Shown here: piece by piece, positions 1-64,000 of the stretch | Layout of the letters: each line of letters opens with the position of its first letter | How positions within the stretch are numbered: the stretch's first letter is position 1 | DNA from: Rhizaria sp. SCN 62-66 | Lineage: Eukaryota | Direction of reading: 5' to 3' | Assembly (NCBI GenBank): GCA_001724265.1 | Contig: MEDY01000073.1 | Location: 62,001-126,000, forward strand | DNA: 64,000 nucleotides | The notes under the pieces: generated by a model | What the model was told of the DNA's origin: nothing | Databases searched by the model: none | The model's input: the letters and a program-made list of their open reading frames with translations, nothing else | Program-made: the position numbers and the translations under genes

Positions 1-3000
1 CCCAGTCTGCCTCCGTGTCGTCGTCAGCGGCCGACGTTGACGCCGCCGTGGCTGCCGAGTCGGCCGCCCTGACGGCCGCGCAGTCGCAGGCGCGCGCGCA
101 GAGCATCTTTTCCCCGCGCGACCGCTTTGCGCTGCGCGGTTACCTGTCAGAGGCCACGCGCGCGCTCTCAGCAGACCTGACACAGTGCAGCGAGCTGCTG
201 GACACGGCAGACACGCTCGTCACGCTTGCGCAACAGCGGCGCCGCCTGCACGCACAGCAGCGCCGGCTCTTCCGCGAGTCGTGCCGCAGTGCAGGGCTCG
301 CGCGCGCGCTGCGGGCCACGGCGCGCGCGCGGCGCAGGGAAGAGCGCGCGCGCCGTCATGATCTGCGCGAGCGCACGGCCTGGTTTGGCGCCGACGGGAG
401 CGGCGGCGTCGTTGCGGCTGGCGCGGACACCGCCGCAGAGGCCGAGGCTGACGAGCGGGCCGCAGCGGAGGATGACGCCGAGTCGGACGCGGACGCTGAG
501 GACGCGGCTGCCGACGCCGAGGCCGACGCCGCTGCAGGGACTGTGGGCGTTGGCGCCGATGCAGACGCTGATGACGAGGACGAGGCGGAGCTGGAGGAGG
601 CCAAGGCCGAGGACGCGGTATTTGCGCTCGTGATGAAGGCCAAGGGCGAGCACGCCCGCGCTGTTGCAGTCGTCGCCGAGGGCGCGCGCATGCAGACCGC
701 GCTTGAGACCACGCTTAGATTCCGCAAGGATGCTTCAAGTTCTCCGCCGCACGACGGCGAGGGCGGCTCCACCGCGCGCACCGCCGTAAACACGGATGCT
801 GACGCTGATACTGAAGGTGTGGGCAGTCGCGAGTGTCTCCTGCCGCAGTCGCTGCGGCCGCCGCGCGTGCTGCAGCAAACCAAAGCTGCTGTAGGCGCCG
901 TGGTGCCCCTGCTGGCGTGGCTGCGTGCCACCGTCGCGGTGCTCAAGAGGAACAAGAAGACTGACGACGCCGACCCCAATTGTGTGAACGCCAGCGCGAC
1001 CCCCCCCAGTCCTGGCAGAAGTCGCGGTTCGCCTCGCGACAACGACGAAGATGCCGATGGCAGCTACGATGGCGGTGGCGGAGACGACGACGCTGACGAC
1101 TCCGGTGGTTTTGTGCGCATATCGCCGCGCGGTGACGTGAGCCTTGCGCCGTACGGCACGGGTGTGGATGCGGTGCGCGGCATCAGCCTGAGTCAAAGCC
1201 GCGTCGCACCTACGCCGCCGCGCGGGTCCCCCGGTGTGTCGCCGCCGCGGCCGCGCGCGCAGTCGCGGCTCTATCCGCGGTCTCCACCGGTGTCTTACGG
1301 GCGCCTGGCTGAGACTGAGGCCGAGGAGACTGCAGCAGCTGAGGCAGCTGCCGCAGCGGAGGCTGCCGACGTCGCTGCTGCAGCTGATACGGCTGAGTAC
1401 CTCCTGTTGCTGTCACAGGAGCAGGCTTCTTCGACGCCCTGCCGCAAGCCGCCGCAGACAGCGCCCGGCTATATGCGGGGCAATCCGAGTCGCCTGAGCG
1501 CTCGTGGCGCCAACAGCGGTGAGATCTCTGAGTTATCGGAACAGTTCCAGCAGTATCAGCAGAGCCCACAGCACGGCAAAACAACGTACGTCAATGCATA
1601 ACGCAGAAATGAAATCCCATGTTGCCTTAAGTGCCAATCAACTCGTTCACTCACAAAACCGTATATTTGTTATTTTTTATTTTGATTTGTCATGTTTTGA
1701 TCTGTCTTGTTTAGACCGCTTGTCAAATTGCCGCCCGGTCGTGTGAGCCTCAGCGCTTCGCGCCGGCCCCCTGCAGCAACGTTTGCCGCCACTGCTTCAG
1801 CGTCATCCACGGCCGCGGGCACCCCGCTGTCGCGCGCCCGCGCCCGCACCATGCCTTCCGGTCAGGATCTTTCGGGCGTTGCCGACAACGGTGCCCGTCG
1901 GAGGCACGCTGGGGACGTGCCCCCGCCGCCGCTGCCGCAGCCGCGCGCGCCCTCGTCCGTGTCACGCACGCAGCACAACGTTCAGCGGCGCGGGGGCAGC
2001 GCTACAGACGGCGATCTCAAAGGTACGGATGGACACATATTTATTTCCGAGACGTGAAACGCGCATCGATCGAGAATGCGCATCACATCTGCAAATGTGG
2101 AAACTTGTCGACCTAACATGTCTTCTGCTCTATCATTTCTTGTTTAGGTCTTGTCGCAGTGGACTACGCAAACATGCACCGCTCCCTCTCCCGCACCTCG
2201 CCGCTCCCAGCGCCCAAGCCGATTGTCGGCTCTGCCCCCCAGCACGGCGCGCGCGGCGGCGCCCCCGGCTTTCGACGCACGGTAAGCTTTGCACCGGCCC
2301 GCATGGATGCCGGCGCTAAAAGCAGTGACAATGGCGGTGGGAACGAACTCGGACACGCGCGCTACGGCCGCCGTCCCGCGCCGCCCGCGCAGAGCCCAGC
2401 GGCTGCGGCGGCCGCGGCGGGGCGTGGCGCGAGCCCCGACCGCGCGCGCAAGCCGCACTCGATCTCGGCCGCGCTCTCGCGCCTACAGCAGCAGCAGAAG
2501 CAGCTGTAGGTGCGCAGCAGCGCCGCCTCATCGCACAACTAGGGTTAGCGCTCGAATGCGCCGTCGAGTTCTGTGTTACTCGAGTAGCTACGTCAAGAGC
2601 AGCAGCAGGAGCATGAGCGCAAGCAATCTCAATATCGGCAGTCGCACATGCCTCGTGGACAGCGCGACTCACCTGAGAATGACTTTCGCGGACTCGGCGT
2701 TGCCGCTGTCAACGACTACATCCTGACTGAGGCTAGTGATCCTGCTTTCGCAGACAATTCCAATCGCGACGACAACACTGGTGTGTTCTCCCCTGCGACT
2801 GCATTTGCGAGTGCGCACAGCCCCAAATCTCCGCCTCCGCGGAGTCCGTTTGCCTTTGCCGCTGCTACGTCCCCCTAGGGGCGCACTCGTGGTCACACCC
2901 GCGGTCAGCAAGACCAGCGCGAAGGACTGGTGCGCCTCGTGCCGCACGGGAGCAACAGGCTGAATCACAACAACAACAATGACAGCGATGACGATGACGG

Positions 3001-3166
3001 CGACTGGGAGCTGTCGATCCCGGACGACCACACGAAGGACTGGCTCTGGAAGGACGACGTCGTTGCTGCGGAGCTCCCGCTCAAGCTCAAGACGCGCGCA
3101 GGGCTCGCACCCGACAGAGGGGCAGTTGGTGACGATGGCGAAGACAGAGGCGAGTGGAGTGAATAA
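1..3166 (+). CDS. Unknown low-complexity/coiled-coil protein, 5'-truncated; exons <1-1585, 1715-2022, 2148-3166; five in-frame TAG codons in the last exon
   Basis: ORFs 15-1601, 1707-2057, 2159-2509, 2648-2878 and 2930-3166 join into one frame using introns 1586-1714 (GTACGT..TTTAG) and 2023-2147 (GTACGG..CTAAC..TTTAG) and reading through TAG at 2507, 2540, 2546, 2585, 2876. Ends at TAA 3164 followed by AT-rich DNA. No family recognised. Confidence 0.7.
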
Positions 3167-3683
3167 TCGACGATCCCTCAGTTATATGAGACGTGATCTC
3201 AATTTCATGTAATCAATGATACGTTTATCTAGTCAGCGCTTGTTGCTATGGACAACAAGTATTTTTTTACTTAGAAATGCATTTGCTAGAGTGAAGGAGG
3301 GTCATGCCCGATTTTCCAATACATCGTGTGATTATCATACAATTTCATGTTGTGATTCAATAATAACAACGTGTTCATGTAATATATACTGATCTGTACA
3401 TCATGTGATTGGTTGTGTCGTCTCAATTCAGCGTATAGTAGTTAGATCTGGTGCTGAATTGAAGATTTGGGTGCGAAGGCGACGAGCGACTGTAGACGTC
3501 GATGGGCAGTTTGCAATCGTCCTTGCATCTGAAGCTCAAACGTCATAACCTGATCGTCAAACGCCCCATCGGGCAAGAATGCGTTGGCCACGATTGATTT
3601 GTCTATTTTCCCAAAATTACACCTTCTTTATTTGCGTGTTGTGTCTGTTATCCCCGGTTTCTCTCCTGAGCTTAGCTTGAACG

Positions 3684-5578
3684 ATGAGGGCCGCTAGTGC
3701 TGCTATCGCCATCCCAAAACGCGCCTCCACAATCGGTACGTGTGCAATCATCCCACCGTTTTCGTACAAACTACTCGTATTAATGTGTGCACCGCATCTT
3801 ACTTCGTCCATAATCCTTGTTTCATGTGTGAATCCTGTGTAGTGTTGATGGCGCCGACGGCTTCGAACCCCGACTCGCCGTTTAAGGTGCTGCTCCTCAA
3901 GCGCGCCTCCAAGGCCACCTTCATGCCCAACCTATACGTCTTCCCCGGCGGCGCCGCGGACTCTGCGGACGCGTCGGCGGCATGGGAGCGCGCGCCGCTG
4001 TCGCCGCCGGCGCATTCGTTCGCGGTGCCCGTGCTGCGCGATGCGGTGCAGCAGGAGACGGTGGGCGACCGCGTGTGCGCGCTGCGCGAGACTTTCGAGG
4101 AGACGGGCATCCTCCTCTCATCGGCCGGCTCCGCCTACGCGCGCTCTGTTGCGCTTGCGCAGCCGTTCCTCTCGCAGCACGTGCAGAGCCGCGTCGAAGA
4201 CCTCCTCGCGACCTACAACGCCGCTGCCGCCGCCGCCGAGGCCGCTGGCACGGCGCCGCCGCCGCATCCCTCGGCCGTGGCCGCCGCGGCCGCCGCGGCG
4301 GACCTGTCTCTGCCGCTGCACACGCGCGCGCAGAAGCGGGTGCTGACGTCTGGCGCGTTTTACCAGGCGATGTGCGAGGCCGCGGGGCTGGTGCCGCCCG
4401 TCGACGCCGTGCTGCCGCTCGCGCGCTGGGTCACGCCCAAGAATGAGGCCAAACGGTACGCAACATCGCGGCAGTGCAAACGGCGCGAATTCATCTGATT
4501 GCAACTTTCTCATGCGTGTTTTGTGTGCTCTATGTTTATTTTGCCTCTTTTATTTGACTGCTGTCAATGAGTCTTTCTTCTTTGTCACTCACGGGTTACT
4601 CACGCGTTGTCGTGTCTCATCTCTTGTTCTTGCGCCCGCAGTTTCGACACGTACTTTTACGCCGCGGCCCTTGCCGACCCTGTGTCGCACTTTGTCTCCG
4701 GCGCGTCGGGCTCCGCCGGCGCCTCGCCGGGCTCTTCCTCGGCAGCGCTGGCGCTCGACGAGGTCACCAGCTCGCTGTGGGCAACCCCGGGCGAGGCGCT
4801 GGACCTCTCGCGCGCGGGGCTCATCGCCTTCGCGCCACCGACGACGTACGTGCTCACGCAGCTGGCCTCGGCGCCCACTCTTGCCGCCGCCGTCGCCGCG
4901 CTCTCCGCCGCCAGCAGGGCCAGCCGCGGCCCCGGCGGCGGCGGCGCCACGACGGCCAAGCCCTTCTACCCGTACCACGCGACGCAAGTTGCCGTCAAGC
5001 CCGCGGCCGGCGAGGGCGGCGTCGCCCGGCCTGCGCCGCTGGCGCCGCTCTACACGGCCTCGCCGTGCGGCGCGCCCGCCCCTGGCGTCGCCGGCGCCAG
5101 CGCCAGCGCCGCCGCGCCCTCCACGGCCTCTGCTGCCGCGGGCGCTGCTGCTAGCGGCGCTGCTGCTGCGCCAGGGGGCGAGAGCGCGAAGCGCCCCGCG
5201 GCGCCGGTGCGGTACGTTGTGCTGCCGGGCGACCACGAGCACCCAGACTCGATCGCCGCGGCCGCTGCCACCGCGGCCCCCGCTGTCGCGCTTGCGAGTG
5301 GCTCTGGCGCGTTTGCGAGCGGCGAGATGGCGCCGTTTCTGCCGCTGCTGGCGAGCCGCACGGTGCGCACGTCCGCGACGGCGACGGCGGCTGACGATGC
5401 CCGTGCGGGCGCTGAGGGGACTGTGGGAGCGATCGGCGTGACCGGCGTGACCGGGGTGGCCGGGGTTATCATGGCGCCACTGCACCGGCTCGTGCCCGTG
5501 GGCAACGGCTGCGCATGGGAAGTCGTCGTGACGGACCCCGCCGCCGTGGCCGAGAGTTTGCTCCACGCGAAGGTCTAA
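3684..5578 (+). CDS. Nudix hydrolase, NUDT19-like (acyl-CoA diphosphatase type), 533 aa; exons 3684-3735, 3843-4455, 4642-5578
   Basis: Spliced product reads PKRASTIVL..KVLLLKRASKATFMPNLYVFPGG..ALRETFEETGILL..RWVTPKNEAKRFDTYFY..FAPPTTYVL, the motif order of NUDT19-type Nudix enzymes. Introns 3736-3842 and 4456-4641 are GT-AG, AT-rich and restore the conserved motifs in frame. Confidence 0.85.
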
Positions 5579-6513
5579 GTGTGCGTCGACGACAAACGAG
5601 TCGTTTCCGCTTCACTCGCCGCAGCGACGCAGTCGTTGAATAAGTTATTTTCATCGCTCATCCTTTGACGGATGTCGAGCTAAAATGGAACAGACATGGC
5701 TGTAATTAGTCAGAGTTTTTGTATTTTGATTAGATAGGTGTTTTATTTAAGTTATTTAGTGAATCGTTTATGTTTTGTCGATTTAGAGTGTTGTGCCTCA
5801 TGTGCTATTCGCACAAGTGCGCGATTTCCGCACTTCCCACAGGTTTCTGTTGGTTATTGTGGATGAATATGTGTAATACCGGTGTTGTTACATGCTGTGG
5901 CGATAGAAATGTACCGAACGCAGCAAGTCCTGCACCAGTCTAAAAGGTCATCACGAGACTGACGTATGGCGTGGACCATGGCGAGTGCTAGAAATATAGC
6001 AAGGATTACACAACAGTCGCAGTGATCAATAGAAGTTATAATTGTACCACATGAATTAAAACAGTCTACAATTGTCTAAATCGTGTCTATAATCTCTACG
6101 TGCATCAAGAAGCAATCAGATATCCTCGAAAATGCGTCATTGTGCCGAGAGCGGATTACCGTTTGACCGGGACTGGAGAGGGACACAATAAACCGACATA
6201 CAAGCGCACACAGAAACTGACCTGGATCACTCGGCAAGCGAGTTCTCGATAATTCAATCATCAAAGTCGTGTGCCGTGAGTATATGGCTATTAAATTTGT
6301 TGGGTGTAACTATATTTTATATTGGTGCTTTGCGAGAATATGTTTTTCTTTTGCTACACGAACTTTTCTTTCAGCTCATGAATCCCGAGCACGCACGGCA
6401 CTCTATTCCCATTGCAGCCTTCGCTCGGCCTCTGTCCTTGCGTTTTTTTGACTGTAGGCATCACCAAGTATACGCCTAATAGTATATAGTTGGGCATTCC
6501 GCCCGCATTCACC

Positions 6514-8127
6514 ATGCAGCCCGGCTCTGGCTCAGGAGCAGCGATGGGCCCGCACCTGGCCCCAATCTTCGGAAGCAACGGCATGCCTGCCTCGGCGCCT
6601 CTCCATGCGTCCTCATCGTCATCAGCGCCATCATTCTCGCTCCCCAACGCCGTGCCTGCGCCGAACCTTGACGTTGTGCGCTCGCGCGTCCCTGTGCTGC
6701 AGAGCGAGTTCGACAAGCTGATCGCGCTTACCCGCTCCGGCCGCGCTCTGACTCAGTCGCAAACTGCGCAGCTGACGGACCTCTCCGCGCGCCTCACGGC
6801 CGACTACACAGCGCTAACGTCGGCCAACTCCGCCGTAGCCGCCGCGACGGGCGCTGCGCGTGGCAACGGACAGCAGTTCGACCTTTACACGCAGCAAATC
6901 CTCACGCAGATGCAACTCAACAACACCAGCATCGCGATCGCCATGTCGCCCGCCATTCCCGCCTCCGCCGCAGCCGGTTCCAATGCCGCTGCGTCAAGCC
7001 CGCAGGCGGCCACCGGTGGCTTTTCGCTTACTGTGTCCGCGCCCGGTGCAAACCCGTCTCTCGGCAACGGCGCCAACGGCAGTTCGGGCTACGGCTACGG
7101 CAACGGTACCGGTACCAGCACGCCTGCCGGTGGTGCGAAACTCACGACACTCACGACCGCTGCGAGCGCGGGCGCGGGCGGACCCACGATGGCCGCGAAG
7201 CTGGGGCTGGCCAACGTCATCGTGCCTCCCAGTGCCAGCGCGCCGGACGCCACGCTGACCCACACCCACGCCCACGCCCAAGGTTCTGGCGGCGCCCCGC
7301 TGCAGACGGTGGGGTTCACACCCAGCGCGGGGGGCTTCGGCTACGCAGGCGGCGCCACGCCTACGGTCATGTCGCCGTACGCCGCGGCCGTGTTTGCGCC
7401 ACCGACGCAGGGCGACCCCGCGGTTTCGCCCGGCGCCGGCTCGCCCGGCACAGGTGTCGATGGCGGTGTCGGCCAGCAGCATCAGCAACAGCAGCAGCAG
7501 CTAATCGTGTCGCCCGCCGTGTACGGCCGCGCACTCGCCTCAGCCGCCGACTCGCCGCTCGCCTTCGACATCGGCGGCGCGGCGGGCGCTAACGCGGGCG
7601 CGGGCGGCGCGGCGGCCACCAGCGCGCAGCAGGCGGCGCTGCTCGCGCCTCGGCAACAGCAGCAGCAGCAGCTGCAGATGATGCAGCAACAGCAGCAGCA
7701 GTTTCTGCTTCAACAGCTCCAACAGCAGCAGCAACAGCAGCTGGGGCAATGGCCGCTGCAACCCTTGCAGTCGCTGCAGGGCATGGGGGGCGCGTTCCCC
7801 GCGGGCTACGCAGGGGGCATGAAGCCGCTGGGCAGCGCCAACACGTTCGCGCCCGGGACCCAGGGCCCCGGGATTCAGGGCCCCAGCACCTCGGACGCGG
7901 GCGCAGCGTACCCCGTCACCGTCAACGACGTCACCGCGGCCACGGCCCCCGCAGGCACCGCCACCGCCTCCGGCTCGGCCGCGATCTCGGCCGCAGGCTC
8001 GGCCCCCGTCACGGCCTCGGACGGCGCGGTATTTGCTCAGCAGCAGCAGCAGCAGTTGCTCCAGCTGCAGCAGCTGCATCAGTACCAGCAGCAGCAGCAA
8101 CAGCAGCAGCACTCGCTCCAGCAGCGC

Positions 8128-8183
<56 letters not shown>

Positions 8184-11100
8184 GCAGCAGGCCGCGGGCG
8201 CAGCAGGCATCAACAACATGATGCAGGCGCAGGTGCACGCGCAGCAGCTCGGCGTGACAATTGTCAACCTCTCCACGGGCGACGCCTCCAGCTCCGCCGC
8301 TGCCGCCGTCACCGCCAACGCCACCACCGCGTCGACGCCCGACAACCAGCAGCAGTTGCAACAGCATCAGCCACAACAGCTTATGGGGGCCAACGGGCGC
8401 TCGCGGCCCAACGCCACGGTCGCGCCAGCGGCCGCGGGCACGGCGACGATGCCGGTGACCAACTACAACAACCCGACGCACGCCGCGCTGCCGGGGACGA
8501 ACCAGAGCAAGAACAACCTCACCGTGGCCGGGCAGAACGCAGGCGCTGTCTCGCTGCACCACGGCTCGCGCGCGTCCTCGGCGCTCACGGCGGCGACGGC
8601 CACGACCACGACGGCGGCGCCTGGCGCCACCGGCGCGGGCGGCGGCCGGCTTACCTTCTCTAGCTCGGGGGACTACCTGTTCCTGAAGCGTGCGGCGCGG
8701 CTGGGCGACGCCGGCGCGGTCGCCGCGATGCTCGCCGCAGGCGCGAACCCCAACCACGTGGAGAGCTGGCTGCCGGCGCCGGCTATGACGCCCGCGGCCG
8801 CGCTGCCCACCGCCGCAGCGGGCGGCTCCAGCAGCCGCGCCGTGGCCGCCGCGATGGCCGCCGCGGCCGCCGTCACGCTTGTGGTCTCATCGGCCTCGGC
8901 GGCCAGCGGCGGACGCCACCTGGAGGGCCGCGCGAGCGGGCAGGGCGGCGCCATCGCGGAGCTGACGACCGAGATCAGCACGGCGCTCGCCGCCAACGTG
9001 CGCGCGGCCATCACCGCGGGCGCGGCCAGCGGCGTCGGCGCCGGCGCAGTGAGCGGCAAGTTCGTCTCGTCGCGCACGGCGGCGGCCGCGGCGGCCGCGG
9101 TGGCGGCGGCAGGGGGCGGCAGCGCGGGCAACACGCCCGACACGACGGCCACGCCCTCGCTCGCGACCGCTTCGCTGCAGTCGGACGCCAACAACACCAG
9201 CGGCAACTACAAGAGCGGCGTGGCGGGCATCACGGCCGGTGCGGGGCTTGGCAGCAAGTCATCGCCGTTCGCGCTTGCTCACTCGCTGGCGTCGCTGCCG
9301 CCTCGCTCGCTGGCGCCCACGAGCCCGCACTCGCTGCTGAATCTGACGCCGACGAACCCGATCTCGCCGCTGGCGCTCTTCCTGGCCGGCATGCCCATCG
9401 CGCACATGCACCACGTCGTGTTGGACCGGCTCGTCATGGCCGCAGAACTCCGCGTCGACCAGATAACCGCCTCGGCCGCGTCCTCTGTCGTCGCGCCCCC
9501 GCAGCCGGCCTCCTCGGCGGCGGCCGCCGCGGCCTCGGCGTCGGCCGTGGCGTCTGCGGCGCTGTCCACGGCCGTGACGACCGCGCCGTCGCCCACGGCG
9601 CTCGCCGCGCTGTCGGCTGCCGCCGCCACGTGCGTGCGCGGCTGCAACGCCGGCGCCGCGGGCAGCGGCTACCCGGACCCGTTTGTCTTCAGCAACCTCG
9701 GCAACAGCAGCAAGGCTGTGGGCGGCGGCCGCAACAACAACGGCGATGGCGGGCTCAGCGTCTGCAACACGCCCGCGATGGCCTCCGTCTCGCTGCTGGG
9801 CGGCGCCGGCGCAGGCGCAACCGCTGTCCCCAACACGGGCGCAACCGCTAGCGCGGGCTACCCGCGCCAGTGCAGCCTCACGGACGAGTCCTTCGCGACC
9901 ATTGGCTACCAACCCGGGCTCGCGCGCGCGCCATACCCGTCTGCCGCCGCGACCGCAGCCGCGACCGCTGCGGCCGCCACGCTCGCGGCCACCGCGGCCG
10001 CCGTCAACGCGAGCAAGCTCAACGGCGGCTCCGGCGGCAGCAGCACCGGCGGTGCGTCCCCTGCTCCGGGCACCCCCACCGCCAACGGAAGCAGCAGTAG
10101 CAGCAGCAGCGGCGGCGGGTCTGCCGGCTCCGCGACTGACCACCTGGCTGCGGCGACGGCGGCCGCGGCGACGGCGCTGCTGTCTTCGGACCCCGGCTTC
10201 GGCGACTCGCCGCTGCACTGGGCCGCGGACGGAGGCTCGCCCGAGATTGTGATGCAGCTGCTGGCCGCGCGCGCGGACCCGAGTCGGCGGCGCGCGGACG
10301 GACACACGGCGCTGCACGTGGCGGCCACCAACGGCTTCGTCGACGCGTGCCATGCGCTGATCGAGGGCAAGGCCGACGTGGACGCCGCGACGTCGCGCTC
10401 GCTCGCCACGCCGTTACTGCTCGCCGCGTCCTTCAACCGCGTCGCCGTGGTCGCGCTGCTGCTGCGCGCGGGCGCCAACCCGCTGTTGCGCTCCGCCAGC
10501 GGGCTCGACGCCTTCGGCGCCGCCGCAGTGTACCCCGCCGTGCGCACGCTGCTGCTCGCCGCGGGCGCGCGCGCGGTGCTGGCTCATGTGCTCACGGCGC
10601 GCATGCTCTGGGTGCCGCGCTCGCAGACGTGGGCCGCCGTGCACGACCGCTGCGAGGCGATCGAGGACAAACGCAAGAACCGCGCCGCGCGCCCCGACAT
10701 GCCCGGCGTGTGGGGGCTAACGACCAACCGACGCAAGGCGCCGGTGTCCGCCGACCTGGGGGTTGCAGGGGCCAACGGCGGCGGTGCGAACACGGGTGTG
10801 ATTATTGAGACTGTAGACGATGACAAGGTCGACAAATCCGATCCGAACGCAAACAGTAACAATAACGACGGCGTTCAGGGCGCATCGATGCTCGTCTCTG
10901 TTGCGGCACGCTCTGGTACAGACGGCGCCTCGCAGCCCGCCGCCGCCTCGACCTCCGCTGGTGCCGACAACGGGCTCGAGCTCGCCGGCGGCTCTGCCCC
11001 TGAGACGGCGAGCTCGAGCAACGCCGCCGACTCGGCCGCCACGTCTCCGCAGCGCAGCCCGCGCGAGGCGGGCTTTGCGCGCCTCGGCTCCGGCAACAGT

Positions 11101-12696
11101 CTCGGCGCCGGCAGCTTTGGCGCCAGCGGGGACCACGACGACGACGACGAGGGCGCGGACGAGTACGACCCCGAGTTCGCGCGCCAGTACGACGCGGCCA
11201 AGCTGAGCTCCTATGGTGCCGCCAACACGGGCGGCAACGGCAGCGGGCCTGACTCGCACAGCCCACGCCACAACGTGCGCGGGCGCCACGGGCATACGGG
11301 CAGCGCCGACGTCGCGGCCGCGCCCACCGTCACTTCCGCGCGCGGCACCGGCGGCAATGCGCCCCTCAAGAAGCTCAACGCACGGCAGCCCTCGGCGTCG
11401 GTGTCGTTCATGCCGTACGAGTCCGTGGTGTCGACGCTGCCCAGCGCTGGCACTGGCGGCGGTCCGAGCGCCGGCGAGTCGCCCGTTGTCGGCGCCGCGG
11501 CGACGGGGCTGCTCTCGTGGCGCCGGTCGGCGGCCTCTGCGGCGGCAGCGGCGGCAGCATCAGCTGCAGCAGCTGCGGCGGCCAGCAACCAAGGCGTCGC
11601 CGCGGGCGCTAATGGCGGCGGCACCGGCAGCGCCTTCGCCACAGCCGCTGTGAGCTCCTCTCTGGAGCCTGTGATGCCGGTGGACGAGATCATCACGCTG
11701 GTGCTGGAGATGATCGACGAGGGCTCGATCAAGGCGATCCCGCCGCCGGGGCCCGTGGCGGCGCCCGCGCAGGGCGCGTACGTTAAGGCTCTCACTGCGG
11801 CCACGTTGCCGGACCCCGACGCGATGGCGATGTACTACAAGCTGAAGCAGCAGCGGCAGCAGCAACAGCAACAACTTCTTCAGCAGCAACAGCAGCAGTA
11901 CCAGCAGCAGCAACTTCAGCAGCAGCAGAAACTGCAACAGCAGCAGCATCATCAGCAACAGATGCTCATGTCGCTCGCACCGCACACCAGTCTTGCCGCT
12001 GTAACCCTAATGAACAACGCGAACAATAACAACAATAATAACAATGCTGTCAACAACAACAGCGCTGCCAATAATAACAGCAGCACCGCGAACGTCAATG
12101 GCTCCATCGGTCTTGGCGTCACGCCTAACGCTGCACCGACTATCAAGGCGCCGGCGTTCTTGTCGTCACCGCAGACGCCCGTGGCAGTCGCCGTGCCTAC
12201 ACCGCCTCCCGGCGGCGCTGCGCCGCCCTCGCCCGGCGGTCTCGCTCTCGGCCTCGGCCCAGGCGCGAGCGGCGTCGGACTCGGTCTTGGCTCTGGCGCA
12301 GGCATGGGCGTTGTATCGGCGGTGCCCGCGTCGCCGATAATTAGACAGCCTCCCATATCAGTGCCCATTGTCCCCGGGGGCCCTGCACTTACTGATGGTA
12401 TGTTGACCGGCGGGCCGCTCGCCGGCAGCGCGAACATCGCCGCCAGCGGTAGCGCTGGAGCTGGCTCTGCTGTGGGTCTTGGCCTCGGGGCCGGGGGCTT
12501 GAACGCGTACGGCGCGTCTCCTTCACCACTGCTTGGGACCGGCGTCACGACCAGCCCCGCGACTGCAACCACGACCTCGTCGTCCGCGGGTGCCGTGGTC
12601 GCCGGAGGGAGCGGCAGCGGCAGTGGTCCGCAGGCAGGTCCTGCGATGGCGGGACCTGCGCTCTTTGCGTTGAACCCATCTGCCGCTCGCGTGTAA
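6514..12696 (+). CDS. Ankyrin-repeat protein with polyQ/polyA/polyN low-complexity regions, about 2060 aa
   Basis: Single long ORF. Ankyrin repeats GDSPLHWAA, GHTALHVAA, ATPLLLAA..GANP at about 10200-10560, plus a partial repeat (LKRAARLGDAGAVAAMLAAGANPN) at about 8680-8755. First ATG at 6514; the frame is open further upstream through a TAG at 6487. Confidence 0.85.
8038..8190 (+). repeat. CAG/CAA polyglutamine tract (others at about 7654-7740 and 11848-11960)
   Basis: Direct reading of (CAG/CAA)n within the ankyrin ORF. Confidence 0.95.
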
Positions 12697-13564
12697 CCGT
12701 GTGAGCCAACTCAAGTGGTCACACATCTCATCGTTTAGTGAGGTGTGACTGGTGCTGTGACGTGGTGAACGCTTGCTGGATCTGACGCATAATGACATTT
12801 CTGCTCTGTCCTATGTGGACGTAGATTATTGCTGCGCCATTTTACGTAAATGTGTCTTTTGTTTTTTGAGTCCTGTGATCTTATATTCTTAACTTTGCTG
12901 AGTGTTCACTCTTTTTATTTTATTTTTTCTCAATTCAGTTTCAACCGTTGTACTTTGTCTTTTCCTCAAAGTCACTTCGTCGACTTGGTCGCGCAATTCC
13001 GCACTCTCTGTGATTTCATGTGGCACGCTTGTTGTAACAACTGTATCAGCGGCTTGTCATGAAGCCCCGCTTGATCTGCATCTCCAAAAACAACTCTCAA
13101 CAGGTATGATCCACGCGATCATACTTAGCAATAATGCGACTTTCCTCTTTTGTGTTTTGATAACGAACCTACCAAAGCAACATGTAATTGTGGTCGTTAT
13201 TTCCTCAATTTTTCCCATTCGTTTGTTAGTCGAACGAAACTACTAACGTGAAACTGTTTACAGCACAAGTACGCTTTGAAACTTGTACTTTTCTCTTCGC
13301 AATACACCCCCGTTTCAATATTGGCATCCGTTGGGCTCATGGTTTGATATCATTCGAGAGTGTATTGTAGTTGTGTCCTTGTATGTGGCTATTGTTAATA
13401 GATTAAAATGTGTATACATATAGATATGTTGTTACTAACTTCTCGTAACTTACTACGTGCCAACAAGACCTTCTGACGTTGGCCTTCATCCTTTAACCCC
13501 TCACCCAGTCGCAGCTCTCCACGCTCAAAGCGCAAAGAGCAGCCCGTGAAAAAGCTCAGCGCGT

Positions 13565-16500
13565 TCAGTGGGCCTTACTGCGGGGGCGGCCGCCCTGGCT
13601 GCCGCCCACAATCATCTTGCGCAGCAGCCATGCAACTACGACGCCAATGATGGCGAGGCCCCACACCAGCGAGCCCAGGCCTGAAGACTTGCGGCGCGCT
13701 GCGGCGGCCGACTTGGGCAGGTTGAGCGTCTCCGCAACGGTCGGCACAGCGCCGATGAGCTCCTCCGTAGTCGCGTCAGCGCCGGCGCGGGCGCCAAAGC
13801 CGTGCTCGTCGACCGCCGCCGCAGAGCCCGCGGTCGCGGGGGACGCGGGGAAGAAGGAGCTCCAGAGTCCACGGAGACGGCCACTAATGCCAGTGTCGGC
13901 GTCCGCGTCGCCCGCTGCAGCGGAGCCGGAGTCGTCACCGCGGCGCGAGCCGCGGGCCATGCAGTCCAGGTCCTTGGCCTTGCGCGCAATGATGTCAGCG
14001 AGCGACGCGCACTGGTAGGCGTTGGCGAGCATGTCCTGGATCTTGTGCGCGGCCTCGCCAAACTTGAGTGCGCCGACGAGCTCGCGCATGCGGAACATGC
14101 GGTAACGCAGCGACTTGTACGCCTTGCGGAACAGCTTGTACAGCTTGTGGCCAATAAAGGCCTCGATGTGCACGCCGCGCTTGTCGCGCGTCTCTGTAGT
14201 GTACATGGCACGCAGGATCACCTGATTCGCGGCGCTGGTCTTGACGCCCGCAAGGCGCGTGACGGCGCGGTTAAGCACCGACGTCGCGGAGCGCATCGCG
14301 GTGATGACGTAGTTGCGGTGCAGCGTGTCGACCTGGATGCGAGAGAACTTGACGGCGTTCTCGCCCGACGTCATCGACGCCAGCGGGGACTCGCCCGCGG
14401 CCCACTGCCAGCCCTGCGCGTTGCGGTTGTGGACCTCATCCCAGTGCTGGTGCGCGGGCAGCAGGCCGCCGAGCAGCTGCGCAGTGGCCTGCAGCATCGC
14501 CTTGAGCGGGTTGCGCAGGTTCGTGTACACGGGACGGCCGTTGCACGTGAGCGGGGTCTCCCACAAGCGCTGCGAGGACTGCGTGGCGACAACCATGGAC
14601 GGCAGCGCGCGCGCCTGGAAGTGCTTGTCGACGAACACAGGGAGGTCGGTGTTGAGCGAGAAGAGGAAGATCGGGATCTCGCGCGTGCCGGGGCGCTGGG
14701 GGAACTGGCGCGTCGCCAGGCGCGCGCGCAGCTCGTCCTCGATCAGAGTCGAGTCCAGGTACAGACGCTTGATCGACGACAAGTGGTTGTCGTACAGCAG
14801 CGAGGGCACCACGGCAGACTTGAGCGATGCAGCGTACGCCATCGCCAACGCAGGGTCTTCGGCCATGTCGAGCTCATGCACGGTGTAGATGAACTCTTGG
14901 CCCTTGACGCGCAGCTGCGCCATCGCGATCTTGAACAGCGAGATGAGCGAGCCGTGCGCCAGCGGGTCGTACGCGTTGTGGTTGCGCAGCACGTAGATGC
15001 TGAAGGCGATGCGCGAGTGGTATCCCTTCTGCATGTGCGTGTCGGCCACGGCGGGCGTCAGCACCTGGCGGCGCAGCTTGGCCATCGTCGCCGCGAGGTG
15101 CGCCATGAAGTGGTCCACCTCGAGCATGTTGCCGCCGTGTGTCGTGTTGTGGTGCTGCAGGCGGCGGCGCAGACGGCGCTTCTTCTCCTGCAGCTTCGCC
15201 AGGCGCGTACGCGCACGCAGCAGCTCCCCAGCAGTGCGCGCGCTGGCCTCATCAGCCGCGTCGTCGTCATCATCTGCGCTGCGCTTGCCGCCCGCGGCGC
15301 CCTTCTTGCTCGAGGACCACTCGTCCTGGCTTGACAGCGCCTCCAGGTCGGCGGCGAGGTCGGAGTAGTCGTCGTCGTCGCCGTCATCGTCGTCGCTGCC
15401 GGGGGCATCGCCCACGTCGCGCGACAGCAGCAGCTTGGTCTTGGATTTGATCACGCCACCGGGGCCGCTGGCAGCGTCGTTGGACGCCGCGGCCTCGGCC
15501 GCTTCGCCAGTCGCCGCGGCCGCCGAGGACGCGCCGGCGAGTGAGGCCACGTCGTCGGGATTCACGCCCTCAGAGCGCAGCAACTGTTCCAGCGCGGAGA
15601 GCTCGGCCCGGTAGTGGCCGCAATCGGCGCCGGGGCGCGTGCACTGCTCCGATTCGAGCATGTTCTGCAGCAGCGCACGCTCCGTGATGAGTTGCGTCAC
15701 CGTGTACGTCTGCGCCTCGGAGTGCTCCAGCGCGCCCGCGTCGTCGTCGTCGTCATCGTCGTCGTCGTCGTCGTCCCTATGCGCAGCCGCGGCCTTCTTG
15801 ACCGTCTTGGCCTTGCCGGCGGGGGGTGCCTCGCGCATCTTGGGCGGCGCCTCCGCGTCGGCCATGGTGTCGAACTCGGTCTGCAGACGCGCCAGCTCCG
15901 CCTGGAGCTCGTTGGTGTTCACAGTGAAGTCGCGCAGCCCGGCCATGTCGACGCCCTGCGCCTCGGCCGAGTCTGAGTCGCCGTGCGCCGCGCGGCCGCG
16001 CGCCTTGTCGTCGCTCAGCCCCATGCCGGCCAGCATGTCCTCCAGGTCGAACTGGGCGCTCGTCGTCGGATCGTCCTCGTCGTCGTCGTCCGCGGTGGCC
16101 GCGTCGCCGCTGAGGCCCATCGACGCCGCCAGCTCTTCGTTGCTCATCGACGCGTGCTTAGCCTTGGCCGCGGTGGCACCGTCCTTGCTGCCCTTGAGGC
16201 GGCCCTCCATGGCAGCAACAGCAGCAGCCTCGTGCGCAGCCTCGTCGTCGTCGCCGTCGTCGTCGTCATCGTCGTCGTCGTCGTTAATAGCGCCAACCGC
16301 GCTGCCCGCGGCCTTCTGCGCCAGTCGCTCAGCCTCGCCGTCGGCGGCCGCGGCCTCGCTTGCGCCCAGCGAGCCCACGGCGCGGCGCAGCGCCTCGTTG
16401 GCCGCGAAGAAGGCGTCATGCTGCGCGTGCGTGCTCGCGTCCGCGTTAGCGCGCATGCGCTGGATCTTCTCCGCGAACGCCTGCGACTCGGCCTCCTTGG

Positions 16501-18994
16501 CGGCGGCGGTGGCCGCGGCGGCTGCGGCGGCGCGCTGAGCCTCGGCGGCACGCGCAGCGCTGGCGCTCTCGCCGCGGCGCACCGCAGCGGCGGCCGCGGC
16601 GACCTCGGCGTCAGCAGCGGCCTTGGCGGCGTCGGCGGCGGCCTTCTCGCGGACCGTGGCCTCGTAGGCCTCGCGCGCGGCCGTGTCGGCGAACATGGGG
16701 TGCAGCCCTGTGTCCCAGGACGCCGTGCGGGGCTTGCCGCCCGTCGCTGCGGCGGCCGCGGCCGCGGTGGCCTCGTCGTTGAAGATCTTGGAGAGGTCGT
16801 TGAGGTCCGGCAGCGGCACGGGCGCGCCCGTCGGCGGCGTCGCCGGCGGCTGCGCGTTCGGGTGCGGTGTCGCGCCGCCTGCATTTGCAGCGGCGGCCTT
16901 GGCAGGGGCCGAGGTGCGCGGGGCGCGGCGCTTGTAGGGCTTGCGGATGGCGAGCGTCTTGCGGCCCGCAGCAGGCGCGGCGTCCTTGGCAGCGGCGGCG
17001 GCGTTGGCTGCGTCGTCGTCATCCTCTTCCTCCTCCTCGTCGTCCTCATTGTCCAGGTCGGTGTAGTCGTAGTAGAGCGGGCGACCGGCGTCGTTGCGCG
17101 CGTCCTGGTTCACGTCTGTGGCGACCGTGGGCAGGTGCGCGAGCTTGGCCACTGCCGGCAGCGACGAGTCGGAGCGCACGCCCTCGCCGCCGACGATGGG
17201 CCCCCACTTGAAGGGTCCTGCGGCGAGGTCCAGGAACGCGGTGCGGCCCGTGCCGACCCACACGTCCGAGAGACAGGACTCCTGGGAGAACTCGTTGAGA
17301 GCGTACTCGCGCAGCGTCGCCGGGTCCGCGCGCTTGAAGAAGCGCGTGATGCCGTGTACCGACTTGCCCGGCTTGAGCGCGTCGTATGGGAAGAGTCCCA
17401 GGACCTCGCGCGCCCACGCCTCGGACGCCGCCATCTCCTTGCCGTGCGCGCGCGCGGCCTCAGGTGAGAGGTCCGCCGCGCGCGCGGGCGGCGCGACGGG
17501 GCCGACCAGGTCCGCGTTGGCGGCCAGCTTCGAGGGCACGAAGTGGATCGTGCGGTTGGCGAGCTTGTGCGTGACGGGCTTGGCGTCCAAGTTGGCCTTC
17601 TGCGTGCGCAGCGCGTCAGCCGCATGCTCGCGCCGGTCGTTGGCGTCCGCGGCCGCCTTGGCCACCTGGCGCGGGTCCAGCTTCGCGGGCTTCTTGCGCG
17701 GCGGCGCGCCCGGATGCTTGCGGTTGTACTCCTCGTCGTCCTCGGCCACAGCCTTCATGGCCTGCTTGCGCACCACGGAGAACATGTCCATGGCGTGCGC
17801 GCCGCCGCCCTTAAGCAGCGTCGCGCCCGCCGCCATCGCGGCCTCCTCCTCGTCCGTGTTGAGCCCCTCGTAGTCGACCTTAATGCGGCCGCCGTGGGAG
17901 CGGCGCACGGCGCGCTTGGCGGCGGCGCGCTGTGCGGGCGTCGAGGCCGGGATCTGCGCCGAGCCCTGCGCGTCCGCGCCTGCGGTCGCGGCGAGGATCT
18001 TGGCGAGCGTGGCCAGCTCCGTGGCCTGCAGCGCCTCAAGCTGCGCCGCCTCGGCCTCGGCCGTGCTCTCAGTCTCGTGCGCCCACCGTACGGTGGCCTC
18101 ATCGGCCAGCACGTGCTCGATCTCGTGGTTGCTGAAGCCGGCGCGGTAGCCGTAGAAGGGCAAGATCTGCGCCGTCATCGCGTCGCCCAGCAGGTCCTTG
18201 GCCTTGAGCGACTCGACCATCCACGTCTTGCGCGGGTTAATCACGCCGACGACGTAGCCGTCGGTGAGCTTGAGCTCGCGAGCAAGGTCGCCCAGCGCGT
18301 CCGACACGAGCGCGGGGTCCACGGCGAAGTGGTGCGACGACAGCACGCGCGAGCGTTCCCCAGAGGCGTCCGTGTCGCCCGCGAGCGAGCTGCCGCCGGG
18401 GAGGTCGTCGTCGTTGAGCGCCATGTCGTGCGGCTTAACCAGGCGGTGCTGGTCGTGCAAAATGCGCTCGAGCGCCTGCGCGACCATCGGGGAGGTCTCA
18501 ATCACGCGGTACGTGTAGACGTACTCAACGGCCGCGGCGTAGGCCTCGGCAGCATCGTTGGCGGCAGTGTGCTTGTGCTGCCACGACTCGGTCTGAACGT
18601 GCGTGAGCGAGCGCTCCAGTCCCTCGAGCCAGGACTCGAAGGTGCTGTGCGGCAGCGACAGGCCCAGGTGGCCCGCGCCGTCGAGCCCGACGAGGAAGAT
18701 GTTGACGTGCACGGGCAGCTGCACGCGGCCCACCACGTGCGCGCTGAGCGCGTCGGCCAGGTTGCCGCGGTCCTTCCACTTGAGCCCGGAGGTCATGTCG
18801 AAGAAGTCGTAAGCGGCGGCCGGCGCCGTCGACAGCGACAGTAGCAAAGCCGCGCCGAGGGACAGCACCGCGAGGAGAGAGAAGCGCGGGGTACGGCGAA
18901 CGATGTGCGCGGGCTGTTGCGTGGACACACATGCTGAGAGCGACGCGGCCACATCAGCAGCAGATGTGCTGATGGAGGGAAGCGTCGTCTTCAT
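13565..18994 (-). CDS. Secretory-pathway single-pass membrane protein resembling Arabidopsis At5g58100 (KNS3/SPOT1) family, about 1809 aa
   Basis: N-terminal hydrophobic signal-like segment, C-terminal TM helix with short basic tail (RPRSKAH), conserved block CLSDVWVGTGRTAFLDLAAGPFKWGPIVGGEGVRS and later IPIFLFS..PVFVDKHFQARAL blocks that I recall from this family. Intronless. Assignment from memory. Confidence 0.7.
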   Translation of the reverse strand: MKTTLPSISTSAADVAASLSACVSTQQPAHIVRRTPRFSLLAVLSLGAALLLSLSTAPAAAYDFFDMTSGLKWKDRGNLADALSAHVVGRVQLPVHVNIFLVGLDGAGHLGLSLPHSTFESWLEGLERSLTHVQTESWQHKHTAANDAAEAYAAAVEYVYTYRVIETSPMVAQALERILHDQHRLVKPHDMALNDDDLPGGSSLAGDTDASGERSRVLSSHHFAVDPALVSDALGDLARELKLTDGYVVGVINPRKTWMVESLKAKDLLGDAMTAQILPFYGYRAGFSNHEIEHVLADEATVRWAHETESTAEAEAAQLEALQATELATLAKILAATAGADAQGSAQIPASTPAQRAAAKRAVRRSHGGRIKVDYEGLNTDEEEAAMAAGATLLKGGGAHAMDMFSVVRKQAMKAVAEDDEEYNRKHPGAPPRKKPAKLDPRQVAKAAADANDRREHAADALRTQKANLDAKPVTHKLANRTIHFVPSKLAANADLVGPVAPPARAADLSPEAARAHGKEMAASEAWAREVLGLFPYDALKPGKSVHGITRFFKRADPATLREYALNEFSQESCLSDVWVGTGRTAFLDLAAGPFKWGPIVGGEGVRSDSSLPAVAKLAHLPTVATDVNQDARNDAGRPLYYDYTDLDNEDDEEEEEDDDDAANAAAAAKDAAPAAGRKTLAIRKPYKRRAPRTSAPAKAAAANAGGATPHPNAQPPATPPTGAPVPLPDLNDLSKIFNDEATAAAAAAATGGKPRTASWDTGLHPMFADTAAREAYEATVREKAAADAAKAAADAEVAAAAAAVRRGESASAARAAEAQRAAAAAAATAAAKEAESQAFAEKIQRMRANADASTHAQHDAFFAANEALRRAVGSLGASEAAAADGEAERLAQKAAGSAVGAINDDDDDDDDDGDDDEAAHEAAAVAAMEGRLKGSKDGATAAKAKHASMSNEELAASMGLSGDAATADDDDEDDPTTSAQFDLEDMLAGMGLSDDKARGRAAHGDSDSAEAQGVDMAGLRDFTVNTNELQAELARLQTEFDTMADAEAPPKMREAPPAGKAKTVKKAAAAHRDDDDDDDDDDDDAGALEHSEAQTYTVTQLITERALLQNMLESEQCTRPGADCGHYRAELSALEQLLRSEGVNPDDVASLAGASSAAAATGEAAEAAASNDAASGPGGVIKSKTKLLLSRDVGDAPGSDDDDGDDDDYSDLAADLEALSSQDEWSSSKKGAAGGKRSADDDDDAADEASARTAGELLRARTRLAKLQEKKRRLRRRLQHHNTTHGGNMLEVDHFMAHLAATMAKLRRQVLTPAVADTHMQKGYHSRIAFSIYVLRNHNAYDPLAHGSLISLFKIAMAQLRVKGQEFIYTVHELDMAEDPALAMAYAASLKSAVVPSLLYDNHLSSIKRLYLDSTLIEDELRARLATRQFPQRPGTREIPIFLFSLNTDLPVFVDKHFQARALPSMVVATQSSQRLWETPLTCNGRPVYTNLRNPLKAMLQATAQLLGGLLPAHQHWDEVHNRNAQGWQWAAGESPLASMTSGENAVKFSRIQVDTLHRNYVITAMRSATSVLNRAVTRLAGVKTSAANQVILRAMYTTETRDKRGVHIEAFIGHKLYKLFRKAYKSLRYRMFRMRELVGALKFGEAAHKIQDMLANAYQCASLADIIARKAKDLDCMARGSRRGDDSGSAAAGDADADTGISGRLRGLWSSFFPASPATAGSAAAVDEHGFGARAGADATTEELIGAVPTVAETLNLPKSAAAARRKSSGLGSLVWGLAIIGVVVAWLLRKMIVGGSQGGRPRSKAH

Positions 18995-19958
18995 CCTGTG
19001 CGAGGTGGGAACAGGACGGGCGAGTAAAAACCACGCTGCGCGCACGAGGGCGGTGCGAGACGGGGTCTGAGACGTGTGCTGTTAAGTTAGGACCCGAGCA
19101 AAAATAACACGACAGCGCGTGTAGCTGAGTCCAAACTGTGAAGCAAGATAAAGGAGGGACAGAGCAGTGGCGTAAGACGTGAGGGAGAACGATGATGAGA
19201 ACTTTGAGGACGAGCGGCTAATTTATCATTCAGAAACAACATCGAAAAAACCGTCGATAGGAACACCGCGAAACCTCGGAATGGACATGTTGGTGATCTG
19301 CCTAGACACAAAATTCTAGTACTAATATCGCTTGAAATGATTCTCATATCCTACTCGCATTGATCGTATCTAAGGAGGACTGCGAGTGACGAGCAACGAG
19401 GAGTCAGCACCGTTTTTTTCGGAACCCCCTCAAAGCGCCACCAGCTTGTGTCCAGCTAGACGAAAACGAGCTATATACTGGGCAAATTGGTGACAATGAA
19501 ACTGAAATTTTAATATGTTTGATTTCAAGTTGGTTATTGCTCCAGTTCTTTGTAATAGCTTGTATGCTGATGATTTCTTGTTAGAGCCGCATCTTTACTC
19601 ATCTCAAACGAACATTCAAGTTCGACAATCGTGCTTTATACGTGCCAGTAATCGTTATATGAATAATGAAATAAATTATTGAGATAAAATTGAGTTGTTT
19701 TATTTGTTTTTAAAAATGTCATTCACTTTTGAAGCAAGGTTCGTCATGCTTTCTTTTTCTTTCATAAAATCTTTGAACTTGAAGGTTTGTAAACTGTTAC
19801 TAACCGAGCACAACATGCATCGCAAAAAAATAATAATCAAGTAGTCTAAAATGTAAAATGCTTAAAATGGTTAATATACATTTGTATGTATTAATACATG
19901 ACGACTAAAAATTCAACTGGGAAATAACTCTATGTAACACATGGTAAGAGCAGACCTG

Positions 19959-22900
19959 TCAGGCGTCACCGGCGGCCTTAGAGGCGTTAAGGGCGGCCAG
20001 CGCGGCGGCCTCCTCGGCGGCTGCCTTTTCCTTCATCCAGAGGATGAACTGCTCGGTCTTGTTGCGGCGGGCCTTCTTTTTGCCCTTAAGCTGCGCCACG
20101 CGCGCCTCCAGACTGGGCTCCAGGCGCCGCTGCGCGAGCGGGATATGCCCGTACAGCTCCGCGTAGGGGAAGGTGCCCGCACCCTCGACGAGCACACCGG
20201 GGCCAGCTGCCACAAGAGGCGCATCCGCATCGGCAACCGCAGGCGCAGGGGCAGCGGCAGCGGTGTGCGCCCAGGGGTAACGCGAGGGAGCCCTAAAAAG
20301 CAAACAGAAAAAAAGGGACAAAAGCGAACAAAAATAAAGAAAAGAGTCAGAACAGAGCTTGTGATAATGAGACTTGACAACGGGACTTAAAAGTTTGACA
20401 CATTTGCAACTCTAATTCTGATTTCGTTTCGAATTTCATATCCACGCACCTGGGAGTCTCGATCTGAAAGCCCCTGCAGCCGAGCGCGCGCAGCAGCGGC
20501 GCGTCGAGCGCAGTCTCGGCCGGGAACGTGGGCGTGACGCGCGACAGCGGCGCCGTGCGCAGCACGCGCAGCTCCCGCGGCGACGCGCCCAGGAAGGGCT
20601 GCATGGTGCTGTAGGGCATGAGGCCCTGGCGCACCATCGCGGGCGCGAGCGTCATAGCCGTCGCACCGGCCGGGACGGGGGTCACCACGCCGCCCGCGCC
20701 GCTGCTCACAAGCGCGCGCGCACTTATCGCGGTGCCGAGGCTCGCGGCGCTGAGGCTATTGCCAGCGGCAGCGGCGGCATCGCGCGCGGCGGCCTCGCGC
20801 GCGGCGACGTAGGTGCCCAGCGCGGAGCCCGCGGCGTGGGCCGAGACGAAGGACTCCACGGGCATGTGCTTGTGCTGCGCCTTGGCCTGCTTCGCCCCGT
20901 CGGTCGCCACTGCGGGCGCGGTCACCACGGCCGCGTAGATGTTGCCCGGCGTGCCCGTCTGCGGCCGCGCGGCGGGCAGCGCCGTCGCCCCGGTCATAAA
21001 GGCGCGCCCGGCGTTCAGCGCACACGCGTACGCCGCGGCGTCCACGGCGCCGTTGGCACCGGCTTCGGCGCTCTCGCCGCTCTCGGCGCTGGCACTGCTC
21101 CCGCCGCCGACTGCGGCGACGGTGCCGGGCAGCGCGGGCAGCGGGACGCGGCGCACGGTGGGCAGCATGGACCGCGCGAAAACGTCGGCGACGACGGCCC
21201 GCAGCGCAGCCTCGCGCGCGGTGCGGTGCAGCGTGGCCGCCGTGCGCGTCGCGGCGCCGGGCGACGTGACCCAGCGCAGCGACGGGTACACGCCGTCCCA
21301 CAGCACCAGCGGCGCGTCGGGCGCCAGCTGGTACACAGGCTTCGCGGGGAACTGTTAAGGAACAAACATAAAAAAGAGAGAATAATAACATGCATTAGAA
21401 ACATAAAATACGTTGATAGAAGGGGATACAGAATACAAGAAAATACACATTGCAAAATACGGCGTGTCGCCCAAGAGAGAACGCATTGTGTCGCTTTTTG
21501 TACCTTTTTGATGTCGAAGAGGTCCTTGACAATCTCCGGCGGCTCGAGGCCCTGGCCGACGAGGAAGAGCACGGCCATCATGCAGCGCACCTGGTGATAC
21601 AGGAACGCCTCTCCAGTCACCACGAACTCGCACAGCGTGTCTGCGGGCAGCACCACGGGCACCACGCTGCTCGCTGCGCTGCCATCACTCTCCCCATTGC
21701 CGTTGCCATTGCCGTTGCCGCTATCAGCGCCGGCGCTGGCGTTGACGCTGGGCTTGGGGCGGAGGCTGTAGGGCGCGTCGGGGCAAGGCTGCAGTGGGAC
21801 GCCCGTGGTGGTGACGAGCGGCGCGGCGCGCGCGGCGGCGGCCGCGGTGGCGAGCGGGACGGCCCCGCGCACGCAGTCGGAGTCGCCGGCGGCGGAGAAG
21901 ACAGGCCGCCACTGCTGCAGCGCCGACGCCGCGGCCGCGCCCGCGGACCCAGCCTCGCGCGGTGCCGCGGCGGGCTTGGCCGCCTTGGCGGGCTTGTCGC
22001 CGCCGAGCACGGCGGCGGCCGCGGCGTCCACGGCGGCGGCGTCGAGCGCGGGCGGCAGCGGCACCGTCGCGTCGCCGCTCGCCAGCTCCAGCGAGCAGCT
22101 CGGCAGCCCGGCGTCACTGCGCGCGTCACTGCCGGCCTTGTTGCCGCCCGCCGCCGCGCCGGCGTCGTTGCTGTTGTTGTTGCAGCCGCGGCTCGCGTCG
22201 GCACAGGCCGCGATGTCCTCCGCGGTGACCGCGGCGCCGGCGGCGAGCGAGAAGGTGTCCTGCACCGCGCAAGGCCGCACAACAGCACCACAGATGCGCC
22301 GCACAAAGTGCGTCACGGCCGCCAGGTCCATGTGGCACAGGTTGCGGAAGTCGTGGCGGCCCGTCAGGTAGCCAGCGGCGCGGTTCATGGCAGCCAGGTC
22401 CATGCCGTCGGCGTAGAAAAAGTACTTGTATGTGCGGCCCTCGCAGGAGAAGCGCGCCGAGAAGGACTGCGAGACGGGCGCCCAGGCGTGCACGCGGATG
22501 TCCGCGGGCAGGCGCTGGTTGAGCAAACTCACGTAGTCGATCTCGAAGGCGTCGGCCCATGCGTCGAAGGCCGCGTCGGGCAGCCCCGCGTCGGGGTCCG
22601 CGATCGTGGGGTCCTCGGCGCCTGGGCGCGCGAGCGTGTCGTCGTCCTCGTCGTCCTCGTCGTCGCGGTAGTCGTCCTCGCTCCCGTCGCCGTCGCCGTC
22701 GCCGTCGTCGCCGTTGGCGGTGCTGCACTTCGGGGCGGTGACGGGCTTGGCCTTGTGGTGCGAGTTGGCGATGCGGTAGACCTGGTTGGCCGCGTACGAC
22801 TCAAACAGCGCGCGCAGCTCGGCGCGCTTGGCCTCCGCGTCCGACGCGCCCGCCTCTTTGCTCTGCGTATAAGCCAGCACCAGCGCGTCCGTCTCGGACA

Positions 22901-23975
22901 TTGGCCCAGCGCCTGGCGCAGCGCCGCCCGCGGCAGCGGCGTCGGCGTCGGCGTCAGCGTCGGCGTCGGCGGGGTAGTTGGTGACCGTGAGCATCGGCAC
23001 AAGACCCTTCGTGCGCGGTAAGTACCCCACGTCGCTCGGGCTGCCTTCACCCAGCTCGCGCAGCACAGGCCCGTCGTTGCCGATCGCCGAGTCCGCAGCG
23101 CTCGCAGCGGCAGCGGCTGTAGCGTTGCTGTTGCTGCTTTTGTCTGTGGTGCGGGGCCGCTTGGCAAGGGCGAGCGCGGCGGCGTTGGCGCGCGCGGCGA
23201 GCGCGGCGACGGCCTTGTCAGGCACGCCCGCGGCGCGGAGACGTTCGCGCACGAACGGGTGATTGGTGCGGACGTCGAGCGCGACGACCTGCGCCAGCGC
23301 CGAGACGCCGCGGTCGGTGCGGCCGCAGCGCGTGTAGTTGGCCGAAGTAATGCCACCAACGGGGATCAGACACGTCTCCTCCAGCGCCGCGAAGAGTGCG
23401 CCCTCGACCGTCTTGGCCTGCGCCTGGTGAGAGAAGCCCGCGTAGTCGGCGCCCAGGTACGAGAGCTTGAGCGCGATGCGCCGGCGCCGCACCTGCGACC
23501 AGTCCAGCTTCGCGCGCGTCACGGCAGAGGCGCCGACGCGGCGCGCGGCCGCGCGGGTCTCCGGGGCCGCCTCGACAGGGGCAGCGGCGACAGCAGCAAC
23601 AACATTCGGAGCAGCAGCGGCTGCGGCAGTAGTTGCTGTTGCGACAGGCCGGGGCAGGGTTGCGTCGGCGGAGGCGTCGTGCGCGGCCGCGGCCGACGTG
23701 CGAGGAATCTTGGTCGGCGCGCAGTCGGGCACGCGGTCAGACGTCGCCGTGTGCACAGGTGACGTCACAGCAGGACTCGCAGTCGCAAGCACCTGTCTAG
23801 CGACGGAGGTGAGCGCGGAGCGGGCGTCGGACTCCGAGATGGAGCACTCGGCGGAGAGCAAGAGGGCACGGAGAGTGTCGATGTCAAGCTCGCGCAACTC
23901 GCGGGCGCGGGCCTCGATGTTGGCTGTTGATGGCGGCACGGCGCCTGAAGCGGAGGCGGCATTGGAGAAAGACAT
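19959..23975 (-). CDS. PUS3: tRNA pseudouridine(38/39) synthase, TruA family (Pus3/Deg1), 1235 aa; exons 23975-21504, 21351-20450, 20292-19959
   Basis: RRIALKLSYLG..CGRTDRGVSA (catalytic Asp), LNQRLPADIRV, FSARFSC..RTYKYFF, GRHDFRNLC, AFLYHQVRCMMAVLFLVG, and KPVYQLAPDAPLVLWD after splicing. Introns 21352-21503 and 20293-20449 are GT-AG and frame-restoring. Confidence 0.92.
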
Positions 23976-24461
23976 GGCTGCTGACTGCGGAAGTGCGGCC
24001 CTGCTGACTCCTCTAAAATGAGAATAAATGTTGAATAGGAGAATATAATAAAAATAAGAAATGTAATCATACGGATTAAATCTATTGATCTCACATACAT
24101 ACCCACTGACGGATTCCTCATGGTGTATTGCTTCGTTTCCGAAGTGCGCACCCCGTCTTTGACTCCGGCGGCGGTCGGGCGCAGCAAGTAGCAGAGCGTA
24201 GGCGGACATTGAGTTCGCTGTATCTCAACAAGCAATCGACATCATGAAGCATGGTAACTATATATCTATATATGCGCTAATTTAAACATTGTTTTTTAAA
24301 TTATATTCCGCAAAAGTGTTTTTTGTCGTCGCAGGCTGCTCATAAATGCCCCCCTCCTAACACCCTCGTGCCTACGTTCCCCCTTTCCTTAGGCAGATCG
24401 CCACACCTTTCAACATTTGCCACAAGATCTTGCACTAATATCATACGAGTGTAAACACGCA

Positions 24462-25450
24462 ATGTCGTCTGCCAAAGGCTTCGGCGGGGCGTCCGCAGCT
24501 CGCTCCGGCGATACCGCGGCGCTGAACGCCGACCCCGTTCGCTTCGGCCCTGCGGCCTCGTCGCTGGGCGCGGGCGCGCGCCCCGCGGCGCCGCACGACC
24601 GCTACAACAAGTTCAGCAACGACACCGAGGATGACGACGAACCCGACAACGCGAACAACGACAAAATCCCCCGCGGCGGGCGCGGCACACGGCGCGGCGG
24701 CTTCAGCCACGTAACCGTGGCCAGCGACTCGGATCACGAGGGCGACGGCGGCGGCGACAGCGACGGCGCACCGACCACGAACATTTCCGCCGCCGCGGCC
24801 GCCGCCGCCGCGCATCAACTGCCCGTGCTTGCCCCGCTTGGCGCCTCCTCCACCGGTGCCCACAGCAAGAGCCACGGCCACACCAGTCACGCGCGCGGCC
24901 AGTGTCACGGCCACGGCCACGGCCACGGTGCAGTCGCGTGCTGCGACGACGGCGCTGCGGGCGACTACGGCGGCGAGGGCGAGGGCGAGGGCGAGGGCGA
25001 GGACGGGCTGCACGTGCCGGCCTTCGCGCGCGCGCCCCCGCTGGTCCGCGCATACCGGCTGTGGCACGGCGCGAACCGCTTCTGCTGCGGCGGGCGACTC
25101 ATGACGGGCCCTGCGTCCGACACCTGGGCCAACGGCGCCGTCTGGTTCTTCCTGCTCTTCCCCTCGGCGCTGTACTTCGGGCTGGCGGGCCCGCTGCTGA
25201 TGCGCAGCAGCCCCGCGTTCCTGCTGCTCTTCGCCGCGCTCTTCGCGTGGACCGTCGTGCTGCTGTTGCTCACGCAGTTTACAGACCCGGGCATCGTGCC
25301 GCGCAGCGCCATGGCGATCCAGCACCACGACGGACAGGCGCGCCGCGCCGAGGACGGCATCAGCGGCGAGTAGGCCTACCGCGCGCGCTTCAAGAAGAAG
25401 AACGCGGCGGCGCACAACCAGCAACAGCAGCAGCACATGCAGCAGCACCT

Positions 25451-25492
<42 letters not shown>

Positions 25493-26825
25493 GCAGCAGC
25501 AACAGCAGCTTGGTGGCCACGGCCACACGCACCACGCAGGCTGCAGTCACGACACCGGCGCTCACGGTCACTCTGCCCACGGTCACTCGGCTCACGGTCA
25601 CTCGACACACGGTCTCAGCTCCACTCAGACGCAGGACAACAGCAACAACATCAAAGACGACGACGGCGACGCGGCCGCGGAGGACGACTCGCGCGCCCTC
25701 TTCCAGCTCGCCACCGCGGCTAGCAGCGCTGCCAGCGGCAACTACAGCGGAAGTAGTATCACTAACAGTAGCAGGACGCAGAGCCGGGCCTTCGTGCCCC
25801 TGCCGCCGCCCGGCGTCCCCGCCGACCCCGCGCCCGCTGCCGCTGCCGCGGCGCCCGTGGCCGCGGCGCCGGTGGTGGCGTTGACATGGAACACTGCGCG
25901 GTGCGTGGACGGAATCCCGCACGCCTTCACGTGGTGCGTCACGTGCCAGATCTACCGCCCGCCGCGCACGACGCACTGCCGCGCCTGCAACAACTGCATC
26001 AAGGAGTTTGACCACCACTGCCCCTTTGTGGGCAACTGCGTCGGGCAACGCAACTACGGATACTTTGCGTCCTTCATCGTCTTCGTGATGCTGTACATCG
26101 TGCTCTTCATGATCTCGGTCATGGGGCTGGCCTCGGACGAGCTCCGCAAGGCCTCCACGGGCGGCTCGGGCTCCGACGCGGGCGGCGACGATGACGAGGA
26201 TGCCGACAGCGCGGCTGACGCCGACACGCGGCGCATAATCTCGCTCGTGTCGTTGATCGTGACCGTGGTCGGCAGCGTCGTCTTCCTCCTCGTGCTGGGC
26301 TCGCTGGGCGGCTACCACGTCTTCCTCGCTTGCACGGGAAAGACCACCAAGGAGGCGCTCGTCGAGGGACGCAAGAGCAAGGCCGAGGCCGCGCGCCGCG
26401 CCGCCGCGGAGGCTGCCGCCGAGGCCGCTGCCGCCGCGCGCGCAGCCGACGCCGCCGAGGCCGAGGCTGAGGCTGAGGCAGAGGCCGAGGCTGAGACTGA
26501 GGCTAAGGATGATACGAACACTGCTGATGGCAACGACGCCGGCGCCCGCAGCCGCCGCACCGCGGCCGCCGCTGCTGCCGCGGCCGCTGCGGACGCCGCG
26601 GCCGCCGCGGCCGCCGCGGCACGGCCGCCGCCGCCGGAGTGGACGCCCCAGGATCCGCTGGCGCCGTTCCTGGACGCGGCCTGGGTGCGCGGCGGCGACG
26701 GCAGCGTCATCGACGGCCGCACCTACCTGTGGAACCGGCCCGCGTCCCTGGTCGGGGACATGTCGCAATGGGTGCCCGCGCCGACGTGGTGGCGCGGCGA
26801 CGGCGCGACGCGCCAGCAAGGGTGA
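24462..26825 (+). CDS. DHHC palmitoyltransferase (Erf2/ZDHHC9-14-18-like), 787 aa, with in-frame TAG at 25371
   Basis: NRFCCGGRLMTGP, two TM helices and DPG motif upstream of the TAG. Same frame downstream holds CVTCQIYRPPRTTHCRACNNCIKEFDHHCPFVGNCVGQRNY, two more TMs and the TTKE motif. Confidence 0.92.
25419..25612 (+). repeat. PolyQ tract followed by His-rich 15-bp repeats (GHSAH/GHSTH) inside the DHHC gene
   Basis: (CAG/CAA)n, then near-tandem CACGGTCACTC units. Confidence 0.85.
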
Positions 26826-27353
26826 GTGCAGCGGGCTGGCTGCGAAACAGAGGAGAGGGGCGTTTGCATGCACACAGATGTGATTGGGATTTAAAAGTGA
26901 GGTGATTGACGGGTGACACGGTTTTATAACGATATTAGTTGTAATTGTGTTTGAACCTATGCATCTAACTCGTCAATGTGCGAATCTTCGCTCATTGATG
27001 TAACATGGCCACTTTGGGCTAAACATGCGTCGTCAAAGTTGTCAATAGTCAACGAGAAATAAATGTTAACCTTACATTCGAAATTGATTGGGTTTTGCTC
27101 TACATATACGCATCTGCAATTCAATGTCGATCTTGAGATGTTTGCTTCGCAGTGTCTGGCCCATTGCCAAGTCGGTGCAACTTGAAAAATAATTTGTTCT
27201 ACCTAAAAGATGGATATGTACCACATGCCCAACTCACTGAAGTAGACTACCGCGTGTTAGGTGTATTTACAACTCATGTTTTGATATTTCTCGTGCTCAT
27301 TTGATTTTTCTTCAGAGGAGCATTGCGTTTCCCACGCGAGCTTTAAGTTGGTC

Positions 27354-30300
27354 ATGAGCGGCCCACCCCCGTTTCACCCACAGGGACCATTCTTTCCCGG
27401 CCTTCCTGACGGCCAGAACTTTGCCCACTCTGAAAGTGGTTTCTCATACAGCCAGAATACGCACCCCTACACCGGCTTTGTTCGTGGCGGACCCGCGCCG
27501 CAATGGGCTAGTGCCGGTGCTGCACTGACAAAGCTGATGACGCCGCGCGACCGGGCCTACTTGGCCCAAGCTCCGCCAGTGAGCGCCTTTCGTGATGCAT
27601 TCATGCCCTTCAACTACACCAACTACGCGCTGCCTCCTGCGCGCGCCCCACCGCGGATGATGAAGCGCCCGAACCCGCCCGGGGCGTAGCTTCAGCAACA
27701 ACCCGCGTTAATGTCACCACCGCCCCGTTACACAACTTCCCCGCCGTACTCACAGCAGCGTCATTTGCTCTCTCAACAGCGCGATCCTGTTCAGCATGAT
27801 GACGATGGCCTGCCCATGCTGCCTGTACCTACGAGTTACGGTGACGACAACTCCTTCGACTCCGCAACAGAGTCCCCGTTCGCGCCCCCGTTTTCCCCCC
27901 CACGCGCGCCTACTTCGCCAGCACCACAGCGCAGCAGCCGGTTTGGCTCGCCGGCCTCCGCCGCCGCCCGCGCGCGCGCCGCGCCCGTAAGCCCGCCCCG
28001 CGCGCTGGCTTTCTCCCAGCCCAGCGCCACCGGAGACAACGAGTTCTCGTTTGCGCGCGCCGCGCCGCTGGCCCTGGCGTCGCCCGCAGACCAGCGCTCT
28101 GCTATGGGCTTGCCGCCGCTCTCCACATCAACATCCTCCGGGCCCGTCCGCGCCGGCTCTGCGCCCGCCTCGCCGGCGCCGCAACACAGCCCTCCGCGCG
28201 CCGCGCCCGCCCCGTTTGCCGCGACGGGACCCTACGTTTCGCTGCGCGCCTCGGCGCTCGCAATCGGCGCCGTCGTCGCGCCCGTCGCGGATGCCGTCGG
28301 CGCGAGCGCGGTGGACTCCGGAGCAACCGCGGCCTTTGCGAGGGCGTGCGCGCGCGCGGCGGCGCAGGGCGGGCGCGCGACGCTGCTGCTGCTGTACCGC
28401 GACGGCTCTTCGTCCACGCGGCCCACGCTGCGCGCTCAGCGCAAGCGCTATCGCGGCTGGGTCCGCGACGCACTGGCCGCCGCTGCAGCCGCTGCAACCA
28501 CAGGCCACAGCGAAAGCGGCCACAGCGGCCGCGGCGGCAGCGCCGTGGCGCGGATGATGACGCCGCGACGCGGGCCCGCGTCCCCCGCGCCGCGCGGCGG
28601 GCAGGGCGGGCTGGGCTCAGCGCCCCAGTCGCCGGGTCCCACCGCGCTCGTCGACGCCGCCTCGCTTGCGGCCACGCTCGCGGCCGCCGCGCGCGCGCTG
28701 GCCTCCGGCGCGCCCCCGCCGCGACCGTTCGGCACGACGCGGTGCGCGGTTTCTACGGCCTCGCTGCGCGCCGCGTGCGTGCGCGCCGCGCTGGCGGGCG
28801 CCGCCGAGTCCGCGGCCGCCGCGGCGACCGACGCCGCTGTGGGGCTGCTGGCGGCGCCGGCGCTGGCGCGTCCGTGGAGCGCTGCGGACGAGGTGTAGGA
28901 GCTCTCAGTTGCGGGCCCGGGCGACGCGCTGGCGCTGCTGGTGCTGCTGCACGCGCCGTGCGTGCGCGAGCGCTGCGCCGGCGCCGACTGCGCGGGCCGC
29001 TGCGGGCACAGCGTCGCCGCGTTCTCGGCCACGGCCGCCGGCGCGGCCGCCAAGACGTGCCCTTGCTGCGGCGAGAGCGACGAGTTCGCGCTGGACGGCG
29101 ACTGCGGCGACTCCGGCGACGCCGACTTGGCGATCGCACCAGGGGCGTGCGCGAGCTTTGTGCTCCCGCTGGCTGACTGGAGCGATGCACCGGCTTTGTC
29201 GCCTGCTGTTGTGGACGCAACGCGCGCGCTTTGGACGCTGCTGCGCGCCCCGGGAGTCGCCAAGTGCATGCCCAACGCGCGCGCCGTGTTTGCCGCGCTC
29301 TCGCACACCGCGCCCGCGCCGCCCTTGGCCGCGCAGAACACCGCAGGCAGCAGCGGCGGCTGCGACGGCGGCGGCGTTGCGCGCACTGTGTGCGACCCGC
29401 TGCTGCTGGCGTGGCTGGCGCAGCCCGACTCGGTGCCGCCGCCAACCGCGCCCTTCAGTTGCCCCCGCCAGCAGCTCTGGCTCGGGCTGCTGCACCGACA
29501 CGCGCCCGGCGGCGCCCGCGGCAGCGCGCTGGCCGCCGCGGTCGAGGACGCCGTGCGCGCCGTGCGCGCAGGCGGCGCGGGCAGCGCGGGCAGCACGGGC
29601 AGCGCGGGGCCGTTGGTCCCGGAGGCGCAACTGCTGTTGGGCGACGCCGTCGCTGCGTGGCCGCTGTGGCAAGCGCTCTCGAGCTCACAGCAGCCGTCGC
29701 ACGCGCACGCGCGCATCGGCAGCAGCGTCTACACGAGCACAAACAAGAGTGGCACAGGCAGCAATGACGATGGCGTAGCTGAACTCTCCGCGCGAGATGC
29801 TCTGGCGCGCGACGTTGCGCTCAGTGTCGCGGCCGCAGCGGCAGCGCCGCTGGCTGACCTCTTCGGCGGCTCCGCGCCGGCGGCTACCGGCACTGTAGCC
29901 GCCGTGCCGGGCGCTGGCGCAGACCGCGGCCCCGGCGCGCCGGTGCGCGACGCGTGGGCCCGCGGCGCGTCGCCGGAGCTGCGCTGCTACTGGCGACAGG
30001 AGGAAGCCTTCCTGACGCGTGTGCTGGCGCCCATGGAGGCCCGCGGCGTGACTTTTGACCCGCGCGCTTTTACACGGGCGCGCGGCGCGGTCACCGCCGC
30101 GCTCGCCGCGCTGGAGCGGCGCGCGCTGGCCATTGCGGGCGCGCCGGCGCCGCTGCTGACGTCGCCGGAGCAGGTGTCGCAGGTCATGTACGACCGCCTG
30201 GGCCTGCCGCGGCTACGCGCGCCAGCGGCGTCAGCGGCTGCTGCGCGTGCGGCGGCCAAGCGGCGCGGCGGCGGCGTTGGATGCGGCGTTGGTGGCGCGG

Positions 30301-31969
30301 CCTACCACACGACGGGGCAGGCCGTAGTGGCTCAGCTGGCGCGCGCGGGCCACGAGTTCCCGCAACTCCTGCTGCGCTTTCGCGCGCTGCACAAGCACCT
30401 GCGCGGGTCCGCGGACCTCATGTTCATGCGCGCCACGGTCACCGCGGCCACGGTCACCGCGGTATGCGGGGGCAGCAACGGTGCGTGCAGCGCCAGCGCA
30501 GCAACGACCGGTACTGCGGCGGCCGGCACCGCGGCGGCGCTGGAGATGCTGAGCTAGCTCGGCAGCACCGACGAGTCAGACGAGGTTCAACGTGCGGCGA
30601 AGGCGACGCTGGTGCTGCACCCGCAGTGGCACCAGACGGCCACGGGCACAGGCCGGCTGTCGTGCTCGCGGCCCAACTTGCAGGCCACGCCGCGTCGCGC
30701 GAACGCGCCGGGCGGCAGCGTTGCAGCGGACACTGCGGCGGAAGACGACGCGGACGACCGCAGTGGTGGTGATGACGATGATGATGACGCCGACGTTGAC
30801 GTTGACACCGTCTACGCCGACGCCGACGGCACCGACGTCTCTGCAGCTGTATTGATATCCGAGAACAGCGCCACTACCGCGGATAACGAGCGCGCGCCCG
30901 ACCCCATGGCCGTGTCCCTGCCGAGCGTGCGCAGCGCCCTGGTCGCGCGCGCGGGCTGCGTGTTCATCGCGGCCGACTACAGCCAGATGGAGATGCGCGT
31001 GGCCGCGGCGCTGTGCGGCGACCCGCAGCTGGCGCGCGCGCTCTCCTCCGCGGGCGGGGACATGTACTGCGCGATGGCCGCGCAGTGCTTTGCGGTGCCG
31101 GAGCGAGACGTGACGCCCACGCAGCGTGATGCGGCCAAGACAATGTCGCTGGGTATTCTCTACGGCATGGGCACGGAACTGCTGGCACAAAAGGTACGCA
31201 ACATCACATTAACTTCAACAAAGACTCAATTGTCCTATGTGCAATGTACGTATGTTAACTATATCATGCGATGACTCACCAGAGTATCTCGTTTAATGAA
31301 TGGCTTTGAATTGTTTTGCAGCTGTCCGCAAGCTGCAGTGAGCGTGGATCCTCCCCGCAGGAGCTCATGACTGCCTTCAACACGACTTACCCGCAGCTGC
31401 GCACGTACGCCAAGCGCGCGACAGCGCTGGCGCTGCAGAGCGGCGGCGTGCGCACGCTCGCGGGCCGCCCGCGCTGGCTGCCCGCGCTGCGCAGCGGCGG
31501 TGCCCCGGCTGCGCGCGCTTACGCCGAGCGGCAGGTGCTCAACTCGATTGTGCAAGGCTCGTCAAGCGACATCATCAAGCGCGCAATGCTCCTCGTCGCT
31601 GCGCGCTTCCGCGCCCTTGCATTGCTGGTCCCTACTTGCTTGCCATTGCATAGCAGCGCTGCCGACGTCGGCGCAAGTGACAACGGCCGCGAGTGCTCGC
31701 TGTGGGCGCAGTGCGGCGCGGTGATGCAGCTGCACGATGAGGTCATCTACGAGGTCCCCGCGGCGCTAGCCGAGCGCGCGGCCGCCGAGGTGCGCGCCGC
31801 GATGGAGCAGGTGCCCGCGCTGTGGCAGCGCGCGATGGCGGCGCGGCGCGGCGCCAGCACTGCCGGCGCGACAGCAACCACTGACGCGTCGGAGGCGCCG
31901 GCGCTGATTGCATTTCCTGTCAAAGTCAAGGTGGGCCCGCGGTGGGGCGGCATGACGGCGCTGCCATGA
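27354..31969 (+). CDS. Family-A DNA polymerase, Pol nu/theta-like without helicase domain, about 1495 aa; exons 27354-31193, 31322-31969; in-frame TAG at 27687, 28896, 30555
   Basis: VLAPMEARGV, LTSPEQVSQVMYDRLGL, HPQWHQTATGTGRLSCSRPNLQ, motif A (ADYSQMEMR), motif B (RDAAKTMSLGILYG), AERQVLNSIVQGSSSDIIK, motif C (QLHDEV). The four upstream ORFs share one frame separated only by TAG. Intron 31194-31321 (GTACGC..TTGCAG). Confidence 0.88.
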
Positions 31970-32344
31970 ACAAGACGACGGACACATAGGCTTATGACTC
32001 TGTCTGAGGGATTGCATTACGGTCGGATATGTCGTGTAGAGATTCCGAAAGACATTGGAGACAGGAACGGCTGTTATTGAAAGGGGGCTTTGTATCATAT
32101 AAGTGTGGTCACACTGGGCTTTTGTGGTATGGTGGCGCACGGGAAGCAGCAGTAGGACAAAAAGACGGGGTCTTCCATAGACCGCATCATGTGTAGAGAA
32201 AGCAGAAAATTAACCGGGAAACTGAGATAAGACTAAAACAACACAAGAATACAAAAGAAGATATCATACAGAGACTATAAAAGAATATCTGAGCGATAAC
32301 ACTGGCCGCTCACTCACGCGCAGTTGCACTCGCCGACTGGCCGC

Positions 32345-33586
32345 TTACTCGAGCGGGTGATCAAAGGAGCCGCCCTTGAGTTTGACGTCGGTGAACCAGT
32401 CGATGAACTTAAGCGCGACGCCGATCTTGCGCTCCAGCCCGCCGTGCTGCCGCGCGACCTCGAGCAGCTGCGCGCGCACGTCGGCCACGTAGGCGGCCTG
32501 GATCTTGGCGTCCGCGGCCGCGCGGTCGAGGTTCTTCTGCAGGATCTGCTCCACGACGCGGTCGCGCTCGTCCAGCGTGCCTTGCAGCGACTCGAGCGAG
32601 GGCTTGCTGCGCATCGCCTCGGCCGCTGTGTCGAGCTTCGTCTCGAGCTTCTCGAACGCAGAGAGCGCGATGGCGTGCGCCTTGTCCATGGCCTCGACCT
32701 GCGCCGACAGCGCGCGCACGCGCGCAAGCGCAGCCTCGACGGCCTCCTGCGTCTGCAGCATCGCGCCCACGTCCTTCTGCAGCGCGTCGACGGGCGCGAC
32801 GACCTTGTCCGTCAGCCAGCCCAGCGCGGGTCGCAGCTGCAACTCCTCGTGCACGTGTTGCAGACGCTGCGCCACGGCCTCGCGGTCCTCCTTCTGCGCC
32901 AGCACGCGCGACGCCGTCACCACGGCCTCCTCCAGCTGCTCCAGCCGCGGCGCCGCGGCGTCCTGGAACTCGACCAGCCGGCGCAGCTTGTCACCCGCGA
33001 CGTTGAGCAGCGGCACCTCGACGCGGTCCACCTTGCATGCAAGCAGCTGCTGCATCGCCACGACCTCCTCCAGCAGGCGGTGCTGCGAGTCCTCGAGCGC
33101 GCTGACGATCGAGGCCGAGGCGTGCGATTTGCCCATCTCGTCACGGTGCAGTGCGAAGGCCTCGGCCACGTCATGCTTCAGCTGCACGAACTCGGCCGCG
33201 TCCGTCTTGAGCGCAACAGCCTCGAGACACTCCTGCAGCGCCACGCCCTGGGCCGCAATGCCCTCGGCGGAGCTCTCGATCTTGCGCCAGGCGCCGGTCC
33301 AGCCCGCCACCGTCTGCTCGACCTTGGCCAGGCGCTCATTGATCTGCGACGAGTAGGCGTCGAACTGGCGCGCTGAGAGCGAGTTGTGGCGCAACTCGTC
33401 TTCGAGACGCTGAATATGCGCCTGCTGCGCGTCAAGGCGCGAGACAAGGTTGTTCATCACCGACTGCAGCTTGAAGACGTTGATGAAGTCGTCGACACGA
33501 CAGTGCTGGTCCACGGCGTACGACGCCGCGCCCACGGGGCCGCCAGGCGCGGCAGGCGCATCGATGGGGGAGTGCATAGAAGCCAT
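32345..33586 (-). CDS. Coiled-coil protein of unknown function, 413 aa
   Basis: Intronless ORF with strong GC3 bias and heptad-like L/E/Q/A composition, flanked by AT-rich DNA. No family recognised. Confidence 0.8.
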   Translation of the reverse strand: MASMHSPIDAPAAPGGPVGAASYAVDQHCRVDDFINVFKLQSVMNNLVSRLDAQQAHIQRLEDELRHNSLSARQFDAYSSQINERLAKVEQTVAGWTGAWRKIESSAEGIAAQGVALQECLEAVALKTDAAEFVQLKHDVAEAFALHRDEMGKSHASASIVSALEDSQHRLLEEVVAMQQLLACKVDRVEVPLLNVAGDKLRRLVEFQDAAAPRLEQLEEAVVTASRVLAQKEDREAVAQRLQHVHEELQLRPALGWLTDKVVAPVDALQKDVGAMLQTQEAVEAALARVRALSAQVEAMDKAHAIALSAFEKLETKLDTAAEAMRSKPSLESLQGTLDERDRVVEQILQKNLDRAAADAKIQAAYVADVRAQLLEVARQHGGLERKIGVALKFIDWFTDVKLKGGSFDHPLE

Positions 33587-34228
33587 ATGCGCACAAAAAC
33601 AGACAGAGTAGCTGTACACAACTGTTTATCAGCGATGCTTGCTTCAAGAAAGTCTTAAAGAGGCTGCGGGTGAAAGGAAACAGAGTGTGAAGGTGAGTGG
33701 CAGAGAGAGGGTTAGTGGTGATCAGACTCAATGAAGGTCCACTACGACAGCAGTATAATTAAAGTAATTCACGTTGTACGTTATTTTTGTACAGAATCAA
33801 CGGATGACTTGCTAATTTGTCGATTATGGAGTGAGTTAATTCAGTTTGAGAATCGCCGTTAGTGGAAACTCCAAACTAGCCGTTGACTGGTGAGTAGTGG
33901 TGAGAAAACAAAAACTGCTTCAAGTTTGACCGATGACCAAGTCGAAGTCAAACTTTGGAGCTAGAAAGCGCAGTGTTTTTTACGACTTTTTAGCAGACAT
34001 AATCTGGGTTTAATTACTTTGTAACAACTAGTTATTATATTTATCTTTCGCTAGTGTGCTCAATACTCCGTGAAATAAGGTCTCATTTGATCCAACCCAC
34101 TATCCACAGCTCAGCTTATTCCCCAGGCGTTTGTTCTGCTGTTGCGGAAAAGAAGTATGCACACGTGTATAGTCCAGGCAGTCCGTTTTTTTTAACACTA
34201 CTTCTCTTCCAGATCTTATACAGCTCCA

Positions 34229-36767
34229 ATGAACCACCATGGAGCTGAACGTCACGAGCTGACGGAGTACGAGGAAGCGGTGCTTCGCTTACAGACTGCG
34301 ATAGGTCGTGTAACAGATCTTGCGTCAGGCGTGCTAGCCATAACGGAGCTTAACAATGCGTGTTCAACCGACTACATTATCACATACATTGACATGATCC
34401 GAGACAGTCAGGTCGTTCTGCTGCTTCTTCAGTCGCTTACGCTCTCAAGTGACGCAAACTCCCCAGATGCGAACGCAGTCGAGCGAGTCCGCATCATCAT
34501 TCGCTTGTTTAACACTTTAATCACGTTAACGGACAATACTGATCTGTTCATTGAGTGTGGTGCGGCTGAGAAACTGATTGCTTTTCTGCCAGGTATCGAA
34601 CACGTCAGCGCAGCAGCTGATATTCTCAAGATGGTGGTTATGCTTGTGCGCCAGTCACCTTGCACCTGCGACTTCTATTGCGCTAGAACGCGTGCGGCTG
34701 CATATGTTCAATGTCTCCACACATGAGCAGGAATCGTTCAATACGAACGATGATGCGAACTACCACATCGCACTGTGCAAGACTCTCTTCGCACTCTTTT
34801 CAGGCTGTCGTACTAAAGCGACCGGCTCAGCATCATCCCCACTTCCGTACGCTGTGGCGTCACCCTTTGTCCCACTGGTGCGCAGCATTATTTGTAGCCC
34901 CTCATTGCGCAGTTTAACACCCCAAGATGATGATTCTGAAACTCGGCCACGCAATCATGTCTATGCGGTAATGTGCAGTCTGTTCGAATGTGGTAGCAGC
35001 GACGCGTCCAACGCGCGGCGCCATATTGATCTTGTTGACTTTGTGGCAAGCACCGACTTTGACCCGATGCTTGACCTTGGCGATGCAAACTCTTTCCAAC
35101 GGTTGCACAAGTTTCTAAACATGTTGAACGACGATATGTTTGTCCGCGCATTCTCGGACGAGCGTGTTGAGCGTTTCCTTCGTAACATTCGTCCGAATGA
35201 ACATTACCCTCTGGAGCGGCTCAGTTTGTTTATGGATATATTCAAGACCCTAACAACACGACTTCCTGAGTTTGCCCAAAAGGGCTTATGGACGGACGGC
35301 TTGAGGCACATTGTTGGAAGTATCAAGGAGGTTTTCGAAGATCGGCACTTGAAATCTTACAACCTGCTGCCAAGCAACACGATTCAAGTGTTTGAAAATA
35401 TTCTCAGCACGTCAACTGATGCATTGCACGCGGGGCTGCAGCTGCTTGCCAGTGGTGCTGTCAGCGTATGCTGTACTTTTCTTCTGCGTTTTCTACTGGC
35501 ACGCCGGGCCACAGAGGAGGCGCTCGGCAATGTATGGCCGAACACGGTGCAACTTGCGCAAATACTACGCTTTCTCCGTGTGCTGGTCAGCACTAGCGAC
35601 ACGTCGCCTGGCTCCGATGGGTGCAGCACGACGTCGCGCAACCCCTTTGTGGTCGAGTTCATTACCCATCGCGGTCCGCAAGCACTCGAGCTGTTGCGTT
35701 TTGACAACTGCTTGCAGTGGCACGATAGTGACACGGTGTCCCTTTAGTTTTCTGAGCTACGCACACTGCTTGTGAGCATGGGTGTAGCTGCGCCTGTCGA
35801 TGCCAAAACAGAAGAGCTGCGGCTGCGAACTATTGCCGAGATGCGCGAGTTTGTGCAGCCGCATCGTGGTTGGCAAGCTGCGTTTGACGCTGAGATTGCG
35901 TCTAGCTTGGAAGAGAACAGTTTTCCGCGATTGCCGACGTTTGATTCTCGCACTCGTAGCTCCGTGATGCCTCCCGCCCGTCCGCGAACCACTGCGGCGC
36001 CGTCTGCCGCATTGCTGGCTTTACTGCAAGCTATGGCACGTGAACGCCTTCTTATGCATGTCCATGGCAAGATGTAAGCACGAGGTGTGTTTGACGATGT
36101 GCGGGTGCTAATGGAGATCTCTACGAGTAAATATGACGCGTGGTCCCCCCAACGAGACAAAAAGATCACATACCGCATGGTGATCCGACTTGACGACCAA
36201 CGTTTCCCTTGCAACTCCGCTCATTTCCGTGTTGCGGCACATCAGAAGTCTCTTGCTAACATGCTCCACACTTGTTTTGTGCCTCCCGGTGAATGTACAG
36301 CGGCATCTCTGCCTTTTGTCACACTGTCCAACCGTTTGAGCATCCAGAATAACCCATGCGCCACTGCGCCTCTGTCACTTCCGGGCAGCGACACTGTTTA
36401 CGGTGAATATACAGAGTCTACACCAGGCGCTGATCCGGCCGACGTCGCGGAATTTTACCCGGTCGGGACGGTGCTCATGTGTCCCGCCTCCGTTGCTCCC
36501 GAGGTGCATGCTTCTTCTCTTACACCATGGTTCATCGTCTTCAAGCCCTGTCCGGTAAGCCTGCTGCGTGGCGCCGTACCCGTTGGCCGTGTGATCTCGT
36601 GTCCTGCACGGGCAGAGCGTAACATCGGAAATGACATATTCGACAACGCACTCTTGAACATTTTAACGATGCGTTGTGAGGCGAAGAGCTGCAAGTCTGG
36701 CATCCGAGACGCCGATATATCAATTTGTCCTATAATAAGCACAGACGTTTTTCCTCGTGAAGTGTGA
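34229..36767 (+). CDS. Divergent alpha-helical (armadillo-like) protein or decaying gene; frame break near 34590-34690, TAG at 35745, TAA at 36075
   Basis: ORFs 34578-35747, 35772-36077 and 36087-36767 are in one frame; 34229-34726 is in another. Segments FIECGAAEKLIAFL and LLASGAVSVCCTFL resemble ARM repeats. Weak GC3 bias. Gene structure uncertain. Confidence 0.45.
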
Positions 36768-37328
36768 GGCATCCTGTACATATCAGATATTTATCAGAAT
36801 GGATCGGGTTTAAGGTTCATGTCATAAAAATAAGCATACCGTGCTTTCGTATATGGTACACTATTATATATCCATGTTTTCGATCATGGTTATCATTATT
36901 GGGTGAATCTTTGTTGAACCTGTGACAAATGTCACCGCACCGAAACGCATTAAGTAAACTAAACACTGTGCCAAAACAACAAGGTATCGTGACCGAGCGA
37001 TGGTATCTGAAAGAAAAATGCATAACAACAGCGACATTGCACGTCAGATGATTCTGTGATTCAAAGGTTTGGTGCTTCGTATCAACCACAAAAATCCCTG
37101 TGATTTTCGTTTGTGGTCGGACGCACATGCGCATTTTAGTTCGTCTTGTACACCATGGAAGCCAAATAAAACGGGAAATTACTTGTGTTGTGACAACTTG
37201 TCTTCTAATTCTCTCTATATTAATTGATTATTTGTCATATTGAGGCGATTTTGCATCGCCGCACACGCACTTGACACACACGGTCTCACCACCCACACAC
37301 TCCTTGCTTCATCCAAAGTTGCGCTCCA

Positions 37329-40145
37329 ATGTCGGCTCTTCCGGCTTGCGTTTGCGCTCCTCTTCCAGCGTCCCCTAATGAAGTAACGGAAAACTACACA
37401 TTGCTTGGTCAGGCAATCGCCCTGTTGCAGAAACGCGTCGAGAAGCTCTGTGACGACAGGCGGGGCCGCATCAAGACTTTCTTCCGCGCCTCTCTGCCCA
37501 ACTCACTCTCCTTCGTTGCTCTCTACAACGCACTCTGCGCCAACCGCCCCGATCTCACCGGCTGCATCACATGCAGGGGCTTTTATGCATCATATGGCAC
37601 GGTTGTCATGATCAACGACGACCTCAGTCTGACCTCGCTCCTGTGGGACGCGAGCATCATCCCCAAGCAGAACCCGTACCGCCCGCTCGTCGCCGCGCTC
37701 CAGGCCGCCATCGAGTCGCCCGACAACGACATTGTCTCCGCGTTTGTCTGGCCGACAAATCCAACAGGAGTCAAGTCCAAGTCCAAACCGGGCTTTCCCC
37801 ACTGGACATCCATGTGTCCCCCGGTCACGGCGCGCTACGACGACGAGTACGTGACGACTCCTCGGCATTTAATCGTATTGTTACTCTCTACATTAAAAAA
37901 ATCACGATACAAACTTCGGGTATTCGGCGTACTAGACTGGTTTGCAATCGAATCTTGAGTTATACCTGTCTATCTTTAGATTCACTTGCTCGACGCTCAC
38001 TATTTCGCATTCACTTTATCTTACACTTTTTTTGTTTGGCACATTCTGCCTTGACAGCTCGACGCTCGTCTCATCCGAAGGTTTCATTGCCAATCTCGGC
38101 GAAGCGCGCCAAGGGCTCGAACGCACCATCTACAAGAGTTACACTGCGGACATCCTTGCCCGCGGACTCGCACTCGTCGACTCATCTGATGAGCTCGGCA
38201 GCATCACGCTCGCACTCTTCCCTCAGGTACGCTCAGCTCAGAGCAAACACAAGTATCCGTCACCAATTCACCGCAAACTTAACTTCACTTGAACTTTCCG
38301 TCGAAAATTACTCATCTTTTGGACCAAACTCTCTGATTAATTCTTTTTCGCTTCATCATCTTTCCTCAGGCGTCTTTCCTACACAAGACGATGACTGCTG
38401 TGACCAAGCACTGGCCCCAGTCCGCCTACGACGCCGACAGCACCGCATGCCCCGTGCTCGCGAACCGCGCGCTGTGGCTCGCCACGGCCTTTGCCGCCCC
38501 CGGCTGGTGTTTCCCCGCGAGCAACCTTATCGACAAGGTCTACTCCCACCTCGCCAATGGCAGCAGTGTCGACGTCATCAAGCGCGTTCTCGACAAGCTG
38601 ACTACGTCTGCCAAGTACCGGCGCCCGCGGACCAACGCCTCGGCGGGCGAGATCGCCGAAGCCGAGCGCGCGTTCGATAAGCTGGGGCTCGAGCGCGCGA
38701 TGGCGCGGCGCGTGGCCGCCGTGGCCGACGTCAGCAAGGCCGGCTGGGCGTCCTGGGTGGCCCCGCTGGCGCCGATCGCGGAGTGGGAGAAGGACCGCAA
38801 GACGCCCGAGCTGCGCGAGGCTACGGCTGTTGCAAAGGATGACCAGGCTCCGTGTCAGACTCCTGGTGATGCGATGATTACTTCTAACACTGCGGAGTCC
38901 GAGAAGAAGAAAAACAAGTCAAAGAGTTCTTTGTTCAGCGTTTGCCACAACAGCGACGCAAACAAGAGCAAGAGCACTGACGCCGAGCGCGTCGTCGGTT
39001 ACCACGAGCTCGTCACCAAGATCCTTCCCACGGCGACTGCGATGTGGATCAAGGCGCCGGAGCGGTGGGACTACGGCTCGATGACGACACAGACCAAGTA
39101 CAACGCGCCGCCGATCATGCAGTGGGATGTCACCGCCGCGGTCTACAAGAGCGTCAACGAGGCCATCAAGGCCGAGGCTGAGGAGGCCGAAGCCTTAGCT
39201 GAGGCCGAGGCGAAGGCTCCGACTGCGGCTGAGACTGCTGCCGAGAGTGCGACTGCGGCAGTCCCTGAGGCAGTCCCTGAGGAGGAAATTCAGGAGCAGA
39301 AGCTCGAGAAGAGCACTTCCGCCGCTCCAGATGTTGCTTCTGGCGCCACGCCCGACGAGGCAGATGCGAGCGACAAGGAAGACGACGAAGACTATGCCGC
39401 GGCCAAGGCAGCGGCGAGCGCAACGGTTGAGCCTCTGGTCGAGGATGCCAAAAGCTCTGCCGTTGAACATGCGGATAATAGCACTGATGAAGACGAGGAT
39501 GAGAGTGAGGACAGTGACGAGGATGAGAGCGACGACGGTGACGAGGATAAAGAGGATCTCATTGATCCTAGCAACGACGACGACGTGGACGTGGACGCGT
39601 TTGGTGGCCGCGACTGCGAGTGCCGGTACACGCACGCGAGCGACTGTAAGCACCCCACCGCAACCTTTGACCGGGACACTGCGCGTAACCCGTTCGACTA
39701 CTATATCTACACCAAAAAATCCACTGCTTCGCGCTTCTCTCTCTCGCTCACTCCGACGCCGTGGCACCCGTGTACGTCGGTGCTGCGCCGCCCTGAGCAT
39801 TTCCGCAGCGCTACTGATCACTCTCACTCAACGCAGACGATGATGATCACGATTGTAGGGGCCAGTGACACACGCACGTCGACGCTCGGCCTGTTCCCCA
39901 GCTCGATTCGGAGCGATCTGCACAGCGTGCGCCGCGTCATCGAGGAGTACTCGGACAAGACTGAGTTGACCCCCGTCCCAACGCGTTTTGCCGGCCGCGA
40001 GGCGAGTGGCGTGGTGATGTGGAAAGAGTCGGAGAGCGAACCAACGGTCACGGTGCGCGTGCAAGACCAGGACGGGTCGGTGAAGCAGTACACTGTCAAG
40101 TTCACGGGGTACGGTCCGCTGAGTAAGAAAAACTCAAAGAACTAA
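37329..40145 (+). CDS. Uncharacterised protein, 820 aa, resembling a bacterial/phage hypothetical family; exons 37329-37846, 38058-38226, 38370-40145
   Basis: Introns 37847-38057 (GTACGT..GACAG) and 38227-38369 (GTACGC..CTCAG) join three ORFs in frame. Motifs CITCRGF..YGTVV..SLLW, KYRRP..AGEIAEAE..LGLERAMARR and GLFPSSIRSDLHSVRRVIEEYS. Acidic insertion at about 39170-39600. Confidence 0.75.
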
Positions 40146-40426
40146 ACGCGGGGTTATGTCATATCGAGGGAGCTGTATGTCCATGTATTATCACGAAAAA
40201 GAATAATGGTGGTAATGCTCTCTTATCTTTATGTGTGCTCCAGCTTAATTCATAGTGAATGAAGCTGCACGTGTTAGAAAGTCCACATCGCTGTGAATGT
40301 GACGGGTGTGAGAGTACAGTTTTATACATGTTTGCGCTTTTAAGAAATATCCACGCGTAAAGAATACACAAATAGTGCGTAGACAGATGATACTACGCCA
40401 CTCGACTGCACATTGCGGCATTGCTG

Positions 40427-41026
40427 TCACATGCTGTTTGATCTCACGCGAGTGCGGGTGACAGGTGTGCGCGTGCGTACGGTGCGGATTGGTGGTAGAA
40501 GTGGAATGCAGCATGAAAATTGTGGCTGCCGTTCATAAAGTAATGAAACCGCCGGGCTATCACTCGTCGAATATTCGAGGATTAATGCTCCAGTCGTTGC
40601 TGTCACACTGTTTGCTGGCACTCTGTGAGCGTGAGTTACCAAGACCAGTCGCCAACAAGCCGCGCAAGAAATGACTTTTCCTGAGGCCAAGGCCTGAGGA
40701 TAACCGTTTGTAAGCCGCAACCACAACATCTTGGCAGCGTCTTTATTGCGGCCGACGCCGTAGCTGTTGAGATAGCAAATTGCCATGCAGTACATCGCGG
40801 GTCTGTAGTGCATGCGCGACGCGAGATCCTTCAGCTTGTTTGCGCCCAGCTTCCTGTCTCGTCCCACCCCTACGCCCATAGCGTAGCGCTTTGCATGCTC
40901 AGTCTGACTCGCGAGGGTAGCCTGTTGCGTCCGCACGCACCACGTAGCGAAACGACTCTGCTGCGCTCCTGCGCTGTTCATAGAGTCCTTCTTGGAAGAC
41001 GTACGAGCTCGATCAGCGCCCACCAT
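40427..41026 (-). CDS. Small Sel1-like repeat protein (3' end uncertain)
   Basis: YAMGVGVGRDRKLG and AMYCMAICYLNSYGVGRNKDAA match the Sel1 consensus (A..LG.CY..G.GV..D...A). The C-terminal part is not recognisable. Confidence 0.55.
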   Translation of the reverse strand: MVGADRARTSSKKDSMNSAGAQQSRFATWCVRTQQATLASQTEHAKRYAMGVGVGRDRKLGANKLKDLASRMHYRPAMYCMAICYLNSYGVGRNKDAAKMLWLRLTNGYPQALASGKVISCAACWRLVLVTHAHRVPANSVTATTGALILEYSTSDSPAVSLLYERQPQFSCCIPLLPPIRTVRTRTPVTRTRVRSNSM

Positions 41027-41250
41027 TAACCGACGATTACTTGATTCTTCGGGGAGACGAGTGTATTTGATAGTAATAATAACAATGGTTTTTATTTTCT
41101 AAGTAACACGAGCTAGTTTGATATATCACGAATAAACATCAAATTAAGAGAGTAGCAATACGAATAACACGTCGAGTTGGCAATGCTCCTTCAGCCACAG
41201 TAACACTTGCAGCGTCAAACGCGGCACGCTACTGCACATAACGGACGCAT

Positions 41251-44200
41251 TTACTCGCGGCGCGGCTCCATCTCGGGGAAAAGACTGATGACAGCGTCCT
41301 CAGTGATGCTAATGGCCATGTGGTGCAGCAGGTTGCGCGACTGCGTGAGCTCGTACAGCTTCTGCGCCGCGCGCTCGCACGCGTTCTTGCCGAACGCCGT
41401 GGCAACCGCGCGCGGGATGGCCTTGGCGAGCAGCACGCGCACGGCCTCGCGGTCCGCCTCAGCCTGCGTGACCGTGAGCGGCGACGCGGCAACATAGGGC
41501 TGCAGCGGCCAGATGGTCGACGCCAGCCAGTCGACCCCCTTGGCTACGCTCGCGGGCGCCGTCAGAGAGAGCAGCGTTGTCGCCACAAGGCTCGCGCCCG
41601 AGGCCTGGATCACGGTCTTGACCAGGCGCGAGATCTGCCGCCGCACCCAGCCCGAAGAGCGGAGTTCGAGCACCTCGTCCAGCAGCCGCAGCATGGCGCG
41701 CATCGCCAGCGCCTGCGTCTGCGCCTGCCGCACCATCGCGTCGTGCTCCACGCCCGGCAGGTGCGCCGAGAGTAGCGCCGCAACCTGCATCTTAATCCCG
41801 TCAATCACGCGGTGCCGCCGCGCCGTCGGCAGCGCGCGCGTCGCGGCGAGGGCCGCACGCTCCGCGCGCTTGCGTTGGCGCATGACCTCGCGCGCCGTGT
41901 TGCGCGCGTCGCGGCGCCGCTTGTAGGCCTGCAACAGCGCCGCAAAGGCCTCGGCGTGCGCGCGCCAGTAGCTGTGCTTGCTGGCCAGCGACTCTTCCAG
42001 CTGCTGCCGCGTCAGCGTCGCCGCGCCGCGCTGCCCAGCTCCGCTCGGCGCGGGCTTCGCGCCGCCGTCGAGGCCCGCGAGCGCGGCGCGTACGGCAGTC
42101 ATGAAGGCCAGCTGCGTGCGCGCAGAGGGCGCGGCGCTGGGCGCGGAGCCGGCGTGGACGTCGAGCGCGATGGGCGACGGGGCGGGCGTCGCGGATACGC
42201 CAAGCGCAACCACCGAGTTCCACATGTCCAGCGATAAGAGGCGCGATGGCTGGTCGGGCTGATCTTTCGCGTCGGCAGCGCCCTTGCTCCCGGCCTGCTG
42301 CTGCTGTTGTTGCTGCAGCTGCTGCTGCTTTTGTTGCTGGAGTTGCTGCTGTGTAGGGCCAGCCGCAGTCTTAAACGCGTTTGACTGGCCGGGTGTCTCG
42401 AAGTAGTGCTGACGCTCAACACTCAGCGGACGCAGGGCCGTACCATGCGCAGCAGCCTGTGCAGCGGCAGCGGCAGCTGCGCGCGCGGCGGCGGCCACGC
42501 GCTGCTGCTGCTTCTCACGTGCCTTGGCCGCCGCCGCAGTAGCCGCGGCGGCGCCAACGGGCTTGAGGCGGAGCAGCTCGGCGACGGAGCTGCCCTTGGC
42601 ATTGGCGCCGACGACGACCGCGGCGGCCGTGGACTCGCCGCCCTCGAACGTGTCTGTCAGCGGTGCGCGCTCTGACAGCGCGCTCGAGTAGAAGGACGGC
42701 GCCAGGATGGGCTCCTCGGCGAAGAAGCCCGCGGGAATGTCCAGGTCCTCGCTCACGGGCGCCAGCGCGGCGCCGGGTGCGGGCGTGGCCGAGAAGCCCG
42801 CCGCGCCGGCGCCACGGGTCGGCGACGCGAGCGCGGTCGCGGGCGACCACTCGAGCGCGGAGCGTGCAGCGAAGTTGTCGTTGGCGCCGCCTCTGCTGGA
42901 GGAGCCCTTGGCGCCGGGGCGCGGGAAGGCCCCGGCCGAGTTCTCGCGGGAGAAGCTGGGGGGGTGCGCCACCCCGCCCGCGCTCACCGCCGACGCGCTG
43001 CGGACAGAGCCGAAGGAGCTGGCGCTGGAGGCGAGCAACTCGGAGGGCCAGGCGACGCCGTTGTCGGCGCCATAGCCGCCCACGGCGACGGACTCGGCGC
43101 GCATGCGGCGCACCGCCGTCTCCGCAGCCGCGGCGGCAACGTTGGTGAAATGCGCCACCAGCGGGTTGCTCTGCGCCGCGCCGCCGAGCGCGCCGACGCT
43201 GTTGCCGTCGGTGGACGACGCCGACACCGGGGACAGCGCCAAAGCGCCGCCCGCGCTGGCGTTGCCGTCGGCGCCGCCGACGACGTTGACGCGGATCGAG
43301 TCGCTCGACGCGCTCGACTGCATGCGCGACGCCTGCGACGCCGCCAGTGTCCCGGCGTCGTCGCTAGGCGAGCGGAACGCGGCGTCGTCCAGCGCAGCGT
43401 CAGTGGACCGCGCCAGCAGGCTGTACGCGCCCGCGGCCGTGTGTGACGTCTCGTTGGGCAGCTGCTGCGGGCCAGCCGCAGGCGCCGAGGTAGCGTACGC
43501 GGCGGCGGCGGCGGTCGTCGCGGCGGCAGCGCGCGCGGGCAGCGGCTGCGTGAGCGGCTGGAAGAAGGCGAGCAGCGGCTGCGCGGAGCAGAGGACCTCG
43601 TGCGAGCACACGCGCGTGATGTAGGCCTGGAGCTCGAGGCGGCGCGCCTGGATGAAGGGCGCGTCGAAGGAGCCGAAGACGCGCTTCGTGGGGAAGTGCG
43701 CGAGCGGTGCCGCGGCCACGGGGTCCAGCGAGCCCGCGCCCGGGAGCGCGGCGGGCGGCTTGGCCAGCGCGGGGAAGAGCTTTAGCAGCGCGTCGTGCAG
43801 CGCCTCGAAGTGCGAGTAGCGACGGTAGATGACCCAGCGCAACGGGTATGCGACGCCGGGCAGCGTCGCCGCCAGACAGAGCTCGTAGGCCACGAACGGC
43901 TTGTGCCTCTGGTCGAACTGCGTCGTGGCGCCCGAGATGATGACGGCCATCTGCGCCGCGCGCACGCCCAGCGACGCGCGCAGCGCGGCCCAGTCCTCAG
44001 TCCACAGCCCCTGCCAGTAACGCACGTTCTGGTACATGTGGAAGCCGAACGGCAGCGGCACGCGCTCCAGCGCCTCGCCCGCCGACGCCGTCGTCATTGC
44101 CGACGCGGCTTTGGCGGGGGGCTCGGCCGCAGCCGTGGCGGCAACCGAGGCAACGCTGCCCGCGGCGCCGGCAGCAGCCTGTCCCTCGGCCCGTCCCTCG

Positions 44201-46896
44201 GCCTGGAGTGCGGCGGCGTCGGCGGCCTGCGCCGACTCGGCGGCGGCGACGGCTGCCTGACGCCGGCGCGCGGCCTGGCCCGCGGCCGCGTCGGCCCACG
44301 ACGAGCCCGCGCCCGCACCCGCGCCAGCGCCACCGATCGAGCCGGAACCGGAGACGGAGCTGGGAGAGGTCGCCGACGAAGTTGCAGCCACAGCGGCCGC
44401 GATCGCGGCAGCGGTGTGGTCGTCTGCGGACGCAGTGGTGGAGCCGCTGGTCGAGTTGGCGAGAGAGAGCGTCTGCACGGCCTGCGCGTCCGCGGCGACG
44501 GCCGCCGCCGAGGTGGGCGTGCCCACGTTGCGCGGCGACTTAGATGTGAACTGCGCCAGCGTCATCACCGCCGAGTCGCTGTCCACCAGCCCAGCGCCAG
44601 TGGCCGGACCGGAGCCCGAGCCCGAGCCGGAGCCTGAGCCGGAGCTTGTGGAGCTGGTGGTGGCGACAGGCGAGGTCGCAATCTGCTTTCTCTCGGTGTT
44701 ATCGCCCGCGCCATTGTTCGCTGCTGTGTCGCAGCCGCTCATTGTGTTGGACGTCGCGAGGGTGAGCTCGGTGATTGCCTTGGCGGGCCGCTGCTGCTTG
44801 CTGCCGTTGCCGTTGCCGGTGTTCTCATCCTCATCGTCCTCCTCGTCGTAGAACTCGTCGTAGCCCTCGGCGATGCGCCCCACACCGCCCGCGCCGGCGC
44901 CTGCGACCGCGCCGGGGACGGCAAAGGAGGGCCGCGCGTGGACCGAGGCGCGGCGCGGGGCCGTGAACTCGTTGAAGGCCGCAGTCACCACGTCCACGCT
45001 CGCGCTGGGGCTCGGCGCCGCGCATCCGGGGCTGGTGCAGTCAACCTCCGCGCCGCTGGGGCTCGCCGCCGCGGACGGGGACTGCGACGCGGCCGCAGCA
45101 GCGGCGGCGGCGGCGCCCGACTCGGCCGCGGTCACGCTCGCGGTCGCGCTGGGCTGCGGCTCCGGCGGCTCGCTCTGCGCGGCCGCGGCGATGGCGGCGA
45201 GCTCGGCCGCCGTGTAGATCATTGCGTCCGAGTCGCCGAAGAGGTCCGCGAAGTTCTGCTGCAGCAGTGCGTCGTCCTCAGCGTCGGTGCCCAGCGCGTT
45301 CTCCTCGTCGTTCTCGCCGCCCTCCGCGCCGCCGCCGCCGGGCCCGCGCGCGGCGTCGCAGTCGCTACCGTCGCTGTCGTCGGCCTCGCTGTCGTTCACG
45401 AACTCCAGCTCGTCGCCCGCGGCGCCGTGGCGGCGCCGGCGCGCGCGGTCGTGCTCGGCGGGCAGCGGGACACCCGCGGCGGCGGCCTGCAGGGCCTCGC
45501 TGGTGTGCGCCTGGCCTAGGTCAGGCCCGGGGCCCGCGCGCTTGAGTCGCATCTGCCGCTCCAGCTGCCAGTTGAAGACGCGCGCCATGAGCTCGCCAGA
45601 GTCCGCCCCCAGCACTCGCTCCGCAGCCTCCATCGCCTCGCGCGCCGCCGCGTCCGCGCCGGAGGCCACGCCAAACAGCGACACGGTCACGCCGCCCGCG
45701 GCGCCGCTTGCGCCGGAGGCGGAGCCGTTGGTATTGTTGCCGTTGAGATTGTTGAAGCTGCCGGCCGCGCTGGGCGACGCCGCGCCCGACGGGTCAGAGC
45801 CCGAGCCGGAGCCGGCTCCACTGGCAGCGCCCGCAGCGGCGGCGCCGTTGGCGGAGCCCCACCCGGAGGGCGCAGGAGAGGCGAGTCCGGCGGCGGCCTG
45901 CGCGGCGGCGGCGGCGTCGCCCCCAGCCGCGGCCACGGCGGCGGCGGCTGCGGAGGCGACCTGCTGGCGGTAGTTGTGGCCGGCTTCCCAGAGCGCGACG
46001 CCCTCATCGGGCGACACGGAAGAGTCCCGCAGCAGCGCGCGGACCTCCTGCGCGGAGCAGCCCTGCGCGTAGCCCAACAGCACGCGCAGCAGCAGGGGGT
46101 TGTTGCGCGCGGGCTGCGCGAACTCGAGCGTCTTGGCCAGCACCGTGTTGACCAGCACCTCAGTCAGCATCGTCATGAGCGCCGCGCAGCTGCGGTCCGA
46201 AGCGCCCAGTAGGCGGTGCAGCAGCGCGGGCACGAGCCGGTACAGGTACGTCGTGAGCGCGCGCGCGTCGACTGCGCCCGGGTGCATCGTGGGGAACTGC
46301 GTGCAGTCGCGGTGCGCCGTGTATACGGCCTCGCGCGGCGACAGCGGGACAGGCTCGCCGCGGTGCCGCGCCGCCGACTGCGCGACCTTAAGCGCCGTGG
46401 TGGCCGTCCACGCCGTGTTGGCCGGGTCCGCCACAATCGCCCCGCGCAGCGCCTCCTCCGCGCGCGCGGCCGCCGAGGTAACCAGGAAGTGCGCCCAGTC
46501 AATGTGCGCAGCGCGCATGGCCACGGTGCCCACGCAGCGGTCCGCGATGGCGCGGATGTCGTTGAGGAGCGTCTCGTTGTGCGAGATTGAGGGCACGTAC
46601 CACGTCTCGACGTAGTACGCGATGCAGAACTCCACGACGCGCCACAGCGAGGACCGCAGCGCAGGATCCGCCACCGTGTCGTCCAGCGTCAGGTACCGCT
46701 CGTGCACCACGGGCGGCGCGTCGCGCACGCCCGGGCGGCCGCCGCCGCCGCCGCCGCGCTCTGAGTTGCGCGACGAGTCGCCGGCCTTGGCCTCGATGGC
46801 GAGAACCTAGAGCTCGCTGAAGTAGACCATTAGGTACGCGGCAACGCACACGGACGCCACAATCAGGGCGCCAAACTCGAACAACAGTGAGAGCAT
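41251..46896 (-). CDS. PXA-PX-Nexin_C sorting nexin (SNX13/14/19/25, Mdm1-like), 1881 aa, with in-frame TAG at codon 30 (46807-46809)
   Basis: N-terminal TM (MLSLLFEFGALIVASVCVAAYLMVYF), PXA (YYVETWYVPSIS..LTEVLVNTVL), PX at about 43560-43950 (WVIYRRYSHFEALH..FPTKRVFGSFDAPFIQARRLELQAYI), Nexin_C (LLDEVLEL..WVRRQI..IWP..LFPEM). No RGS domain seen. Confidence 0.9.
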
Positions 46897-48607
46897 GGTG
46901 CGCACGGAGAACGGCGAATGAGACGCGATGAAGAAGAGGGAAACAGAAACGAAAGGGGGCCGCAGCCGCGAGTGTCGGGGCGCTTAGGAGGAGAGCTGAG
47001 TGATGCAAGTGGGATGCTTCGGTGACAAGGTGTGCCCTGAGGCTGGTTTCCAAGGAAACTGTGTGGTTTCCTTCCTGGGAGCGAGACAACGGTCGTATGA
47101 CGATGTGACGAAGAAGAGAACAGAGTTACGATATTCGGATGAGTGGGGTTTCAGGAGCACGACTGCGAGATACTACCAATGACTGGCGGATATAAAAGAG
47201 TTGTGCCATGCACTATACAGCATTAGATAGTTATACATCACTATTTGAGGTGTATATCCTGTTTACCGGGTGCGAAATACGGCGTTAAAGTTAGGGGTGT
47301 GGTTGCCACGAGGACAACACACGCCCTTCCATGACATGTGTGAGGCGCGAATCTACGCACACAATAGCAGTTTCGTCAGTTCGTATTGAAACACCAAATG
47401 TAAAAGATGTTGTCAAACACGTTCACTGACCTTGACTACACAATACAACGATCAAAGCAATCGCTCCAGCAGTACTAATTGAGAGGTACGTCACCGTCCC
47501 GGCTTGTCACCAGTTTTTTCGGTACGACCGGAGCGGATCATACCGATTTATGATATTAGCAGCATACAATGGAGGGCAACAGTGGAGGACTTCAGTGCAT
47601 GTGAGATATACTATATGCACACGCTAGTTATATTTGAGAATCCAATTATAAATGAAGCTGCCATATGTCCTGGCAAGAATACGTGAGACAATCAAGTAGC
47701 TTCAGTTACGCAATTTGCTCACGCAACTAATAAAGTCAGCTAGGAAACCGACTTTACAACACACCTAACACAAACAGCATTGTTTTCCGTGTACAACGCA
47801 CTTGTTACTTTATGGATTCAACCGTTTTGCAATGCTGCGGCGCTGGTTAATGTCGAGGCGCCTGATTGTCTGACTTGAATAAATGTCATAAAATTAAGCT
47901 TAGCTATCTCACAGATCATGAGCCATAAATGAGGGTCAACACAGGTGGTTTACAAGGACAACATATAAAGCTGGCGCTTAAACATGTTTATTTGACCAAC
48001 ATACGATGTTTTAGTTATTAAGCTCATGAGTATTGTGCTAACTAAGAAGCATCATAACAAATTTTTTTTGCATCGCAACAAGTGAATCCACAAAGTTAAT
48101 CTGGGTTTTATCAATTAATTTTAAGATATTTCGTATAAATAATACATTAATATTGTTTACCGCAATATCACACTTGCTGACGTTTGTATAGCGGGTGTAT
48201 GCCTTGTTTAGTGTGATTTTTGCGCACTTGCGAAATCGTTTGTGGTGGCCTGGGTTCCTGAACCTTCTCTGCCGGCAGGATTTTGTCGAAAGAGTAATAC
48301 CAGGTCTACTTTCGACACGAACGAATCTAGATTGAATATGCGAATTAAAAGTAGCTAATGCCACTCATCTTTGAATCGTATATTTCAATTCAGTCTTAAT
48401 TGCGCTATTCTAGCCTAAACCCCACTCTAGCTTGCCGCTGCTCGTCACCTCAATCTCACCTCATTTATTTCTCACTTGTCACACACATTTCTGTCTGTTT
48501 AGTCTTCTGAGGTCTACACACGCACTTGCGCGTTTTATATCTATCGTTTACTTCTACTCTCTGTCTACCAGCCCTCTTTCCCCGCCCGCCATCCCCCTTT
48601 GCGCCCG

Positions 48608-49123
48608 ATGTCGACCCCCGCTCGCCGTCGCTTGATGCGCGACTTCCGCCGTTTGCAAGTCGATCCCCCCGTGGGCGTGACTGCCGCGCCTGCTGAGGAC
48701 GACATCATGACGTGGCAGGCCGCGATCTTTGGCCCCGAGAACACGGAGTGGGAGAACGGCGTGTTCAAGCTCAAGATGACCTTCTCGGAGGAGTACCCCA
48801 ATGCGCCTCCCAAGGTCGCTTTCGTGACCAACATCTTCCACCCCAACGTCTACGCCAACGGCAACATCTGCCTTGACATCCTGCAGAACCAATGGACACC
48901 GATCTACGACATTGCGGCCATCCTGACCTCGATCCAGTCGCTGCTGACGGACCCGAACCCGAACTCGCCGGCCAACGCCGAGGCCGCGCGGTTGTACCGC
49001 GAGAACAAGCGCGAGTACCTGCACCGCGTGCAGGCCTGCGTCGAGGCCTCGTGGCAGGACGCTGATCTGGAGGGCGTCGACGACGAGGGCGACGACGCCG
49101 CAGATGCCGGCGAGGCCGCCTAA
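48608..49123 (+). CDS. RAD6: Ubiquitin-conjugating enzyme E2 Rad6/Ubc2 (UBE2A/B), 171 aa, acidic tail
   Basis: [17 protein letters not shown] start, [19 protein letters not shown] active-site Cys, [12 protein letters not shown]. Confidence 0.96.
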
Positions 49124-49489
49124 GCGGCGTGCATCAATAAAAGAAGGCGGTTGTTGATTGGTTTGTTACACAGTGCAGTGGTTTTTTAATGATTGTTTAG
49201 GTGCGCAATGAGTGAAGATGCGCATTATGGCGGGGGTAATTACAATAAATATATACTCATTTTGAATTTATTCAGTTATTTGCGACTTAGGTCTTGAGAT
49301 ATTCAATAATTCAAATTGAGTTTCTGTTAGGTGACAAATTTATTATTCAGAAGTAACAATATGCGCGCGGTACACATTGGTCATTGTCCATTGTACATGT
49401 GCGCCTCATTCACCACATAGCCCGTCTCGAGCGTTGCAGTTCGGGCCACTGCATTGTTGAACGTTCAGCTTTTATTATTCCGTCGATGC

Positions 49490-50413
49490 TCAGGCCATCA
49501 AGGCGTACGTATGCATGGGCAGCTTGGCCGCCAGTGCCCGCACCCGCGCAGCAGCCTCCGTCGCCGCGCGCGTGGCCGCGGTCGGAGCGACCACGGGCGT
49601 GGCCACAGTCAATGCGGCAGCGGCCGCGGCAGGGGCAGCGGCGTCGGCCGCGCCCGCGCTGCTGTCCTCGAACGAGCCGAAGTCGCCGAAGTCTTCCTCC
49701 TCAGCAGCAGGAGCTGCAGGCGCGGCAGACACAGGCGCAGCAGGCGCAGCAGGAGCAGCAACGGGGGCGGGGGCGGGGGCAGCGTCGTCGTCGAAGGCGC
49801 CAAAGTCGCCGAAGTCTTCTTCATCTTCGGCCTTGGCGGCGGGCGGCGCCGCGACGGCCCCGGCAGCGGGGGCGGCCGCGGCGGCGGGGGCTGCGGCAGC
49901 GGGCGCCTCATCGTCGAAAGCGACGTCGAACGCGCTGTCGTCGTTGCCGCCGCCGCCGTTGTCACCGTTGCCGTCAGAGTCGGGCGAGTTGATGAAGTCC
50001 TCGAAAGACAGCGACGTCTCCAGCCCGGCGTCGTCGGCCGCGGCCGCCGCAGACGCGGTCGCCAAGGCGGGCACGATGGACGGCACCGACGACTTGGGTT
50101 TGGTCGCCGGCGCGGCCGCAGCGGCGGCAGGCTTGCTCTGGGCACTTGCACTCGCGGTCGCGGTTGCGGTCGCGTGCGTGTCGATCTTGTACTTCTTGGC
50201 GAACTCGCTGAGCATGTCCTGCGCGTAGACCGCGCTGCGGCCGTCGTCCTGAGCGACGGTCACGCCGCGGTCCTCGTCGTAGATGTCGTCCTCGTCCGCC
50301 AGCGCGGCGCCCGCAGCTCCGAGGTCTTCGTCGCCGCCCGGCGCGGGCAGCAGCCCGCCAAAGCCAGACGGCGGCGGCGCCAGCGGCAGTGCGCTCAGCC
50401 TCGCCACGGCCGA

Positions 50414-50481
<68 letters not shown>

Positions 50482-52625
50482 GGACCGCAACAGGGGCTGC
50501 AGTAGCAGACGCGGAGGCGGGCTCCTCGGCAGAGGCGCCCTCGAAGCCCCAGTTCTCGTCGTCGTCATCGTCTTTGTCTCCGGCGGCGACGGCGGGCGCA
50601 GGAGCAGCAGCTTCGGGCGCGCCTTCGTCTGGAGCGTCGAAGTCGCCGAACTCTTCATCATCGTCGTCATTATTGCTGTTTTTGGTGCTGCCGCTGCTCT
50701 CGGCAGCGTTGTCCACAGTCGCTGCCTCGGCAGCGGGCTCAGTCGCTGCCTCGGCAGCGGGCTGGGCAAGCGCGGCCGCGTCGGCAGCCAAATCGAACTC
50801 GGCGTCCATCGCCGCGGGAGACGCGGCCGCGCCGGAGTCCGCGGATTCGAACGCGGCGTCGCCGAACTCAGCGTCCTCGTCGTCGTTTTCGCAAACGGCA
50901 GCAGCGCCAGAGGTGGCCGTGGTGTCGACGGTGGACGCACAGCTCTCGGCCGCCGCCGCCTCGGCCGCAGCCGCCTCGGTCACCGCCGCCTCGGGCTCCG
51001 GGGCGACTGCGTCCGCCGCAGCCGCAGCTGCAGGTTTAAACTCGGTCTCCGCAGAGGCGGAGGCAGAAACAGGAGACACCTCGACCGGCGCCGCACCGGC
51101 GTAGGAGAACTCGGCGCCGCCGTCACCCGCAGCCGCAGACGCGCTGCCGCAGTCGGTGGCAGCAGCCGTGACCTCGGGCTCCGTCTCGATAGGCTCCGTT
51201 ACGCCAGCCTCAGCCTCGGCCTCGGCCTCGGTCTCGGTCTGGGGCTGGGGCTCGGTCTCTGCACCGGAGGCAGCGGCCGCGGGCTACGCAGCGGACTCCG
51301 TAGCGGCGGACTCCGTAGCGGTGAACTCCGTAGCGGCGGACTCGAACGCGGCGCCCTCAAATTCGTCGTCGTGGACCTCGCCGACGGTGGTCGCCGCACC
51401 GAGGTCAGCGGCATCGGCATCAGCATCCGCCTCGACAGCGGCCGCAGCGGCCTCAGCAGCGGCATCTTCAGCATCTGCAGCTGCCTTTGCTGCAATAGCA
51501 GACGCCTCGGCAGCGGCAGCTGCAGCAGCGGCAGCGACAGCCTCCTCCTCAGCCTTGACGCGAGCAGCCTCTTCAGCAGCAGTAGCCACCGCAGCAGCTT
51601 CTGCAGCTGCAGCTTCCTCAGCAGCAGCGGCCGCTGCGGCAGCGGCATCTTCTTCAGTCTTTTTGGCAGCCTCCGCTGCTTCTGCAGCGACCTTAGCCTC
51701 GGCAGCAGCAGCCTCAGCGGCAGCAGCTGCCACCTCCGCCTCAGCGACCGCCTTCGCCTCAGCGACCGCCTTCGCCTCAGCGACCGCCTTCGCCTCAGCG
51801 TCCGCCTTCGCCTCTGCTGCCTCAACCTCCGCCGCATCAGCAGCCTCTGCGGCGGCGGCAGCCTCTGCGGCGGCGGCAGCCTCTGCGGCGGCGGCAGCCT
51901 CTGCGGCGGCGGCAGCCGGCAGCCTCTGCGGCGGCGGCAGCCTCTGCGGCGGCGGCAACCTCTGCGGCGGCGGCAGCCTTTGCGGCGATAACGCGCGCCG
52001 TCTCAGCTTCTGCCTCAACAGCCATGCGAGCCGCTTCGGCCTCCTGCTCGGCCTTGATGCGCGCCGCCTCAGCTTCTGCCTCGGCAGCAGCCGCGGCATC
52101 AGTCTCGGCCTTAGCTTCGGCAGCCGCCTTAGCCGCAGCATCAGCTTCAGCTTTTGCAGCAGCCGCCTCGGCCTCGGCCTTTGCAGCAGCTTCCGCATCA
52201 ACGATTGCAGCTGCGTCGGCGCTCACTGCACCCGCGGCATCGTCAAAGCCCCATCCCTCCTCCTTGTCGCCAGCGGTGAGGGGTGCCACAACAGGGGCTG
52301 GTGCCACGACGGACTCTATGACAGGATCGGATCCCGCTGGAGAGGCTTCGAAGTCGCCAAAGTCATCGTCTTCGCTAGCTACATGCCCCATAAGACTCAC
52401 TGCAGCAGCTGGGGTAGGAGCAGGCGATGCGGGGGTTTCCGGCACGGCAGCGGCCGCCTCATCAAAGTCGAAGTCAAAGTCCTCTTCCTTGGCAACTGCT
52501 TTGTCAGCATCAGCAGGCGCTGGAGCGGGAGCGGAAGCGACATCAGGGCTGGCAACACCGTGCTGCACTGAAGGCTGGGTCGGCACTTCGTCGTCAAAAC
52601 CGAAGCCCCAATCTTCCTCAGCCAT
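49490..52625 (-). CDS. Acidic Ala/Glu-rich protein with repeated DFGDF/WGF motifs (aftiphilin/gamma-synergin-like adaptor-binding protein); one frameshift at about 51915 and in-frame TAG at 51284
   Basis: ORFs 52625-51837, 52201-51284 and 51079-49490. The last two are in frame across one TAG; the first two are offset at a truncated repeat unit. Motifs EDWGFGF, DDFGDF, EGWGF, EEFGDF, ENWGF, EDFGDFGAF, EDFGDFGSF. Confidence 0.7.
50415..50480. repeat. (GGCGCG)11 microsatellite encoding an Ala-Pro repeat on the minus strand
   Basis: Perfect hexamer array read directly. Confidence 0.95.
51735..51985. repeat. Coding 18-bp tandem repeats (AEAKAV x3; EAAAAA about x7) with one truncated unit
   Basis: Units CGCCTCAGCGACCGCCTT and GGCAGCCTCTGCGGCGGC; a 7-nt partial unit GGCAGCC at 51911-51917. 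Confidence 0.9.
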
Positions 52626-53464
52626 GGTTCAGGGATGTGTGAATTGCAGCTTGGGCTTGATCGATCTTCTGAGCGTTTGAGTGAGGTTGTTTTTCTACGA
52701 AAAAAAGGCGCATCATTTGCAAGATACATGTCAGAATTATCACAACATAGTTTGACGCTACCATGAGCTACAGATAACCCGACTAAACGCCGTATGCCGA
52801 TCAGTATAGCGCATATAATATGGATTCAAGCAGGGTGTCGCCCAAGTGCTGATACGCTGACACAGCCCACCACACAAACATGCAAACAACAAAGCAACTG
52901 CTCCATCGACCAGAATGATAATCGTAGAATCAATTGATGTATTGAGCCAAAAAGGAATTGGTGTGCACAGTTTTACAATATAGAGTTAAAGTCCACTAAC
53001 GAGGTTACGGCGTTTAAAAACAAAACAATTGCTACTTTGAGGGGTGACGCTGTGTTACACGTTTGTTCACATTAAAAATCAAGTTGTTGCGTAACGAAAG
53101 GAGCAGAAAAAAAACAACAAATACAGAGTAGAGATTAAAAAATAAGAGGACTATGACCAAAAACACACAATAACAAGCGTATCAACAGATGATAAGAGAT
53201 CTGGGGAACTTAAATCAGACAGTCATGTCGAAACATGTGTCCATGCGCTAAATTGACTCGCTTGCTGCGTTTTGTGCGTGCAAAAAACAAACACATGCAT
53301 CGTACAAGATTTTAAGCGCGTTGTAGCATTGATATTGGCGAATGAATGAGTGCTAGACAATGTTCACATGAGTCGAGCAATCATAAACAAATACGTCTCG
53401 ACATCGAAGCGTGGGTGCGCACTCAACTGCAACACTTACGTGCCACAGAGAAGCAGGCGCCGTC

Positions 53465-56400
53465 TCACGCGATGGGATCGATACGTTCGGCAATGCGGGC
53501 GTCAGGCACGCCGAGCGCGCGCAGCGCGTGGCGCACATAGCCCACGACGTCGGCGGGGCCGGCGACGAAGACGAACTGGCCGTCCCACACCGCGTGCAAC
53601 TGCGAGCCAGCGGGCTCGCGCGGCAGCTCAGCGCCCCCCGCGCGCGCGTTGGCGGGCGTAACGCCAATGAAGCTCAACGGGTTCGAGTCGGGCGCGAGCG
53701 TGGGCAGCGCTGACAGCAGCGCGGCCGCGGTGGGCAGGCCCGCCAGCGCGCGCGGCTGCGCCATGTGTCCGCGCAGCAGCTCGCGGTGCGTGACGAGCGC
53801 CAGCGCGGCCTCGGCGTCGCTGAGTGCGGACGCGGGGATGTCGGCCGTAACGCCCGCCTCGGCCGCGTCTTGCAGCGCCATCGCGGCGACCGCGGGCAGC
53901 TGCAGCGGCGCCACCTCGGCGTCGGGAGCGGGCGGCGTCATCTGGCGCCCGTTGCTCAGCGCAACGGGCATCACAGTGGCGGTGCCGGTGGCGTTCAGCA
54001 GCGGCATGAGTGACACCGCGACGCTGGCGGGCGGCATCAGCGGCGTATATGCGTTGTTGCGCGCGACAGAGCCCGGCAGCGCGGCGGGACGCAGCACCTC
54101 CATGTCCTTGAGGTGCGAGCCGAACGACAGCGGCAGCATGTAGTCCATGTGCAGGCACGCCACGGCACACGCATGTAGGGCCACGCCGTGGGCCGAGGTG
54201 CCGCTGCCGGCGCCGCGCCCGAGACCCGGCAGCGGGTGTTTTTCGCGCGCAAGGTTGAGCGACGACAGGAAGCTCGCCACGCCCAGCGCTGCCGTCGTGC
54301 CGCAAGTGATCGTGAGCAGACGCGCGGGCAGCGCCAGCAGCGGCGGCAGCTGACGCAGCAGCAGGGGCGCAGCGGAGGCACGCGCCGCGGCGGCTGCGGC
54401 GGACGTGGAGAGAGCCGACGGCAGCACGGGCGAGTAGGCCTCGCCCAGCAGGTCGTGCTCGACGCCGACGGCACAGCCCACCGTCAGCGGCAACGGCAGC
54501 GGGGTGTTGGAGCGCATCGCACCGCCAGCGAAGGCGAAGTGCGTGCCCAGCCACGCCGCGGCCGGGATCGCGGCTACGAAAGTAAGCGGCGCGTTGGCCG
54601 ACATGAAGCGCGTCTGGCGCGCCGCGCGCTGCATCTGCGCAGCGGCGACGACGGGCGAGGTGACGCCCGTCGCGGCCGACGCGGGGCCGGCGCGGAAACT
54701 CGCGTTGATCCCGGCCGATGAGGCCAGACGCTCGAACTTGCCCGACGCGCGCGGCTGCATCACCTTCTCGAACTTGACTGCCGCGGTCTCGCCCGCTGAG
54801 CCTGTTGTGCCGGAGTTCGAGGCTGACGACGTCGACGCCGTTGTGGAACCGCCGGCAGCGCCGTCGCCCTTGCTGTTGCGCGCGCCGCCCGCGGGGAACG
54901 GGCTGCCTGAGCGGCGCATCGGCGGGCTGGGCGGGCGTACGCCGGACTTGCCGCCTTCGCCGGCCTCGCCGTCGTCGTCCACAAAGGACTTGCGCGCGCC
55001 GGGCGTGCGCGTCGGGGCATCGCGCACACTGTCGTCATCCGAGCCATCTTCATCGTCGCTGCCTGCGGGCGTGGGGTGCTCCATGTCCGCGCGCAGCTCG
55101 CCGTTCTGCGAGATGATGTTCACGGCGCCGTCGCCCAGGATGCTCACGCGCTTGCTCAGCTTCACCGCAGCGCGGTTTACCGCGGGCGGTGAGAAGACGA
55201 GCAGTGCGGTCATCTGCTGGCGCAGCGGCGCAGCGCCACCAGCGCCACGCATGATGGCGCCCGCGTGGGCCTGCACCACGGGCGGGGGGCCCATGGCCGC
55301 CGCCGCCGCCGCAGCGGTCGCCGCGGAGGAGCGGCTGCCGCGCGGCGACGCGCCGGGCAAGGTCGCGGCCGCGGGCGACGACATGCTCAGAGCGGGCCGC
55401 AGCGAGAGTTGGGTGAGAGCAAAGGCGCTGAGCAAGGTTTGCTGCGGCGCAACCTCTGAGCCAGGGGCCGCGAATGCGGTCGCCAGGTGGTGTCCCGAAG
55501 CCGTGACCGAGGTGACCTGAGAGCGCAGCGGCGACGAGGAGCCGGGCAGCGCGAGCGAGACCTGTGGCGGGGAGAAGAGGCGAATGAGCGTGGCCAGATC
55601 CATTGGCTGCGAGGAGCCGTTGGGCGACGGCGCCTTGGTGCGCAGGGCCGTGTTGAGGCACGAACGCGGAATCTCAAGGCGCACGAGCACGTACTCGTCG
55701 CTCTCGGCCGTCTGGTCAATACAGCGCGCCGTGCAGAAGACGAGCGAGCCCGCGGGCAGCGTGGCGCTGCGCAGCGGCGAGAAGAAAAGCGACGACGCCG
55801 CCGAGTTGGCGTGGATCGACGCGACGTTGGTGAGTGCGGCGCGGCGCTCGGCGGACGCCGTCGCCGTCTGTGCGTGCGAGGGCTGCGGGAAGCGGTCCAG
55901 GAAGAGCGAGAGACGCTGGCCGTGGACGTGCGAAAGGCGCGAGAAAGAGGTCATGTGGTATGTGACGTAGCGCATGAACCACGACCACGACTCGCGCGCG
56001 AAGAGCCACTCAGGGTCGACTTCCTTGATGGCCTTGCGGATCCACGGGAAAACGTGGTAAGAGCACAACCAGAAGAGCGCGTCCGCGTCCTTGCGCGTCC
56101 ACGCCGTGCCCAGCACGGCCGACAGCGACGCGGACATACACGAGAGCAGCCACGTGCCAAACGACTCGTCACGCGTCGCAGAGATCACGCGACGACGGCG
56201 CTGCTTGAGCAAGTCTTGGTGCTCCACCGACGCCTCGGCAGCGCGCTCCACGTTCGCGTCGAGGATGCGGCGCGAGCGTGCCTCAGACCAACCGTCGGGC
56301 GCGGCGGGGCTACTGCCGTTGCGCTGGGGCGCGTTGGCCGAGGGCGAGCTCGGCTCGGCGGCCTCATCTTCGGCGCGCTCGTCGAAGACAGCGGCGGCCG

Positions 56401-59400
56401 CAGCCATCGCGGCTTCTTCCTCCTCCTCGAGCATGACGCGTGCGGCCTTAAGTCCGTCTAGCACGGCGGCGGCGGCGACGGCCGAGACCTCGGCGCCGGC
56501 AAAGCTGCGGCCGTCGATAAAGAGCTCCCTGGGCGCGCGGTGCGTGGGCTCCATGACCAGCAGCTCGGGGTCGAACTGGTAGCCAGCGAGGCGCTCCGCG
56601 ATCGCCTGCACGCGCGCACGCGCTTGGTGGGCGTTGCTGGTGTCACCCATCATGACGGTGTAGAGCACGGCCTCCCAAAGGAGCTCCAGCTGCGTGTGCA
56701 CGTGCATCGGGCCCAGCTTCTGCAGACCCGCGCGGCGGTTCGTCATGATCTCGGGCGACATCTCACACAGCGACGATGGCACCAGCGGCAGGTTCGTGAA
56801 GAAGGACGTCACCGCGGGCGCCGCCATCGGGTGGTCACCGCTCGCCGTGCCGGGCTTCACGACGTCCTCTTCCTCCTCCTCCTCCTCGGGCTTGTCCTCG
56901 CCGTCGTCCTCGACCTCGGCCGTGCTGGGCGACATCAGCGAGCCTCCCGGCGTGGTGCCGCGCGAGTCGTTGACGTGCGAGATCACCGGCGCGGCCAGCG
57001 GCGGCAGCGACTTAAGCGCGCTCTCGCCGGGACGGCGCCCGCCGGGGCGCTGGTTGCGCGCGGCTGCGGCAGCCTCTTCGGCGCGCTCCTTCTCGCGCTC
57101 ACGCTCGCGCTCAGACTTGCTGCTGCGCTCACGGTCACGGTCACGGTCACGGGAGCGGTCATCGCGGCCACCACGGCGGTCGCTACGGCGGTCGCGGTCC
57201 CGGTCGCCGCCGCGGCGAGCGCGGCGGTCGTCGTAGTCGTCCTCGCTCGACTCGGAGTCTGACGAGTCGTCGTCGTAGCGGCGCCGCGAGTGGCGCGAGC
57301 GGTCCTTGCCCCGACGATCACGGTCACGGCGGCTCTTCTTGCCGTCGCGGTCGCGGCGGTCGCCACGGTCCTTCATGCCGCCGCGGAGTGCGGGACCGGC
57401 GAGCGCGGCGGCCGCGTTAGCAGCCTCAGCGGCGGCCTTGGCAGCGCGCGCGGCACGGGCCTCGGCGTTGCGCGCCGCGGCGGGAACGGACGCGAGCGTA
57501 CCATTGTCGCTGATGCCGACGTCCTTGGGGAAGCACGTCACCACCATCATCGTGAAGAGCAGTTGCGTGAGTGTACCCTTCGGGAACTGCGCGGGAATCA
57601 TCGGCATCACGGTTGAATCCGCAGCCGTGGTCACAGGGGCGTTCTGAGCAGCGGTGCCGTCCGCAGCAGGGGCCGCAGCGTCTTCAGCGCCCTGTACCTT
57701 TGCCTCAGCGTCGCCAGTCTTAGCCTCGTCAGCAGCCTCAGTCTTGGCGCTAGCCTTGCCGGGAGCAGCGGCAGCGGCCTTAAGCAGCATGTTGAAAAGT
57801 ACGCCAAGACTTGCGACCTCGAGGTCAGACTCCCCTTCGCCGCCAGCAACGGCACCCGCAGTGATGCACCCGCCCGCGGCGAGCGAGAGCATCATTACGG
57901 CAGGGCCCTCGACGGGCGCGCGCAAGTGCAGCTGCGTGAGCGAGGTGTGGTGCACGAAGGGCACAAGTTGCGACGCCAGCAGGTCGCGCGCGAGCGCACG
58001 CTGGTTCGACACCGACAGCGGCATCATGGTCGGGATGTGAAGGTACGTCAGCGCGGGCGCGGGCAGGATCGCGGGGAATGTGTTGCGCATGGCGCGGCGC
58101 AGCGTGGTGCACGAAGAGGCCATCCGGATGGCCTCATCCTCGGCACTGATGTGCGCGGCGATGACGTTGACGGCACGCTGCACGACCCAGACCCACGCCC
58201 AGAGGGCGCGGTTGGAGGCCATGAGCAAGCCCTGCTCGCCCAGCGTCTCGAGTGTCTGCGCGATCGTGTCCAGGAAGGCGTCGGCGAGGTGGAAGAGGTC
58301 CGCCAACGTAAGCGCGTAGTCCGCCATGAGCCCGCGGTACAGGGTAATCAGCGTCGCGTGCACGATGTCGGCGTTGAGGCCGTCGATCTCCACCGGAGTT
58401 ACGTCCATCACGCTCGGCGCGTTGAGCCACGACCACTTGCGTCCCGCCGCGGGCTCGGTGGGACGGCCGCCCACTGCCATCGCAGCGGCAGCGGCAGCGG
58501 CGTCGTCCTTGGCACGCTGCGCAGCGGGCACGGGCGGGACGCTGTGGCGCGTAAGGCCCGCGCTGGCGATTTGCGCCGCGCTGTGGGCGACAAAGCCCCA
58601 GAGCCGGCCGATCACGGTCTGCGAGTCGCGCACCAGCATCGCCAGCGTGCGGTCCTTGTCGGCCTGCGTCACGGCGGCCAGCTTCTGCGCAGCAGACGCG
58701 GCGACGGCCGTCTTGGTCGCCAGGTGCTGCGTCGAGATGGTCTTGGCGTGCGCGGCGGCCATCGATGCCGTCATCGCGGCGTCGACAATACCGGGCGAGC
58801 CAGGCAAGGCGAGGTCCTGCTGGTGCTTCTCGCGCAGCGCCTGTTCGTGCGCGTACGCGTTGGCGGCTGCTGCAGCGGCCGCAGTGGCCTCGGCAGTAGC
58901 CTTCTCGGCGGCCTCAATCTGCAGCACCTTGCCTGCGCGCACGGCAGTCTCCGCGGCCTTCTCGAAGGCCGGACGCACGGCGTTGCATCGCAGCTCAGCG
59001 TTCTCGATGATCTTGCGCACGTGCTTGGGCAGCTGCGCCTCGAGCGAGTGCCACGACTGCGTAACTTGGTTGACGAGCGCGTCGCGCGCGCGCTGGCGCG
59101 TGACGGAGTGGTCTTGCTCCTGCATGCCTTCGATCATGCATACAATGATGAAGTCGAACACCCACTGCATGGCGTTGGCGTGGTCGGGGTGCCACCCCTC
59201 GTAGGCCTTGCTCACAGTCTCCAGAAACAGCACGCTGTGCAGCTCGAACGACTCAGGCGGCGCGTTGTACGCGACGTGGCGCTTGCCGATCTCGCGCAGG
59301 TGGCGCACCAGTCCTGCCGGGTCCGTTGGCAGGCGCTCGATGACGTCGCCGACCGTCGCCATAAATGACGCCTGCACGGCCTCCATGTCTGAGTGACGGA

Positions 59401-62400
59401 ACAGTCCGGCGACCTCGGGCGAGAGACGGAACATCTGCGTGTAGAAGGCCTTCGATGTGATTTTGGCCTTGCGCGAGATGCGCTGCCATACGTCCTTAGC
59501 CAGCTCCATGCGGCGCTGGAAAGGGCGGTCCATGTGGCTGGCGTCATGCGTCCCGTCGGCGTCGGCCAGCGACTGGTTCGGCATCAGCGATGCCGCCGCA
59601 ATGAGGCGCGACGCGTACGCGCGGTGAAACGCGGCCAGACGCGGCGCCATGGCGGACGGCGGCGTATCCTCAACGTCGTCGAAGGACGCGCTAGGGCCGT
59701 GGCCCTGATGCACGCCACGCATGTGCTCGAACAGCTTCGCCTGGCGACGCGAGCGGTGGAAGCGCAGCGTCCAGTCACCGTTGTAGCAGTACGCCTGCGG
59801 GCCCTCCTGCAGCTCAGACGCTGGCAGCGGGCCGCCGATGCCGCCGGGACCGGAGCCCACAGAGCCGAGCAGGTGGTGCGCAGCGCCAGGGGCGCCGGGC
59901 TGGCCGGGGGCGCCGGGCTGCTGACCGTCCTTGCCCTGCTGCGCGGCATCCTTGCCCTGTTGGGCGGCGGCATCTTTGCCGTCTTTGCCCTTGCCATCCT
60001 TATTGTCAGCAGCGGCGGCGCCAGTGGCGGGCGCGTCAGCCAACTCGTCGAGGTTGTCGATACCGTTAAGCGCATTAGCGGCGGCCTCGGCCAGCGCGGC
60101 CTGCTTAGCGCGCTCCTCGGCGCGGCGGCGCTGCTTGGCGCGCGTGGCGTAGAGCTGCTTCACTGAGCCGACCAGCGCGGCCTCGAAGCTCTGGAAGAAG
60201 CTGAGGCGCACGGCGTAGCGCAGGTGCGACACACCGAGCTTGGCAAGGTACTCTTCGAGTCCAAGGCGCGCGTACAGCGTCGCCATCGACTCGTGCAGCG
60301 GCGTGCGGAGCTTGACACCCATCACGGTCGCGATCTGCGCCGGCAGCCCGTCATCGGGCGACGCGTGCGGTGCAGCGCTCGAGCCGGGCGTCGCAATCGA
60401 CGCCAGCGACGGCCGTCCGCTTTGCGCGCTGGACGCCGCGGGCGCAGCCTCGGGGGCGGCGGGAGTGGCGGGCGTCACGGGGGCTGCAGCGGACTTGCTG
60501 CGGCCCTTGCTGTTCTCACGGCCGTCCTTGCTCTCGTCGCCGAGCTTGCCCGACGTGGCAGCGCCGCGGCCGCGGCCCTTGTCCGAGCTGCCGGTGCGCT
60601 CGTCAGCGAGGTTGCGCGTCGTGCCCGTGCGGCGGCCGTGCGTGACGACATCAGGACCACGGTCCTTTCTACTCTTGCTGCCACTGGCGCCAGAGTTGTT
60701 GACGGCGGCGGCGAAGCCCTCGGGGCGCGCGCAGAACTCGCTAGCAATGAGGTCGTCGACGTTGCGCTGGGTGATGTCCATCATCTCGCGCACGACGAAC
60801 TCGACGGCGTTGACGATGACTTGCGTGTGGGAGTCCAGGCGACGGCCAGCGAAGAGCGCTAGCGTGCGCTTGTCGAGCAGGAAGAGACGGCGTAGCAACA
60901 TGTGGTTCACAGTCGACTGCAACGTCTTGCGCGATTCAGAGTCGGCGTTGTTGTTAGTATTGTTTCCGCGGTTGTTGCCCGCCGTCGCGCGCTGCACTTC
61001 CGCGTTGGCGCCACTGCCGGGCGGCCCCTGGTCGGAGCGCGCAGCGGCCTGCTGCGCAGTGACGGTAGACAGGTGCTTGGCAAAGGCCAGAATCGCGGGG
61101 AAATCCTTGGCGGCCTTGGCGATGACAGCAGTGGGCAGCACAGACCACGCGGCGGAGTGCTTAAGGTCGTGCTTGGCCGACTGCGCGAGACCGAGGCGCG
61201 CGACGGCAGAGCGCGAGTGCGTGCCCGACCGATCGTCCTCTTCGTCGCTCTCGTCCGAGTCCTCCAGCACGACGGTCGACGACCAGTCGCGCCAGATCTG
61301 GTCCAGGTACTCGCTGCGCAGCGCGTGGCTCCACCCGGACTGCACGTCCTCGTCCAGACCGACCCAGTTGGTCGCCGTCACACCGGGCGCCAGCGGCGCC
61401 AACGGAGATGTCGCAGACGCCAGACGCTTGAACGGGCAGCCACCGGACCCCATCGCGACGCCCTCGCTCGCCGCAGCGGCCGCAGCCGCCGCGGGGGCGG
61501 AGGGCGCCGCGTCGCGACCGAGCTTCTTGGTGCCAAGACCGGGAGACAGCGGCGTGGCGGACACGTTCGCGGCGGATGCACTCGCGGCGGGAGGCGCGTC
61601 GTCGGCCTCGACGGGCGCAACGCGGCGCTCGGGCGACAGCGCGCGCGCGACGACGCTGCCCGACGCGAGCGTCGCGTGCACCGTCGTCAGCGCGGGGCCC
61701 GCGCCGCCGAGGCCCGCGGGCGCGAGAAGGGGTGCCGACGCAGCGATCGTCGCGGCGATTGCGGCCACGGGCGCGGTGCCCAACAGCGCCGCGCGCGCCT
61801 TCGCGAGCTGGCGCACTCGGGACGACAACGACGAAGACGACGCAGACGCCGCACTAGGGGCAGCGCCGAGCTTGCCGCCCAGCAGCGCCGCATCCAGGTG
61901 AGCGAGGTTCGCAGACACGGTGCCGGTGCCGCTGTGCAGCGCAGTGAGGAGACGCGAGCGCTGCTGCGCCAGCGGTGTTGCAGCCGCGGGCGTGGCGGTC
62001 TCGTCGGGGACGTTGGGCGTGGCTTCACCAGCTAGGGACTCGACGGCGGTCGCATTGCCACCGGCCGCGGCAGTCGCAGCGGCTGCAGCCGCGTTGGCGG
62101 CGTGCGAGCCGAGCACGACAACCGCGGCCATGATGTGTGGCGGCAGCGCGTTGGTGGGCACTCTCGCGGACATGTCGCACGCCAGCGCCGAGGCGGGCGT
62201 CGTGGCGTGTGAGGAGCGCGAGTGTGCTGACTTGAGCATCGTCGCAAAAGACGCCGCCCCGCCAGCCGGAGGAGAGCTCGACAAGCGGCTGATGCTGTTG
62301 GCGTGCGAGCTAGCGCTGGTGAAGGAACTGTTCGAGTCTTGGCGGTGGAACGCGGAGCCGGTGCCGATGTCCACGGTGCCGAAGCCAATGCGCGCGCCGC

Positions 62401-64000
62401 CGATTGGCAGCGCCATGTCATCCGTGGTCGTCGCCACGCCGCCCGCGCTGGACCCGGCCGCGGCGCCGGAACGCGAACGGATCTCGGGCCGCGCAGAGTT
62501 GGAGCGCCCGACGACGGGGCCCGCGACGGGCACGCGGCCCATCGCAGCGTCATTCTGCGCCGCGGCGGCGGCCGCCTGCGAGCAGGCCGCGGAGGACGCC
62601 GCGAGTGTGTTGGCAGCGATGATCGAGGCGCACGCGAAGCGGTTGCCCACGAGCGGGTCGGCAACGGAGGACAGCGCGAGGGAAGCAAAGACGTCGAGGT
62701 CCACTGCTGTGTCGGCCACGGGGCACACACCACCCACGTCGGCCTCAGTGTCGTCCGTCTGACGCGGGCCCTTATCCGCGCCGGCACCCGTCGTCGCAGA
62801 GGCACTGGGGCCCACGGGCGGGCGCGGTACGTTGGCACCAGTCAGCGTCGCCGCGGGGCGGCCCAGAGTCCCAGGCCCGTCGCGCGCAACGAATGGGCAC
62901 TTGCCGGCAGGCATCGCGTTCCGGCCACCAGCAGCGGCAGTCGCGGCGCCGATGCCCGCGGCAGACGCGGCGGCGGCGACAGCAGCGGCGTTGGCGGCGG
63001 CGTTGACGCCATTGGCAGTCGCGCCGCCCTTGACCAGCGCCGTGTTGATGCCCGCAAGTGCGCTGTCGGCGCCATTCTGCGCGGTGACGTGGCCGGGCAG
63101 CGTGACGGGCGAGTGGCGCAGCGCGGTGGCTGCGCCCTCGCGCATGCACGCGCAGACATAGACGAGCGCCTGCAGCCAAGCATCGGCCACACGCGGACCC
63201 ACGTGTTCGCGGCTATGGTTGATCGAGTCTCCGGGATGCGACGACGTCAGCGACGAGTGCGAATGCTGGGGCGAGTGGGGCGCGCCAACGACAGTCGCGT
63301 CGCACGCCAACTGCTCGGAGCCCATGCGTGACAGCGGCGGCGTCGGGTTCACAGTGCCACTGGTGAAGCGGCCGACGCTGACGTTGCCCTGCACAGCCAC
63401 AGATGCGGACGGCATCTGCGCAGCACAGATCACCGCAGCAGAGGCTGCCGCCGCAGCAGCAGACTCACGCAGAGTGGCGTCGCCACCGGACATCGCAATC
63501 TTCTGCATAAATGGGCCAAACGGGAGCATGTAGGCCGTGCGACGGCTGTTGATGTCAGCAACGGAGGGATCAATCCAGTCATCACCCATTGCGAACTGCA
63601 GCAAGCACAACATGACAAATGCGAGGCCGGCAAACGTGTCCGACTGTACGCGGTAATACACAGCGTGGCGACCACCGCACTGCTCCAGCGCCGACACGCG
63701 GCGGCGGTCCAGCACGGAGAGCGCGTCATCGCCGGGCGCCGTGTGTGCGAGCGCGGCAAGGTAGTCCTGGGACTGACGCGCGAGATGCGCCTGGCGCGTG
63801 TGCGCGGCAAGCGGCAGCGAGAAGGTCTGCGCGACGAGCACTGCCGCGGCCTCGCAGTGCTGCACCTGGTCCACGTTCTGCATCAGCAGACGCGACTCAG
63901 GGTGGATGGCGTAGAAGGAGCGGAAGATGATCTCGCTGCGGGTCAGCGCGCGCAATGCACGGCTCCAAGTCGCGCGCAGCTGCACGACGACGTCGTCGTT
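53465..64000 (-). CDS. Giant multi-globin protein with degenerate C-terminal FNR/cytochrome b5 reductase-like module, >3500 aa, 5'-truncated
   Basis: Open frame to the window edge. Clear globin at about 59120-59510 (AFYTQMFRLSPEVAGLF..LREIGKRHVAY..W..A..W..), further globin-like units at about 63135-63990, 60160-61165, 58150-59075 and 56030-57600. C-terminus FVFVAGPADVVGYVRHALRALGVPDARI resembles an NAD-binding domain end. Confidence 0.8.
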   Translation of the reverse strand, partial: NDDVVVQLRATWSRALRALTRSEIIFRSFYAIHPESRLLMQNVDQVQHCEAAAVLVAQTFSLPLAAHTRQAHLARQSQDYLAALAHTAPGDDALSVLDRRRVSALEQCGGRHAVYYRVQSDTFAGLAFVMLCLLQFAMGDDWIDPSVADINSRRTAYMLPFGPFMQKIAMSGGDATLRESAAAAAASAAVICAAQMPSASVAVQGNVSVGRFTSGTVNPTPPLSRMGSEQLACDATVVGAPHSPQHSHSSLTSSHPGDSINHSREHVGPRVADAWLQALVYVCACMREGAATALRHSPVTLPGHVTAQNGADSALAGINTALVKGGATANGVNAAANAAAVAAAASAAGIGAATAAAGGRNAMPAGKCPFVARDGPGTLGRPAATLTGANVPRPPVGPSASATTGAGADKGPRQTDDTEADVGGVCPVADTAVDLDVFASLALSSVADPLVGNRFACASIIAANTLAASSAACSQAAAAAAQNDAAMGRVPVAGPVVGRSNSARPEIRSRSGAAAGSSAGGVATTTDDMALPIGGARIGFGTVDIGTGSAFHRQDSNSSFTSASSHANSISRLSSSPPAGGAASFATMLKSAHSRSSHATTPASALACDMSARVPTNALPPHIMAAVVVLGSHAANAAAAAATAAAGGNATAVESLAGEATPNVPDETATPAAATPLAQQRSRLLTALHSGTGTVSANLAHLDAALLGGKLGAAPSAASASSSSLSSRVRQLAKARAALLGTAPVAAIAATIAASAPLLAPAGLGGAGPALTTVHATLASGSVVARALSPERRVAPVEADDAPPAASASAANVSATPLSPGLGTKKLGRDAAPSAPAAAAAAAASEGVAMGSGGCPFKRLASATSPLAPLAPGVTATNWVGLDEDVQSGWSHALRSEYLDQIWRDWSSTVVLEDSDESDEEDDRSGTHSRSAVARLGLAQSAKHDLKHSAAWSVLPTAVIAKAAKDFPAILAFAKHLSTVTAQQAAARSDQGPPGSGANAEVQRATAGNNRGNNTNNNADSESRKTLQSTVNHMLLRRLFLLDKRTLALFAGRRLDSHTQVIVNAVEFVVREMMDITQRNVDDLIASEFCARPEGFAAAVNNSGASGSKSRKDRGPDVVTHGRRTGTTRNLADERTGSSDKGRGRGAATSGKLGDESKDGRENSKGRSKSAAAPVTPATPAAPEAAPAASSAQSGRPSLASIATPGSSAAPHASPDDGLPAQIATVMGVKLRTPLHESMATLYARLGLEEYLAKLGVSHLRYAVRLSFFQSFEAALVGSVKQLYATRAKQRRRAEERAKQAALAEAAANALNGIDNLDELADAPATGAAAADNKDGKGKDGKDAAAQQGKDAAQQGKDGQQPGAPGQPGAPGAAHHLLGSVGSGPGGIGGPLPASELQEGPQAYCYNGDWTLRFHRSRRQAKLFEHMRGVHQGHGPSASFDDVEDTPPSAMAPRLAAFHRAYASRLIAAASLMPNQSLADADGTHDASHMDRPFQRRMELAKDVWQRISRKAKITSKAFYTQMFRLSPEVAGLFRHSDMEAVQASFMATVGDVIERLPTDPAGLVRHLREIGKRHVAYNAPPESFELHSVLFLETVSKAYEGWHPDHANAMQWVFDFIIVCMIEGMQEQDHSVTRQRARDALVNQVTQSWHSLEAQLPKHVRKIIENAELRCNAVRPAFEKAAETAVRAGKVLQIEAAEKATAEATAAAAAAANAYAHEQALREKHQQDLALPGSPGIVDAAMTASMAAAHAKTISTQHLATKTAVAASAAQKLAAVTQADKDRTLAMLVRDSQTVIGRLWGFVAHSAAQIASAGLTRHSVPPVPAAQRAKDDAAAAAAAMAVGGRPTEPAAGRKWSWLNAPSVMDVTPVEIDGLNADIVHATLITLYRGLMADYALTLADLFHLADAFLDTIAQTLETLGEQGLLMASNRALWAWVWVVQRAVNVIAAHISAEDEAIRMASSCTTLRRAMRNTFPAILPAPALTYLHIPTMMPLSVSNQRALARDLLASQLVPFVHHTSLTQLHLRAPVEGPAVMMLSLAAGGCITAGAVAGGEGESDLEVASLGVLFNMLLKAAAAAPGKASAKTEAADEAKTGDAEAKVQGAEDAAAPAADGTAAQNAPVTTAADSTVMPMIPAQFPKGTLTQLLFTMMVVTCFPKDVGISDNGTLASVPAAARNAEARAARAAKAAAEAANAAAALAGPALRGGMKDRGDRRDRDGKKSRRDRDRRGKDRSRHSRRRYDDDSSDSESSEDDYDDRRARRGGDRDRDRRSDRRGGRDDRSRDRDRDRERSSKSEREREREKERAEEAAAAARNQRPGGRRPGESALKSLPPLAAPVISHVNDSRGTTPGGSLMSPSTAEVEDDGEDKPEEEEEEEDVVKPGTASGDHPMAAPAVTSFFTNLPLVPSSLCEMSPEIMTNRRAGLQKLGPMHVHTQLELLWEAVLYTVMMGDTSNAHQARARVQAIAERLAGYQFDPELLVMEPTHRAPRELFIDGRSFAGAEVSAVAAAAVLDGLKAARVMLEEEEEAAMAAAAAVFDERAEDEAAEPSSPSANAPQRNGSSPAAPDGWSEARSRRILDANVERAAEASVEHQDLLKQRRRRVISATRDESFGTWLLSCMSASLSAVLGTAWTRKDADALFWLCSYHVFPWIRKAIKEVDPEWLFARESWSWFMRYVTYHMTSFSRLSHVHGQRLSLFLDRFPQPSHAQTATASAERRAALTNVASIHANSAASSLFFSPLRSATLPAGSLVFCTARCIDQTAESDEYVLVRLEIPRSCLNTALRTKAPSPNGSSQPMDLATLIRLFSPPQVSLALPGSSSPLRSQVTSVTASGHHLATAFAAPGSEVAPQQTLLSAFALTQLSLRPALSMSSPAAATLPGASPRGSRSSAATAAAAAAAMGPPPVVQAHAGAIMRGAGGAAPLRQQMTALLVFSPPAVNRAAVKLSKRVSILGDGAVNIISQNGELRADMEHPTPAGSDDEDGSDDDSVRDAPTRTPGARKSFVDDDGEAGEGGKSGVRPPSPPMRRSGSPFPAGGARNSKGDGAAGGSTTASTSSASNSGTTGSAGETAAVKFEKVMQPRASGKFERLASSAGINASFRAGPASAATGVTSPVVAAAQMQRAARQTRFMSANAPLTFVAAIPAAAWLGTHFAFAGGAMRSNTPLPLPLTVGCAVGVEHDLLGEAYSPVLPSALSTSAAAAAARASAAPLLLRQLPPLLALPARLLTITCGTTAALGVASFLSSLNLAREKHPLPGLGRGAGSGTSAHGVALHACAVACLHMDYMLPLSFGSHLKDMEVLRPAALPGSVARNNAYTPLMPPASVAVSLMPLLNATGTATVMPVALSNGRQMTPPAPDAEVAPLQLPAVAAMALQDAAEAGVTADIPASALSDAEAALALVTHRELLRGHMAQPRALAGLPTAAALLSALPTLAPDSNPLSFIGVTPANARAGGAELPREPAGSQLHAVWDGQFVFVAGPADVVGYVRHALRALGVPDARIAERIDPIA

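Follow-up and report, generated by a model that had tools for sequence, protein, structure and literature searches.

In many ciliates, in hexamitid diplomonads and in some ulvophycean algae both UAR codons are read as Gln. Nuclear codes that split UAG from UAA are rare, two non-ciliate and a few ciliate cases being described in PMC5304391 and PMC11687900. The fornicate Iotanema spirale, an anaerobic endobiotic flagellate characterized from its transcriptome, is described as reading UAG as Gln and stopping at UAA and UGA, and this meaning of UAG was proven at many conserved sites (Panek et al. 2017, PMC5304391). TAG = Gln (Q) with TAA and TGA as stops is the assignment of NCBI table 15. Panek et al. 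also give UAG = Leu for exLh, a rhizarian of the Sainouroidea, with 384 in-frame UAGs in 71 genes and with 56 UAA and 15 UGA at gene ends. Decoding in exLh is hinted to be weaker at UAG, because highly expressed genes use this codon less (PMC5304391). Among phyllopharyngean ciliates, UAG = Leu is described for one clade and UAG = Gln as having arisen twice, tRNA-Sup(CUA) genes were found, and the discovery came partly from the mining of metagenome assemblies (McGowan et al. 2024, PMC11687900). A sequence-only reading of the DNA analysed here had listed Iotanema, the exLh rhizarian and some ciliates as precedents; this list is correct as far as it goes, and the phyllopharyngeans add three UAG-only events to it (PMC11687900).

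We analysed one 64-kb stretch of nuclear DNA (the window; 65% GC, about 14 genes) from an uncultured microbial eukaryote sampled in wastewater-reactor/bioreactor metagenomes. It belongs to a metagenome-assembly contig of at least 64 kb, with multi-kilobase genes and AT-rich spliceosomal introns. We consider it highly probable that this eukaryote decodes TAG as an amino acid and terminates translation at TAA and TGA, and it is probably a further case of the known class of UAG-only codes (TAG sense, TAA/TGA stop). Read in this way, it resembles Iotanema in that UAG alone is sense, UAA and UGA terminate and the nuclear genome is not that of a ciliate, but UAG is far rarer in the window, which also carries a bacterial-type family-A polymerase gene. 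With exLh it shares UAG as the only such codon inside genes and UAA or UGA alone at their ends, whereas UAG is abundant in exLh and scarce here; the genome of Rosculus vilicus, given as the only sequenced one of a sainouroid, has 37.7% GC (PMC10770858), compared to 65% in the window. The likeness to the phyllopharyngeans is the UAG-only reassignment. Ciliate macronuclear DNA is AT-rich, and in phyllopharyngeans it consists of gene-sized chromosomes, in contrast to the length and GC content of this contig, its long genes and its AT-rich spliceosomal introns. The UAR = Gln codes also turned a stop of the UAR box into a sense codon, but there TAA is sense and TGA the sole stop.

TAG triplets and gene ends in the window

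Twelve in-frame TAGs in six genes had been reported by the sequence-only reading. All 12 triplets are TAG at the positions given for them (CTA on the plus strand for the two minus-strand sites) and the six genes stand, the first corresponding to exon 3 of gene A, which has three exons and begins ahead of the window. Five of the sites (2540, 2546, 2585, 27687 and 35745) proved to be weaker than claimed (Table 1).

Table 1. In-frame TAGs, terminators and introns discussed in the text (window coordinates).
Feature	Position	Strand	Remarks
Two verified introns of gene A, 1586-1714 and 2023-2147	1586..2147	+	flank exon 2
Five TAGs: 2507, 2540, 2546, 2585, 2876	2507..2878	+	gene A exon 3
Verified intron, gene 3698-5578	4456..4641	+	186 nt, 47% GC; frame 2 kept on both sides
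Two verified introns, pseudouridine-synthase gene: 21352-21503, 20293-20449	20293..21503	-	
In-frame TAG, DHHC palmitoyltransferase gene 24462-26825	25371..25373	+	ZDHHC9 blocks on both sides
TAG at 5' end of polymerase frame, weak	27687..27689	+	upstream score just 0.19
In-frame TAG, N-terminal half of polymerase gene	28896..28898	+	GC3, codon-usage score
In-frame TAG, thumb-region insertion of family-A DNA polymerase	30555..30557	+	Taq Pol I blocks on both sides
Verified spliceosomal intron of polymerase gene	31194..31321	+	128 nt, 37% GC, GTACGC..TTTTGCAG
TGA ending polymerase gene	31967..31969	+	true terminator; 47% GC beyond
TAG in doubtful 50%-GC frame 34578-36767, weak	35745..35747	+	frame also has TAA 36075
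In-frame TAG, codon 30 of PXA-PX-Nexin_C (sorting-nexin-like) gene	46807..46809	-	gene 46896 down to 41251
TAA ending Rad6-like E2 gene	49121..49123	+	true terminator; 38% GC beyond
In-frame TAG, acidic Ala-rich gene with (D/E)FGDF repeats	51284..51286	-	gene ~51900 down to 49490

All 2,681 stop triplets in the six frames (1,500 TGA, 627 TAA and 554 TAG) were scanned for those flanked on both sides by 50 codons in which their own frame had the highest coding score. Eight were coding-like on both sides, seven TAG and one marginal TGA; TAG makes up 21% of the stops, yet 7/8 of this set (binomial p = 1e-4). In the clean subset, with no second stop within 50 codons, all six triplets were TAG (p = 7.8e-5). 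The lone TGA that passed, at 27282, scored 0.16/0.17 and had four further stops upstream. The strong sites, whose own frame outscores the other five on both flanks and which have no further stop within 50 codons, are 25371, 28896, 30555, 46807 and 51284, with a GC3 of 0.78-0.96, upstream and downstream alike. Downstream of the TAGs the GC content stays at 56-79%, and no common context follows them, the base after the triplet being G, C or T.

Gene ends numbered 13 rather than the 15 first claimed: the 7 TAA and the absence of TAG held, while TGA was counted 6 and not 8 times. Both TAA (7/13) and TGA (6/13) terminate genes in the window and are used about equally, whereas phyllopharyngeans are described as preferring UAA (PMC11687900). 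The GC content falls to 29-49% after each of the 13 ends. In the E2 gene the UQ_con profile is matched from 1 to 139 of 140 positions, the last match lying 27 residues ahead of the TAA, and the Nexin_C domain likewise ends 27 residues ahead of its TAA. That 0/13 ends are TAG is weakly significant alone, because the sample is a single 64-kb window. A UAR = Gln code with TGA as sole stop was rejected, since TAA closes 7/13 genes and is absent from the interior of the clear gene models (15,337 codons).

The clearest gene models hold 6 UAG among their 15,337 codons (about 0.04%), compared to 523 CAG and 84 TTG, a frequency at least several-fold below that of a settled synonymous codon. Its scarcity points either to a reassignment of recent date or to inefficient decoding, with selection keeping the codon scarce. 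Such intragenic rarity would also be expected if UAG had a dual meaning, being a leaky or context-dependent stop that a near-cognate or weak suppressor tRNA lets ribosomes pass inside genes but that still ends some genes elsewhere. Some ciliates are described as having context-dependent stop/sense codes (PMC11687900), and the gene ends seen here were 13 in all. We nevertheless regard a dual meaning as improbable: none of these ends uses TAG, the bases after the TAGs share no sequence context, and the polymerase would require two or three read-throughs per molecule (at 28896, 30555 and perhaps 27687), which would be very inefficient.

Coding sequence on either side of the TAGs

TAG 25371 falls into the loop that connects TM2/DPG to the DHHC cysteine-rich domain of the palmitoyltransferase. 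The sequence before it matches human ZDHHC9 11-97 (E 1.9e-7), and the sequence after it matches, in the same frame, ZDHHC9 139-208 (E 7.6e-22), with flank scores of 0.55/0.52. Three ORFs in the databases, taken from contigs of ENA and JGI, stop at this TAG, all ending ...DGISGE. In the polymerase gene, Taq Pol I 124-217 aligned before TAG 30555 and 266-296 after it. A related polymerase, P0013 (64% identical), is uninterrupted through this position and has Ser opposite the TAG in a MAFFT alignment of the variable insertion; the C-terminus ...IAFPVKVKVGPRWGGMTALP of the polymerase matches that of P0013. At TAG 28896 the frame is the best on both sides (0.38/0.29), with a GC3 of 0.93 before and 0.96 after; no alignable orthologue region was found for this site. 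TAG 27687 may lie in the 5'-UTR if ATG 27711 is the translational start.

In the PXA-PX-Nexin_C gene, TAG 46807 is preceded by the only ATG (46896) and by an N-terminal hydrophobic helix. The PXA domain lies downstream of the TAG without a preceding Met, the first Met being inside the domain. This site scored 0.59/0.52, and the 29 codons upstream of it scored 0.70. TAG 51284 scored 0.61/0.55, best of six frames, compared to -0.28 for the opposite-strand frame.

The frame of gene A exon 3 is fixed, because it is set by the phases of the two verified introns (34% and 43% GC, GTACG donors), which join frame 0 to frame 2. The first TAA or TGA in this frame is at 3164, whereupon the GC content falls to 39%. 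TAGs 2507 and 2876 were graded good, while 2540, 2546 and 2585 were graded weak, being removable by a 132-nt GTGCGC..CAG piece (2510-2641, 58% GC). Four of the TAGs in this exon lie inside 27 codons (2507-2585), which is odd for a codon this rare.

The TAGs recur at the DNA level. Contigs of X2/X3 (DNA) are identical to the window across 27687, 28896, 30555 and 35745, and those of X4, from a separate study and with strain differences elsewhere, keep TAGs 27687 and 35745. Truncation at TAGs 25371 and 30555 is also seen in ORFs of ENA and JGI contigs, among them variants that differ in repeat length or by indels; the indel variant P0011 (JGI contig) ends at the latter. The window's own ORF up to TAG 28896 is likewise on record in Logan and ENA.

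It is very improbable that the TAGs result from pseudogenization or from assembly or sequencing errors. The window does come from a metagenome assembly, and the frame 34578-36767, which combines a TAG with a TAA and matched no Pfam family, could be a pseudogene. However, the frames are interrupted by TAG alone, never by a frameshift or by TGA, although TGA is 2.7 times commoner, codon bias is maintained on either side of them, and the sites recur in contigs of other runs, studies and collections. In the doubtful frame TAA 36075, like TAG 35745, is identical in the X2/X3 and X4 contigs; this internal TAA leaves the exclusive use of TAA as a stop short of airtight.

Introns compared with the TAG-bearing stretches

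The six verified introns are 125-186 nt long with 34-47% GC and T-rich 3' ends. Their in-frame scores range from -0.55 to 0.14, no frame scoring above 0.14, and their three frames together hold 8 TAA, 2 TAG and 10 TGA triplets. The polymerase intron served as the control for local intron appearance; its exon 1 matches the Pfam DNA_pol_A profile up to position 238, and exon 2 takes the profile up again at 235.

True introns in these genes raise the alternative that UAG is still a stop and that the TAG stretches are spliced out as unconventional in-frame introns, or that UAG is edited to sense. One verified donor is GTGCGT, GTGCGC-type donors occur near some TAGs, and the piece 2510-2641 could excise three TAGs of gene A, although TAG 2507 would still remain as the last exon codon. 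In the poly-A RNA run X5 none of the listed contigs spans a TAG. X5 cannot show the mRNA form, because a contig in it retains the polymerase intron unspliced. Compared to the verified introns, with their low GC content and non-coding scores, the GT..YAG pieces able to enclose the strong TAGs at 28896, 30555, 46807 and 51284 have 58-83% GC and coding-frame scores of 0.27-0.64, and no such piece was found around 25371. Moreover, introns would carry TGA or TAA as often as TAG, yet TAG alone interrupts the frames. We therefore hold splicing or editing to be unlikely.

Probable decoding of UAG and its significance

The reading of TAG as sense with TAA and TGA as stops was borne out by the six-frame scan, by DHHC and PolA homology across TAGs, by the position of the start codon in the PXA gene, by the repetition of TAG sites in other assemblies, and by the 13 gene ends, all of them TAA or TGA and all followed by a fall in GC content. 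By analogy with the described UAG-only codes, a cytoplasmic tRNA with the anticodon CUA would insert a residue at UAG, and eRF1 would either lack UAG recognition or be outcompeted for this codon. The 64-kb window holds no tRNA gene, no eRF1 gene and no Rfam match, and none of its TAGs was found at a conserved alignment column. The known codes of this class suggest that the inserted residue is most likely Gln or Leu. As a tentative alternative, the window may represent an independent, early-stage capture of UAG in a lineage without a known code change, with a residue that is perhaps neither of the two.

In practice, gene callers set to the standard or to the bacterial code truncate the proteins of this organism at each TAG, and public protein collections already contain such truncated pieces. 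UAG-only codes bear on an old question, namely what keeps UAG and UAA coupled as a rule and by which means eRF1 and suppressor tRNAs can part them. A GC-rich case with scarce UAG would show how a stop codon gets captured, and an early-stage capture, if true, would constitute a natural intermediate of stop-codon reassignment, in which UAG is gone from gene ends and still accounts for only about 0.04% of codons.

Gene content and introns of the window

The window has a GC content of 65% over 64 kb and contains about 14 eukaryotic genes spread over both strands. The Pfam families assigned to its genes are listed in the table; the E2 gene, placed in its family by Pfam, we take to be Rad6-like. GC content separates exons (60-77%, GC3 0.8-0.96) from introns and spacers (29-49%). 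Reading-frame phase or Pfam profile continuity verified six spliceosomal introns; these are 125-186 nt long with 34-47% GC and mostly T-rich 3' ends. Their donors read GTACG(T/G/C), GTACAA or GTGCGT, five of the six starting with GTAC, and this GTAC-starting donor consensus found in the window is unusual.

Features of the window: genes with an assigned family, verified introns and TAGs that bridge coding sequence
Feature	Position	Strand	Remark
Ankyrin-repeat protein gene			Pfam family
DUF7906 membrane protein gene			Pfam family
TruA-type pseudouridine synthase gene			Pfam family
DHHC palmitoyltransferase gene			Pfam family
Family-A DNA polymerase gene			Pfam family
PXA-PX-Nexin_C sorting nexin gene			Pfam family
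E2 gene			Pfam family
Spliceosomal intron	1586-1714	+	verified
Spliceosomal intron	2023-2147	+	verified
Spliceosomal intron	4456-4641	+	verified
Spliceosomal intron	31194-31321	+	verified
Spliceosomal intron	21352-21503	-	verified
Spliceosomal intron	20293-20449	-	verified
Clean bridging TAG	2876	+	
Clean bridging TAG	25371	+	
Clean bridging TAG	28896	+	
Clean bridging TAG	30555	+	
Clean bridging TAG	46809	-	minus-strand site 46807
Clean bridging TAG	51286	-	minus-strand site 51284

The stretch 53465-64000 (-) is taken up by an open frame exceeding 3,511 codons, which shows strong codon bias and runs off the window end; no Pfam family was found for it. The protein encoded at 49490-51900 (-), likewise without assigned family, is acidic and Ala-rich; the (D/E)FGDF-type motifs repeated in it resemble short linear motifs used for binding.

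Coding context of stop triplets and gene ends

The sequence-only reading had placed in-frame TAGs at 2507, 2540, 2546, 2585, 2876, 25371, 27687, 28896, 30555 and 35745 (+) and at 46807 and 51284 (-), and the triplet was found in the sequence at all 12 coordinates. It had also described the first gene as 2117-3166. This segment is the third exon of a gene (gene A) that has three exons and starts before the window, but the TAG-containing frame proposed for it holds. The first exon closes in phase 2 at 1585 and the second in phase 1 at 2022, so that exon 3 falls exactly into the frame with five TAGs, whichever of the possible acceptors 2147 and 2159 is used. Within this exon four TAGs lie inside 27 codons of a Gln-rich stretch (2507-2587, +), compared with six in the 15,337 codons of the other gene models.

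All 2,681 stop triplets in the six frames (1,500 TGA, 627 TAA and 554 TAG) were scored with a codon log-odds measure trained on five long open frames, so that genes were not defined by their stops. A stop was called bridging when, across 50 codons on each side, its own frame outscored the five others and the score exceeded 0.15. Seven of the eight bridging stops were TAG, as were all six of those whose 50 flanking codons on each side held no further stop; with TAG making up 21% of stops, p = 1e-4 and 7.8e-5, respectively. The sole bridging TGA (27282) lies just 5' of the polymerase start, with four further stops upstream and scores of 0.16 and 0.17. Conversely, the nine stops with a clean transition from coding before to non-coding after comprised five TGA, four TAA and no TAG.

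Gene ends gave a similar picture. Thirteen were counted after intron correction of two gene models, not the 15 originally claimed; the seven TAA and the absence of TAG were confirmed, while TGA fell from eight to six. The 150 nt past each of these ends have 29-49% GC, and GC past the TAGs remains at 56-79%. A genuine terminator role is supported for TAA by the E2 and Nexin_C domains, which each end 27 residues before it, and for TGA by the polymerase, whose C-terminus matches that of its relative P0013, a JGI/IMG database protein. In 12 provisional gene models (15,337 codons; two models later re-drawn for introns) the internal stops were six TAG, no TAA and no TGA, a count with some circularity, as TAA and TGA had served to delimit the models. 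The same models contain 523 CAG and 84 TTG, and UAG is at least several-fold scarcer than a settled synonym would be.

One frame of 730 codons at 34578-36767 (+), with about 50% GC, is open save for TAG 35745 and TAA 36075, the latter within GTAAGC; stops abound in the remaining two frames. No Pfam family was found for it, both triplets recur unaltered in contigs from two further data sets, and introns proposed to explain either of them gave nothing convincing. The frame may be a pseudogene or two genes, or may reflect an odd intron or occasional UAA read-through.

Homology, introns and other assemblies at the TAGs

In the DHHC gene, the sequence 5' of TAG 25371 matches human ZDHHC9 11-97 (TM1, TM2 and DPG motif; E 1.9e-7) and the sequence 3' of it matches ZDHHC9 139-208 (DHHC cysteine-rich domain; E 7.6e-22), both blocks sharing one frame. 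The polymerase blocks flanking TAG 30555 match Taq Pol I 124-217 before and 266-296 after the triplet. Moreover, P0013 (663 aa, compared with window 29940-31969), which is 64% identical and Ala-rich like the window polymerase, is uninterrupted through this position; it lacks the intron at 31194, begins only at the polymerase domain and comes from a related uncultured organism. In the sorting-nexin gene the sole ATG (46896) and a hydrophobic helix lie 5' of TAG 46807, the PXA domain begins 3' of it, and the next Met is inside that domain; comparison of the N-terminus with PDB gave no relevant match. A TAG acting as the mere 5' boundary of an open frame cannot explain the three cases.

Hidden introns were addressed by listing all in-frame pieces of the form GTRNG..YAG, 50-300 nt long, able to enclose each TAG. 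No such piece exists for TAG 25371. Those enclosing 28896, 30555, 46807 and 51284 have 58-83% GC and coding-frame scores of 0.27-0.64, in contrast to the verified introns, in which no frame exceeds 0.14 and GC is 34-47%. A 132-nt piece at 2510-2641 (58% GC, score 0.04) could contain TAGs 2540, 2546 and 2585, but TAG 2507 would stay as the last exon codon even if it were removed. In X5, the one poly-A RNA run, no TAG was covered among the contigs listed, and uncovered parts are uninformative. An X5 contig at 30997-31388 is colinear with the genome through the verified polymerase intron, which implies that this library holds DNA or unspliced RNA.

Window DNA was found in bioreactor, wastewater and activated-sludge metagenome runs of several studies. 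Contigs of runs X2 and X3 equal the window sequence across TAGs 27687, 28896, 30555 and 35745; since their piece lengths are near-identical (one pair off by 3 nt), the two may be one data set. X4, a run from another study with strain differences elsewhere, retains TAGs 27687 and 35745. Three database ORFs, which derive from four contigs of ENA and JGI and of which one differs in GE-repeat length, all end (...DGISGE) at TAG 25371, and a search around this site matched only the organism's own truncated ORF. The JGI protein P0011, from a contig with an upstream indel, ends at TAG 30555, and the window ORF ending at TAG 28896 is itself recorded in Logan and ENA. At 32378-32519 nearly all differences between an X4 contig and the window fall on every third base, which is synonymous strain variation in a coiled-coil gene (32345-33625, -) and shows that a second strain or close species exists. 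The JGI metagenome contig L003 (1-2058) carries polymerase exon 2 and the adjoining coiled-coil gene and thus belongs to the same organism, which is therefore present in a JGI sample too. Proteins of this organism are also carried by contigs of 91 kb and 443 kb represented in the protein collection.

Lineage, putative decoded residue and known codes

A word search with the polymerase returned only bacterial Pol I matches (34-46% identity), uninformative for taxonomy; among solved structures its match to bacterial Pol I (2e-28 for Taq) is closer than that to Pol theta (1e-18). Scanning metagenome contigs with the window polymerase gave no relatives, and with P0013 31 loci, L003 being the best and P0013's own contig not among them. 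The E2 protein found only two distant cyanobacterial-MAG matches (32-36% identity) among genome contigs and fungal and oomycete clusters without resolution in the atlas, and is the only member of its cluster at 90% identity. The atlas search with gene D gave no usable match, and the polymerase, E2 and gene D searches yielded no close relative with a name. A first protein search with the C-terminal half of the DHHC protein gave no match, as low-complexity words filled the candidate list. Wastewater plants harbour abundant Rosculus (PMC8827150), but the Rosculus vilicus genome has 37.7% GC (PMC10770858), against 65% in the window; the idea of a sainouroid origin, as a relative of the rhizarian exLh, was left unsupported.

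No conserved alignment column falls at a TAG. Assigning the residue by alignment with the relative was ambiguous at 30555 and impossible at 28896, which is not alignable; among internal repeats, none reproduced the surroundings of a TAG in an informative way, and neighbour-residue statistics were rejected, their signal being weak and inconsistent and two training frames mis-set. Several TAGs lie within Gln-rich stretches and several adjoin Leu. Going by precedent, UAG would most likely specify Gln or Leu; we give Gln about an even chance, and consider Leu, like all other residues together, only half as probable. The 64-kb window contains no tRNA or other RNA gene and no eRF1 gene.

One ciliate study reportedly found UAA read as Lys and UAG as Glu. 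TAG is Gln in NCBI table 15 and Leu in table 16. UAG as sense codon with UAA and UGA as stops is described for exLh (Leu) and Iotanema spirale (Gln) (PMC5304391), and UAG-only codes are given for phyllopharyngean ciliates, Leu once and Gln twice (PMC11687900). The literature covered, which included few subscription journals, held no non-ciliate UAG-only case besides exLh and Iotanema. Compared with this class, the window matches on all three features open to testing. Altogether, the scan, the homology bridges and the gene ends support the proposal that TAG is read as sense and TAA and TGA as stops, which is very probably correct. The window most likely adds a new member, a GC-rich wastewater eukaryote, to a rare kind of genetic code that is already known.

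What the first reader, a model, noticed from the sequence alone, without database searches (positions are those of the whole stretch)
56030..64000. Giant protein with a tandem array of canonical and degenerate globin domains
Seen: at least five globin-like units. The unit at about 59120-59510 is compact with B10 Tyr (AFY), CD1 Phe (PEVAGLF), E7-like Gln and proximal His (GKRH, 59276-59278), the pattern of flavohaemoglobin/single-domain globins. Units at about 63135-63990 (GGRHAVYY) and 60160-61165 (LGVSHLRY) keep the proximal His but are split by long inserts. Units at about 58150-59075 and 56030-57600 keep helix patterns (VTQSW..; LGTAWT..DALFW) but lack an obvious His. The ORF runs off the window, so more may exist. 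I know of no described protein with this architecture. Inference: an O2/NO/redox sensor or scaffold mixing haem-binding and pseudo-globin domains.
Basis: partly seen in the sequence, partly recalled or inferred. Interest (0 to 1): 0.8.

Follow-up and report, generated by a model that had tools for sequence, protein, structure and literature searches.

The report
Giant multi-globin protein of a protist
The window holds the last 3,511 residues of a very large protein from an uncultured wastewater eukaryote that strings together one normal haemoglobin-type domain, two insert-split ones and probably two eroded, haem-ligand-less ones, a layout related to known multi-domain globins but not found described in the papers searched.

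Summary
The minus-strand ORF 53465-64000 (3,511 codons, open at the window edge) is a real gene. It has GC3 of 0.79-0.88 throughout and colinear orthologues, one of them a 5,548-residue ORF in 52% GC DNA.

One unit (aa 1496-1643) is a canonical flavohaemoglobin-type globin. Two more (aa 4-293 and aa 883-1294) are globin homologues by profile-profile comparison (95% and 91.5%). Both keep the proximal His in every orthologue and are split by long inserts.

The two His-less units (aa 1641-1951 and aa 2139-2658) give only weak, colinear globin matches (8-13% probability). These exceed all empirical controls but stay unproven, because both AlphaFold runs failed (pLDDT 46 and 35).

The full-length orthologue adds three more globin-like units upstream. 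The last 46 residues resemble the end of a ferredoxin-reductase NAD-binding domain, so the protein looks like a hugely expanded, partly dead flavohaemoglobin relative. No output domain was found.

Multi-domain globins are known, but none of those read about has this dispersed, degenerate architecture. I rate it a new variant of a known kind, of moderate interest. Function (haem, O2 or NO binding scaffold) is inferred, not shown.

The parts
53465..64000 (-). Single open reading frame, 3,511 codons plus stop, running off the window at its 5' end. It is the C-terminal part of a protein of roughly 6,400-7,300 residues.
   Evidence: Searches give the ORF. GC3 is 0.79-0.88 in all eleven 300-codon blocks. 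Colinear orthologues are P0003 (5,548 aa) and the P0154/P0004/P0153 cluster. U1 of the window aligns to P0003 aa 2888, so about 2,900 residues are missing upstream.
63122..63991 (-). U1, aa 4-293: a globin homologue with His at both E7 and F8 (RH at aa 111-112). An insert lies in the E-F region and an insert of about 120 aa lies between helices G and H. B10 is Phe and CD1 is Met.
   Evidence: hhalign gives 95.1% (E 3e-8) for aa 5-144, and the H helix at aa 265-290 scores 25.4. Protein comparison reproduced this at 95.3%. The local globin HMM hits aa 101-143 and 265-297. His112 and His48 are invariant against P0003.
60119..61354 (-). U2, aa 883-1294: a split globin homologue. It has an A-like helix (883-906), helices B-E (1031-1075, CD1 Phe kept), an insert of about 150 aa, then F-G (1228-1294) with proximal His at aa 1259. 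No H helix was recognised.
   Evidence: hhalign gives 91.5% (E 8.8e-7) for aa 1228-1284, and a second colinear hit at aa 1030-1074 scores 26.6. Pfam Globin gives 20.7 bits, E 6e-4, below the cut-off of 22. The His is invariant in 3 of 3 orthologues.
59072..59515 (-). U3, aa 1496-1643: a compact canonical 3/3 globin of the flavohaemoglobin (F) family. It has B10 Tyr1520, CD1 Phe1534, a conserved Gln1543 at or next to E7, and F8 His1575.
   Evidence: Pfam gives 28.2 bits. PDB 3s1i, 3ubc and 3wfw are all titled 'hemoglobin-like flavoprotein'. hhalign gives 99.9%. NCBIfam 'NO-inducible flavohemoprotein' gives E 1.3e-3, far below its cut-off. The representative search returned 325 proteins at E<=0.001, and the matched stretch of every one of the 150 listed overlaps this domain.
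58148..59080 (-). U4, aa 1641-1951: a probable pseudo-globin. It has helices A-B/C (1641-1682), an Ala-rich insert, an E-like helix (1786-1803), a second insert, then F-G-H-like helices (1880-1951). The F8 position is Leu (Tyr and Val in the orthologues).
   Evidence: There are two colinear weak hhalign hits. Against 76 globins they score 24.7 (aa 1894-1918) and 24.6 (aa 1642-1681). Against a broader alignment they score 26.7 and 23.7. Controls reach at most 19.0. The AF2 model was unusable (pLDDT 46).
56027..57586 (-). U5, aa 2139-2658: a probable pseudo-globin. It has a B/C-like helix (2139-2155), a low-complexity insert of about 270 aa, an E-like helix (2433-2445), an F helix/FG corner IAERLAGYQFDPELL (2467-2481) with Leu where F8 His belongs, an insert of about 130 aa, then G-H (2617-2658).
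   Evidence: hhalign scores are 25.1 (aa 2602-2641) and 16.7 (F helix). Against the broader alignment they are 27.6 and 20.6, colinear. The single-sequence score is 20.8 against a null maximum of 16.1. The F8 position is Leu in 3 of 3 orthologues. AF2 on the compact orthologue failed (pLDDT 35.5). The G-H part belongs to the best conserved block of the protein (41-43% identity).
57074..57382 (-). Arg/Asp/Ser/Glu-rich low-complexity insert (aa 2207-2309) inside U5. It is lineage-specific.
   Evidence: It is visible in the translation. In the alignment the orthologue P0003 has only a short Lys/Arg-rich stretch there. It draws compositional hits to DHX15 and RNase E.
53468..54328 (-). C-terminal domain, aa 3225-3511, resembling the NAD(P)-binding domain of the ferredoxin-reductase (FNR) family. 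Motifs in order are LLTITCG..LGV (3228), H.DY (3284) and FVFVAGP...LGVP..RI (3476-3503). The glycine-rich nucleotide loop is not kept.
   Evidence: hhalign against an alignment of 6 FNR-module sequences matches aa 3463-3508 at 55.7%, E 1.2e-4, score 38.9. The other blocks compared score 11.3-18.9, and the whole C-terminal span containing this site scores 39.9. A colinear weak hit falls at LLTITCG (E 0.4). All named ESM Atlas neighbours carry NAD_binding_1, at low scores of 0.78-0.80. NCBIfam PaaE reductase gives E 0.17 at aa 3476-3504. The motifs are invariant in 3 orthologues. No PDB or Pfam hit.
55433..56188 (-). The most conserved block of the family (aa 2605-2856). It covers U5 helices G-H, a Trp/Cys-rich helical stretch, and a strand-rich segment (SLFFSPLR..YVLVRLEIPR) placed where a flavohaemoglobin would have its FAD-binding barrel.
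   Evidence: It shares 41-43% identity with P0154/P0004 and 36% with P0003. There are 40 invariant columns. No FAD-domain match was found by hhalign, so the FAD-barrel reading is inference from position only.

Best explanation
This is the C-terminal 3,511 residues of one giant (about 6,400-7,300 aa), apparently cytosolic protein of an uncultured, GC-rich, intron-poor microbial eukaryote found in wastewater and bioreactor metagenomes. The protein is a much-expanded relative of the flavohaemoglobin lineage. An F-family globin was duplicated serially (at least eight globin-derived units in the full-length orthologue, five of them in this window) in front of a ferredoxin-reductase-like tail. The copies then diverged beyond mutual recognition and were pulled apart by long, lineage-specific low-complexity inserts.

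Shown here:
- U3 is a canonical globin.
- U1 and U2 are globin homologues that keep the proximal His.
- The gene is real and conserved.
- No other known domain was found.

Inferred:
- U3, and probably U1 and U2 (plus upstream units), bind haem b and react with O2 or NO.
- U4 and U5 are haem-free pseudo-globins kept for structure or interaction. U5's G-H region is the best conserved part of the family.
- The terminal 'globin + reductase' module is catalytically dead: F8 is Leu and the nucleotide loop is lost.
- Any redox chemistry would therefore need a reductase in trans.

The most likely role is a multi-haem gas-binding or haem-buffering scaffold rather than an enzyme-coupled sensor.
For: - The gene is real. 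The 10.5-kb ORF has GC3 of 0.79-0.88. The colinear orthologue has a 4,230-codon open frame in 49-52% GC DNA. Short error-free contigs of a polyA metatranscriptome lie along the ORF, a hint only.
- Globin identity. U3: Pfam 28.2 bits, PDB E 2.4e-5, hhalign 99.9%. U1: 95%. U2: 91.5% plus Pfam 20.7 bits. F8 His is kept in all orthologues for U1-U3.
- U4 and U5. Each has two colinear hits scoring 21-28, against a control maximum of 19.0 (16 reversed alignments) and 16.1 (42 unrelated tiles). C-terminal control blocks score 11.5-12.3. F8 is replaced in all orthologues.
- Further units upstream in P0003: aa 1-88 with 207-230; aa 1224-1312 (92.9% by hhalign, Pfam 22.5 bits); aa 1723-1832.
- FNR-like tail: hhalign 55.7%, E 1.2e-4, with Atlas and NCBIfam pointers to the same family.
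- A natural precedent for 'several globins + FAD + NAD' exists: P0090 of Chrysoparadoxa australica.
- No output domain was found.
Against: - No structure supports any unit. AF2 gave pLDDT 46.0 and 35.5, and Foldseek returned nothing at E<=0.001.
- Pfam sees Globin in only 3 of 23 tiles of the window protein, and in 0 of 28 300-aa tiles of the orthologue, even over its U3.
- PDB profile searches found no globin for U1, U4 or U5.
- hhalign probabilities for U4 and U5 are only 8-13%.
- The units are not detectably similar to one another, so serial duplication is inferred from shared family, not seen directly.
- U1 has Met at CD1, a position that is invariantly Phe in the 59-globin reference alignment.
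- The FNR match covers only the last 46 residues. No FAD-binding domain was detected.
- Only two independent orthologues exist, so conservation statistics are thin.
- Haem binding, localisation and function were not tested.
Confidence: 0.6

Rival explanations
1. There are only three globin domains (U1-U3). The rest of the protein, including U4, U5 and the C-terminal tail, is unrelated helical or disordered sequence whose globin-like and FNR-like patterns are chance.
For: - hhalign probabilities are 8-13% for U4 and U5.
- The single-sequence U4 tile scored 12.6, inside the null range.
- No Pfam, PDB or Atlas support was found.
- Both AF2 models were poor.
- Helical amphipathic sequence can mimic globin helices.
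Against: - Both units give two hits each in the correct N-to-C order, scoring above all 58 controls.
- The orthologue P0003 independently hits the same two places (aa 4363-4411 and 4604-4638).
- The U5 F-helix/FG-corner string matches the globin consensus LG.RH..YGV.PE.F residue for residue except for His to Leu.
- The FNR tail has E 1.2e-4.
Confidence: 0.25
2. It is a globin-coupled gas sensor whose output is an unrecognised domain or a partner recruited by the conserved non-globin blocks.
For: - Haem-ligand-bearing domains sit next to strongly conserved non-haem blocks such as aa 2605-2856.
- Globin fusions to cyclase, kinase, RGS, MCP and CheW domains are common among the hits to U3.
- Trypanosomatids have oxygen-sensing adenylate cyclases (PMC7719234; I saw only the search listing and the start of the abstract).
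Against: No signalling domain was found in the window protein or in the full-length orthologue. The closest structural relatives of U3 are single-domain F-family globins, not sensor globins.
Confidence: 0.1
3. It is an active flavohaemoglobin-type NO dioxygenase in which the C-terminal reductase feeds electrons to one or more of the globin haems in cis.
For: - U3 has Tyr at B10, His at F8 and a conserved Gln at or next to E7.
- NCBIfam's best model for U3 is 'NO-inducible flavohemoprotein' (E 1.3e-3).
- An FNR-like C-terminus is present.
Against: - The globin adjacent to the reductase (U5) lacks the proximal His in all orthologues.
- The glycine-rich nucleotide-binding loop is replaced by T-C-G-x.
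- No FAD-binding domain is detectable.
- U3 lies about 1,600 residues from the tail.
Confidence: 0.04
4. It is an artefact: a chance open frame in GC-rich DNA, or a chimeric metagenome assembly.
For: - GC-rich DNA gives many long spurious ORFs. In one search, 39 ORFs of at least 100 aa overlap this 10-kb region.
- The window comes from a metagenome.
- Many low-complexity 'joints' appear in the contigs.
Against: - The frame-specific GC3 of 0.79-0.88 holds over all 3,511 codons.
- The order of ten conserved blocks matches two independent orthologues, one in 52% GC DNA.
- Independent runs hold long error-free contigs across the region. For example, X2 records of 2.8, 2.2 and 2.0 kb show 0 differences.
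Confidence: 0.01

Closest known systems
Flavohaemoglobin (Hmp) and single-domain F-family globins, e.g. Hell's Gate globin I (PDB 3s1i/3ubc) and the Chloroflexus globin 3wfw
   Same: U3 is most similar to these: E 2.4e-5 to 3s1i, with Tyr B10, Phe CD1 and His F8. The order 'globin then FNR-like domain' at the C-terminus mirrors Hmp.
   Different: Hmp is a compact protein of about 400 aa with one globin, an FAD barrel and an NAD domain (size recalled). Here at least five globin-derived units are spread over 3,500 residues. The reductase-proximal globin lacks His F8, the FAD domain is undetectable, and the nucleotide loop is lost.
Covalently linked multi-domain haemoglobins of animals: sea-urchin 14-domain globin XP_001199205.2 (2,146 aa), Artemia 9-domain Hb, Daphnia 2-domain Hb (PMC4527676, passages read)
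   Same: Many globin domains sit in one polypeptide. Echinoderm polyglobins were among the hits to U3 (P0011, P0012, P0073).
   Different: [quoted passage not shown] Here only 1 of 5 units is compact, the units are separated by linkers of 200-600 aa and split by inserts, and 2 of 5 lack His.
Guillardia theta chimeric proteins EKX33177.1 and EKX39126.1 (3 globin domains plus a putative cytochrome b5 N-terminal; PMC4101818, passages read)
   Same: These are large protist proteins (over 1,000 aa) with several diverged globin domains. One domain lacks helix H, as U2 appears to.
   Different: They are much smaller. Their partner domain is cytochrome b5, not FNR-like. All six domains in those chimeras keep His F8.
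Predicted giant multi-globins of protists, uncharacterised: Bodo saltans CUG06439.1 (P0007), Papus ankaliazontas (P0008, 3,690 aa, ending in two stretches that I read as cytochrome b5-like; no domain search was run on it), Sulcionema specki (P0005); Chrysoparadoxa australica CAM9185847.1 (P0090: globins + FAD + NAD)
   Same: They mix strong and weak globin domains in one long chain. In P0008, 11 hits range from 0.3 to 116 bits. P0090 shows the 'several globins + reductase' design.
   Different: None is an orthologue; they match only through U3. Most of their domains are compact and adjacent. The window family has far more divergence and insert material, and an eroded reductase.
Pseudo-globin domain of Synechococcus NOS (bioRxiv 10.1101/2025.08.15.670619, passages read)
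   Same: It is a precedent for an eight-helix globin-fold module that does not bind haem, sitting beside a haem-binding globin and an FNR module in one redox protein.
   Different: It lies in a different protein family (NOS), as a single pseudo-globin. No sequence relationship was tested.

Membership tests
Globin, 3/3 Mb-fold (Pfam PF00042; criteria quoted in PMC4101818: fold-recognition score, His at F8, helices BC-G aligned) | Significant family-profile match - unit U3 (aa 1496-1643) | tested here: met
   Pfam gives 28.2 bits against a cut-off of 22. hhalign gives 99.9%, E 4e-31, over 130 columns. PDB 3s1i gives E 2.4e-5.
Globin, 3/3 Mb-fold | Significant family-profile match - units U1 (aa 4-293) and U2 (aa 883-1294) | tested here: met
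   U1: hhalign 95.1% and 95.3% over helices A-G. U2: 91.5% over E-G, and Pfam 20.7 bits, E 6e-4. Caveats: Pfam is silent on U1, PDB profile or sequence searches are silent on U1, and no PDB search addressed U2 on its own (one search hit only U3). U2's H helix was not found.
Globin, 3/3 Mb-fold | Significant family-profile match - units U4 (aa 1641-1951) and U5 (aa 2139-2658) | tested here: inconclusive
   hhalign gives 8-13% probability, with scores of 21-28 in two colinear pieces each. These are above all 58 controls but far below accepted thresholds. AF2 models were unusable.
Globin, 3/3 Mb-fold | Proximal His at F8 | tested here: met
   Met for U1 (His112), U2 (His1259) and U3 (His1575), invariant in all orthologues aligned. 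NOT met for U4 (Leu; Tyr and Val in the orthologues) or U5 (Leu in 3 of 3).
Globin, 3/3 Mb-fold | Phe at CD1 | tested here: inconclusive
   Met in U3 (Phe1534) and U2 (LALF, Phe1050). U1 has Met in both orthologues. CD1 is invariant Phe in the 59-globin reference alignment. U4 and U5 cannot be aligned reliably there.
Flavohaemoglobin (Hmp) | NAD(P)-binding FNR-type domain at the C-terminus | tested here: inconclusive
   The last 46 aa match an alignment of FNR modules at 55.7%, E 1.2e-4. There are weak pointers from the Atlas and from NCBIfam PaaE, E 0.17. Pfam NAD_binding_1 was not detected. The Gly-rich loop is replaced.
Flavohaemoglobin (Hmp) | FAD-binding barrel (Pfam FAD_binding_6) between the globin and the NAD domain | tested here: not met
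   No hit by Pfam, PDB profile or hhalign against FNR modules. Only the position and strand-like character of aa 2737-2790 suggest it.
Flavohaemoglobin (Hmp) | Haem-binding globin directly upstream of the reductase | tested here: not met
   The adjacent unit U5 has Leu at F8 in 3 of 3 orthologues.
Globin-coupled sensors | A signalling or enzymatic output domain fused to the globin | tested here: not met
   Pfam found no such domain in 23 tiles of the window protein, nor in the orthologue's first 1,330 aa or its 28 further tiles. The window protein's own N-terminal half lies outside the window and was not seen.
Polymeric (multi-domain) haemoglobins | Tandem compact globin domains that keep the Mb-fold and the F8 His (as described for the sea-urchin protein in PMC4527676) | tested here: not met
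   Only U3 is compact. The units are 200-600 aa apart and interrupted by inserts of 40-270 aa. 2 of 5 lack His.

The most novel reading that the evidence does not exclude
This would be a previously undescribed class of giant 'polyglobin' scaffold in uncultured protists. At least eight anciently duplicated flavohaemoglobin-type globin folds, some haem-binding and some converted to conserved haem-free modules, are strung on disordered linkers and end in a dead reductase. The protein would act as a haem reservoir or buffer, or as a multi-site O2/NO sensor, rather than as an enzyme. Its CPF (Cys-Pro-Phe) motifs in the linkers would be additional transient haem sites.
Probability: 0.3. Interest if true: 0.7.

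Novelty: new variant of a known kind. Interest (0 to 1): 0.55.

Why it matters
Globins are among the best studied protein folds, yet nearly all known multi-domain globins are neat tandem arrays of working domains. A conserved protein of more than 6,000 residues would differ in three ways: one canonical domain sits beside insert-split and His-less copies, a flavohaemoglobin-like reductase remnant ends the chain, and the His-less part is the best conserved region.

If real, it would be a natural series of stages in the decay or re-purposing of the globin fold within a single polypeptide. It would also add an environmental microbial eukaryote lineage to the short list of organisms with giant chimeric globins. 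It offers testable constructs (U1, U2, U3) for asking how much divergence and insertion a globin tolerates while still binding haem.

The limits are plain. Function is unknown, the organism is uncultured, and two of the five units rest on weak statistics.

Tried and rejected
- Structure route. AF2 on U4 with a 3-sequence alignment gave pLDDT 46.0 and pTM 0.24. AF2 on the more compact orthologue segment covering U4+U5 gave pLDDT 35.5. Foldseek of the latter against PDB gave 0 matches at E<=0.001, only generic helical repeats. No conclusion can be drawn from these.
- More orthologues. The search for homologous proteins gave none, near-length on aa 1200-1700 and 'longer' with alignment A1, and did not even recover the known orthologues. 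The metagenome scan gave 1 relative among 158 pattern matches, the contig of P0003. No whole genome is held for the window or for L001's record.
- PDB sequence or profile searches. U1 and U4 as single sequences, the C-terminal alignment A2, A4 and A5 gave no relevant hit. A6 hit globins only through the U3 part of P0154, which I had included whole.
- Protein comparison of A3 and A4 against the globin alignment hit only the U3 remnant at the start of P0004, so it says nothing about U4 or U5.
- ESM Atlas on the compact U5 of the orthologue gave no usable hit.
- Internal repeats. phmmer of six unit segments against the whole protein gave no cross-matches, so recent tandem duplication is rejected.
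- hhalign of the C-terminus against the single sequence P0090 was only E 0.03. It improved with a 6-sequence alignment.
- Rfam and tRNA scans of the window gave nothing.
- Reads. RNA-library contigs do not cover 52500-53267 or 57492-58259, which is no evidence either way. The listed 'joints' all have sides of 20-22 letters in GC/Ala-codon repeats, and I treat them as assembly noise, not introns.
- Earlier findings of this scan: nothing at this place or by sequence. The word search returned phage phycobiliprotein arrays unrelated to this protein.
- I considered androglobin (a permuted globin in a calpain-like protein) and dropped it: no protease domain and no permutation were seen.


Full report
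**1. What is there**

The region lies inside one minus-strand open reading frame, 53465-64000. It has 3,511 codons and a stop at 53465-53467, and it is open at the window's edge.

It is not a chance frame of GC-rich DNA, for three reasons:
- Third-position GC is 0.79-0.88 in every one of eleven 300-codon blocks, against 0.45-0.68 at second positions.
- Ten conserved blocks occur in the same order in two independent relatives.
- One of those relatives, P0003, is a 5,548-residue protein. Its gene gives an uninterrupted 4,230-codon frame, cut only by the edge of the fetched locus, in DNA of just 49-52% GC.

The window therefore holds only the C-terminal part of a protein of roughly 6,400 residues. 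It could be up to about 7,300 if the unseen part is as insert-rich as the seen part; that figure is inference.

**2. The host**

The neighbouring genes are eukaryotic: a PXA-PX-Nexin_C sorting nexin, an ankyrin-repeat protein and a pseudouridine synthase. Genes are long and apparently intron-free, and coding GC of about 0.70-0.77 alternates with spacers of 0.50-0.57. No genome is held for the window.

The DNA is found in bioreactor, wastewater and activated-sludge metagenomes. Six runs hold 0.30-1.00 of the sampled words: X1-X6, from four studies, with X1 possibly the source. One of the six (X5, share 0.44) is a polyA-selected metatranscriptome. X5's short contigs lie along the ORF with 0-1 differences. 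That is a hint of transcription only, since contigs cannot show a transcript.

The host is thus an uncultured microbial eukaryote. Several of the best multi-domain hits to the globin domain come from Euglenozoa (Bodo, Papus, Sulcionema). I could not place the organism.

**3. The observation**

The proximal His of the compact unit is at 59276-59278.

*U3 (aa 1496-1643)* is a bona fide globin.
- Pfam Globin gives 28.2 bits against a cut-off of 22.
- PDB matches to the 'hemoglobin-like flavoprotein' entries 3s1i and 3ubc have E of about 3e-5.
- hhalign gives 99.9% against an alignment of 76 single-domain globins drawn from the hits.
- It has Tyr at B10, Phe at CD1, a conserved Gln at or next to E7, and His at F8.

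*U1 (aa 4-293)* matches the same globin alignment at 95.1% (E 3e-8) over helices A-G. Its H helix is found separately at aa 265-290, after an insert of about 120 residues. The tool's own hhalign reproduced this at 95.3%. His at E7 and F8 are invariant against the orthologue. CD1 is Met, not Phe.

*U2 (aa 883-1294)* matches at 91.5% over helices E-G and weakly over B-E. Pfam scores the F-G part at 20.7 bits, just under the cut-off. Its His1259 and CD1 Phe are kept in all three orthologues. About 150 residues separate helices E and F, and I saw no H helix.

*U4 and U5* are different. Pfam, PDB and the ESM Atlas are silent on them, and hhalign probabilities are only 8-13%. Three things still point to a globin origin:
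- Each unit gives two local matches in the correct order. For U4 these are helices A-B/C and then F/G; for U5, C-F and then G.
- Their scores of 21-28 exceed every control I could build. Those were 42 tiles of unrelated ORFs of this window (maximum 16.1), 16 comparisons with reversed alignments (maximum 19.0), and the C-terminal blocks (11.5-12.3).
- The orthologue P0003, taken alone, hits the same two places.

In U5 the string IAERLAGYQFDPELL lines up with the F-helix/FG-corner consensus LG.RH..YGV.PE.F, with Leu in place of the proximal His. That Leu is present in all three orthologues. I put the chance that each is globin-derived at about two in three.

The five units have no detectable similarity to each other. 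If they arose by duplication, it was ancient.

**4.

In the full-length orthologue, the local globin profile and hhalign find three more globin-like stretches upstream:
- aa 1-88 together with 207-230;
- aa 1224-1312 (92.9% by hhalign; Pfam 22.5 bits, just above its cut-off);
- aa 1723-1832.

The family therefore has at least eight globin-derived units.

At the other end, the last 46 residues (FVFVAGP...LGVP..RI) match the C-terminal strand-helix of ferredoxin-reductase-type NAD-binding domains at 55.7%, E 1.2e-4. The other blocks compared score 11.3-18.9. A colinear weak match falls on LLTITCG..LGV, where such domains have their glycine-rich loop.

Two further pointers agree. All named ESM Atlas neighbours carry NAD_binding_1, at low scores. 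NCBIfam's PaaE reductase model touches the same residues at E 0.17. These motifs are invariant in the three orthologues.

No FAD-binding domain could be detected. My motif-by-motif comparison with E. coli Hmp is recalled from memory and is only a lead.

A natural protein with several globins followed by FAD and NAD domains exists among the hits: P0090 of Chrysoparadoxa australica.

**5. How it most likely works**

Shown:
- one canonical and two divergent globin homologues that keep the haem ligand;
- conservation of the whole chain;
- no recognisable signalling or catalytic domain in the window protein or in the full-length orthologue.

Inferred:
- U3, and probably U1 and U2, bind haem b and O2 or NO.
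- U4 and U5 are haem-free folds kept for other reasons. The block containing U5's G-H helices is the best conserved of the family, at 41-43% identity with 40 invariant columns.
- The terminal globin-plus-reductase module is a dead flavohaemoglobin.
- The long Ala/Ser/Pro-rich and Arg/Asp-rich inserts are disordered, lineage-specific spacers. They are absent or short in the 52% GC orthologue.

I therefore favour a multi-haem gas-binding or haem-buffering scaffold (confidence 0.6 for the overall architecture reading). The rivals are:
- only three real globins, 0.25;
- a sensor with an unknown output, 0.10;
- an active NO dioxygenase, 0.04;
- an artefact, 0.01.

**6. Comparison with what is known**

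Multi-domain globins are established. PMC4527676 (passages read) gives the sea-urchin 14-domain globin of 2,146 residues, Artemia 9-domain Hb and Daphnia 2-domain Hb. PMC4503718 (abstract read) covers annelid, mollusc and nematode forms. PMC4101818 (passages read) describes two Guillardia theta chimeras with three globins and a putative cytochrome b5 N-terminal, one domain lacking helix H. A haem-free pseudo-globin beside a working globin and an FNR module is described in Synechococcus NOS (bioRxiv 10.1101/2025.08.15.670619, passages read).

Predicted, uncharacterised giants of Bodo, Papus and Sulcionema also mix strong and weak globin domains.

The window protein fails the defining features of each class:
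- It is not a compact tandem array.
- It has no output domain.
- Its reductase-proximal globin lacks the haem ligand.
- Its FAD domain is undetectable.

My literature searches found no description of such a protein. They covered: globin with trypanosomatid; multi-domain or polymeric globin with kinetoplastid or Bodo; globin domains, protist, flavohemoglobin, chimeric; globin with diplonemid; and microbial eukaryote globins, tandem, pseudo or degenerate globin. I saw only listings for most papers. The key review, Vinogradov et al. 2013, is not in the library, and I opened no supplements.

**7. Verdict**

It is a new variant of a known kind. It is interesting to globin specialists as a conserved giant that shows several stages of globin decay in one chain. 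It is limited by weak statistics for two units, failed structure predictions, only two independent orthologues, an unknown host and no functional data.

Noticed in passing
window 62891-62902 and 61430-61441 (aa 367-370 KCPF, aa 854-857 GCPF); P0003 aa 2523, 3277, 4265: Cys-Pro-Phe occurs twice in the linkers of the window protein and three times in the orthologue, in similar contexts ([GK]CPF; CPF[FM].GAM twice in P0003). From the compositions printed I expect about 0.05 and 0.13 by chance (my arithmetic). The plain CP dipeptide is not enriched: 3 observed against 1.9 expected, and 4 against 3.9. CPF resembles haem-regulatory Cys-Pro motifs (recalled, not tested). It might instead be the C-helix 'P..F' of further cryptic units.
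   Followed up: partly
window 57074-57382 (aa 2207-2309): This is an Arg/Asp/Ser/Glu-rich tract (RDRDR.., SEREREREKE) resembling RS/RD-type low-complexity regions. It draws compositional hits to DHX15 and RNase E. The orthologue has only a short Lys/Arg stretch here.
   Followed up: partly
window 1-12696 (+) versus 13565-64000 (-): The large ORFs with Pfam support switch strand between about 12.7 and 13.6 kb. The Ank-repeat protein at 6490-12696 is on the plus strand. The DUF7906 protein (13565-19045), pseudouridine synthase (21015-24209), PXA-PX-Nexin_C sorting nexin (41251-46728) and the globin giant are all on the minus strand. This looks like head-to-head directional gene clusters. ORFs at 27-40 kb are ambiguous.
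   Followed up: no
whole window: Base composition is strongly mosaic. 2-kb bins range from 0.50 to 0.77 GC, with the high values over long ORFs. There are no tRNA genes and no Rfam family at gathering score in 64 kb.
   Followed up: partly
proteins P0002 / P0155 (metagenome, 2,461 and 3,326 aa): This is a different kind of polyglobin. P0002 has 14 near-identical canonical globin repeats in tandem, evidently a recent amplification, and its source labels it 'hemoglobin-like flavoprotein'. P0155, in the same 90% cluster, was not examined.
   Followed up: partly
protein P0008 (Papus ankaliazontas, 3,690 aa) and P0005 (Sulcionema specki, 1,208 aa): These euglenozoan transcriptome proteins have 11 and 7 globin-profile hits. 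They end in what look like cytochrome b5-type haem domains, judged by eye from the sequences; no domain search was run on either. P0008 has a stretch of about 1,300 residues (aa 1933-3277) with no detectable globin between its arrays.
   Followed up: no
window 59615-59659 (aa 1448-1462) and 58000-58140 (aa ~1955-2000): Two short non-globin blocks are conserved in all orthologues. One is PSAMAPRLAAFHRAY.. just before U3. The other is ..YP...PAPA..Y..IP.. just after U4. Their function is unknown.
   Followed up: no
L001 13507-17142 (-): The gene next to the orthologue is a 1,211-aa ORF with only faint importin/exportin-like Pfam hits (Cse1, E 0.025). It differs from anything recognised beside the window gene, so synteny could not be shown.
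   Followed up: no
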